This document shows positions 1-35,373 of a DNA stretch of 35,373 nt, piece after piece. The stretch spans positions 1-35,373 of IMG/VR virus record IMGVR_UViG_3300030330_000091; one strand, given 5' to 3'. The notes below the pieces were generated by a model, which was not told the origin of the DNA, ran no database searches, and saw only the letters and a list, made by a program, of their open reading frames with translations. The translations under genes were made by a program, and so were the position numbers. The stretch comes from a virus. Lineage: Duplodnaviria; Caudoviricetes. Each line of letters begins with the position of its first letter. Position 1 is the first letter of the stretch.

Positions 1-54
1 AAATTACCTTGACGAAGAATTAACTTCGACAACAGCCAAGACAAGGAGATATAC

Positions 55-564
55 ATGGCTAATACAACATTCTCAGGACCTATACGTTCTGAAAGCACTA
101 TTAAAACTATTAGTAAAGACGGAACTACTGGAACCATTACAGAGATTACAACACTTGGTGGCGCACCAGTTAGCTTATCTGATGGTGACGTAACCTTAAC
201 TAATGCAACTCACAGTGGTAGAATTTTACTTGTGCCAGATGGATCTCAGGATAATACATACACATTACCTGCTCCTATAGCTGGATCTTCATTTAGATTT
301 GTTTATGCTGGTGGAGCTGCTGATGGAACAGATGCTTTAATTGTTACACCTGGCAATTCAAACTTTTACATTGGAGGAGTAACATTTTTAGATACTGATG
401 GTAATGAAGTAAGTTCAGTTTTTTCTGATGGTAACTCAAACAGCAGTATTCAATTAAATGTTCCTGCTGGATTTGATGTGACTATTGTTGGCATTGATAC
501 GACTAACTATCAAATTTTTGGTAACGTAACATCAACGACAGCTCCAGCTTTTGCTGATCAATAA
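55..564 (+). CDS. putative virion structural / capsid-associated protein
   Basis: 169 aa Thr/Ser/Gly-rich beta-type protein; AAGGAG RBS at 43-48; N-terminus MANTTFSGPIRS recalls proteins following the major capsid gene in marine podophages. Confidence 0.6.
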   Translation: MANTTFSGPIRSESTIKTISKDGTTGTITEITTLGGAPVSLSDGDVTLTNATHSGRILLVPDGSQDNTYTLPAPIAGSSFRFVYAGGAADGTDALIVTPGNSNFYIGGVTFLDTDGNEVSSVFSDGNSNSSIQLNVPAGFDVTIVGIDTTNYQIFGNVTSTTAPAFADQ

Positions 565-576
565 TAGGAGAGTTAT

Positions 577-981
577 ATGGCAGATACAGTTGCCTCACAA
601 ACCTTACAAGATGGGATAAAGCAAGCTGTTTTTAAATTCACTAACGTATCTGATGGCACTGGCGAAAGTGCAGTAACCAAAATTGATGTTTCTAATTTGT
701 CAAAAAATGAGAAAGGTCAGTCCTGCACAAGAGTTACAATTGATGAAATTTGGTGGCAATGTAATGGCATGAAGGTGCAGGTTCTTTTTGACGCTTCATC
801 TAATCTTTTGTGCATTGAGCTAGGTGAAAATCAAAGTGGACATCACGACTATTCAAGCTTTGGTGGTTTAGTAAACAACGCTGGTTCAGGTGTAACAGGT
901 GATATTTTATTCACTACAGTCGGACACTCTTCAGCAGATACTTACACAATAACCATGAAAGTAAGAAAGAGTTATGAGTAA
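577..981 (+). CDS. conserved phage structural/hypothetical protein
   Basis: 134 aa, AGGAG RBS, coupled to the next gene by TAATG overlap. Confidence 0.6.
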   Translation: MADTVASQTLQDGIKQAVFKFTNVSDGTGESAVTKIDVSNLSKNEKGQSCTRVTIDEIWWQCNGMKVQVLFDASSNLLCIELGENQSGHHDYSSFGGLVNNAGSGVTGDILFTTVGHSSADTYTITMKVRKSYE

Positions 982-1265
982 TGGCTAGGAAGGCTAGTAA
1001 AAACCCTCCTAAAACTAAAAAGTATTTCCGTTCCACAAAAAGTGGAGCGGGAATGACTAAAGCTGGAGTTGCACGTTACAGACGTGAAAATCCAGGTAGT
1101 AAGCTTAAAACTGCTGTTACTGGTAAAGTTAAACCAGGCAGTAAGGCTGCAAAAAGAAGAAAGTCTTTTTGTGCTAGATCTGCTGGACAAATGAAAAAAT
1201 TTCCAAAAGCAGCAAAAAATCCTAATAGTAGGTTAAGACAAGCAAGAAGAAGATGGAAGTGTTAG
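981..1265 (+). CDS. small basic protein (DUF6321-like)
   Basis: 94 aa K/R-rich; motifs RRKSFCAR and NSRLRQARRRWKC. Confidence 0.6.
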   Translation: MARKASKNPPKTKKYFRSTKSGAGMTKAGVARYRRENPGSKLKTAVTGKVKPGSKAAKRRKSFCARSAGQMKKFPKAAKNPNSRLRQARRRWKC

Positions 1266-1424
1266 ATGACAAGTAAAGAATTATTAAAAATGTTGGAAAA
1301 ACATGAGTCTGTATGTAATGCTAGATTTGATGGTATTAACAATAAATTGAACAAATTGGATACTCGTTTGTGGGGTATCTATGGAGTTATTATAGGAGTA
1401 GCAGTTCTTGAGAAGTTTTTCTAA
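1266..1424 (+). CDS. small membrane protein, XhlA/holin-like
   Basis: Not in ORF track; translated by hand: MTSKELLKMLEKHESVCNARFDGINNKLNKLDTRLWGIYGVIIGVAVLEKFF (52 aa); coiled coil plus C-terminal hydrophobic helix; abuts both neighbours. Confidence 0.6.
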   Translation: MTSKELLKMLEKHESVCNARFDGINNKLNKLDTRLWGIYGVIIGVAVLEKFF

Positions 1425-1591
1425 TGGTAATGGGCAGGTCACAAATGTCACGTCAAGTGTCGAAACCTCCCCAAAAAAGGAAGTGGAGTAATGCGAGGAA
1501 ACGGAAAATCAATTGCAGAAGACCTAAAGGATTTTCTGAAAAAGCACATTGTGCCGCTAAAAAAAGGAGAAGTTCTAAGAGCAAGAGGTGA
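1424..1591 (+). CDS. small basic protein with INCxxPKGFSEKAHC motif
   Basis: Not in ORF track; 55 aa MVMGRSQMSRQVSKPPQKRKWSNARKRKINCRRPKGFSEKAHCAAKKRRSSKSKR; TAATG coupling to upstream gene; motif recalled from marine phage proteins. Confidence 0.6.
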   Translation: MVMGRSQMSRQVSKPPQKRKWSNARKRKINCRRPKGFSEKAHCAAKKRRSSKSKR

Positions 1592-1676
1592 GCCATTAAA
1601 AGATTGTCCTCAATGTATGAAGAGAAAATATTGGTGTACCTGTTGGAAAGTATTGAAAGGAAGATATTATGCCTAA
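1491..1676 (+). CDS. possible overlapping small Cys-rich protein
   Basis: 61 aa ORF with CPQC...CTC; overlaps 1424..1591 in another frame and ends overlapping the next start. Confidence 0.3.
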   Translation: MRGNGKSIAEDLKDFLKKHIVPLKKGEVLRARGEPLKDCPQCMKRKYWCTCWKVLKGRYYA

Positions 1677-2097
1677 AGACGCTTGTTATCATAAGGTAAA
1701 AGCTCGTTACAGAGTTTTTCCATCAGCTTATGCTTCAGGAGCTATTGCTAAATGCCGAAAGGTAGGTGCAGCTAACTATGGCAAAGGTGGTAAAAAAGCT
1801 AAGAAAAAAGCAATGGGTGGTGTCGTTAAAATGCAAACGGGTGGTGAACCTAAAATTCGTGCATTAGAAGACATACTTAATGAGTCAATTATGAAAGATC
1901 TTAAAGATCTTAGAAAAGTACAATTTAAAAAAGGTGCAAGATTTTCTGTAGACTCAAAAGGAAATGTTACAAAAAACTTTAAAAATGGTGGTTCTGTACC
2001 AAAACAAAAAAGAAAAAGAAAAACAAAAAATCCAAACATTGCACGAGGTTGTGGTGTAGTTATGAACAATAGAAGAAAAGTTACAAAGTTTAGATAA
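1669..2097 (+). CDS. basic phage protein (PSAYASG motif)
   Basis: 142 aa K-rich; DACYHKVK...FPSAYASGAIAKCRK; xxGG motifs. Confidence 0.65.
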   Translation: MPKDACYHKVKARYRVFPSAYASGAIAKCRKVGAANYGKGGKKAKKKAMGGVVKMQTGGEPKIRALEDILNESIMKDLKDLRKVQFKKGARFSVDSKGNVTKNFKNGGSVPKQKRKRKTKNPNIARGCGVVMNNRRKVTKFR

Positions 2098-2378
2098 TGG
2101 CTGTTCGTAAAACAAAAGCTGGTCTTGCTCTTAAACGATGGTTTAAAGAAGATTGGAAAGATCAAAGAACTGGCAAGCCTTGTGGCAGACAAAAGGGTGA
2201 AAAACGTGGCACACCTTATTGCAGACCATCAAAAAGAATATCCAGTAAGACTCCAAAAACTGGATCTGAGATGTCAGCTTCTGAAAAAAGAAAACGTATA
2301 GCTCAAAAGAAAAGATTAGGTCAACCAGCAGGTAAACCAAGACGAGTTCAAGCAGTAAGGCGAAGAAAGAAAAAATGA
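2097..2378 (+). CDS. basic phage protein (LKRWFKEDW motif)
   Basis: 93 aa K/R-rich with CGR...PYCRP; TAATG-coupled to upstream gene. Confidence 0.65.
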   Translation: MAVRKTKAGLALKRWFKEDWKDQRTGKPCGRQKGEKRGTPYCRPSKRISSKTPKTGSEMSASEKRKRIAQKKRLGQPAGKPRRVQAVRRRKKK

Positions 2379-2938
2379 GTTTAGAGCAAAAAATTTGTGA
2401 CGAAATAAAAGCTTGGTCTAAATATGCCTTAGAAATTCCTAATGAAAATTATAATAATTTACCTTCATGTCCTTATGCAAAGTCTGCTTGGAAAAATAAC
2501 AAAGTAGGTTTTGCTATAAAAACTACAAACAATTATGACATAGTTTATACTTTAATAAATAAATTTCATGATTCTAAAGACTTAGTTATAGTTGTTGATT
2601 TATCTTATGAAAATAATGAAATATTTCACAATAATTTAACTAATTTAAATAAATTAATACATGAAGATAAATTTGACCAAAACGATATTTGGTTAATGGG
2701 ATTCCACCCTGATGATGATGTTAACGAGTTAATTGATGATGGCACGTTTGCAGAAATTGTTAAGGAGGAATATGCTTTGATATTCGTTCAACGATTAACA
2801 AAGCTACAAGAAAGTGCAAATAAATTGAAGAAACTTGGTTATTATGATAAATATTATAATGAGTACAATGTTGAAGAGATTTATGAGCAAAGACAACAAT
2901 ACTACAACAACCTTAAAAGGAGAATAAAATGGCAATGA
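2375..2938 (+). CDS. hypothetical protein, DUF1415-like
   Basis: 187 aa; CPYAK and FHP motifs resemble DUF1415; ATGA overlap. Confidence 0.5.
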   Translation: MSLEQKICDEIKAWSKYALEIPNENYNNLPSCPYAKSAWKNNKVGFAIKTTNNYDIVYTLINKFHDSKDLVIVVDLSYENNEIFHNNLTNLNKLIHEDKFDQNDIWLMGFHPDDDVNELIDDGTFAEIVKEEYALIFVQRLTKLQESANKLKKLGYYDKYYNEYNVEEIYEQRQQYYNNLKRRIKWQ

Positions 2939-3096
2939 GTCCTAGAAAAATGAACGCTATGGGCGATCAATTAAAAAAAGCAGCTACTAAAATGATGGCT
3001 GGAGGTAAAGTCAAAAAAATGATGGGTGGTGGTGCTGCCAAAAAAATGCGTGGTGGTGGCATGGCTAAAAAAATGAAAAAAGGTGGTAAAGCCTAA
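2929..3096 (+). CDS. small K/M/G-rich protein with tandem KMxxGG repeats
   Basis: Not in ORF track; AAGGAG RBS; 55 aa ending KMMAGGKVKKMMGGGAAKKMRGGGMAKKMKKGGKA; TAATG overlap with next gene. Confidence 0.7.
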   Translation: MAMSPRKMNAMGDQLKKAATKMMAGGKVKKMMGGGAAKKMRGGGMAKKMKKGGKA

Positions 3097-3764
3097 TGAC
3101 AACTTCAAGTTCAAATAATTTTGAATTAGATGTTGCAGAGTACATTGAAGAAGCTTTTGAAAGATGTGGTTTAGAAGCTAGGACAGGTTACGATTTGCAA
3201 ACAGCCAGACGTTCTATGAACATTATGTTGGCAGAGTGGGCAAATCGTGGCTTGAACCAATGGACTATTGAACAAAGAACACAATCTCTTACTTCAGGGA
3301 CTGCTGAATATAGTTTAGGAACAGATATAATTGATGTTTTATCAGTGGTTGTAAGAAGATCAGGTACTGATTTTAGTATGAGTAGAATAAGTAGAGATAC
3401 TTTTTTAAATATTCCAACTAAATCAACAACAGGTCGAGCAACACAATATTTTTTAGATAGACAGATTACACCAAATCTAAAATTATATCCAACACCTGAG
3501 AATAGCACTGATGTTTTAGTTTATGATGCTTTAACAAGAATGCAAGATGCTGATACTCAAGTAAATACACTTGAAGTGCCTTTTAGATTTTTTCCATGTC
3601 TTACTGCTGGACTTGCATATTACATTGCAATGAAAAGAGCTCCTGACAGAATACAATTGTTAAAAAGTGTATATGAAGAGGAGTTTGAAAGAGCTATAGG
3701 TGAAGACAGAGATAGATCTTCATTTAGTATCACACCAAAGTTAGATTATTATAAGGTTGGATAA
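3096..3764 (+). CDS. head-tail adaptor / tail tubular protein A-like
   Basis: 222 aa; EEAFERCG, LxEWANRGLN, LYPTP and GLAYYIA motifs typical of podophage adaptors. Confidence 0.7.
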   Translation: MTTSSSNNFELDVAEYIEEAFERCGLEARTGYDLQTARRSMNIMLAEWANRGLNQWTIEQRTQSLTSGTAEYSLGTDIIDVLSVVVRRSGTDFSMSRISRDTFLNIPTKSTTGRATQYFLDRQITPNLKLYPTPENSTDVLVYDALTRMQDADTQVNTLEVPFRFFPCLTAGLAYYIAMKRAPDRIQLLKSVYEEEFERAIGEDRDRSSFSITPKLDYYKVG

Positions 3765-4078
3765 TGGCTTTTGCTAAAGGTAAATATGCTTATAGAATAT
3801 CAGATCGTTCTGGATTTCGTTACAGAATAAGAGATATGAGAAAAGAATGGAATGGTAGCATAGTTGGTTATGATGAATATGAAGAAAAACATCCACAACT
3901 AACTCCACCAAGAATAAGAACAGATCTTGAAGCTATTAGAGATGCAAGACCAGATGTAAAAGATGACAATAAAAAATTTATTGTTTACACTAATACTGGA
4001 TTAGGAAACATAGGAACTTTATTAGATACCTTTAGTGCAACAGCCTCAGTTGGAACAGTTACAGTGAGTACGACATGA
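3764..4078 (+). CDS. conserved phage virion-module protein
   Basis: 104 aa; DRSGF...EWNG...EEKHPQL...RPD; C-terminal TASVGTVTV strand. Confidence 0.6.
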   Translation: MAFAKGKYAYRISDRSGFRYRIRDMRKEWNGSIVGYDEYEEKHPQLTPPRIRTDLEAIRDARPDVKDDNKKFIVYTNTGLGNIGTLLDTFSATASVGTVTVSTT

Positions 4079-4719
4079 GTTTTACCTTAACTACATTAAC
4101 AGCATCAATACAAGAGTGGACACAAAATGATGAAGCCACTTTTGTAGCAGAGATACCTTTTTTCATAAAAAATGCAGAAGAAAGAATATTTAAAGTTGTT
4201 GATTTAGATTATTTCAGAAAAAATGTGACTGGAACAATGACAAGTGGCAATAAATTTTTAGAAAAACCATCTGATTATTTAGCAACCTTCTCATTATCTT
4301 ATGTAAAAGATAGTGCAAATGTATTTTTATTGCAAAAAGATGTAAACTACATTCAAGAGTTTACTCCAAATCCAAGCACAACTGGTAGTCCTAGATTTTA
4401 TTCATCTTTTGATGTCGATACATTTATAGTTGCACCAACTCCAGATTCCAGCTATGCCGTTGAATTACATTATTATTATAGACCTGCTTCATTAACGACT
4501 GATAACTCAGGAAGCACATGGATAAGCACAAATGCACCTGATGCCTTATTGTATGCTTCACTTGTTGAGGCATATACTTTTATGAAAGGTGAGTCAGATT
4601 TAATACAGCTTTATACTGCAAGATTTACAGAAGCCATGAGTAGACTTAAAGTATATGGTGAGGGACAAGAAAATACAGATGCTTTTAGGGAGGGTTTGGT
4701 CAGAGTTCCAAAACAATAG
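4075..4719 (+). CDS. second adaptor / tail tubular protein
   Basis: 214 aa; FIKNAEERI, APTPD, YYYRP and LLYASLVEAYTFMK motifs. Confidence 0.65.
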   Translation: MSFTLTTLTASIQEWTQNDEATFVAEIPFFIKNAEERIFKVVDLDYFRKNVTGTMTSGNKFLEKPSDYLATFSLSYVKDSANVFLLQKDVNYIQEFTPNPSTTGSPRFYSSFDVDTFIVAPTPDSSYAVELHYYYRPASLTTDNSGSTWISTNAPDALLYASLVEAYTFMKGESDLIQLYTARFTEAMSRLKVYGEGQENTDAFREGLVRVPKQ

Positions 4720-4730
4720 AAGGTAGCAAA

Positions 4731-5450
4731 ATGAAAAACAAAAGCATAGCTATTGTTGCACTTGGCAATAGTTTTTCAGAATATATATTAGCTAAGATAA
4801 GAAGTGAAAAATTTGATGAAGTTTGGACGATAAACTCTATGTCTGGAGTTATCTACCATGACAAATGTTTTATGATGGATCCACCCTCAAGATTTCTTGA
4901 TACGCCTAATGCTGGTAAACAAACAGACGTAATGACAGAAAGACTTCTAACTAAAAAAGACATACCAATATATTCTTGTTGTTTAGATGAAAGATGTCCT
5001 GACGTTATAGAATATCCTTTACAAGAAGTTATTCAAAAAACTGGCTATGCTTATTTTAATAATACAGTGTCATACTCTTTAGGTTATGCAGTATCACAAA
5101 AAGTGTCAGATTTACATTTGTATGGAATAGATTTTACTCATAAAAGTGTCGCTTTTGCAGAGGCAGGCAGAGCCTGTTGTGAGTTTTGGTTGGCTATAGC
5201 TATTTCAAAAAAAATTAAAGTTCATATAGCAAATAGTTCATCTTTACTAGATATGAATGTTCCAGACGATGAAAAACTTTATGGATACCATAGGCTTGAT
5301 GACCCACTTGTTTCCACAACCACACAAGGTAATATGTTAATAACAAAAAAGTCAAAATTAGAACCACCAGAGCCTTTAGACTCTAAGCCTAATTTAATTG
5401 GTAGAGTTGACATACCTGGCATAAGTTATGAGGAGAAGAAAAATGTTTGA
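4731..5450 (+). CDS. hypothetical protein, possible sialyltransferase/DUF115-like Rossmann fold
   Basis: 239 aa; IAIVALGNS, VWTIN and LYGIDF motifs resemble GT42/DUF115-type enzymes. Confidence 0.45.
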   Translation: MKNKSIAIVALGNSFSEYILAKIRSEKFDEVWTINSMSGVIYHDKCFMMDPPSRFLDTPNAGKQTDVMTERLLTKKDIPIYSCCLDERCPDVIEYPLQEVIQKTGYAYFNNTVSYSLGYAVSQKVSDLHLYGIDFTHKSVAFAEAGRACCEFWLAIAISKKIKVHIANSSSLLDMNVPDDEKLYGYHRLDDPLVSTTTQGNMLITKKSKLEPPEPLDSKPNLIGRVDIPGISYEEKKNV

Positions 5451-5730
5451 TTTAGGATCAGGAACAGTTGGAAGTGTTAACATTAAAACATCACAAGGTG
5501 GTGGGTTAACAAACGAACAAATAGCAGATTTAGCTGTTGATAAGATAGCAGGTATATCAGATGAAGCACCACCTCATGTGAGACAACAAGCTAAATTATT
5601 TAAAGAGCAACTTAAAGGAGTTTTGTATCATTATATATTATTGGCAAGAAGAGAGGAACGTGCTAGTATAATTCAAGTTCTAAGATCAAGTGGTCAAAAA
5701 GAGACGGCTGAATATATAAGGAGACTTTAA
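5443..5730 (+). CDS. conserved hypothetical phage protein
   Basis: Start moved to ATG 5443 (AGGAG at 5431-5435); 95 aa, helical. Confidence 0.6.
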   Translation: MFDLGSGTVGSVNIKTSQGGGLTNEQIADLAVDKIAGISDEAPPHVRQQAKLFKEQLKGVLYHYILLARREERASIIQVLRSSGQKETAEYIRRL

Positions 5731-5731
5731 T

Positions 5732-6184
5732 ATGGCTATAGCACAAGCAATGTGTACTGCATTTAAACAAGAGTTACTTCTTGGCACACATAATTTTGCA
5801 ACAAACGGAAACGCTTTTAAATTAGCGTTATATGCAGAAGGTGGAGGGGGTAAATCTTCTACAACTGCGACATTAGGAGCAGCAACGACTGCATTTACAA
5901 CAACTGGAGAAGTTGCAAATAGTGGTTCTTATACTTCTGGAGGAGGCACACTAACTAAAGTTGCACCAACTACCTCTGGAACAACTGCTTTTACAGATTT
6001 TGCTGATTTAAGCTTTACCACTGCAACAATCACTGCAATGGGTGCTTTAATATATAATGACACTAATAGTGATAAAGCAGTGTGTGTATTAGATTTTACA
6101 TCTAATAAAACTTCAACATCTGGCACTTTCACAATTCAGTTTCCAACTGCCGATGCAAGTAATGCGATTATAAGGATAGCTTAA
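5732..6184 (+). CDS. virion structural protein (tail/fibre-associated)
   Basis: 150 aa Thr/Ala-rich; FKQELL, ALIYN and FTIQFP...AIIRIA motifs; AGGAG RBS. Confidence 0.65.
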   Translation: MAIAQAMCTAFKQELLLGTHNFATNGNAFKLALYAEGGGGKSSTTATLGAATTAFTTTGEVANSGSYTSGGGTLTKVAPTTSGTTAFTDFADLSFTTATITAMGALIYNDTNSDKAVCVLDFTSNKTSTSGTFTIQFPTADASNAIIRIA

Positions 6185-6185
6185 A

Positions 6186-7088
6186 TTGTCAAATACTACC
6201 TTACAAGGTTGGGGTAGAGGCACATGGGGTCAAGGAGCATGGAACGCTCCTATATCCGTTGAAATAGATAGCACTAGTCCCGTTCAAATACTTGGGACAA
6301 CTGCTTTAGGCTCTGTGTTAGGCGTACCTGGTGTTTTTGTAAATGTTACTGGTGTTTCTTCTACTACTGCCATAAGTCAAACTGGTGCAAGCACAGTTAC
6401 TTTTACTGTCACTGTAGTTTCTGGTAATCCTTCAAATCACCCATATTACAATCAAGGATCAACAAATAAGTACGCTATTGGTGGATCAACTGCTACCAGT
6501 GATGTTACTTTAACTATGTATGAAGGTAACACATACAGATTTGATCAAAGCGATAGTAGTAATGATGGTCATCCGATTAATTTTTATGAGGATAAAGACA
6601 AAAATACAGCATACACAAGTGGTGTAAGTTACAATATAGATGGTTCTTCTGTTTCTCAATCATCTTATGTTGATACATCTACGTTTAATGCAGGCACAAC
6701 TAGATATATAGAAATAACAGTTCCAGACGGAGCACCAACACTTCATTATCAATGCTATAACCATGCTTTGATGGGATATTTTGCCAACACGCTTGGTATC
6801 CCCAATATAGCAACAACAACTGGAGCACCAGTTTCAGCTAACACTCCAGTAAGCATTGCAATGACAGGTGGATTAGGCAATGAAACTGTTGTCACATCAG
6901 TTGAAGTTGTGCCATCTGACTATAATAACACAACATCAGCTTTACAAGCACAACAATCTAATGTTGTCACAGTGCCTCAATGTGTGGTATCTTTAACAGG
7001 AGTAAGTGCTACTGGTGGCACTGGAGAGGAATTAGTATATAGTTTAATAGTTCCAAATCAAACAGCTAATTGGCAAGAGGTCGCATAA
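6186..7088 (+). CDS. tail fibre-like protein with inserted cupredoxin-like domain
   Basis: TTG start, 300 aa; N-terminal GWGRGTWG; central YRFDQSDSSN.GHP...LHYQCYNHALMG domain. Confidence 0.6.
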   Translation: MSNTTLQGWGRGTWGQGAWNAPISVEIDSTSPVQILGTTALGSVLGVPGVFVNVTGVSSTTAISQTGASTVTFTVTVVSGNPSNHPYYNQGSTNKYAIGGSTATSDVTLTMYEGNTYRFDQSDSSNDGHPINFYEDKDKNTAYTSGVSYNIDGSSVSQSSYVDTSTFNAGTTRYIEITVPDGAPTLHYQCYNHALMGYFANTLGIPNIATTTGAPVSANTPVSIAMTGGLGNETVVTSVEVVPSDYNNTTSALQAQQSNVVTVPQCVVSLTGVSATGGTGEELVYSLIVPNQTANWQEVA

Positions 7089-8368
7089 TGGCAAGTACAT
7101 TTGTAAACAATTTAAGACTCGAAGAAATGAACACTGGCGAACAGTCAGGAACTTGGGGTACAAAAACAAACACTAATTTAGAACTCATAGGTGAGGCATT
7201 AGGTTTTGGCACAGAAGCTATAACGACAAACGCTGATACTCATACGACCACAGTAGCAGATGCTTCTACTGATCCTGGTAGAGCCATGTTTATTAAGTAC
7301 ACTGGAACATTAGATTCAGCTTGTACGATCACAATAGCACCAAACACTCTAAGTAGGGTGCATATTATTGAAAATGGTACAAGTGGTTCACAAAATATTA
7401 TCATATCTCAAGGTTCTGGAAGTAATGTAACAATAACACCAGGCACTGCAAAGGTTGTTTACTTAGATGGAGCAGGTTCTGGTGCAGCAGTTGTTGATGC
7501 TTTTGCACATTTAGCTGCCGTAGATTTAACAGTCGATGATGATTTAATCGTAAGTGATGATATTACATTAAAATCAGATAGTGCTGTTCTTGGTTTTGGA
7601 GCCGACACTGATACAACACTTACTCATACAGATGGCACTGGACTTACACTCAATGGCACTAACAAACTTACATTTGGTGATGCAGCTAGTTTTGTTCAAC
7701 AATCAAGTGATGGCACATTAAGAATAGATGGTGAGGCAATAATTGATTTGAATGCTAGTACAAGAGTTGATGTATCTGGTGATCTACAAGTTGGTGATGA
7801 TTTAAGTTTAGCTTCTGATAGTGCAGTTTTAAATTTTGGTGCAGATAGTGACGTAAATTTAACTCATGTTGCAGACTCAGCTTTATTACTAAATGACGCT
7901 ATTAAGATGACTTTTAGAGATAGTGCTTTATCAGTAAGTTCTAGCACAGATGGGCAACTAGATGTAGACGCAGATACAGAAGTAGAAATAACAGCACCAA
8001 CAATTGATTTGACTGCATCAACTAAAGTTACAGTAAGTAATGACGTTGAAGTCACTGGTAGATCTGTTGGTGTAACAGTGACGGCAGAAAATGATGGTAG
8101 CTTTGATTTAGCAGTAGGTAATGATTTTACTTGCACCACTACTGGCAATACAGAGATTACATTTAGTAATGCTGCTGCTGGACAATCTGGCAACATAAAG
8201 TTTGTAAATGGTGGCAATCATACAATTACTGCAAATGCACTAGTGGCAATAAATGCAGACACTCTTTCTGCTTTATCAGCAACTGGTACATATCATTTAG
8301 CTTATTATGTTACAGCAGCTAGTGGTAATAATAGTATCTTAGTTTCGGCATCAGCAATACTTACATAG
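7088..8368 (+). CDS. tail fibre protein
   Basis: Start at ATG 7088 (TAATG); N-terminal LRLEEMNTGEQSGTWG anchor; internal 80-aa duplication. Confidence 0.7.
   Translation: MASTFVNNLRLEEMNTGEQSGTWGTKTNTNLELIGEALGFGTEAITTNADTHTTTVADASTDPGRAMFIKYTGTLDSACTITIAPNTLSRVHIIENGTSGSQNIIISQGSGSNVTITPGTAKVVYLDGAGSGAAVVDAFAHLAAVDLTVDDDLIVSDDITLKSDSAVLGFGADTDTTLTHTDGTGLTLNGTNKLTFGDAASFVQQSSDGTLRIDGEAIIDLNASTRVDVSGDLQVGDDLSLASDSAVLNFGADSDVNLTHVADSALLLNDAIKMTFRDSALSVSSSTDGQLDVDADTEVEITAPTIDLTASTKVTVSNDVEVTGRSVGVTVTAENDGSFDLAVGNDFTCTTTGNTEITFSNAAAGQSGNIKFVNGGNHTITANALVAINADTLSALSATGTYHLAYYVTAASGNNSILVSASAILT
7556..8050 (+). repeat. intragenic tandem duplication (about 240 nt / 80 aa period)
   Basis: DDITLKSDSAVLGFGADTDTTLTH at about 7556 and DDLSLASDSAVLNFGADSDVNLTH at about 7796, each followed by an SS(T)DGxL segment. 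Confidence 0.7.
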
Positions 8369-8376
8369 GATTTTAA

Positions 8377-10917
8377 ATGAGCATAGTAAAAGCAAATGGT
8401 GCAGGAGAAAGTGGTGGCTTTTACAATGGGGTTGCCACTCAAGGGCTACGATTAAATGATGGTGCTAGTCAATATTTAAGCAGAACACCATCAAGTGCAG
8501 GCAACAGAAGAACTTTTACTTTTAGTGCGTGGATTAAAAGAGCACAACTTGATGCCAATAATGTTGGTGGTGGTAGTGATACTCCAATAATTTCAGCAGG
8601 AACAGCTAGTGTTTTTGATGTTTTAAGATTTGTTTCTCAAAATTTTACAACGCCAAAAGATATATTACACGTTTATACTTATGACGGAAGTGCAGATTAT
8701 TCAGAAGAAGTAAATAGGTCATTTCGAGATACAGCTAATTGGTATAATATTGTATGGGCAGTAGATACCACACAATCAACTGCTGGAAATAGAATTAAAT
8801 ATTACGTTAATGGCACATTGCAAACAGCAGTATCTCAATATTATGCACAAGTACCTCAAAATTATGACTTCTCATTTAATTCAACTAATGCACACTGGAT
8901 TGGTAGGAATTTAAATTCAACAAGCAGATATTTTGATGGATACTTGGCAGAGGTTAATTTTGTTGATGGTTTGCAACTAGCTGCCGACAATTTTGGTCAG
9001 ACAAAAAATAATATTTGGATTGCCAAAAATCCAGATGTTTCAGATTATGGTACAAATGGTTTTAGATTACAATTCAAAGAGGTGGGAGGCTCTGCAAACT
9101 CAAGTGGCATAGGTGCTGATACAAGTGGTAAGGGTAATCATTTCACTCCAAATAATATTAATGGTATTGATAGTAACTTTAAAGATTGTCCTGAAAACGT
9201 CTATTGTGTGATGAACGAACTTGATAAAGGTGGTAATGTTACATTAGAAAAAGGCAACCTTTCTGTGCAATCTACTGCCGATGATATAACAACAAGCACA
9301 TTTCATTTTGATGTCGCAACAAGCAAAGTGTATGCTGAGTTTTATATAAACTCTAGTCCTGGATTATCGACTGCTATAGGTATAACTGAAAGTAGTGTTG
9401 CGTCATCTATATCAGATGCGTCTGGAAGTAATGCAGCTAGTTACTGGTATAATGCAAATGGTCAAACAAGACACACGAGTTATGCAAACTATGGTAATAC
9501 ATTTGCTGCGTCTGACATAATAAGTATTAGAGTTGATGAAGGATCACTATTTTTTTACAAAAATGGCACTATACAAAATAGTGGCACTGCAGCTTTTACT
9601 AGTTTAACTGGTACTTATTCTATATCTGTGGGTGAGTTTTCAGGTACAAATATACAAATATTTGCTAATTTTGGACAAGATAGCACTTTTGTCAATACAG
9701 TATCTCAAGGTAATAATACAGATGCAAATGGTGAGGGAGATTTCAAATACTCTGTACCTAGTGGACATACGGCTTTATGCACAAAAAATTTAGCTAATCC
9801 TACTATAGGTCCAGATTCTGATACTAATTCAGATGATCATCATGACACAGTTCTTTATACTGGTAATGGCTCTACACAATCAATAACGGGTCTTAAGTTT
9901 AAACCAGATTGGACATGGAGTAAAGATTTAAGTGCTGTAGTGAATCATGTTCTAACTGATTCAACAAGGGGAGTGTATAAAGACTTGTTTTCAAGTAGTA
10001 ATTCTGTACAATCAAATGATACTGCTGGAGTAACTGCTTTTAATGCACCTTCTTCAGTTGGAGCAACTGATGGTGGTTTTAATTTAAGTTCTAGCACAAA
10101 TCATAACGTATCAACTAATAGTTATGCTTCTTGGAACTGGAAAGCTAATGGTGGTACGACTTCAACTGATAGTAATGGCTCTATCTCATCAACAGTACAG
10201 GCAAACACAACTGCTGGATTTAGCATTATTAATTGGAATGGCAATGAAACAAATGGTGCGACTATTGGACATGGATTAGGAGCAGCAGTTGAGGTAATTT
10301 GGACAAAATGTTTTAGTCACGCAACAAGTTGGGTTTGTGGCATAGGTGGGGTTACTGGATTTAGTACTAATGATTATTTAAGTTTAAATTCATCAAATGC
10401 CAAAGCCTCTTTAACTAATTTCTATCAAGCATATGGATCAAGCACTTTTACAGTGGGTGTTTCTAGTGCAGATGAAATGAATAGAAACACTGGTGGTGTG
10501 GCTAGAAATTATATTACATACTGTTTTCGTTCTATTGATGGTTATTCAAAAATGGGTTTCTATGATGGCGATGGTTCAGTAGGACCCTTTGTGTTTACAG
10601 GATTTAGACCAGCACTAATTATAATTAAAAATACTGGCGATGCTAATAATTGGCAGATCTATGATGACATGAGAATAGGAGTAGGGGTAACTTCACACAC
10701 AATTAATCCAGTTCTATCTGCAATAGCACCAAACCTAGCAAATGCAGAGTTTGATAGCCAATCATATCCTATATTAGATTTATTATCTAATGGATTTAGA
10801 CTCAGACTAGCAGGTACAGGTTCAACATTAGCACAAAATGTTAATAAAGCTACTGGTACAAGATATTTCTACATGGCTTTTGCACACTCACCATTCAAGT
10901 TTGCTAACGCATTTTAA
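8377..10917 (+). CDS. receptor-binding tail protein with LamG/concanavalin-like and SPRY-like domains
   Basis: 846 aa; TFSAWIKR, WYNIVWAVDTT, YFDGYLAEVNFVDG, NFGQD, YTGNG...FKPDW and C-terminal YMAFA.PFK motifs. Confidence 0.8.
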   Translation: MSIVKANGAGESGGFYNGVATQGLRLNDGASQYLSRTPSSAGNRRTFTFSAWIKRAQLDANNVGGGSDTPIISAGTASVFDVLRFVSQNFTTPKDILHVYTYDGSADYSEEVNRSFRDTANWYNIVWAVDTTQSTAGNRIKYYVNGTLQTAVSQYYAQVPQNYDFSFNSTNAHWIGRNLNSTSRYFDGYLAEVNFVDGLQLAADNFGQTKNNIWIAKNPDVSDYGTNGFRLQFKEVGGSANSSGIGADTSGKGNHFTPNNINGIDSNFKDCPENVYCVMNELDKGGNVTLEKGNLSVQSTADDITTSTFHFDVATSKVYAEFYINSSPGLSTAIGITESSVASSISDASGSNAASYWYNANGQTRHTSYANYGNTFAASDIISIRVDEGSLFFYKNGTIQNSGTAAFTSLTGTYSISVGEFSGTNIQIFANFGQDSTFVNTVSQGNNTDANGEGDFKYSVPSGHTALCTKNLANPTIGPDSDTNSDDHHDTVLYTGNGSTQSITGLKFKPDWTWSKDLSAVVNHVLTDSTRGVYKDLFSSSNSVQSNDTAGVTAFNAPSSVGATDGGFNLSSSTNHNVSTNSYASWNWKANGGTTSTDSNGSISSTVQANTTAGFSIINWNGNETNGATIGHGLGAAVEVIWTKCFSHATSWVCGIGGVTGFSTNDYLSLNSSNAKASLTNFYQAYGSSTFTVGVSSADEMNRNTGGVARNYITYCFRSIDGYSKMGFYDGDGSVGPFVFTGFRPALIIIKNTGDANNWQIYDDMRIGVGVTSHTINPVLSAIAPNLANAEFDSQSYPILDLLSNGFRLRLAGTGSTLAQNVNKATGTRYFYMAFAHSPFKFANAF

Positions 10918-10928
10918 AGGAGTAAAAT

Positions 10929-11480
10929 ATGGCTTGGACACATAATGGAAGAACAATAACAATAGGAACTGCATGGGTAAGCGATGACAATAAAAAATAT
11001 CCTCGTCAATGGAACAATCTTACGGATGCAGAAAAAAAATCTGCTGGATTAGTTTGGAAAGATGATGCAGTTGTGGAAACTTACGACAATAGATTTTATT
11101 GGTCAAAAGGTGTAGAGCGTAATTTAGAAGATATTAATGTAGTCGATGAAAGTGGAAAAGAAGTTATCGATCCCACTACTGGAAAACAAATGGTGCAACT
11201 TGGTCTAAAATCAATTTGGATAGACACCACAAAGAAAACAACAAATAATTTATTAAGCAACACAGATTGGCAAATAACTAGAAAATATGAAAAAGGAACT
11301 GCTATACCTAGTGCCACGACAACATATAGAGACAAGGTAAGGACAGCTTGTGATACAATTGAAACCAAAATAAATAATTGTAGTAACTTAACACAATTAA
11401 TGGCTTTATTTGATCCACCAACAGACAGTGATGGTAATATTACAGGTGTAGCACCCATATTTGATTTACCTAATGAGTAA
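10929..11480 (+). CDS. tail fibre assembly chaperone
   Basis: 183 aa; LLSNTDWQITR...YRDKVR motif; follows fibre gene; AAGGAG RBS. Confidence 0.65.
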   Translation: MAWTHNGRTITIGTAWVSDDNKKYPRQWNNLTDAEKKSAGLVWKDDAVVETYDNRFYWSKGVERNLEDINVVDESGKEVIDPTTGKQMVQLGLKSIWIDTTKKTTNNLLSNTDWQITRKYEKGTAIPSATTTYRDKVRTACDTIETKINNCSNLTQLMALFDPPTDSDGNITGVAPIFDLPNE

Positions 11481-11485
11481 CAAAA

Positions 11486-12064
11486 ATGCCCATTACGTCT
11501 TTAAAATTTAGACCAGGAATAAATAAAGAAACAACATCATATTCAAATAAAGGTGGATGGAACGATTGTGATCTTGTTCGTTTTCGTTTTGGATACCCTG
11601 AAAAATTAGGTGGATGGGAGAAGTATTCAACAAACACTTTTCTTGGAACATCAAGATCCCTACATACATGGGCAAATTTACAAGGCAATAGTTACTTAGG
11701 CATTGGAACAGAAATAAAATTTTATCTTGAAGAATCACAGGGTTACAATGATATAACACCACTTAGGCGTAAAGTTGTAAATGGTGTAACTGTATTTGAT
11801 TTAGATGGATTAGCAGTAACATCTGTGGTATCTGGAAATGCAGGAACTGGTCAAATAGGAACTGTTATTGTTCTTGGCTCACAAGACGTACCTGTTTTAG
11901 CAAGAAATCCAGAATCTGGAGAACTATCAATTGCAACAGGAGAAGTTGGAACTGTTACAATAGATATCCCACCAACCACTGCTAATTTAGCAATAACCAC
12001 GGCAGTTGGAAATGTCACTGTATCTATAACTAATGAATCAACTGTGACTGTAGGTGGTTCTTAA
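11486..12064 (+). CDS. tail nozzle / stabilisation protein, N-terminal part
   Basis: FRPGINKE...VRFRFGYPEKLGGW...YNDITPLR is the typical N-terminus of tail tubular B/P22 gp10-like proteins; followed by about 100 aa of V/T/G-rich tail. Confidence 0.65.
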   Translation: MPITSLKFRPGINKETTSYSNKGGWNDCDLVRFRFGYPEKLGGWEKYSTNTFLGTSRSLHTWANLQGNSYLGIGTEIKFYLEESQGYNDITPLRRKVVNGVTVFDLDGLAVTSVVSGNAGTGQIGTVIVLGSQDVPVLARNPESGELSIATGEVGTVTIDIPPTTANLAITTAVGNVTVSITNESTVTVGGS

Positions 12065-12065
12065 T

Positions 12066-13607
12066 ATGGCATTAACTTTTACATCTGCAACGGACAGCAC
12101 AAGCGTTACTGTAAATGACACTGGTCATGGAGCCATAGCTGGAAGTTTTGTTACATTTAGTAATGCTGACACAGGAAATTTAGGTTTAAATTCTAAACTT
12201 AACAATGAATTTTCTATAACATCAATAACAGATGCTAATAGTTATGTTATCACTTTAAGTGCCAACGCAGACACTGCTTTATCTAGTGCTGGTTCAGCAG
12301 ATGCAGAATATCAACTTAATGTGGGAATAAACACTGTTGTGCCAGGTGACGGATGGGGTGCAGGTACTTGGGGCGCAGATGGATGGGGTTCTGCTTCTAG
12401 TGAAACTGCTGGTGGTGGTACTTTGCGTTTATGGTCACAAGATAATTTTGGTGAAGATTTAATAATTAATCAAAGAGATGGTTTTGTTTTTTACTGGGAC
12501 AAAACTCTTGGAACTAGTACGAGAGCAAAAAATTTTATAGAGTTATCGGATGCTGCACCTACAAAGTCTCGTAAAGTCATTGTATCTGAAAGAGATCGTC
12601 ATGTAATTTGTTTTGGTGCAAATCCTATCAACACAACAACGCAAGACAGATTACTAGTAAGGTTTAGCTCACAAGAAAACCCTTTTCTATGGACACCCTC
12701 TGCGACAAACACAGCAGGCAGTTTAAGAATTGGATCAGGATCTGAAATCGTGACTGCTGTAAAAACAAGACGAGAGATGATTGTTTTAACAGATTCATCT
12801 GTTCATAGTATGCAATTTATAGGACCTCCATTTACTTTTGGAATAAATCAATTAGCAAGTGCTATTACAGTAAGAGGATTTAATTCAGCAGTAGCCGTAG
12901 GCGATAGTGTGTTTTGGATGGGATATGACAGATTTTATGTTTATGATGGTCGTGTTCAAGTCATACCTTGTTCTGTAAGAGATCATGTGTTTCAAGACTT
13001 TAACGAAACACAATCAGATAAAGTCTATGCTGGAATAAATTCAGCTTTTGGTGAAGTGTTTTGGTTTTATCCATCTGAAACAAATTCTGGTGCTAATGGT
13101 GGCACGGATGAAAATGATAGGTATGTAGTTTATAATTACGATCAAAAGATATGGTATGTAGGAAATCTTGCAAGAACATCATGGGTAGATAGAGGTGTTT
13201 ATCAATATCCAATGGCAACAGATTCTAATCTTGTGTACAACCATGAAAAAGGTAACGATAACGATGGCACTGCATTTACATCATTTATTGAGTCAAGTCC
13301 GATTGACATACAAGATGGAGATCAATTTGTGTTTTTAAGAAGAATGATACCAGATGTAAGTTTTGATAATAGTGATACTGGTATTAGCAATGACAATAAA
13401 CAAGCAATATTTTCATTAAAAGCACAAAGAAGTCCCGCAGGTGGATTTATTAAAACATCTACAAATACTGTAACTTCTTCTACAGAATTAAATCATTTAA
13501 GATTGCGTGGAAGATCATTTGGATTAAGAGTAGAGAGTACAACACAAGGTGTTAATTGGAGATTAGGAACAAACAGAGTTGACATAAGACAGGATGGTGA
13601 CAGATGA
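12066..13607 (+). CDS. tail nozzle / stabilisation protein, C-terminal part (beta-propeller)
   Basis: ATG 12066 with AGGTGG RBS; LRLWSQDNFGEDL, RFSSQE, FWMG, EVFWFYPS and WRLG...DGDR motifs. Confidence 0.75.
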   Translation: MALTFTSATDSTSVTVNDTGHGAIAGSFVTFSNADTGNLGLNSKLNNEFSITSITDANSYVITLSANADTALSSAGSADAEYQLNVGINTVVPGDGWGAGTWGADGWGSASSETAGGGTLRLWSQDNFGEDLIINQRDGFVFYWDKTLGTSTRAKNFIELSDAAPTKSRKVIVSERDRHVICFGANPINTTTQDRLLVRFSSQENPFLWTPSATNTAGSLRIGSGSEIVTAVKTRREMIVLTDSSVHSMQFIGPPFTFGINQLASAITVRGFNSAVAVGDSVFWMGYDRFYVYDGRVQVIPCSVRDHVFQDFNETQSDKVYAGINSAFGEVFWFYPSETNSGANGGTDENDRYVVYNYDQKIWYVGNLARTSWVDRGVYQYPMATDSNLVYNHEKGNDNDGTAFTSFIESSPIDIQDGDQFVFLRRMIPDVSFDNSDTGISNDNKQAIFSLKAQRSPAGGFIKTSTNTVTSSTELNHLRLRGRSFGLRVESTTQGVNWRLGTNRVDIRQDGDR

Positions 13608-13831
13608 GTAGACAATTAGTACCACCAAATTTTTCTTTGCCACCTGATGAGTATGACGTTCAGTATTTTAACGAAATGGTTAGGAGTTTAAGTCAGCTTG
13701 TAACACAATTACAAAATCCAGGTGAATTAAGAGGCACAAAAATAACTTTGACCGACTTACCCACGAATGATACAGATTTAGAGGTAGGTGCTTTATTTAA
13801 CGATAATGGAACTGTGAAAGTTAAGACGTAG
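13604..13831 (+). CDS. conserved small virion-module protein
   Basis: 75 aa, ATGA overlap with nozzle gene. Confidence 0.6.
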   Translation: MSRQLVPPNFSLPPDEYDVQYFNEMVRSLSQLVTQLQNPGELRGTKITLTDLPTNDTDLEVGALFNDNGTVKVKT

Positions 13832-13857
13832 ACGTATAATAAAAAGTAAGGTAACAT
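13829..13857 (+). promoter_or_regulatory. putative sigma70-type promoter, predicted leaderless start
   Basis: TAGACG (13829-34)-N17-TAACAT (13852-57); ATG 13864 lies 7 nt after the -10. Confidence 0.35.
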
Positions 13858-13863
13858 AGCACT

Positions 13864-14664
13864 ATGAGTTTAGGAAAATTATTAAAAGATATTGCACCTG
13901 TTTTAATTGGAGCAACTTTAGGACCTGGCATAGGAGCACAATTTGGTGCTAGTCCTTTTATTAGCAGAGCTGTTACTGGAGCTTTAACATCAAAATTAGC
14001 TGGTGGCAGAAGTAAAGATGCACTAAGGAATGCCTTAATCGCAGGAGTTGGTGGTGCTGCTTTTGATCGTTTTACAGGTGCAGAACAAGCTGTGCCTCAA
14101 GGTGGACAGGGAACAATTGTTCGTAGTGGATCAGCTCAACCTCCTGCTGGTAACCCCGAAATTGCAAAAAGGATGGGTGTAAGTTCTGTGCCTACCGAGC
14201 AAGCATCACAAAAAATAGCAGAAGCGTTTAAACCTAAAACATTTAGTGCAGAGTTACTTAAATCTGCTGGAGTTGGTGGAGATAATTTGGTTGCAAGATT
14301 GTTAAACACACCACTTGGTGAAGGTTTGACAGCAGGTTTAATAGCACAACTACTGTCTGGTGATGATGAAGACAAGGACACAAGAACAGAGTTTGAAAGA
14401 AGACCTTTTGGCACTGGAGGACCTGGTGGCAGACTTGGTGGCATTACGTTTGCTAAAGAGGGTGGTGAGATGGGTTTTCCAAGACGAACAGGTGGCATAG
14501 ATCCATCTGAGGGTTCAGGCACAAAAGATGATGTTCCTGCAATGCTTATGGCTGGAGAGTTTGTCTTAACAAAAGATGCTGTAAAAGGATTAGGTGATGG
14601 CAATTCACGAAAGGGAATACAAAGAGCCTATAACATGATGGATCAATTGGAGGCTAGAGCGTAA
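13864..14664 (+). CDS. internal virion protein
   Basis: 266 aa Gly/Ala-rich; C-terminal GSGTKDDVPAMLMAGEFVLTKDAV domain. Confidence 0.6.
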   Translation: MSLGKLLKDIAPVLIGATLGPGIGAQFGASPFISRAVTGALTSKLAGGRSKDALRNALIAGVGGAAFDRFTGAEQAVPQGGQGTIVRSGSAQPPAGNPEIAKRMGVSSVPTEQASQKIAEAFKPKTFSAELLKSAGVGGDNLVARLLNTPLGEGLTAGLIAQLLSGDDEDKDTRTEFERRPFGTGGPGGRLGGITFAKEGGEMGFPRRTGGIDPSEGSGTKDDVPAMLMAGEFVLTKDAVKGLGDGNSRKGIQRAYNMMDQLEARA

Positions 14665-15587
14665 TGTCAACACAAACAGTCGAAAATATACAGAGATTAC
14701 CTCCATTTTTAGAGGGCTTACAGAAAAGATTATTGCAAACTGGTTTTGGTACGTTTGATGGAGAAACACAAACTACACCTGGTTTATTAGATTTTCGTTT
14801 AAATTTGCCAGGTTTTCAAATCGCAGGTATGGACCCACTTAGATCTCGTGCAATTTCACTAGGTGAGAATTTAGTTGGTTCTTTTAGACCTTTCGTTGAA
14901 GGTGCTGCTGGTCAAGCTCTTGCTGGGCAACAAGCTTTAACATCAGGATTACAATTTTTACAACCTGAAGCAATCGAAAGGTTTCAAAATCCATTTCAAC
15001 AACAAGTCATTGATGCCACTATGGATCAGCTTAATAGACAAGCTGATTTAAGAAGAGCTGCAGCTGATGCATCAGCAGTTAGATCTGGAGCTTTTGGTGG
15101 ATCTAGAGAGGGTATACAAAGAGCTGAAACTGAAAGAGGATTGCAACAAGTAAAAGGTGACACCTTATCAAGACTGCTGTCATCAGGTTTTCAATCAGCT
15201 TTACAAGCTGCACAGAATGCAGGAAGACTATCTGGTGGTCTAGGACAGGCTTTTGGCACATTAGCAGGGACAACGGGTGATTTAGGCAGACTACAACAAG
15301 CATTGGGTCAAGCAGATATATCTCAACTATCACAACTTGGTGCGTTAAGACAAGGACAACAACAAGCACAACTAGATGCACAACGTCAAAATTTGATGCA
15401 ACAAGCTCAAGAACCATTCACTAGATTGCAGTTAGGACAAAACTTACTACAAGGTATGCCAAGTGCTTCGATACCTTCTACGTTCCAACAAGCAACAACA
15501 CCTGGTGCAAATCCATTCTTGCAAGGTATTGGTGCTTATACTACATTGTCACAAATTGCACCTTTTGGTGGTACAAAATCTACATAG
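14664..15587 (+). CDS. DNA ejection / pilot protein
   Basis: 307 aa Gln/Gly/Ala-rich; NPFQQQVID and GAFGGSR motifs. Confidence 0.65.
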   Translation: MSTQTVENIQRLPPFLEGLQKRLLQTGFGTFDGETQTTPGLLDFRLNLPGFQIAGMDPLRSRAISLGENLVGSFRPFVEGAAGQALAGQQALTSGLQFLQPEAIERFQNPFQQQVIDATMDQLNRQADLRRAAADASAVRSGAFGGSREGIQRAETERGLQQVKGDTLSRLLSSGFQSALQAAQNAGRLSGGLGQAFGTLAGTTGDLGRLQQALGQADISQLSQLGALRQGQQQAQLDAQRQNLMQQAQEPFTRLQLGQNLLQGMPSASIPSTFQQATTPGANPFLQGIGAYTTLSQIAPFGGTKST

Positions 15588-15596
15588 GGTAGTTAT

Positions 15597-17435
15597 ATGG
15601 CAAAGACACCAACATTAACTTCTGGATTAACTGTAAGCTCACCTGGCGTTTCATCTACTCCTACAAGTCAAATGGGTTTGTTAGGTTCTTTGCTTGAGAA
15701 AATAGGAGTTAAACCTTTAGCTCAACAATTAGCAGAAGAACAAGCTCAAAAAGATAGAGCTATATTGAGTAAAGATTTAGATACACAAAAAGGACAGACT
15801 CAATTATCACAACTTGGATTAGGACCTGTTTCTTTTTCTGATGATGTACAAAATTTTATTAATCAAGATGCAATTAACAAACAAAGAATTGCAGAAAAAG
15901 AAAAAGAATTAGCATCTAAAAGTTTAAGCAATGTTGAAGGAGCATCTACTGTTGACTCTGCACAATTAGGTGATAAATCTGCTGGTATTGATCAAGATGT
16001 ATCTGGTTTAGGAGCTGATAAAAAAGCACAATTAGATGATCAGTTTGAAATAGCAGCAGGCTCTGATGCAGACATAGACTATAGTGATGTCGGTGAGCCT
16101 GGCTCAGAAGCTCCAGAGGAGAAAGCAACTCCCGAAACAACTTTAGCTAAAGAACAAAAAGCATTACAAGATTTATTTACTGAAACTATGTCAGAAACAG
16201 AAGAGTTATATAGTGATGAAATAACAAAAGCTCAACCTAAAAGTATTGAAGAATATAAAGCAGATTTTCAAAAGGCAACTGGTATAGATATATCGGGAGA
16301 ACCTGATAACAAATCAGCTCTTATGGCTCTTGGTTTAAAGCTAATGCAAAACAGAGCTGGTAAGGGCTTTGATTTATCAAAGATACTTACAGAAGTTGGT
16401 AGAGCAGGAGAAGAAACATTACCTGCTTTTGAAAGAGCAAAAGACAAAGCAAGAGCTGGTCAATTAGCCGCTGGTAAGTTTGCACTAGGACAGAAGATGG
16501 CTGATACAAAAGCATTAGCTGCTCTAAACAAAGAAAAGAGATTAGCTTTACTAGGTCTTGGCAAAGAGTTTAGAGGTAAAGCTGAAGCTAGAAGACTAGC
16601 AGCCGCCAAACACCTAAATGCTGTTGAATTAAAAGAATTAGAGTTTACTCAAAAAAGATTAGAAGCATTCCGTAAGGGACAAGCAAAACTATCTGAGATA
16701 ACAAAGAATCAAGGATTTGCACCTATTGATGGACAAACTCAATTAAAGGTATTTAAAGCTTTAAGAAAAGATGCAAGCGTGGGCAATCCTCTTGTTTATA
16801 CACAAGCACCTGATGATATTAGAAGATTTAAAGATTCTTATGGTAATATAACAAGAGCAAGAAATACGTTAAGTAGTATTGGAGGTTTGGTACAAGATTT
16901 AGGTTCTGAGACTGGATCTCCATTAGCAGATCAAGTCTTTGACAAAGTAAGAAATGTTGGTGTTGCTATTGGTCTTGATCCAAAACAATTGTTCGGTAAA
17001 TTGGTTACAGTTGGTAAAGATGGAAAAGCAGAACTTGTTGAAGGTGTATCAAGAGCTGATATGATACAAGTTTTAAATAGAACTTTAATAAATGAATATA
17101 AGAAGTTTTTAACACAAGAAACTGGTAATGGTATATCAAATCAAGACGTACAGAGACTTGAAGAAGCTTTAGGTAAAATAGATTTATTTACAAACCCACA
17201 ATTAGCATTACAAAGAATAAATGAAATCGATCAGATATTTGCTAAGACACAAGATCAAATTACAAATACACTCACTGGTTTTAAAGATAGGAATAGTTAT
17301 CTAACTGACGATCAGTTTGATAGGGCGCAGAAAGAACTTAGAGCAGGGACTGTGGAACAGTTTGGTAAGTCAGGACCTAAGTTTAACGTATCAACTGCTG
17401 ATGATGGAACAATAACTTATACTTTGGTTAAATAA
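15597..17435 (+). CDS. internal virion (ejection) protein
   Basis: 612 aa helical/coiled coil; position between pilot protein and large internal protein. Confidence 0.55.
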   Translation: MAKTPTLTSGLTVSSPGVSSTPTSQMGLLGSLLEKIGVKPLAQQLAEEQAQKDRAILSKDLDTQKGQTQLSQLGLGPVSFSDDVQNFINQDAINKQRIAEKEKELASKSLSNVEGASTVDSAQLGDKSAGIDQDVSGLGADKKAQLDDQFEIAAGSDADIDYSDVGEPGSEAPEEKATPETTLAKEQKALQDLFTETMSETEELYSDEITKAQPKSIEEYKADFQKATGIDISGEPDNKSALMALGLKLMQNRAGKGFDLSKILTEVGRAGEETLPAFERAKDKARAGQLAAGKFALGQKMADTKALAALNKEKRLALLGLGKEFRGKAEARRLAAAKHLNAVELKELEFTQKRLEAFRKGQAKLSEITKNQGFAPIDGQTQLKVFKALRKDASVGNPLVYTQAPDDIRRFKDSYGNITRARNTLSSIGGLVQDLGSETGSPLADQVFDKVRNVGVAIGLDPKQLFGKLVTVGKDGKAELVEGVSRADMIQVLNRTLINEYKKFLTQETGNGISNQDVQRLEEALGKIDLFTNPQLALQRINEIDQIFAKTQDQITNTLTGFKDRNSYLTDDQFDRAQKELRAGTVEQFGKSGPKFNVSTADDGTITYTLVK

Positions 17436-20400
17436 TGGCAAAGATAAAAATAAATTTACCTAATGAAAGCTTTAATTTTGAGATTGAAGGTAATGAGCCT
17501 ACCGAAGAAGAACAGGCTGCTATCAATCAAATAGTGCAACAGAAACTTGCTGAATCAAAAAAAGCTGAAGAAGTAGCAGCACAAACAACTGAACCATCAC
17601 CAGAAAAAAACAAACAATTGTTCGATGTCGAGACAGGAATTAAAAACAATGCACTGAGAGCCGCACTCGGAGTAGCTGAAACAAAAGAAGAAGAAGAGGC
17701 TATATTAAGAAAGTTTGATCTATCAGATGATGATTTTACAAGAGACAACAGAGGTAGATTAGCTCTAACTCCAACTGGAGCTTCAAAGTTTGGACAAGAG
17801 ACAGATAAAAACATACTCATAGATGAAGAGGGATTTAGTCGTTACGATTTCTCAGATTTATCTGGCATAGCACCAGAACTAATAACTGGTATAGGTGGAG
17901 CAATAGCAGGTCAACTGTTGATACCAATACCTGTTCTTGGTGCAGCCATTGGTGCTGGAGTAGGAGCTGGTAGTGGACAAGCTATTGAAGAAGGTGTTGA
18001 AGCTCTAGCTGGTGTATCAAAACAATCAGGAGAAGAGATAGCTAAAGACATAGGTAGAGAATTTGCTTACGGATTTGTAGGTGAGGGTTTGCTTGGTGGA
18101 GCAGTAGCTGCCTTTAGATTTGCAAGAAGAGGAGTAACACCTGGCAAAGGACTAACCTCTAAAGAAGCAACCACAGCAGGACAATCTATATCAGAGCCGA
18201 TTGATGAAGCTGGTAATATAATTAAGCCAAAAGATTTTGCAAAATTATCTGCTGATGAACAAATAGCTGCCACAAGTCGTGTTGTGACAAAGCCAGACGG
18301 AACAGTTGTTCGTGGTGGATTTGGTGTAAGACCAACTCTATCAGCAATAAAAGCACCATCACTCGTAGCTAGAATACAAGCGATTGGTGAAAAAATATTT
18401 AAAACATCTGATCGATTGAAAAACAACAATGATCAAATTAAAACATTACTTGATGCTTATAAACAAAAGTATGGTGTTACAGATGACGTTATTGATGCAG
18501 ATGTAGGACAAATACTCAAAGATGGCATGGTTGAAAATAATACTAAACTTTTAAATGTAGAAGAGCAGTTAACAGGTGCAGTTGTTAAACATTTAGAAGA
18601 TTCTGTAAATGCTTTTAAACAAGCTGGAGTTAGAAATTCAAATGTTGAGAGTGATTTATTTGAAATTATTAGAGACGCATCTATCAATTTTGATGAAATG
18701 ATTTCAGGTAAATTTGCTGCAGTTGATAAAGTGTTAAGAAATTCAAGTTTAGGTGGTGATGCTTTTATAACTACTGGTAGATTTAAAGACACAATTAAAA
18801 GACTTAAAAGAGACTATGGATCTTCAATAGCCGCTGGCACAAAGGACGGAAAAAGTATATCACAAATTATCGCAGCCGTTGAAAATGTTGGAGGAGCAGC
18901 GTTCAACAAAAAAGCCTCTTTCAATCAGATATACAATTTAAGAAAAACATTAAGTGATATAAGAATGGAATTACCACCTACTTCAAAAACAGTTCGTGGA
19001 GAACTTGTTACAAAAGATGGTGATGGATTACTTGATCAAGTTGACAAAATTTTTAAAGAAATGGGTGATGAAAATAGTGCAACATTTAGAGAAATAATAG
19101 CAAGAGAATCATTATCTCCTGCTGACGCTCAGAAATTTAAAAATGCTGGAAAAGCAATTAAAAAAGCACAAACAAAATTTTTCTTAGGACGAAAACTTAT
19201 TGAAGATTTAAATGCTTCAAAAACAATTAAAAATTTAGAAAAATATAAAAGACAGCCTGGCGACATTGTTGATGAAATACCACAAAATATTGATATTTAT
19301 GAGAATGTCGTAAAAAATAATAATCCTGAATTTATTCAACAAGCTAGAAAATTTATTACAGAATATGGTGGTGGAGCGCAATTGGCTGACGAATTTGTTG
19401 CACGAGCTGCTAATCATACTTTAGAGGAATCTCTTAAAAAATCTGGAATAAGTAATTTTACAAATGTTAAAAACTTTAATTCTGAAAAATTTGCACAATC
19501 AATTAAAAATTTAGGAACGACTGCTAAAGAATTGTTCGGAGCAGAAACAGATCAGATACTTAAATTAGCAGATGAAATAGGATCTGTTAAAATTACAGGT
19601 TTGGAATCTCCACAAGTTCTTAGACAGTTTAGAAACATTAAAGGTGACACAACATCTAATGCCACACTTGTTAGAAAGTTAGAAGCATTAGCCACCACAC
19701 AAAAAAGATTAGCCGCTAATCAAAAAAATGTAGTTCTTAGAAAGTTAGCTGATGATACTGGTGATTTAGATCCAGTTGAGGCAGCTCGTTTTCTTGTGCA
19801 AAAAACAACTAAAAACTCACAGATAAAGCCAGTAATAGAATATTTTGTGAAACAAGGTCAAAATGGCGAGCAAGCCTTAAACAAAATAAGAAGCTATTAC
19901 ATTAACAGTATTATAGATGATTTTGGTGAATCTATAATGACTGATGGAAAATCTCTAAATGCTTTTGCCGACAGACTACTAGCAGCTTCCAAAGACAATA
20001 AATTAGTTACAGTTTTTGGCAAAGAAGTCGGTAACAATATGAAAAAATTTGGTCAGATACTTAAATTTAATGCAAGAACTGCTGAAGGTGGTGATCTTGT
20101 TGCCGCTAATATAGCTGCTTCTCCATTCCAAAACGTAGGTAAACTTGTGAAGTTTAGTATTTTAGGTAACAGGCTTTTATCTAACGGATATTATGATGAC
20201 ATACTAAAACAATATAATGGTGTTGTTTTAGATCAATTTAAAAAACCTGCTGAGAGAGCAAGAGAAACAGGATCTATTATAGGTAAAGCTCTTAGCATTG
20301 GAATAGGACAAACAATGCAAGAAACTATTGATACGGCAGAGAGTCAAGCTCAATCATTTCTTGAGAGTCAAGGTTTAAATGTTAAGTTGCCAGACATAAA

Positions 20401-20605
20401 GGCTGAAGATTTAAAGACTGGCAATCTATCTACATTCTTACAACCAACTAGACCTAATGTACCTTTGAGTCAGTTAAAAATACCAGAACCAGTATCTGGT
20501 ACGACATTAGGAAACATAGATGTTACGAATCCAGCTAATGCTTTTTCATTAGGATTAAATCCTACTGACATTGCCATAGCACAGAGAAGAAGAGGTACAC
20601 AATGA
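17435..20605 (+). CDS. large internal virion (ejectosome) protein
   Basis: 1056 aa; Gly-rich hydrophobic segment near residues 145-225; helical; last structural gene. Confidence 0.6.
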   Translation: MAKIKINLPNESFNFEIEGNEPTEEEQAAINQIVQQKLAESKKAEEVAAQTTEPSPEKNKQLFDVETGIKNNALRAALGVAETKEEEEAILRKFDLSDDDFTRDNRGRLALTPTGASKFGQETDKNILIDEEGFSRYDFSDLSGIAPELITGIGGAIAGQLLIPIPVLGAAIGAGVGAGSGQAIEEGVEALAGVSKQSGEEIAKDIGREFAYGFVGEGLLGGAVAAFRFARRGVTPGKGLTSKEATTAGQSISEPIDEAGNIIKPKDFAKLSADEQIAATSRVVTKPDGTVVRGGFGVRPTLSAIKAPSLVARIQAIGEKIFKTSDRLKNNNDQIKTLLDAYKQKYGVTDDVIDADVGQILKDGMVENNTKLLNVEEQLTGAVVKHLEDSVNAFKQAGVRNSNVESDLFEIIRDASINFDEMISGKFAAVDKVLRNSSLGGDAFITTGRFKDTIKRLKRDYGSSIAAGTKDGKSISQIIAAVENVGGAAFNKKASFNQIYNLRKTLSDIRMELPPTSKTVRGELVTKDGDGLLDQVDKIFKEMGDENSATFREIIARESLSPADAQKFKNAGKAIKKAQTKFFLGRKLIEDLNASKTIKNLEKYKRQPGDIVDEIPQNIDIYENVVKNNNPEFIQQARKFITEYGGGAQLADEFVARAANHTLEESLKKSGISNFTNVKNFNSEKFAQSIKNLGTTAKELFGAETDQILKLADEIGSVKITGLESPQVLRQFRNIKGDTTSNATLVRKLEALATTQKRLAANQKNVVLRKLADDTGDLDPVEAARFLVQKTTKNSQIKPVIEYFVKQGQNGEQALNKIRSYYINSIIDDFGESIMTDGKSLNAFADRLLAASKDNKLVTVFGKEVGNNMKKFGQILKFNARTAEGGDLVAANIAASPFQNVGKLVKFSILGNRLLSNGYYDDILKQYNGVVLDQFKKPAERARETGSIIGKALSIGIGQTMQETIDTAESQAQSFLESQGLNVKLPDIKAEDLKTGNLSTFLQPTRPNVPLSQLKIPEPVSGTTLGNIDVTNPANAFSLGLNPTDIAIAQRRRGTQ

Positions 20606-21051
20606 ACATAGAACAATTAAGAGAAACTCTCAAAATTGACGAGGGAAATGTGAAATCCGTGTACCTTGATCATTTAAATCTGGCTACAGTGGGCATAGGA
20701 CATTTGATTACTGAATGGGATGAAGAGTATGGTAAGCCAGTTGGCACACCAGTATCAGAAGAGCGAGTAAACGAATTATTTGACAAAGACATCCAGATTA
20801 CGATTGACGAGTGCGAACAATTATTCGGTAACTTTCAAGATTTGCCAGAAGAAGTACAGCAAATTCTGGCGAACATGATGTTTAATCTCGGCAGACCTCG
20901 TCTATCCAAATTCAGGAAGCTATGTAAAGCTGTGGCTGAAAGAAACTGGAAAGAATGTGCAATTCAAATGGAAGACTCGAAATGGCACAAGCAAGTAACC
21001 AAACGCGCTGATCGTCTAATCTCTCGTATGAATGCTGTTGATAGCACCTAA
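20602..21051 (+). CDS. endolysin, T4-like lysozyme (GH24)
   Basis: DEG...YLDHLNLATVGIGHL with E-D-T catalytic pattern; NMMFNLG and SKWHKQV..RA motifs. Confidence 0.9.
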   Translation: MNIEQLRETLKIDEGNVKSVYLDHLNLATVGIGHLITEWDEEYGKPVGTPVSEERVNELFDKDIQITIDECEQLFGNFQDLPEEVQQILANMMFNLGRPRLSKFRKLCKAVAERNWKECAIQMEDSKWHKQVTKRADRLISRMNAVDST

Positions 21052-21228
21052 TCCTAAACTGGTAACTTTACTTTTGTATTTACTATATTCTTCTTTATCA
21101 AACTCTTGATCAATCATTAAACTTAATTGTTGTCTAATGTATCGTCTTTGATGCTCACATATCTTAATTAATTTATCATAACTTTTACGATCTAAGCCAA
21201 CAGACTTGAATTTTGAAATATCTGTCAT
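21016..21228 (-). CDS. small DNA-binding regulator (ribbon-helix-helix-like)
   Basis: Only convincing minus-strand gene; GGAGGT RBS at 21240-21235; 70 aa MTDISKFKSVGLDRKSYDKLIKIC...IRQQLSLMID with strand-helix-helix pattern. Confidence 0.6.
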   Translation of the reverse strand: MTDISKFKSVGLDRKSYDKLIKICEHQRRYIRQQLSLMIDQEFDKEEYSKYKSKVTSLGLGAINSIHTRD

Positions 21229-21234
21229 TATACT
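21206..21234 (+). promoter_or_regulatory. putative sigma70 promoter for DUF1064 gene (leaderless)
   Basis: TTGAAT (21206-11)-N17-TATACT (21229-34); ATG 21241 is 7 nt downstream and has no SD. Confidence 0.55.
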
Positions 21235-21240
21235 ACCTCC

Positions 21241-21618
21241 ATGACCCATACATACCCATTTATACCCAAAAAGAATAGAACAAGCAACAATAAGTATTTT
21301 GCAAAAAAAACAATTGCTATGGGATTAAAGTTTGATTCTAGGTGGGAAGCAGAGAGATGGGGACAACTAAAAGCTATGGAAAGAGCTGGTGTCATTACAG
21401 AGTTAGAACGTCAAATAAAATATGAATTGTCTGTAAATGATGTAAAGATTTGCGATTACATAGCTGATTTTAGATACTTACAACAAGAAGAAGATGGCTT
21501 TTCAAGATTAGTTGTAGAGGATGCAAAAGGTGTGCTGACACCTGAGTTTAAGCTAAAAAAGAAGATGATGAAAGCCATACATAATATAGACATTCATCTA
21601 TCATACAAAAAAAAATGA
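21241..21618 (+). CDS. DUF1064 family PD-(D/E)XK endonuclease
   Basis: NKY.AKK...FDSRWEAERW...LERQ...YIADFRY...VVEDAKG motifs. Confidence 0.85.
   Translation: MTHTYPFIPKKNRTSNNKYFAKKTIAMGLKFDSRWEAERWGQLKAMERAGVITELERQIKYELSVNDVKICDYIADFRYLQQEEDGFSRLVVEDAKGVLTPEFKLKKKMMKAIHNIDIHLSYKKK
21259..21287 (-). promoter_or_regulatory. putative promoter of the regulator gene
   Basis: Minus strand TTGCTT (21287-82)-N17-TATAAA (21264-59). Confidence 0.4.
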
Positions 21619-21629
21619 TAGTTTAAGTA

Positions 21630-21657
21630 TTGACATTGTTGTAATCATCGCTATATT
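21630..21657 (+). promoter_or_regulatory. sigma70-like promoter of replication operon
   Basis: TTGACA (21630-35)-N16-TATATT (21652-57) in the intergenic gap. Confidence 0.55.
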
Positions 21658-21697
21658 TAACCTTGCAAGTAGAAATTTTAACGAAAGTGAGGTTAGT

Positions 21698-22132
21698 ATG
21701 GAACAGAATTTCTATGACATGAGTGATCACGAACTTTTACAGGCAAAGATGTCTATAAAACGTGAGATTGATCGATATAAAAAGAAAATGGAAGAGCTTA
21801 ACGGCTATCTTACCGATAGATACTTTAGTATTGCTCGTGAAGATTTGCAAAGACAAGGCAAAGATTTCGGTACGACTACTGTGTTTTCTGATCAAGAAGA
21901 TAAAGTTAAGGTCTCCATAGCAAAAAAAGTAACATGGGATCAACAAGCATTAAGAGATGCTTTCGATAGTATGAATGCTGATGATGCAAGACACTATGCA
22001 AAAGTCACATACTCTGTTGACGAGAGGAAATATACAAATGCTCCTCCAGCTATAGTAGAAATGCTTCAACCAGCTAGAACTGTCGAGCAAGGTACTATTA
22101 ATGTTGATCTTGTACAACAAGAGGAGGCTTAA
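21698..22132 (+). CDS. conserved phage replication-module protein
   Basis: 144 aa, GAGGT RBS; KDFGT, KKVTWDQ and PARTV motifs recalled from genes upstream of phage AAA_24 genes. Confidence 0.65.
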   Translation: MEQNFYDMSDHELLQAKMSIKREIDRYKKKMEELNGYLTDRYFSIAREDLQRQGKDFGTTTVFSDQEDKVKVSIAKKVTWDQQALRDAFDSMNADDARHYAKVTYSVDERKYTNAPPAIVEMLQPARTVEQGTINVDLVQQEEA

Positions 22133-22999
22133 TTGGCTTTACAAATAATCACTGCCGAACAACGTATGGCAGAAAAGAGAGGTCATAAGATGGTTATCTG
22201 TGGTCAAAGTGGTGTGGGCAAGACAACTCTTGCCCGAACCCTTGATCCTGATAAAACATTGTTCATTGACCTTGAGGCAGGTGACACTGCTATTAAGGAT
22301 TTTCCCATTGATGTAATTAGACCAAATACATGGCAAGAATGTCGTGATTTTGTTTGTTACATTGGTGGTGTTAATCCGTCACTGTCAAGAGAGCCTTATG
22401 ATCATATTCATTATGAAAGAGTCATGCAGGAACATGGTGATGAATTTCACAAAAAACTTGTCAAGTATGATACTATTTTTGTTGATAGTATCACAGTTGC
22501 AGGACGTTTGTGTTTTCAATACTGTATGTCACATCCCGATAATATTATAGAGAGATCAGGTAAAGTAGATACTCGTTCTGCCTATGGTATGCACGGAAGG
22601 GAGATGATGGCATGGCTTACTCATTTACAACATATTAGGGACAAGAATGTTATTTTAGTTGGCATACTTGACTCTAAGGTAGATGACTATGGTCGAACTA
22701 ACTATGAGTTACAAATCGAGGGTTCTAAAACTGCACGAGAACTGCCTGGCATTGTTGATGAAGTTATCACAATGACAGTTATGGGTGGTGGAGATGGTGT
22801 GCAACCATATAGAGCTTTTGTTTGTCAAACTCTTAACGAGTGGGGATACCCAGCTAAAGATAGATCAGGAAAGCTTGATGTTGTTGAAGAACCACATCTT
22901 GGTAAACTTATAAGTAAGCTTAACGGATCTGCACAGAAAAAGGATTTAACATTTGTTGATCCACAATCACAACCAACAGAGAGAGGAGAAGTCCAGTGA
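22133..22999 (+). CDS. AAA_24 family (Sak4-like) ATPase
   Basis: TTG start with GGAGG RBS; Walker A GQSGVGKT, DLEAG, Walker B IFVDSIT, AKDRSG. Confidence 0.85.
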   Translation: MALQIITAEQRMAEKRGHKMVICGQSGVGKTTLARTLDPDKTLFIDLEAGDTAIKDFPIDVIRPNTWQECRDFVCYIGGVNPSLSREPYDHIHYERVMQEHGDEFHKKLVKYDTIFVDSITVAGRLCFQYCMSHPDNIIERSGKVDTRSAYGMHGREMMAWLTHLQHIRDKNVILVGILDSKVDDYGRTNYELQIEGSKTARELPGIVDEVITMTVMGGGDGVQPYRAFVCQTLNEWGYPAKDRSGKLDVVEEPHLGKLISKLNGSAQKKDLTFVDPQSQPTERGEVQ

Positions 23000-23589
23000 T
23001 TGATTTAAATAATATTGAAAGTGGGGGTGGATCTGATTTTGATCTTATCCCTGATGGCACTATTGCAAGAGCGATTATTACCATTCAACCTAACCCTTTA
23101 ACTATACCTGAGTTTAGTAATACTCCTTTATTTAGGGCATCACAAACCACATCAGCTAAGTGGCTTGAAGTTGAGTACACCATTATTGGTGGTCAATTTG
23201 ATAAACGTAAGTTTTGGAGCAAGCACTTTTTTGATGGTGATGCTAAAGATGATAATGGTGTATCTAAGTCTAAGAAGATTGGATTGCAGTGGTTAAAATC
23301 AGTTGTTGAAAGTCATAATAATGTTTCAGCAATGGATGCTTCACCTGAAGCTCAAGCAGTTAGGCAAATAGATATGCAAAAAGGTGGAATTGCATCTATA
23401 AATGGCATGAACGTATGTGTTAAGATTAAAATTGAAAAAGGCACTAATGGTTATGCTGATCAAAATAGATGTGCAGTTGTAATGACACAAGGTATGGAAG
23501 GTTATATACCAAGTGGATCTGCACCAACTAACACACCATCACCTGCACCTACCAATAATGGTAATGCAGTGCCTGATTGGGCTAGGTAA
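22996..23589 (+). CDS. putative single-stranded DNA-binding protein (DUF669-like)
   Basis: GTG start, AGGAG RBS; FDLIPDGT, GQFDKRKFW, Pro-rich tail ending PDWAR; follows AAA_24. Confidence 0.65.
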   Translation: MIDLNNIESGGGSDFDLIPDGTIARAIITIQPNPLTIPEFSNTPLFRASQTTSAKWLEVEYTIIGGQFDKRKFWSKHFFDGDAKDDNGVSKSKKIGLQWLKSVVESHNNVSAMDASPEAQAVRQIDMQKGGIASINGMNVCVKIKIEKGTNGYADQNRCAVVMTQGMEGYIPSGSAPTNTPSPAPTNNGNAVPDWAR

Positions 23590-23591
23590 TG

Positions 23592-23676
23592 ATGGTAGGC
23601 ATAGCAAGGGCTAACTGACCTTAGTCTACTTGCAAGTCGCTTGGGTAGTGCGATGCCCTAAAACTACCCACCATTT
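23592..23676 (+). ncRNA. candidate structured RNA (two hairpins plus pseudoknot)
   Basis: Stem GCAAG-GGCTAA/TTAGTC-TA-CTTGC (23604-33); stem TGGGTAGT/ACTACCCA (23642-70); its loop GCGATGCC pairs 7/8 with GGCATAGC (23598-605); closing ATGGT/ACCAT. Confidence 0.45.
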
Positions 23677-23694
23677 ATAGCCAATGAGGATCTT

Positions 23695-23982
23695 ATGAAA
23701 ACGTATGAACAAGCAAAGCAAGAATATGATGAACAGATTTCAAAAGCTTTGGCTCGCATTGATAAAATAAAAAAAACAAAAACTTTTGATTTTGAATGTC
23801 CTCAATGTAAAAAAGTTAAAAAAATTTTAGTGATTAGAATGAAGCAAGGCAGACAAGGTTTAAAATATTGTCATGCAAATTGCAGACAAGCCGCTCAAAG
23901 ACAAAGGGATAAACAAAAGTTTATTGATGAAATTAACATTTTAAAAAAAAGAATTATAGAATTAGAAAATGAGAAAAATTAA
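23695..23982 (+). CDS. hypothetical Zn-finger/coiled-coil protein
   Basis: 95 aa, GAGGA RBS, CPQC...YCHANC. Confidence 0.6.
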   Translation: MKTYEQAKQEYDEQISKALARIDKIKKTKTFDFECPQCKKVKKILVIRMKQGRQGLKYCHANCRQAAQRQRDKQKFIDEINILKKRIIELENEKN

Positions 23983-24139
23983 ATATTTTGTTGATATGCG
24001 ACCACATAATTTAGGTAAGTCATTACATTGTCAAATATGTAATGCCATTGTTTTTCCACTTACGTCTGATGGCAAAAAGATCGTTAATGAATGTAAATGT
24101 ACAAAACAACAGTTAAAAGCTAGGAAAATTTACAAATGA
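23969..24139 (+). CDS. small Zn-ribbon protein
   Basis: Not in ORF track; 56 aa with CQIC...CKC; fills the gap and has ATGA overlap with the helicase. Confidence 0.5.
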   Translation: MRKIKYFVDMRPHNLGKSLHCQICNAIVFPLTSDGKKIVNECKCTKQQLKARKIYK

Positions 24140-25818
24140 TTCTTAGACCATATCAAGAAATAGCAGTACAAGATGCTTCTAATGCTTTGGACAAGCATAA
24201 GAATACTATTGTTGTTGCACCAACGGGAGCAGGTAAAACAATTATGCTATCTGCATTGATTGGCAAACGATACCAAAAAGGTAAAAAGATTTTAGTTCTA
24301 CAACATCGGGATGAACTTGTAGGACAGAACAAAAACAAATTTTCTCGTGTTAATCCAAAAATATCTACATCTATCGTAGATGCTTCAGAAAAAAATTGGG
24401 ATGGTAGCACAGTATTTAGTATGGTGCAGACACTATCGAGACCGAACAATTTGGCTAATATGTCTAAAGTAGACATGATGGTGATAGACGAAAGTCACCA
24501 TGCCATAGCCGATACATACATGAGAATTATCAACAAGGTTAAAGAAGCTAATGAATCTGTAGAGATTGTTGGCTTTACTGCAACACCTAATCGTGGAGAC
24601 AGAAAAGGTTTAAAAGGTGTGTTCAATAATTGCTCACATCAGATCGAAATAGCTAACCTTATACGAGAGGGTTTTCTTGTGCCACCAAAAACATTCGTGA
24701 TTGATGTCGGGGTACAAAAAGATTTACAAAATGTTCGTAAAACTGTGTCAGATTTTGACATGGGACAAGTCGAGCAGATTATGAACAAACGTGCTATCAA
24801 CGAGAAGATTGTTGAGGAGTGGCAGGAGAAAGCAGGAAACAGAAAGACAGTTATATTTTGTAGCACAGTGGTTCATGCACAAGATCTATGTGATGAGTTT
24901 AGAAGATCGGAGATTCGTGCAGAGATTGTGACAGGTGAGACACCATCGGAAGAAAGAAAAAAAATACTACATGATCTGGAACATGGTGACGTACAAGTCG
25001 TGGTTAATGTTGCAGTATTGACAGAGGGTTTTGATGCACCACCTGTCAGTTGTATTGTGCTTACAAGACCATGCTCATACAAGTCTACAATGGTGCAGAT
25101 GATTGGTCGTGGACTACGAACAATAGATCCTGAAGAACATCCAAACGTAATCAAGAAAGATTGTATTGTATTAGATTTCGGTACGAGTGTATTGACACAT
25201 GGATCTTTGGATGAGGGTGTTGATCTTGATGGCAAAGATAAGATGCAACAAGGATCAGCTCCTGAGAAAGTATGTCCTAATTGTAAATGTCTTATACCAT
25301 TAAGTGTTCGTGTATGTCCTATGTGTGGACATGAGATTGAGATGCAAGCAAAAGAATTGCTTGAGACATTTGACATGACAGAGGTAGATCTTATCGACAG
25401 ATCACCATTTAGATGGATTGATTTGTTTAACAATGGCAGATGTATGTCAGCCAGTGGATTTAATGGTTTTGGTTTAGTTGCGCATTTAGATGACGTTTCT
25501 GTAGCCTTAGTTAAACGTACAAGGGGTAAACTTAGAGTTGTGGGTGTAGGCACTAAAGAACAAGCTTTGGCTTCTGCTGACGATTTTTTGAGGGAAATAG
25601 AAGATAGTGACGGAGCTAAGAAAGGTAAGAGATGGCTAAACCAAGCTATGACAGACAGACAAAGAGAAGCTTTAGCAAGAGAGAACAAGATTGTAAGTCA
25701 GTTGGATCTTAGTTTTAGCAAGTACAAAGCGGCGTGTTGGTTAAATTATTTGTGGAATAAGAAAGAAATTGATGGCAGAGTTTTAGATTATTACGAAGGA
25801 GATGAGAATGCAGCGTAG
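24136..25818 (+). CDS. SF2 DEAD/DEAH-box helicase with C-terminal Zn ribbon
   Basis: LRPYQ, APTGAGKT, DESHH, TATP, LTEGFD, QMIGRGLR; CPNC...CPMC. Confidence 0.92.
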   Translation: MILRPYQEIAVQDASNALDKHKNTIVVAPTGAGKTIMLSALIGKRYQKGKKILVLQHRDELVGQNKNKFSRVNPKISTSIVDASEKNWDGSTVFSMVQTLSRPNNLANMSKVDMMVIDESHHAIADTYMRIINKVKEANESVEIVGFTATPNRGDRKGLKGVFNNCSHQIEIANLIREGFLVPPKTFVIDVGVQKDLQNVRKTVSDFDMGQVEQIMNKRAINEKIVEEWQEKAGNRKTVIFCSTVVHAQDLCDEFRRSEIRAEIVTGETPSEERKKILHDLEHGDVQVVVNVAVLTEGFDAPPVSCIVLTRPCSYKSTMVQMIGRGLRTIDPEEHPNVIKKDCIVLDFGTSVLTHGSLDEGVDLDGKDKMQQGSAPEKVCPNCKCLIPLSVRVCPMCGHEIEMQAKELLETFDMTEVDLIDRSPFRWIDLFNNGRCMSASGFNGFGLVAHLDDVSVALVKRTRGKLRVVGVGTKEQALASADDFLREIEDSDGAKKGKRWLNQAMTDRQREALARENKIVSQLDLSFSKYKAACWLNYLWNKKEIDGRVLDYYEGDENAA

Positions 25819-26089
25819 TGAAGCTTTACAAAAAGCCGAACAATTAATCAACGGAGCTAGGGCTAGAACACACGGAGATGCAAAAGATACACATGAATCA
25901 ATAGCTAAGATTATGAACGTATTGTGGAGACACAAACTTAAAGCAGAACTTACTTATGATGACATATATAAATTTTGTATAGTGCAAAAGCTTGTTCGAG
26001 ACTCTCAGAACCCAAAGAATATGGACAATCCAATAGATGTAATAGGATACGGAGCTTTGTGGGCAGAGGGTAAAAGTGGCAAAAATTAA
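25808..26089 (+). CDS. DUF6378-like protein
   Basis: ATG 25808 with AAGGAG; RARTHGDA...KLVR...DNPIDVIGYGAL. Confidence 0.7.
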   Translation: MQRSEALQKAEQLINGARARTHGDAKDTHESIAKIMNVLWRHKLKAELTYDDIYKFCIVQKLVRDSQNPKNMDNPIDVIGYGALWAEGKSGKN

Positions 26090-26369
26090 CGTGGATTATC
26101 AACTCAACATGAGGTCTAAGAGTAATGTGCAGTATATTCGTGAGGGCAGTATAGTTGTGCCTGTTTTTTTAGAGGATAATAACGATCATGTCTTAGATCA
26201 CATTGATAAATTTATTACAGAAGCTATTGATGATACAGATGATGAGTTGTTAGGTGGTACAATAGTGGCTGAATTTTTAGGAATCAGTCATTATTTTGAT
26301 TTTATGGTAATGGAAGAAGGAGAAAAAAGATGGAACAACATGGTAACGGGGACAGACACAATACATTAA
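26076..26369 (+). CDS. hypothetical acidic protein
   Basis: 97 aa, GTG start overlapping the previous gene. Confidence 0.55.
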   Translation: MAKINVDYQLNMRSKSNVQYIREGSIVVPVFLEDNNDHVLDHIDKFITEAIDDTDDELLGGTIVAEFLGISHYFDFMVMEEGEKRWNNMVTGTDTIH

Positions 26370-26545
26370 AGATATTGTCCGAACAATTTGCAAAGATAGG
26401 CTGGGATAAAAAGTTACAGAATTTGACACAGGACGAAGCACTTGCCATAATTGATGCCATCAATTCAGCTAGTGGAGTCAATAGTGGCGTTCTCGACCTT
26501 AATCCAAACACAGACATATTCGATGAAGACGAGATCCCATTTTAA
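26330..26545 (+). CDS. small acidic protein (DUF6511-like)
   Basis: 71 aa, AAGGAG RBS; IGWDKKL and C-terminal DEDEIPF (SSB-tail-like). Confidence 0.6.
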   Translation: MEQHGNGDRHNTLKILSEQFAKIGWDKKLQNLTQDEALAIIDAINSASGVNSGVLDLNPNTDIFDEDEIPF

Positions 26546-26546
26546 A

Positions 26547-27254
26547 ATGCTAGAACAAAACATATCAGATATAATAGATAAATCTATTGTTGATCGGAAC
26601 AAAGAGGTCAAGAAAAGAACTTACATTGGTGCTTCTAGTCTCGGTGACTCATGCTCTCGTAAAATACAATATCGTTACATGGGTCAGCCTATTGATGATA
26701 ATCGGGATTTTGATGCCAAAACACTTCGTATATTTCAGTTTGGACACGAGATAGAATTTAGTGTAGCTGGGTGGCTTAGACAAGCTGGATTTGATTTACG
26801 AGTGCAGGACAAAAATGGCGAACAATTTGGTTTTAGCATAGCAGAAGGTGAAGTTAAGGGTCACATAGATGGTGTGATATGTAACGGACCTTTGGATACC
26901 GAATATCCTATGTTATGGGAATGCAAGTCAGCTAACGAAAGAAAATTTAAGGAATTTCAAATTAAGGGTGTGGCAATAGCTAACCCTGTGTATGCAGCAC
27001 AGGTTGCTTTGTATCAAGCTTATATGAAATTAACAGATAATCCTTGTCTGTTTACAGTATTAAACAAAAATACAAGTGAGATATATTATGAGTTTATACC
27101 TTTTAACAAAGCTTTGGCACAAGAGGTAAGTGACAAAGCAGTGATGATATTAGAAGCCACAAAAGCAAATGAGATGTTGCCAAGGATTGCACAGTCTCGT
27201 GATTACTTTGCTTGTAAGTTTTGTGAGTTTCAAGATAGTTGTTGGAGTGTTTAA
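26547..27254 (+). CDS. Cas4-like / PD-(D/E)XK exonuclease
   Basis: ATG 26547; YIGASSLG..C.R, GHIDG, WECKS, Y.AQ...Y and CKFC...C (four-Cys Fe-S pattern). Confidence 0.8.
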   Translation: MLEQNISDIIDKSIVDRNKEVKKRTYIGASSLGDSCSRKIQYRYMGQPIDDNRDFDAKTLRIFQFGHEIEFSVAGWLRQAGFDLRVQDKNGEQFGFSIAEGEVKGHIDGVICNGPLDTEYPMLWECKSANERKFKEFQIKGVAIANPVYAAQVALYQAYMKLTDNPCLFTVLNKNTSEIYYEFIPFNKALAQEVSDKAVMILEATKANEMLPRIAQSRDYFACKFCEFQDSCWSV

Positions 27255-27314
27255 TATGAGGACGAAGGTAGCATCGCCCTCATATACTTCAGCCAATGAA
27301 GTGGGGTCAGTATA
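27254..27314 (+). promoter_or_regulatory. structured leader of primase gene
   Basis: Hairpins ATATGAGG/CCTCATAT (27254-85) and ACTTCA/TGAAGT (27286-302); alternative TATACT/AGTATA pairing. Confidence 0.4.
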
Positions 27315-29489
27315 ATGAACATTATAAAACTTGGCAATAAGAATAGGGATATGTCAGCCAATGAATTAGTCGATATGATTAGTCAGAAAGTCCCAGCCAG
27401 TGTGCAAATCGATGAACTAAAAAATACATTTCCACATGGAATTGTTCGGGGTGATGTGTTTACAATCGGGTCATTAGATGGAGAAGCTGGTAAATCATTA
27501 AAGATAGATATTAATCCCAGATCACCATATTTTATGAAGGGATCAGATTTCAACGGATCACAGGGCATCGGGGGTATTGTTAAGATATTAATGGAAGGAA
27601 GAGGTATGCGCCTTCCTGAAATCAAAGAATTGTTCGGAAACTATCTGGATGATAATACTCCTCCACCAGTTGATCAGGACATACCACAAGAGCTTGGCAT
27701 TACATTTAAAAGAGCTATTGATATTAATACACCATACGACTCCGAACATTTATACCTGTCTGGTGATGGTGAAATCCTGTGTCGTGTTAGAAGATACAAC
27801 ATAAAAGACAATGCTGGTAATCCAGTTATGGATAGTCATGGCAAGCCCAAGAAAGAATTTAGACAATTTACAGATTCACCATATCCAAGAATACCTGATG
27901 TAAGACCATTGTATAACATACCTAACATTGTGGCTTCTGAGAAAGTCATATGGGTTGAAGGAGAGAAATGTGCTGATGCTTTAAATGAGATTGGTTACAC
28001 TGCTACCTGTACTATGGGAGGTGCAGGAATGTTATCTCGTAAATCAGCCAGTCGTTTTGATTTTAGCCCATTACGAGATAAAGAACTAATCATATGGGGA
28101 GACAATGACAATGCAGGTCGTAAGGTAGCTGAACTGGTTCAGGAACTGGCATTGAATGCAGGAGCTAGATCGGTAACTACATTGACTCCTCCCAGAGGTA
28201 AGCCAGAGGGTTGGGATGCAGTTGATGCCATATCGGAGAGCTTTGATGTACAACATTTCTTAAACACAACAGTTAAGCATACTAAACGTAACATTAATTT
28301 ACTGGATGATAGTTTACTGGTTAGCAGATTTGAAGGCAATGCACCCGAACAAAAGTTCTTAGTCGATGGCACGTTTCCGTTGGGTGTACCAATTATATTT
28401 TCTGCAGCAGGAGACGCTGGTAAGGGTATGATGACACTGGATTTAGCAATGAAAGTAGCATCGGGTCAGCCTTTAGCAGAGAGTTTTGGTAGCACTATAG
28501 GTGAATTTGGCAATGTTGTGATCTTTACAGCAGAGGATGATGAGTCAGAAATGCACAGGAGAATTGAGCGTTTAGATCCGAACAATTTGAGATTTTCGTA
28601 CAGGCATGAGCTTCGTGTAGTCTCACTGCCTAACGTGGGAGGTGTCTTTCCAATACTTCAGGACACAAGAGATGGTTATAGCACCAGTGATGAGTTTAAT
28701 AAACTTTACGAACAAATCTTGCAAATGAATGATTTAAAGTTGATTATCTTTGATCCTTTGGCTTCTTTTGTTCATGCAGATGTAAATGCAGATCCAGCAG
28801 CAGGAGCTGCCTTGACTGGTTTACTGGCACAGATCGGGACAGAAACTGGAGCTTCTGTGGTCATGTGTCATCATATGACTAAAGTTAAAGATGATACAAT
28901 CATTAATACTCCTGAACAAGCAAGATTGCTTATTCGTGGCACTTCAGCACTTGTTGATGGTGTTAGATGTGCTTTTGCACTTTGGCAAGTTGATGAAGCT
29001 ACTGGTCGTAGACGTTGTATGGATATAGGCACAGATTATGAAAGAAACAGATGCTTTGATGGAGCAGTTGTAAAAAGTAATGGACCTGCTAACAGAAACA
29101 TTAGACATTTCGTTAGAAATAGTTACTCTGGATTATTAGAAGACAAGACAGAGGAGATCAAACGATTACACTCTGGCACAAACAGAGAGATTAAGAAAGA
29201 TGCTCTGTTTGCTTGGATTGCAACCTGTGAGAGGGAGGGCAGGGCTTTGACACAACAGTCAGGAGCAGATGCAATAGGACAAAGATTAGCATCGGATCAC
29301 GATGCACCACAAGTATTGCAGAATTTAACACAAAGAAGTATTGACGGAATTGTTCGGGAACTTATAAGAGAATCACGAATCGGGAAATACTCATTCACAG
29401 CATCGGGTGGTCGTAAATGGCTTGGGACAACAGATGGAGTTATGTCTCAGGGTGAATACGAAGCCACAACAGCAACGGATAATGTCTAA
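27315..29489 (+). CDS. primase-helicase (Toprim + AAA_25/RepA-like)
   Basis: WVEGEKCADAL, GDNDNAG and GWDAVD Toprim motifs; AAGDAGKG Walker A, IFDP, HHMTK, RGTSALVD. Confidence 0.88.
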   Translation: MNIIKLGNKNRDMSANELVDMISQKVPASVQIDELKNTFPHGIVRGDVFTIGSLDGEAGKSLKIDINPRSPYFMKGSDFNGSQGIGGIVKILMEGRGMRLPEIKELFGNYLDDNTPPPVDQDIPQELGITFKRAIDINTPYDSEHLYLSGDGEILCRVRRYNIKDNAGNPVMDSHGKPKKEFRQFTDSPYPRIPDVRPLYNIPNIVASEKVIWVEGEKCADALNEIGYTATCTMGGAGMLSRKSASRFDFSPLRDKELIIWGDNDNAGRKVAELVQELALNAGARSVTTLTPPRGKPEGWDAVDAISESFDVQHFLNTTVKHTKRNINLLDDSLLVSRFEGNAPEQKFLVDGTFPLGVPIIFSAAGDAGKGMMTLDLAMKVASGQPLAESFGSTIGEFGNVVIFTAEDDESEMHRRIERLDPNNLRFSYRHELRVVSLPNVGGVFPILQDTRDGYSTSDEFNKLYEQILQMNDLKLIIFDPLASFVHADVNADPAAGAALTGLLAQIGTETGASVVMCHHMTKVKDDTIINTPEQARLLIRGTSALVDGVRCAFALWQVDEATGRRRCMDIGTDYERNRCFDGAVVKSNGPANRNIRHFVRNSYSGLLEDKTEEIKRLHSGTNREIKKDALFAWIATCEREGRALTQQSGADAIGQRLASDHDAPQVLQNLTQRSIDGIVRELIRESRIGKYSFTASGGRKWLGTTDGVMSQGEYEATTATDNV

Positions 29490-29691
29490 GAAGGGCAGAT
29501 ATTCTAAACAATCAAGAGACTACAACGCCCTCCGTGCCTACACAAAAAAGATATTAAAACAAAAAACTGTGCCAGATGAGTCCGAACAATTATTCGAAGA
29601 CGATCCCAGAGCTGCCGAAGAAATTGAATATGGTAGGGTCATAAAAAAATCTACATATGTATTTTCAAAAAATATTTTAAGTGATTTATAA
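29482..29691 (+). CDS. hypothetical protein
   Basis: ATG 29482 overlapping the primase end; FEDDPRA motif; 69 aa. Confidence 0.5.
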   Translation: MSKKGRYSKQSRDYNALRAYTKKILKQKTVPDESEQLFEDDPRAAEEIEYGRVIKKSTYVFSKNILSDL

Positions 29692-29710
29692 AAAAAATTT
29701 ATATTTATAC

Positions 29711-29777
29711 TTGACTATCATGTAATGAATACTATATACAACTATTATGAACTATCATAATAGGAGCAAGTAGATGA
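29711..29777 (+). promoter_or_regulatory. promoter/RBS cassette copy 1
   Basis: TTGACTAT...AACTATCAT..ATAGGAGCAAGTAGATGA after an AT-rich tract. Confidence 0.6.
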
Positions 29778-30028
29778 AGTTTAAAATTATATGGAACAAA
29801 AAGGATCAGCCAACTCTTGAGGAAGCTCAAGAGTTTGTTGGTGGTTGGGTTGAGTGTGTACGTTTGAGTAACGGAGATACTTTGCTTATTGATGAAGAGG
29901 GTAAGCTTAAAGGTAAGGAAGTTAATCAAACTGCTACTATGCACTTTGTAGCTAGTTATGGCATGACAGACGTTATTGCAGGAGATGCCATGTTGATTGC
30001 AAAAGGAGCAAATACAAAATGGAAATAA
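29774..30028 (+). CDS. DUF3846-like protein
   Basis: LEEAQEFVGGWVE...IDEEGKL...NQTAT...IAGDA. Confidence 0.75.
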   Translation: MKFKIIWNKKDQPTLEEAQEFVGGWVECVRLSNGDTLLIDEEGKLKGKEVNQTATMHFVASYGMTDVIAGDAMLIAKGANTKWK

Positions 30029-30282
30029 AAAATTACAAATGTAAAAGACCTAAACAAGGTTACAACACAGAAAAAGAAAGACAATTAGCAAAATGGTCTG
30101 ACGTTTCTGATTGGGAAGTGTTTTATCAAGGTAAAAAGATTGGTTGCATTTATTATGTTGGTACACAATTAGTTTCATGGGGTTGGCATTTAGATAAACC
30201 TGATTGTAAAGGGGAAGCTTTTACAAAAAAAGAAGCTTTGTGGGATTTAGCTTTAACTTATGAAAAAGAGAGGGTTAGCTGA
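30019..30282 (+). CDS. hypothetical protein
   Basis: 87 aa, AGGAG RBS, Trp-rich. Confidence 0.6.
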   Translation: MEIKNYKCKRPKQGYNTEKERQLAKWSDVSDWEVFYQGKKIGCIYYVGTQLVSWGWHLDKPDCKGEAFTKKEALWDLALTYEKERVS

Positions 30283-31505
30283 TGGAAGTTAATGATAAGC
30301 CATTGATGGCAAGTGAAATCATTGGTGCTTTGGGTCAGCCTAAGAGAGCCATTGCACATTTTAAAAGTGGATCTATTGCAGAGGGTAAGGCTAGAGAAAC
30401 TCAGTCTATGCTTGTTAATGCACAGAAGTTTAAGGTCTCTAACAAGCTTATAGATCATGCAGGAGAGGCATCTATGTCTAAGCCTCATGTATTGCTTGAG
30501 ATGATTAAAACTGCAATACCACCATTTAAAAATATGTTTATAGAATGGGATGAGCATTATCGTGTTCATCTTTTGAAAAATCTTTATCATAAATATTTGC
30601 CACAGTATGTAGGCAAGATAGAAGAGCCTAAAGATTATTTAGATCGTATCGGTTATCATATATATGAGTATGAACATCCAAGTGGGGATAGTTGGTATAT
30701 GTATGATATGTGGTGCATGATTGATGGTAAGTGGTTTTGTTCTCCATTATCTTCCGTTGTTCGTAACGAAGAAGAATGGAATATGAATATTGCCTTTTCT
30801 AATTACGTTATGAAAGAGCAGGCATCAAGAGAACTTCCTACTGATACTCGAAACTTTATGATGGATTCAGAAGTGTTTATAAAAGAGGTTGCCCATCAAA
30901 GTATTAAGATCATTGGACATCCATATTCTTTGGCACATTTTAATGACAGTGATAAGTTGTTTAGGGCAAAGTCATTAGATCATAATCGTGATGAATATAA
31001 GTTAATGCTCGATATTTATTCTAGGTTTACTACTGTGCAAAGTAGAGCCATGCATTGGCTTATTCCAAAGCAAAAATTCAAGCAAGGTTGGGATAATGAT
31101 GAGATGGCAGAACTTTCTAAAACTCACTTGCAATTAATTCAAGGTGGTGACGTTAGGTTTATCATTAGTGTGCTTTCTATCCTTAATTACGATTTAATCG
31201 TCAAGGAGACACAGAAACCTGCTGATCATAAGGTAAAGCACGTTAGGTTTGGAAGAAGTGTCCCTACGAATGAATATAGCCTTTTAAATATAGAGTTGCC
31301 TAAACCTAGAGGTAAGACTGTTTATGAAAAGATATTTACAGGTCAAGGCACTCCGAAGAAGTGGCATATGAGACGTGGGCATTGGAGACGTTATCGTGAT
31401 AAGCATGGCAATATAACCAAAAGAATTTGGATTGATCAATGTGAAGCAGGTAGCAAAGAGCATGGTCAAAAGATTAAAGATTATAATTTACAAAAAAGTA
31501 GTTGA
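30282..31505 (+). CDS. hypothetical phage protein with C-terminal HxRRGHWR motif
   Basis: 407 aa; PPFKNMFIEW near the N-terminus and WHMRRGHWRRY...RIWI at the C-terminus. Confidence 0.7.
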   Translation: MEVNDKPLMASEIIGALGQPKRAIAHFKSGSIAEGKARETQSMLVNAQKFKVSNKLIDHAGEASMSKPHVLLEMIKTAIPPFKNMFIEWDEHYRVHLLKNLYHKYLPQYVGKIEEPKDYLDRIGYHIYEYEHPSGDSWYMYDMWCMIDGKWFCSPLSSVVRNEEEWNMNIAFSNYVMKEQASRELPTDTRNFMMDSEVFIKEVAHQSIKIIGHPYSLAHFNDSDKLFRAKSLDHNRDEYKLMLDIYSRFTTVQSRAMHWLIPKQKFKQGWDNDEMAELSKTHLQLIQGGDVRFIISVLSILNYDLIVKETQKPADHKVKHVRFGRSVPTNEYSLLNIELPKPRGKTVYEKIFTGQGTPKKWHMRRGHWRRYRDKHGNITKRIWIDQCEAGSKEHGQKIKDYNLQKSS

Positions 31506-31569
31506 CTATGCAATCAATACAATGTAACAATATCAATAACTATCATTTTTTATAGGAGCAAGTAGATGA
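31502..31569 (+). promoter_or_regulatory. promoter/RBS cassette copy 2
   Basis: TTGACTAT...AACTATCAT...ATAGGAGCAAGTAGATGA, same layout as 29711. Confidence 0.6.
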
Positions 31570-31772
31570 CAGTGGTTAAACTTAAGGGTGTTTTTAATGA
31601 ACACAAATCAATAGTTGATAAGATTAAAAATCATATCAACATCGAGATGAAAGAATATAAGGAATATCTTAATTCTGATTATCAAGACAGTTTTCAAGAT
31701 GCTTTATTTGAAGGCAGAAATGAGTATGCCGAAAGTTTACTTAAACAAATAGAAGAATGGGAGAACTCATAA
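31566..31772 (+). CDS. hypothetical protein
   Basis: 68 aa, AGGAG RBS. Confidence 0.6.
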   Translation: MTVVKLKGVFNEHKSIVDKIKNHINIEMKEYKEYLNSDYQDSFQDALFEGRNEYAESLLKQIEEWENS

Positions 31773-31952
31773 ATGACTGCATATAAACACAAGTTGCAAG
31801 GTGTGATGGAAGAGTTTTATTCATACCTTAATATTGATGGCATGACGAATGAGCAAGCTATCGTTAAGATTAAACAATCTCATGGCGAGCATTGGGAAGA
31901 ATATGTTCGTGATGAGATCAAACGTGAGGAGCAAGAATATGGGGGAGTATGA
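31773..31952 (+). CDS. hypothetical protein
   Basis: Not in ORF track; 59 aa MTAYKHKLQGVMEEFYSYL...EQEYGGV; starts immediately after the previous stop. Confidence 0.55.
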   Translation: MTAYKHKLQGVMEEFYSYLNIDGMTNEQAIVKIKQSHGEHWEEYVRDEIKREEQEYGGV

Positions 31953-32064
31953 GTGCATAGATTGTAATGAAATGTATCACTTGGATGAGCCACCTGAAGG
32001 CTATTCAATTTGTTGGGATTGTAGGGAGGAGAGGAAAAATGAGACCATTAGTGAAGAGAATTGA
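31939..32064 (+). CDS. small Zn-ribbon protein
   Basis: ATG 31939 with GAGGAG RBS; 41 aa CIDC...CWDC. Confidence 0.55.
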   Translation: MGEYECIDCNEMYHLDEPPEGYSICWDCREERKNETISEEN

Positions 32065-32455
32065 TATGGCATTGCACATACAAGAGTTGTGTGCAGTTAA
32101 TCATATAACAGTTAGTTATCAATCACTTGATGATGACATTCCAAACTATTATGCTAATCCTAGGAAAAAGCATATTCATATTAGACCAACTAAAAACACA
32201 GGTTATTATGTTTCTGCTTTGCATGAGATTGGACATATACTTGGAGATGATCAAACTTACAATAATACTGTAAAGGAGAGAGAAATTGGTGCATGGATTT
32301 GGGCAATGCTTAATGCAAAAGTTTGGACAGATACGGCAGATCGTGTCATGGCGAGTGCTTTATCGTCTTATGGTGTCACTCTTGAAGAAAGCACGGAGAT
32401 CCAACAAAGATGGAATCCCTGCCACAGAGACGATGAAGAACAAATCGCAGTTTAA
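32039..32455 (+). CDS. HEXXH zinc metallopeptidase (ImmA/IrrE-like)
   Basis: ATG 32039 with GGAG RBS; ALHEIGH followed by EREIGAW (third-ligand Glu). Confidence 0.65.
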   Translation: MRPLVKRIDMALHIQELCAVNHITVSYQSLDDDIPNYYANPRKKHIHIRPTKNTGYYVSALHEIGHILGDDQTYNNTVKEREIGAWIWAMLNAKVWTDTADRVMASALSSYGVTLEESTEIQQRWNPCHRDDEEQIAV

Positions 32456-32567
32456 TAAAATCTTTATGAAAAATCTCATAATGCACATCAACAATGCAAC
32501 TCCCACAAGGGAGTTGTCTTTGTTTGAAAAGGTATATGTAAAGGTCGTTAAGCTATGTCGAAGATGA
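32433..32567 (+). CDS. small hypothetical protein
   Basis: 44 aa bridging its neighbours with overlaps; start uncertain. Confidence 0.35.
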   Translation: MKNKSQFNKIFMKNLIMHINNATPTRELSLFEKVYVKVVKLCRR

Positions 32568-32785
32568 TTGTTTACATATGTGTTATTTGGATCTCAGCCA
32601 CAGAAAATAGTGACGGATTAACTCGTTGTATGTGGCATGAGAGCCAAGTCAAATATCAGAGTATAGAAGATTGTCAAGACGATTTGCAATACTCTATGGA
32701 GCTTCTAAGGATAAGAATACGTCAAGAGTTTGGTGGTGTGCCTGAGAAGATTTTTATTGAACCTAAGTGTACATTGAGGTCATAA
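32555..32785 (+). CDS. small Cys-containing protein with hydrophobic N-terminus
   Basis: 76 aa, four Cys, IVYICVIWI. Confidence 0.55.
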   Translation: MSKMIVYICVIWISATENSDGLTRCMWHESQVKYQSIEDCQDDLQYSMELLRIRIRQEFGGVPEKIFIEPKCTLRS

Positions 32786-34084
32786 ATGATTGATATTAAG
32801 ATCGGGGATTGTAGAGAAAAGCTGAAGGAATTACCGAACAATTTCTTTCATACAGTTATTACTTCACCACCTTACTGGGGTTTACGAGACTATGGTACTG
32901 GCAAATGGATCGGAGGAGATCCAAATTGTTCGCATATTGCTGGTAAATCCCGTAATGATGCTGATCGGGAGTTTGGTACAAAAGAGACACTAACTGTGCA
33001 ATATCGTGACGTTTGCAAGGATTGTGGTGCAGTTAGGGAAGATAATCAGATTGGTATGGAAGCCAGTCCTGAAGAGTATGTCCGTAAAATTGTTCGTACT
33101 TTTCAGGAAGTCAAACGGGTGTTGCGTGATGATGGAACTCTTTGGTTAAACCTAGGGGATAGCTATTCTAGTGGTGGCAGGACATCTACAACTAATCAAA
33201 CTGTTAGAGGAGATAAGGATTACGGGGTCACTAGACCTCCCGTATCGGGCAGTATAAAGCCTAAAGACCTTGTAGGGATACCTTGGAGGGTGGCACTGGC
33301 ACTTCAGGAGGATGGATGGTATCTCAGGCAGGATATTATATGGCACAAACCTAATCCTATGCCTGAAAGTGTGAAGGATAGATGCACGAAGGCACATGAG
33401 TATATATTCTTGTTATCCAAGTCAGAGCAATACTTTTTTGATAGTCATGCAATAAAAGAAGATGCAACTGGTTTTGATGGTCGTAAACAAACTAAACATT
33501 TAGGAAGTAAAAAGTATGATCCTGATACGTTTCCTGCACATCAGGGACACGAAAAATGGAACTATGATGAAAGTGGTAATCCAATAAGAAACAAAAGAAG
33601 TGTGTGGACTGTACCAGTTAAGCCCTACAATGAAGCCCATTTTGCAGTATTTCCAACTACTTTAATAGAACCAGCGATTCTTGCTGGTTGCCCTCCGAAG
33701 ATTTGTTCGGAGTGTGGGACTCCATATGAACGGGACATGGTTACAGTCGAAGTGCCTGAACGGGAAACTAGGGACAATATGGTCGGTGTTATACCAAAAA
33801 GAGATAAAACCAGCCGTATGAATAGCAAAGATATGAAGTCACTGGTACAGGAAGACAGGGGGTTTACAAAGAATTGTTCGTGTTCAGGAAGCCAGATATC
33901 TGCTGGTCGGGTACTTGATCCATTCGGTGGGTCAGGTACGACTGCACTGGTAGCTGATCGACATGGCAGAGATGCTACCATTATCGAACTTAATCAGAAG
34001 TATGTGGATATAGCTGAAAACAGGCTAGGTTCAGATGCACCTTTATTTACAGAACTTAGGAGGGAGGTTGTAAATGAAAGCTAA
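32786..34084 (+). CDS. DNA methyltransferase (N4-C/N6-A, beta class)
   Basis: IGDC, TSPPYWGLRDY, IWHKPNPMPES, HFAVFP, VLDPFGGSGTT; two Cys-rich inserts. Confidence 0.93.
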   Translation: MIDIKIGDCREKLKELPNNFFHTVITSPPYWGLRDYGTGKWIGGDPNCSHIAGKSRNDADREFGTKETLTVQYRDVCKDCGAVREDNQIGMEASPEEYVRKIVRTFQEVKRVLRDDGTLWLNLGDSYSSGGRTSTTNQTVRGDKDYGVTRPPVSGSIKPKDLVGIPWRVALALQEDGWYLRQDIIWHKPNPMPESVKDRCTKAHEYIFLLSKSEQYFFDSHAIKEDATGFDGRKQTKHLGSKKYDPDTFPAHQGHEKWNYDESGNPIRNKRSVWTVPVKPYNEAHFAVFPTTLIEPAILAGCPPKICSECGTPYERDMVTVEVPERETRDNMVGVIPKRDKTSRMNSKDMKSLVQEDRGFTKNCSCSGSQISAGRVLDPFGGSGTTALVADRHGRDATIIELNQKYVDIAENRLGSDAPLFTELRREVVNES

Positions 34085-34415
34085 AGCAAAGACCTGTTGC
34101 AACTGCAACGAAGAAATTGTTCGGGGTATGGCATTCCCGTTAATGGAAAAAAGCATATGTATGAGTTGCTTTGTTCACTTTGGACTGGCACAAAAAATGG
34201 ACATTAGTATGCTACATTATCAAAATTGTTCGGAGGAACACTGTTTTGACTGTGAATATGCCTTCATAAAAGCACTATGGGCATTGGACTATAAACAGAC
34301 ACAAATGGGCAACTGGTACAGGAGGACTCCAGACCCGAAAATTGTTCGGATTTATGATGATTTACTTACCAACATACCAACTTACTCGGTAAGTAGATTA
34401 GAGGGTAAGTTGTAA
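34074..34415 (+). CDS. Cys-rich hypothetical protein
   Basis: 113 aa, GGAGG RBS; CCNC, CMSC, C...CFDC. Confidence 0.55.
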   Translation: MKAKAKTCCNCNEEIVRGMAFPLMEKSICMSCFVHFGLAQKMDISMLHYQNCSEEHCFDCEYAFIKALWALDYKQTQMGNWYRRTPDPKIVRIYDDLLTNIPTYSVSRLEGKL

Positions 34416-34585
34416 GTTGTTGATTTTACTAGATAAAATTATGTTACTTACATTGGTTACCAAAGGGCTTGGTAAGTATTTTATGCCCTGTAAGTCATTG
34501 ATTTTATTGAAACTTACCAACTTACCGAACTTCCCCCCCTATAGGGGGTATAGGGGGAGGGTAAGTAACCACCACCCCCTATCCC
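34364..34585. repeat. iteron/palindrome-rich region, putative origin or packaging-related site
   Basis: 11 ACTTAC/GTAAGT hexamers; 20-nt direct repeat at 34411 and 34489; palindrome CCCCCTATAGGGGG at 34535-48. Confidence 0.7.
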
Positions 34586-34615
34586 AAATAACGTAACGAC
34601 AAGGAGTAAAAGCTG

Positions 34616-35128
34616 ATGCCAAAAGTAGGCGAAAATTTACCACAAGAACAAAGATCAAAAGGGCTTAAAAGATTAACCCAGAAACAACAAGCTTTTCTGG
34701 ATAACTTCATGCACAAGGATATGACACAGACTAACGCAGCTCGACAAGCTGGTTACAGTAATCCGTCAGTAGATGCAGTTAGGTTGCTCCGTAACGAAGT
34801 CGTGCAAGAACGATTTCAAGAGATGCAGGAGGAAAACAGAAGTCGGTTTGGTGTAACGATAGACAAGTCTGTAAGGGACTTGCTGAAGATCCGTAACGAG
34901 GCTTGGGAATCGGGAAAGTTTGGTGAAGCTATTCGGGCTGAAGAACTCCGTTTAAAGGCTACTGGATTGCTCGTAAACAAGGCTCATGTACTACATGAGA
35001 AAGTCGATAGCATGACGAAGGAAGAAATACTGGCTGAACTCCAGAATCTGCAACAAAAAGCACAGGATCGTATGAAAAAAGCCAACGTCACCCATATACA
35101 CCCAAAGAAGATAGGCAAAAATAGTTAA
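34616..35128 (+). CDS. terS: terminase small subunit
   Basis: AAGGAG RBS; LTQKQQAF...TQTNAARQAGYS HTH followed by helical region and ATGL. Confidence 0.8.
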   Translation: MPKVGENLPQEQRSKGLKRLTQKQQAFLDNFMHKDMTQTNAARQAGYSNPSVDAVRLLRNEVVQERFQEMQEENRSRFGVTIDKSVRDLLKIRNEAWESGKFGEAIRAEELRLKATGLLVNKAHVLHEKVDSMTKEEILAELQNLQQKAQDRMKKANVTHIHPKKIGKNS

Positions 35129-35208
35129 ATATGGGTATAATTGGGAATGCACTTGCCGTGGTCTGGCACAGGGACACCGAACAATTTCTATGAACGGGAC
35201 TGGACAGC

Positions 35209-35358
35209 ATCGGGATTGGGATCGGGATGCGTATAATTGTTCGGAGTCGTGCTGCTAATCGGGCTGGATCGGGGGTGGATCGGGCTTCCATCGGGCTACT
35301 ATTTGGCTTCCAGCAACGGGTTCGGATTTTGGTTCGGATCGGGTCAGGGTGAATCGGG
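35209..35358 (+). repeat. GC-rich ATCGGG repeat cluster
   Basis: ATCGGG at 35209, 35221, 35258, 35268, 35279, 35290, 35338 and 35353. Confidence 0.75.
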
Positions 35359-35373
35359 CTGCACAACTCCCCG

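Follow-up and report, generated by a model that had tools for sequence, protein, structure and literature searches.

Which protein reads a short palindromic word that a phage carries in dozens of copies, even inside its genes? The question is raised by a family of uncultured marine phages, of which we analyzed one stretch of 35,373 nucleotides (the window), a 61%-complete genome fragment with a GC content of 36.8% and all genes on the plus strand; CpG is depleted twofold in it. Fuller relatives are podoviruses of 53-58 kb, with a capsid 67-70% identical to that of HTVC023P, and we found no cultured member of the family. It is frequent in marine viromes (89 helicase stretches, and 150 and 492 terS stretches). 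HTVC023P-type podoviruses have the same gene order of terS, a small early region and terL but, in the part of PMC9599517 available, are defined by a PolA gene, whereas the motif-bearing family has a set of Sak4, helicase, Cas4-like nuclease and Toprim/AAA_25 primase-helicase.

A dispersed dyad in coding DNA

An earlier note on this DNA had listed 23 exact copies of the 9-mer AATTGTTCG, none of them before position 14115 and nine in the last 2.6 kb. All of the coordinates are exact (14 copies on the plus and 9 on the minus strand), and a recount gave the same distribution, which is non-uniform along the window (KS p=3e-5). AATTGTTCG is the top 9-mer of the window, and the expectation of about 0.5 copy agrees with our values of 0.44 (zero order) and 0.33 (third-order Markov). 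The copies, 21 coding and 2 intergenic, occur in both orientations and in five of the six strand/frame combinations; that a single peptide motif cannot account for them had already been argued. A within-gene synonymous shuffle (500 runs) gave a mean of 3.4 copies, including the two fixed intergenic ones, and a maximum of 7, against 23 observed; in a stricter genome-wide synonymous shuffle with the next base kept, the mean was 0.82 and the maximum 4 in 400 runs, against 21 coding copies. The enrichment thus survives Markov and codon correction. The many near matches described previously were not recovered for the 9-mer (17 with one mismatch, 0-3 per variant), although they were for the core TTGTTCG (33 vs 6.7).

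Within a 14-bp dyad, CGAACAATTGTTCG, built on CGAAC-N4-GTTCG, the 9-mer covers the center and one of the two arms. The palindrome, noted as nearly complete at 14110, 20814 and 29583, matches at 13 of 14 positions in each of these and also at 17611, and no perfect 14-mer occurs in the window. The second arm is partly retained across the 23 sites (1.87 of 5 matches vs 1.18 expected, p=0.0009). Relatives confirmed the predicted enrichment: the array and the top dyad are found in those that bear the motif, with 35-45 copies of AATTGTTCG in G001-G003, and CGAA-N6-TTCG is the top dyad in 7/7 motif-bearing long records. It is not among the top dyads of G006-G008, of DSL-LC04 (50 of 62 kb examined) or of HTVC023P, where the motif is absent from the 50 of 61 kb examined. 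A DNA uptake sequence would be over-represented in the host chromosome; among 301 genomes of one class, which may not be that of the host, the exact 14-mer occurs once in eight and never twice.

The leftmost site, a 13/14 dyad in ORF 13864-14664 (14110..14123, +), is kept in G001-G003. Plus-strand sites follow in ORF 15597-17435 (16987..16995) and in ORF 17435-20605, by its position a probable DNA transfer protein (17611..17624, a 13/14 dyad, and 19530..19538), and the lysozyme gene at 20602-21051 holds another 13/14 dyad (20814..20827, -). Minus-strand sites lie in the helicase gene (24443..24451; kept in G001-G003, G318 and G324), a DUF6378 ORF (25837..25845), a DUF6511 ORF (26380..26388) and the Cas4-like exonuclease gene (26819..26827; exact in 7/11 relatives). 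The primase-helicase gene carries 27440..27448, 27628..27636 and 29348..29356 on the plus and 28579..28587 on the minus strand, and ORF 29482-29691 a 13/14 dyad (29583..29596, -). Four sites fall in an accessory N6/N4 methyltransferase gene at 32786-34084 (32835..33880; 32835 on the minus strand, 32924, 33088 and 33872 on the plus strand), a number shared by all 10 full-length orthologues, the least similar of which has 84% nucleotide identity, and three more in a cysteine-rich ORF at 34074-34415 (34115, 34224 and 34340, within 34115..34348, +), all kept in G001-G003. A candidate replication origin (34381..34600) comprises ten GTAAG/CTTAC repeats around a C-run/TATA/G-run hairpin; these repeats are a motif separate from the dyad, and G316 and L480 have other repeats at this position. 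The terminase small subunit gene terS (Terminase_2; 34616..35128, +) lacks a site. Downstream of it begins a GC-rich non-coding block (35129..35373, +) with sites at 35178 (-) and 35235 (+) and eight same-strand TCGGG repeats, which in relatives continues into early-gene cassettes and a ligase gene.

That copies would be held at synonymous positions is what the relatives show: third positions are identical in 123/127 cases inside the sites and in 64-67% outside them (G001-G003). G318 and G324 have five shared sites each, plus six and eight others. The palindrome in coding DNA is concentrated in one genome domain, and from left to right 0/6, 5/9, 9/12 and 7/7 of the protein-compatible places are filled. 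In 10 long relatives, pooled TTGTTCG per 2 kb is 0.5 at -24 kb, climbs to 3-4 at -4 kb and to 12.5 just after terS, then falls to 3.1 and 0.4; in the fuller relatives this peak covers the non-coding block that follows terS and the stretches ahead of early promoters. A density greatest towards terS, as first described, fits the gradient, which peaks immediately after the gene; the terS ORF itself has no copy. Coding enrichment is weaker in higher-GC relatives (G316: 6 TTGTTCG in the 30 kb upstream). Sites in the replication operon become denser the nearer they lie to its 3' end, which is the opposite of what a transcription roadblock would call for. Altogether, the dyad, the synonymous conservation and the shuffle excess support the earlier suggestion that a dispersed protein-binding code may be written into coding DNA.

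An early ligase module and its predicted winged helix

The motif follows a two-gene early module and not TerS. All 38 terS-terL intervals that contain an Amidoligase_2 gene have 7-21 sites, and all 9 that lack it have 0-1. Counted over the 5 kb downstream of terS, sites number 6-23 in the 45 rows with the ligase and 0-2 in the 12 rows without. Only two gene families occur in 37/37 motif-bearing early regions and 0/7 negatives: the ligase and an ORF of 80 aa that follows it. Of 80 loci found by the ligase alone, 29 were too short to count, and 51/51 with at least 1 kb upstream hold at least two TGTTCG (573 in total vs 53 for the reversed control). A gamma-glutamyl cyclotransferase gene is present in 15/18 motif-bearing records. 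The window itself has no ligase gene; in a near-identical strain the gene lies about 3 kb beyond the point where the window ends. L191, which matches the window's last 758 bases at 99.9% identity, includes the beginning of this gene. Since the ligase gene and the densest array lie within the same early region, a single replacement of that region removes both, and at most two of the losses are independent, one being known from fragments (G326, 51% complete, and G327, 29%). Ligase-less G326 has four AATTGTTCG (0.4 expected) and no array or full dyad; its copies are either decayed remnants or point to a reader located elsewhere.

The structure of the ligase was predicted with a pLDDT of 91. In this model the ligase part resembles YbdK, glutamate-cysteine ligase, glutamine synthetase, PafA and Dop (Z 9-11), and residues 271-352 resemble winged helices, BirA among the matches, with Z of 6.5-7.4, the range of a common arrangement. 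The protein is thus predicted to be a glutamine-synthetase fold in which residues 271-352 form an inserted winged helix. Four of four full-length proteins match Amidoligase_2 (PF12224; 26.6-68.9 bits, cut-off 22), 27/39 ligase members match DUF3489, and the ExE, HxH and ExR residues are invariant in 39/39. Between lineages the ligases are only 24-36% identical, and the winged helix is more conserved than the ligase domain (0.52 vs 0.41), with R309 at 97% and R316 at 92%. Cultured-phage matches are limited to the ligase part (residues 1-249 of 357), and a comparison with 50,697 records gave none for the winged helix. Where the TerS helix is identical, the fraction of sites with AAT before TGTTCG is 0.12 with the phage helix ...RRTINT and 0.67-0.74 with ...MFSE, ...MISE or ...RRTIST, while G009 (...RTVNT) has a fairly strict dialect (0.48-0.62); this match is confounded with lineage, as the TerS tree also explains the relaxed dialect by one change. 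On the strength of co-occurrence and the structural model, we consider the winged helix of the early amidoligase the likely reader of the dyad.

Other readers and other roles

The same reader could instead be a transcription regulator gated by the ligase site, sensing ATP or glutamate and tuning early promoters including its own, with coding sites as a sink or roadblocks. BirA is such a ligase-repressor, with a winged helix joined to a ligase and a dimer that reads a dyad. The predicted winged helix plus ligase and the dyad site are alike, but BirA has one operator and another ligase fold, against dozens of sites here. For 12/16 plus-strand early promoters in motif-bearing records, the -35 box is preceded by a site at a distance of 60-87 bases. 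In 84/139 distinct ligase upstream regions a half-site lies no more than 190 bases from the start, and stand-alone winged-helix copies precede the ligase in some lineages. Against this, most sites do not overlap promoters, promoter spacers carry another operator that changes with an XRE protein, the position of the site at the ligase's own promoter varies between lineages, density climbs towards the 3' end of the middle operon, and no tyrosine integrase (PF00589) was found in five near-complete relatives. We regard a purely regulatory role as rather doubtful, yet as the strongest of the alternatives. A host LexA-type protein, titrated by the phage or coupling it to SOS, is improbable. The Gram-positive LexA box has the GAAC-N4-GTTC form, which is present in 3-9 copies per motif-bearing record (0-1 in G006-G008), so that the likeness first drawn holds for the general form only, and a host reader would explain a constant core despite ligases so divergent between lineages; phage GIL01 gp7 is reportedly a precedent for a LexA cofactor, a role possible for the 80-aa ORF. 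However, the phage dyad has a fixed center, mostly AATT, and one weak arm, lies mostly in genes, and meets the B. subtilis consensus, with its RNRY spacer rule, 0-1 times per record, although that consensus may not be the host's. GTTC-N7-GTTC, the alphaproteobacterial form, has just 0-3 occurrences, the flanks vary along with the phage helix, and overlap with promoters of the LexA type is confined to the ligase promoter of some lineages. No LexA domain (PF01726) was found in the five near-complete relatives or among 39 winged helices. The lysozyme and ejection genes suggest a host that is probably Gram-negative, and persistence of the motif in records of 37% to 47% GC speaks for several hosts.

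TerS might read the dyad as a packaging signal, the sites forming a graded antenna before pac, as genome recognition by TerS had been proposed; virion DNA ends would map to such a signal, and the records analyzed are assembled contigs. The density peak right after terS, a recognition helix well conserved among carriers and spacings in the block near multiples of 10.5, in records that are not independent, are in keeping with this. Yet L512, L480 and L482, which lack the ligase and fall within a 100-supported TerS clade of 17 rows in a quick tree, retain almost the same TerS helix and, after terS, 12-14 TCGGG repeats on the same strand, with 0-1 dyad sites. In these rows the array is not inherited with the TerS recognition helix, and TCGGG is for the same reason the better TerS candidate. 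The nearest solved TerS, from SF6, binds with little local sequence specificity (PMC4737164), and we judge a TerS reader quite improbable. Marginally less probable still is the 80-aa ORF, or another linked factor acting in DNA entry. The ORF co-occurs as perfectly as the ligase and, with terminal redundancy, the dense side could enter first, but its mean column identity is 39%, only M1 and A45 are invariant, and it has no conserved basic helix. The regulator encoded at 21016-21228, also put forward as a reader, is 38-49% identical across carriers and gained no support. That the word is a phage methyltransferase target, or a by-product of codon or peptide bias, is already largely refuted and scarcely credible: four copies lie inside a methyltransferase gene and CpG is scarce, but G001-G003 have no match to that gene and 35-45 copies, and codon-preserving nulls reach at most 4-7 against 21-23 observed.

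A proposed tethered ligase at the phage hub

The explanation that we find best, with about an even chance of being right, is that the predicted winged helix reads the dyad and thereby concentrates the ligase on a hub of candidate origin, terS and early promoters; if the winged helix is the reader, tethering is its likely role. Selection keeps the 14-bp dyad, within genes as well as spacers, at a density graded around the block that follows terS. The winged helix may bind as a dimer to one strong and one weak half-site, and coding sites would act as an antenna whose benefit drops with distance from the hub. The docked ligase could act on a target at the phage DNA by forming gamma-glutamyl amide bonds, a DNA-bound protein being the likeliest such target, and the linked cyclotransferase could reverse these bonds. 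More tentatively, the system may be a DNA-addressed viral writer and eraser, in which the ligase tags DNA-bound proteins with gamma-glutamyl, the cyclotransferase erases the tag, the 80-aa partner is carrier or target, and the dyad occupies every available codon near the origin/pac hub.

Other systems disperse sites in comparable ways. matS/MatP and parS/ParB likewise rely on a palindrome that recurs in coding DNA and clusters in one domain of the chromosome, and ParB joins a nucleotide-using domain to a helix-turn-helix. The sequence here differs, the candidate is a predicted glutamine-synthetase-fold ligase on a 55-kb phage genome, and neither MatP nor ParB is among the 48 window proteins. 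Cluster A mycobacteriophages (L5, TipsytheTRex), as far as the accessible text of PMC9283540 describes them, have more than 20 operator/stoperator sites genome-wide for one phage protein, some at promoters, a number comparable to the 23 in the window and 35-45 in G001-G003. Those stoperators are asymmetric, intergenic 13-mers oriented with transcription and bound by the monomeric repressor of a temperate phage (PMC9283540), whereas here a dyad is coding in 21/23 cases, lies 14 plus and 9 minus in all-plus genes, is graded around one hub and has an enzyme as candidate reader, in a family whose five near-complete relatives gave no PF00589 integrase. We found no paper describing a dyad array with a tethered-ligase candidate.

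Phage amidoligases are common, and in the available parts of PMC5498523 and PMC11318856 their function is so far a guess of cell-wall modification, a role that needs no DNA and counts against tethering. The enzyme family and the cyclotransferase partner gene are the same in phiEco32 and PSA-HP1, for which the cell-wall role was proposed (PMC5498523, PMC11318856), and the difference here is the predicted winged helix. As the ligase here carries a predicted DNA-binding domain and its candidate site is defined, binding and substrate are open to tests with purified protein and the 14-mer. The hold on this site is so strong that synonymous codons are fixed across 20 kb. Should the enzyme act where it is bound, this would be a new viral way to control or shield the genome; if it is only a regulator, it would still be a ligase-regulator of an unusual kind, with dozens of its sites inside genes.

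Selection on the 9-mer and its dyad

All 23 copies of the 9-mer listed in the earlier note are exact and lie at the positions claimed, compared with 0.33-0.44 expected in the window under Markov models. A within-gene synonymous shuffle of the window, which includes two fixed intergenic copies, gave a mean of 3.4 and a maximum of 7 in 500 shuffles, and a stricter codon-preserving shuffle gave a mean of 0.82 and a maximum of 4 in 400 for the 21 coding copies, so the enrichment remains. The copies use 5 of the 6 strand and frame combinations. Near matches had been described as many, whereas one-mismatch variants are few (17), which indicates that the word is sharply defined. Peptide-compatible places for the 9-mer are filled in 0 of 6 cases in the first 13.8 kb of the window and then, from left to right, in 5 of 9, 9 of 12 and 7 of 7; the phage takes every opportunity near terS and none far away, and the gaps at 29.7-32.8 kb and in terS exist because compatible codons are lacking there.

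In three relatives (records G001-G003), whose helicases are 92-97% identical, 123 of 127 third codon positions within sites agree, compared with 64-67% elsewhere, confirming that the copies are held at synonymous positions. Two more distant records, G318 and G324, have five shared sites each plus further sites of their own. The motif persists across records of 37-47% GC and at TerS identities down to about 50%, with weaker coding enrichment in the higher-GC relatives. When 10 long relatives were pooled, the density of the core TTGTTCG per 2 kb was 0.5 at -24 kb and 3-4 at -4 kb, peaked at 12.5 just after terS and was 0.4 by +4 kb, with a minor secondary rise around the scaffold and capsid genes. 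Across the whole window CpG is about twofold depleted (observed/expected 0.48), though the motif itself contains CpG; the higher-GC relatives show no depletion (0.9-1.0). In the relative G004, two accessory methyltransferase genes close to terS, of C5 and N6/N4 type (34122-35996 and 38563-39867), hold six and nine TGTTCG, and neighbouring small genes hold none.

CGAA-N6-TTCG is the top dyad in all seven motif-bearing long records and is absent from the top dyads of the motif-less records G006-G008 and of phages HTVC023P and DSL-LC04. Its commonest full form is CGAACAATTGTTCG, the second arm being weakly kept in the window (p=0.0009), and in one lineage (G004, G005, G010, G325) the AATT centre is relaxed and CT is preferred after the core. 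Downstream of the major capsid gene, the spacer holds a perfect dyad in many relatives (G002 45531-45544) and a one-mismatch form in the window (13-21). Helical phasing of the spacings (resultant 0.37-0.40 over 152 spacings; 0.56 for 35 hand-picked spacings of six records, with G005 and gaps <38 left out) is only suggestive, because the records are related. Judged by title and abstract, none of the literature matches listed for the word AATTGTTCG describes this motif, and a five-term motif search of the literature gave no match. We conclude that the motif is a genuine dyad code, under strong selection and shared across the family, and that it has a specific, testable candidate reader encoded outside the window.

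The phage family and the hub after terS

The record is 61% complete and belongs to a marine podovirus; its genes include structural genes, lysozyme, Sak4, a helicase, a Cas4-like nuclease, a Toprim/AAA_25 primase-helicase, a methyltransferase and terS. A close relative has a capsid that shares 67-70% identity with those of HTVC023P, HTVC027P and DSL-LC04, and cultured phages gave no match to TerS. A search for the host with the capsid in GTDB genomes gave 31 loci; the MAGs holding them belong to unrelated taxa, and we read these loci as mis-binned phage contigs. Of 20 runs, all made of assembled contigs, four were examined for genome ends and gave no end signal. A 466-kb contig labelled Pseudomonas sp. 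(L281) carries a capsid relative (60%) at its start and its own repeated dyad, AAAGTT-N6-AACTTT, and may be an integrated representative of the broader group. The capsid region is followed by a series of small, strongly basic ORFs (window 981-3096; DUF6321, DUF5872 and others) that are highly conserved in relatives. Between the early region and terL lies a large, fast-evolving ORF of 670-1070 aa with a proline-rich start (locus L192 11730-13946; G002 32820-34904) and no Pfam or PHROG match.

Past terS, relatives have 4-8 sites in a non-coding, GC-rich block, followed by early-gene cassettes, each ordered as terminator, site, A-tract, sigma-70-type promoter and ribosome-binding site. Four motifs can be distinguished in this hub, the present dyad being one. 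Just upstream of terS (window 34381-34600), short repeats surround a conserved C-run/TATA/G-run hairpin and vary by lineage (GTAAG/CTTAC in the window, ACGTTAA in G316, ACGTCAA in L480); we infer that they are origin iterons of a candidate replication origin. Same-strand TCGGG repeats after terS (window 35129-35373; TCGGA in G004) persist without the dyad in L512, L480, L482, L557 and G006, which makes them better candidate pac/TerS boxes than the dyad. The early-promoter spacers hold a further dyad, GTAATnATTAC (L192 6090-8780; G002 28354-30650), with GGCA/GGTA-type variants in G004, G005 and G010 and TATGGGA/TCCCATA in G316. It changes with the XRE protein encoded at the early-region end (L192 11284-11700) and is probably a second operator. 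Back-to-back divergent sigma-70-type promoters also lie in the early region (L192 7470-7545; G002 29100-29165), the leftward one reading into sequence that has no long ORF and may encode a small RNA.

An amidoligase with a predicted inserted winged helix

The candidate reader is an early Amidoligase_2 ligase (L192 9584-10786) whose gene is not in the window itself; in L191, which matches the final 758 bases of the window at 99.9% identity, the gene begins about 3 kb past the window end. All 38 terS-terL loci with the gene hold 7-21 TTGTTCG and all nine without it hold 0-1, these rows including near-copies and four of the negatives being distant phages. On a quick tree of TerS, the 5 kb after terS hold 6-23 sites in 45 ligase-plus rows and 0-2 in 12 ligase-minus rows. 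Among 80 loci chosen by the ligase alone, 29 of them too short for a flank count, the motif occurs in 51 of 51 with enough flank (573 versus 53 in the control). Where the TerS helix is identical, the dialect of the motif varies with the ligase helix, a pattern confounded with lineage and poorly fitted by G009: recognition helices ending in ISE go with a strict AATT and a 3' G, those ending in INT with a relaxed centre and a 3' CT. Since the ligase gene lies within the region densest in sites, linkage can mimic cause; independent losses of the ligase number at most two, resting partly on fragments, and the ligase-less G326 retains four exact 9-mers compared with 0.4 expected.

The predicted ligase structure (pLDDT 91) combines a glutamine-synthetase/glutamate-cysteine-ligase fold (Z 9-11) and, at residues 271-352, a winged helix (Z 6.5-7.4) that is DUF3489-like in 27 of 39 members. 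This winged helix is the best-conserved part of the protein, with near-invariant arginines in its recognition helix, and the catalytic-type residues do not vary. Sequence comparison of the ligase profile with solved structures gave no match, and cultured phages gave none to the winged helix. Small stand-alone winged-helix copies directly precede the ligase gene in higher-GC lineages (L486 4530-4650; L477 11419-11575; G323). In titles, abstracts and open-access text we found no amidoligase-winged-helix fusion in phages and no function for DUF3489.

Candidate readers and a possible role for the bound ligase

Overall, we give roughly even odds to the reading in which the ligase is tethered to the dyad. 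The main rival, rather unlikely, makes the same protein a ligand-gated regulator of early promoters; the dyad lies 60-87 bases upstream of the -35 box at 12 of 16 early promoters, but the sites grow denser toward the 3' end of the replication operon, with the hub as their centre, a distribution better suited to an antenna than to a transcription roadblock. A host LexA-type protein is improbable: the form of the Gram-positive LexA box, noticed earlier, is indeed shared, but the dyad departs from the B. subtilis spacer rule and from the promoter position. TerS, also proposed earlier as the reader, is more doubtful still, since the ligase-less L512 and L480/L482, inside a 100-supported clade of the quick tree with 14 ligase-plus rows, have nearly the same TerS helix yet lack the array. 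SF6 TerS, the nearest solved relative, is reported to bind DNA with little local specificity (PMC4737164). Least probable of these is an entry factor or the conserved 80-86-aa ORF always found behind the ligase gene (L192 11052-11312); only it and the ligase occur in 37/37 positive and 0/7 negative early regions, but it is variable and its model (pLDDT 81, best Z 3.9) has no known fold, and an Atlas search returned only unnamed clusters, as it did for the primase C-terminus.

Other readers were rejected. The XRE protein is encoded in 24 of the 37 early regions that bear the motif, has no match in G316, G319, G321 and G322, and fits the promoter-spacer operator instead. The primase-helicase, for which P4-type iterons are the model, occurs in L480 and L557, which lack the motif, and a distinct set of repeats upstream of terS differs from lineage to lineage. 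Chi-type signals are polar, whereas both orientations of the dyad occur on one side of the hub. Like matS and parS, the dyad is a palindrome gathered in one domain. Mycobacteriophage stoperators resemble it in number and spread of sites but are asymmetric, intergenic and oriented (PMC9283540), so the dyad is not a member of that class.

In the tethered-ligase reading, the winged helix of the early ligase would make the contact with the dyad, the ligase binding as a dimer, and the sites would act as an antenna concentrating it at the hub. Cell-wall modification has been proposed for phage amidoligases with cyclotransferases (PMC5498523, PMC11318856), but cultured-phage amidoligase matches lack the winged helix predicted here. 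PMC9599517, PMC4520260 and PMC7824862 supply general background. Given the kept catalytic residues and a gamma-glutamyl cyclotransferase in 15 of 18 motif-bearing records, the bound ligase would most likely form gamma-glutamyl amide bonds, reversibly, on some target located at the phage DNA. If the enzyme does mark proteins on its own genome, this would be close to categorically new.

What the first reader, a model, noticed from the sequence alone, without database searches (positions are those of the whole stretch)
23592..23676. Candidate structured small RNA complementary to the leaders of three phage transcription units
Seen: the gap after the SSB gene can fold into two hairpins (23604-33, 23642-70), with a pseudoknot-capable loop (GCGATGCC vs GGCATAGC at 23598) and closing ATGGT/ACCAT; no U-tract follows the stems. 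TCTACTTGCAAG (23625-36) is the exact reverse complement of CTTGCAAGTAGA (21662-73), just downstream of its own operon promoter. TCTACTTGC also complements GCAAGTAGA between the SD and ATG of genes 29774 and 31566. The loop GCGATGC complements GCATCGC (27271-77) in the primase leader hairpin. Established: phage P1 C4 and P4 CI are processed antisense RNAs acting on several leader sites. Inference: an undescribed multi-target antisense switch, or alternatively a DNA operator present in both orientations.
Basis: partly seen in the sequence, partly recalled or inferred. Interest (0 to 1): 0.75.

Follow-up and report, generated by a model that had tools for sequence, protein, structure and literature searches.

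The report
Knotted phage RNA targeting own leaders
Many uncultured phages carry a small, doubly knotted RNA-like sequence in their DNA-replication operon, and its two exposed stretches match, and change together with, the start region of that operon's message, so it likely pairs with the message and blocks its translation.

Summary
The 66-nt element (23604-23669) follows the putative SSB gene in 313 of 331 SSB loci (redundant). Compensatory changes support a double pseudoknot; the proposed pseudoknot and primase-loop pairing are not conserved. It has two seeds. One (23625-33) complements the predicted 5' end of the operon leader: 108 of 109 distinct promoter/seed pairs match there. A second, missed seed (23614-23) complements the same leader's ribosome-binding region and co-varies with it across clades. 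A model built without leaders found the element in a third, distant clade, where both seeds and leaders are new yet matched. In this window the four best-pairing gene starts of 49 are the three proposed targets plus primase. No Rfam match. No transcript was seen; repression and action in trans are inferred. It works like P4 CI or P1 C4 RNA but is not in those families. The scan noted similar post-SSB antisense or pseudoknot RNAs on other phage DNA (e1-9780649, e1-7968947).

The parts
23604..23669 (+). Whole structured RNA element, about 66 nt, double pseudoknot
   Evidence: Covariance model hit 23602-23671, E 1e-17, model built from an alignment that includes it
23604..23608 (+). Strand a: internal copy of the target's 5' end; pairs with 23629-33 (helix P1)
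   Evidence: Changes with its partner between clades
23607..23611 (+). Strand b (core 23609-11): pairs with 23655-59 (helix P2); its first two bases are shared with strand a and can pair with either partner
   Evidence: 3 of 5 pairs change on both sides, 100% paired in 21 sequences; 5-6 bp extension in 35 of 45 distinct elements
23614..23623 (+). Seed 2: hairpin loop region complementary to the ribosome-binding region of the operon leader
23625..23633 (+).
23636..23654 (+). Helix P4 (23636-40 with 23650-54); its loop carries the pseudoknot strand 23643-49
   Evidence: 18 sequence types among 45 distinct elements, each 5-6 bp; 5 of 6 pairs change on both sides
23655..23669 (+). Partner of strand b (23655-59), A-rich linker, and 3' pseudoknot strand (23663-69 with 23643-49)
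   Evidence: Six pseudoknot sequence types; one pair changes on both sides
21630..21657 (+). Sigma-70-type promoter of the replication operon (11 of 12 consensus matches)
   Evidence: conserved -35 in relatives; not shown to fire
21665..21673 (+). Target site 1 at the predicted transcription start of the operon
   Evidence: Offset 35 from the -35 hexamer; 108 of 109 promoter/seed pairs
21688..21697 (+). Target site 2: ribosome-binding region of the first gene (start 21698); 10 pairs with seed 2, two of them G-U
29766..29774 (+). Seed-1 site between Shine-Dalgarno and start codon of accessory gene 29774 (DUF3846)
31558..31566 (+). Seed-1 site between Shine-Dalgarno and start codon of accessory gene 31566
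27302..27311 (+). Seed-2 site over the primase ribosome-binding region (clade-restricted, variable)
   Evidence: Best seed-2 match of 49 gene starts; -8.7 to -10.9 kcal/mol in 7 of 10 distinct leaders of this clade, about -5 in 3, weak in most other clades
21698..23589 (+). Upstream cistrons: gene 21698 (PHROG 2480, unknown), Sak4-like annealase, putative SSB (no SSB family hit; name rests on position after Sak4 and on recalled features)

Best explanation
The 66-nt element after the putative SSB gene has two stretches that are complementary to, and co-vary with, the 5' end and the ribosome-binding region of its own operon's leader; it likely folds as a double-pseudoknot RNA that pairs with that leader, and with leaders of other early genes, and would block ribosome loading. 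Shown by calls: conservation, intramolecular covariation, two-site seed/target covariation, multiple matching leaders. Inferred: the element is transcribed from the operon promoter (21630-57); the two knots would protect it from exonucleases so that it persists as a small RNA; seed 2 would first touch the ribosome-binding site, the leader's 5' end would then displace the RNA's own look-alike strand a, and the freed bases would lengthen helix P2 and lock the complex. Result (inferred): negative feedback that caps or times synthesis of the first replication gene, the translationally coupled Sak4 and SSB genes, and accessory early genes as the RNA accumulates.
For: Element directly after SSB in 313 of 331 SSB loci, whatever gene follows; one copy in each of 5 near-complete genomes. 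Fold: 97.2% of cells paired, 9 of 22 pairs changed on both sides, covariation score 0.379 vs 0.201 +/- 0.014, slid controls 30-45% paired. Seed 1: five or more Watson-Crick pairs starting 32-38 nt after the -35 hexamer in 108 of 109 distinct promoter/seed pairs, at most 5 of 109 at any offset below 32 or above 39; cross-clade controls 3 of 90 and 0 of 19. Seed 2: own leader beats foreign leaders (-9.9 vs -5.8 kcal/mol over 9 SSB clades, 2 of 100000 permutations; 5 clades 813 of 100000, the floor for n = 5). Single-base compensations between close relatives: loop CCGC/leader GCGG vs loop CTGC/leader GCAG (L281 vs L287) and L239 vs L164. Out of sample: a model without leaders found the element 1.2 kb further downstream in a clade at 35-38% SSB identity (8 of 13 loci); its new seed matches a new leader motif TAACAGC, and each of 4 different loops pairs best with its own leader (best of 24 permutations). 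Multi-target: in TCTAG clades the motif also precedes the SSB ribosome-binding site in 40 of 45 distinct leaders and the helicase site in 24 of 44 (background 4.5% per 40 nt); in this clade, where the seed changed, SSB leaders have neither motif (0 of 18). In the window the top four of 49 gene starts are 21698, 31566, 29774 and 27315.
Against: No transcript evidence: the one RNA run has 7 short contigs here, none over the element. Tree-independent pairs: 11 for, 5 against, 9 ties (sign test p = 0.105; signed-rank p = 0.01; 9 vs 1 at a post hoc 0.5 kcal/mol cut). Seed 2 is weak or not cognate-best in L026, L073, L198/L201 and L258. With strand a left in place, predicted binding is near zero in some TCTAG clades (0 to -2 kcal/mol in 7 of 24 representatives; pseudoknot gains not modelled). 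One covariation measure (further pair types, 15 vs 16.4) is not above shuffles. The TCTAG before SSB is always in frame in the Sak4 tail (40 of 40), so protein-level or shared-ancestry conservation may contribute. Across whole loci, TCTAG/ACTAG sites are only modestly enriched for a seed-2 match (62 of 414 vs 9.5% for foreign loops). Sign of regulation and cis versus trans action are untested.
Confidence: 0.64

Rival explanations
1. Same pairing but only in cis: once transcribed, the element folds back 1.9 kb onto the 5' leader of its own message, closing it into a loop and shutting the first gene; other matches are incidental or secondary.
For: Only the operon leader carries both sites in nearly every clade; leader and element lie on one predicted transcript; no promoter or terminator of its own is evident.
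Against: Seed-1 sites recur in leaders of separate accessory promoters in several clades and change with the seed; the distance varies from 1.9 to 3.7 kb and the element moves 1.2 kb in the third clade.
Confidence: 0.15
2. Pairing is real but the effect is not repression of the leader: either the leader acts as the signal that pulls the element off the next gene's ribosome-binding site (turning helicase on), or the RNA caps and stabilises leader 5' ends.
For: A second copy of strand a lies just before the next gene's ribosome-binding site in 41 of 57 distinct non-window-clade elements, sometimes with a seed-2 match (L156); target site 1 sits at the predicted +1.
Against: That copy is absent in 9 of 9 elements of this clade and in 11 of 18 AT-rich ones; in the third clade site 1 is internal to the leader; a 9-10 bp helix between Shine-Dalgarno and start codon (29766, 31558) is hard to reconcile with activation (established knowledge of initiation).
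Confidence: 0.12
3. The RNA is a cleavage guide or ribozyme: it has the strand order of HDV-like ribozymes (P1-P2-P3-P1'-P4-P2'), and would cut or direct a cut just 5' of whichever strand fills P1, releasing itself and severing target messages.
For: Helix connectivity matches the nested double pseudoknot; a cut before site 1 at 29766 and 31558 would fall inside the Shine-Dalgarno sequence (sequence); strand a starts the element.
Against: No J4/2 strand or catalytic cytosine: 0 nt between P4 and P2' in 42 of 45, never more than 1; no GG junction for P1.1; the would-be catalytic loop is the most variable part and tracks the ribosome-binding site.
Confidence: 0.06
4. A DNA operator (or protein-binding site) present in both orientations; the structure is incidental.
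For: The motifs have palindromic cores (CTAG; 23629-36) and overlap +1; a small divergent gene (21016-21249, minus) resembles ribbon-helix-helix proteins (Atlas score 0.92, a lead only).
Against: Cannot explain P2, P4 and pseudoknot covariation or loop/RBS covariation; motif always in sense orientation in SSB leaders, 0 of 63 reversed; the protein's predicted recognition strand is nearly the same in clades with different motifs.
Confidence: 0.03

Closest known systems
CI RNA of satellite phage P4 (passages seen in PMC4825925 and PMC10111431)
   Same: Small RNA encoded inside, and processed from, the transcript it controls; pairs with two complementary sites; limits expression of the phage's own replication genes.
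   Different: No Rfam C4/isrK match; double pseudoknot instead of the C4/CI-type fold; targets cover the 5' end and ribosome-binding site, pointing to a translation block rather than termination; no integrase or resolvase in 5 of 5 near-complete relatives.
C4 antisense RNA of phages P1/P7, Rfam RF01695 (passages in PMC8201110 and PMC2864571; two-loop pairing, RNase P processing and P1/P7 seed differences are recalled)
   Same: Phage antisense RNA with two seeds; seeds differ between relatives together with their targets.
   Different: No sequence or structure match; lies in a replication operon, not an immunity region; carries an internal decoy copy of its target.
Flavivirus class 1 exoribonuclease-resistant RNAs (passages in PMC7749634)
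   Same: Three-way junction, 5' strand pairing into the junction, and a loop-to-3'-tail pseudoknot: the same order of elements if P2 is taken as the closing stem.
   Different: Here the 5' strand makes 5-7 pairs between the two hairpins and is exchangeable for a target; no base triple identified; nuclease resistance untested; a phage, not an RNA virus.
HDV-like and theta ribozymes (passages in PMC10879173)
   Same: Nested double-pseudoknot strand order; occur in phage genomes.
   Different: No J4/2 with catalytic cytosine, no P1.1, variable L3, and an extra pseudoknot on the P4 loop.
STAXI motif (PMC2864571 passage) and T4 gene 32 leader pseudoknot (PMC10690425 passage)
   Same: Pseudoknots next to single-stranded-DNA-binding protein genes.
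   Different: STAXI is a tandem repeat in Enterobacteriales and is not hit in Rfam; the gene 32 knot lies upstream of the gene and binds protein; neither passage describes antisense seeds.

Membership tests
C4 / P4 CI antisense RNAs | Match to the Rfam C4-type models | tested here: not met
   No hit at E <= 1 in the window or 4 relatives, none at E <= 0.1 in 6 distant loci
C4 / P4 CI antisense RNAs | Two separate seeds complementary to sites on the RNA's own operon transcript | tested here: met
C4 / P4 CI antisense RNAs | Processed into a stable small RNA (RNase P; recalled) | not testable with these tools
   Only contigs of one sparse RNA run, none over the element
C4 / P4 CI antisense RNAs | Immunity region of a temperate phage or satellite | tested here: not met
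   Replication operon; no tyrosine integrase or resolvase in 5 of 5 relatives 93-100% complete; plasmid-type lysogeny not excluded
C4 / P4 CI antisense RNAs | Pairing represses target expression | not testable with these tools
   Needs reporter or toeprint assay
HDV-like ribozymes | Nested double pseudoknot order P1, P2, P3, P4 | tested here: met
   Segment order in 45 of 45 distinct elements; partly built into the search pattern
HDV-like ribozymes | J4/2 junction beginning with the catalytic cytosine | tested here: not met
   Junction empty in 42 of 45, one A in 2, one C in 1; feature as stated in PMC10879173
HDV-like ribozymes | P1.1 pairing from a GG junction into a conserved L3 (recalled) | tested here: not met
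   Junction empty in 37 of 45, never GG; loop highly variable
Class 1 xrRNA | Three-way junction with 5' strand pairing into the junction and loop-to-tail pseudoknot | tested here: inconclusive
   Order of elements fits but junction side and length differ from the description in PMC7749634
Class 1 xrRNA | Ring around the 5' end that halts 5'-3' exoribonucleases | not testable with these tools
   Needs RNase J or Xrn1 assay or a structure
STAXI motif | Two or three tandem pseudoknot repeats; Rfam RF01728 match | tested here: not met
   Single copy per genome; no Rfam hit

The most novel reading that the evidence does not exclude
A new class of phage riboregulator: a protein-free, doubly knotted clamp that carries a decoy copy of its target, swaps that decoy for the leader of the target message, and silences several early messages at once; its fast-diverging seeds would sort abundant non-integrating marine phages into RNA-defined exclusion or timing groups. 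At the far edge (about 0.05) the clamp also cuts or directs a cut at the swapped strand.
Probability: 0.3. Interest if true: 0.92.

Novelty: new variant of a known kind. Interest (0 to 1): 0.8.

Why it matters
Few phage antisense RNAs are characterised, and the classic ones (C4, CI, OOP) belong to temperate phages. This family gives a small, testable RNA with naturally occurring matched seed/leader pairs in three seed classes and over 30 loop variants, in uncultured phages with no integrase found. It would show how such phages time or cap replication genes without a protein repressor, it offers a compact fold that resembles xrRNA and HDV architectures put to an antisense use, and the natural pairs are a ready set for orthogonal riboregulators.

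Tried and rejected
Rfam: nothing at the element. MFE folding alone: not significant. Expression: 7 runs listed, one RNA run with a small share; laid, it gives 7 short low-depth contigs, none bridging the element, so no evidence either way. Host: the SSB profile found nothing in genome contigs; a DNA pattern gave 24 hits, of which 2 are real elements after SSB (L218, L223); L223 is phage genes throughout the 20 kb held, so these bins do not name a host; the two SAR116 hits lack the fold and SSB. No cultured phage is close (Sak4 at most 52.5%, helicase at most 42%). AcaML1 and Wolbachia WO loci and L407: no element. The L024-type seed variant could not be tested: its contig lacks the leader and no other viral contig has it. 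Leader counts used a too-loose motif that caught upstream TCTAA runs and were dropped in favour. Alignment A2 used shifted window coordinates and was not used for counts. Stop-codon readthrough or frameshift knot: rejected, two stops in a row and variable spacing. Ribosome-at-stop melting of P1: possible where strand a begins 0-2 nt after the stop, but spacing reaches 10-16 nt, 64 nt (L001) or 1.2 kb. The Atlas look-up for gene 21698 did not complete.

Full report
Context. The window is a 35-kb, 37% G+C fragment of a tailed phage (virus record). Genes 21698-29489 form a replication operon: an unknown first gene (PHROG 2480), a Sak4-like annealase, a putative SSB (only an unknown-function PHROG hit; the name rests on position and recalled features), variable small genes, an SF2 helicase, a Cas4-like exonuclease and a primase/AAA_25 protein. 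No cultured phage is close. Relatives include TARA-named metagenome contigs. Five near-complete relatives have no tyrosine integrase or resolvase. The host is not known.

Observation. The complementarities are in the sequence as stated. On this genome alone they were suggestive only: the fold has z = -1.02, two of the three targets lie in duplicated leader cassettes, and the gap has 20 reverse-complement 9-mer hits. Three details fail in relatives: the proposed pseudoknot (12 of 33 loci), the primase-hairpin complement (2 of 14) and the closing stem.

Conservation. SSB searches gave 205 viral loci, a DNA pattern 120 more viral and 24 genome loci and a metagenome scan 57; several contigs were fetched twice. 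Of 331 loci with an SSB hit, 313 have the element within 200 nt of the stop; of the 18 misses 4 are cut by contig ends, 11 belong to a distant clade treated below, and 3 are remote. Of 118 viral pattern hits examined, 108 lie right after SSB. The gene that follows varies, and reads show the window's two small downstream genes absent in other strains (joint 23689-24132).

Fold. Segment order: a, b, hairpin, a', P4 with a G-rich loop, b', A-rich linker, 3' knot strand. Window coordinates: P1 23604-08/23629-33; P2 23609-11/23655-57, extendable to 23607-11/23655-59; P4 23636-40/23650-54; knot 23643-49/23663-69. Among 45 distinct elements P4 has 18 sequence types, all 5-6 bp, and the knot 6 types (the search pattern fixed the cores of P2 and the knot but not P4). 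On 21 AT-rich sequences, 97.2% of cells pair, 9 of 22 pairs change on both sides (14 of 500 shuffles), the covariation score beats all 500 shuffles, slid registers give 30-45%, and one measure (further pair types) is not above shuffles (P1 left out because its register shifts between clades; the window clade's short hairpin is out of register there too). The last two bases of strand a can pair either in P1 or in P2, and both partners changed with them in the window's clade, which suggests a strand-exchange switch (inference).

Seed 1. Where the element has CTAGA the operon leader starts with TCTAG; where it has the window's seed the leader starts with GCAAGTAGA. Without assuming a motif, 108 of 109 distinct promoter/seed pairs (240 of 254 loci; 14 dropped because no -35 was found or the contig was cut) have five or more Watson-Crick pairs starting 32-38 nt after the -35 hexamer; the miss is a mis-picked -35. 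Cross-clade controls give 3 of 90 and 0 of 19. The motif also marks accessory-gene leaders after the primase in several clades, though many loci show none in the stretch held, SSB leaders in 40 of 45 and helicase leaders in 24 of 44 distinct non-window-clade sequences against a 4.5% background; this clade's SSB leaders have neither motif, 0 of 18. Caveat: the SSB-leader motif is in frame in the Sak4 tail in 40 of 40.

Seed 2 (new). The hairpin loop complements the ribosome-binding region of the same leader, in the antiparallel order expected after seed 1. Over SSB-defined clades the own leader is better than foreign ones: 5 clades 813 of 100000 permutations (the floor), 9 clades 2, 20 clades 0. 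Close relatives show single compensated changes (L281/L287, L269, L239/L164). On tree-independent pairs the count is 11 for, 5 against, 9 ties (p = 0.105); signed-rank p = 0.01; four of the five contrary pairs differ by 0.3 kcal/mol or less. Exceptions with weak pairing are L026, L073, L198/L201 and L258.

Out-of-sample test. A covariance model of the element alone found it in 8 of 13 distant loci (SSB 35-38% or less), about 1.2 kb further downstream, E 1e-12 to 5e-15 (three of the five misses are short contigs, two are remote). These have a third seed, matched by TAACAGC in their leaders, and four different loops, each pairing best with its own leader in every row and column (best of 24 permutations) and better than with 11 leaders of other clades. 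There site 1 lies inside the leader, so a free 5' end is not required.

Window targets. Of 49 gene starts the best four for the exposed strand are 21698 (-23.6 kcal/mol, both seeds), 31566, 29774 (seed 1) and primase 27315 (seed 2; tied with 32786 at -16.3); median -10.3. In a scan of both strands the operon leader is the best site outside the element itself.

Mechanism. Shown: conservation, fold covariation, seed/target covariation. Inferred: transcription from 21630-57, survival as a small RNA through the knots, loop contact then strand exchange, blocked initiation, feedback on replication and accessory early genes (0.64). Rivals: cis-only loop closure (0.15), sensor or stabiliser (0.12), cleavage (0.06), DNA operator (0.03). 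With strand a in place predicted binding is -13.9 kcal/mol for the window but near zero in some clades, so trimming of a or gains from P2 extension would be needed there. No RNA data bear on it.

Comparison. It works like P4 CI RNA, described as processed from its primary transcript and pairing with two sites to prevent expression of replication genes (passages, PMC4825925, PMC10111431), and like P1 C4 (passages, PMC8201110, PMC2864571; mechanistic detail recalled), but it fails Rfam membership. Its connectivity resembles class 1 xrRNAs (passages, PMC7749634) and HDV-like ribozymes (passages, PMC10879173); the catalytic junction is absent. [quoted passage not shown]

Novelty. Nine literature searches showed no description of this element; the library lacks most subscription papers. 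Fremin 2023 (PMC10690425; passages) predicted over ten thousand viral structured RNAs from similar data: four supplementary files searched had no hit, but two archives had no readable text and three files were too large, so the fold may be listed there without a function. PMC5737381 and PMC11109978 were seen as search listings only. The scan's own notes hold similar post-SSB RNAs on other DNA; sequence look-ups found no look-alike of this element, and I could not test whether they are remote kin.

Verdict. A real, uncatalogued phage RNA family with strong comparative evidence for two-site pairing to its own operon leader; a new variant of the phage antisense-RNA kind. Interest 0.8.

Noticed in passing
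L394 4651-4860, L395, L398-L403 (directly after SSB in the distant clade): A second, larger uncatalogued structured region: conserved GNRA-capped hairpin, a long variable hairpin, and a hairpin whose loop complements a stretch just before the next gene's ribosome-binding site, with matching changes in L398. No Rfam hit.
   Followed up: partly
window 27255-27314: Primase leader has two hairpins; the first co-varies within itself around a conserved loop (AGGTAGC) in several clades; the second has a GCCAA loop, and AGCCAATGA recurs before the ribosome-binding site after the element (23679).
   Followed up: partly
window 21615, 29714, 29751, 31539 and gene 21016-21249 (-): An 8-mer and its reverse complement flank the three early promoters; a candidate operator for the small divergent gene, which resembles ribbon-helix-helix proteins.
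   Followed up: partly
L001 9081-9145, L005 10613-10668: A 55-nt hairpin insertion lies between the SSB stop and the element without disturbing it.
   Followed up: no
window 23695-24139: Two small genes after the element are a variable cassette; many relatives go straight to the helicase or carry other genes, and contigs join 23689 to 24132.
   Followed up: partly
window 7-57: Mu-gpT-DE RNA match, 44.8 bits, E 2.4e-07, below the gathering score of 49.
   Followed up: no
window 29700-29776 and 31495-31568: Near-duplicate promoter/leader cassettes head two accessory gene blocks; relatives put different genes behind the same cassette.
   Followed up: partly
L021 about 17030-17105: A tRNA-like sequence precedes the homologue of gene 30282 (seen; not scanned).
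   Followed up: no
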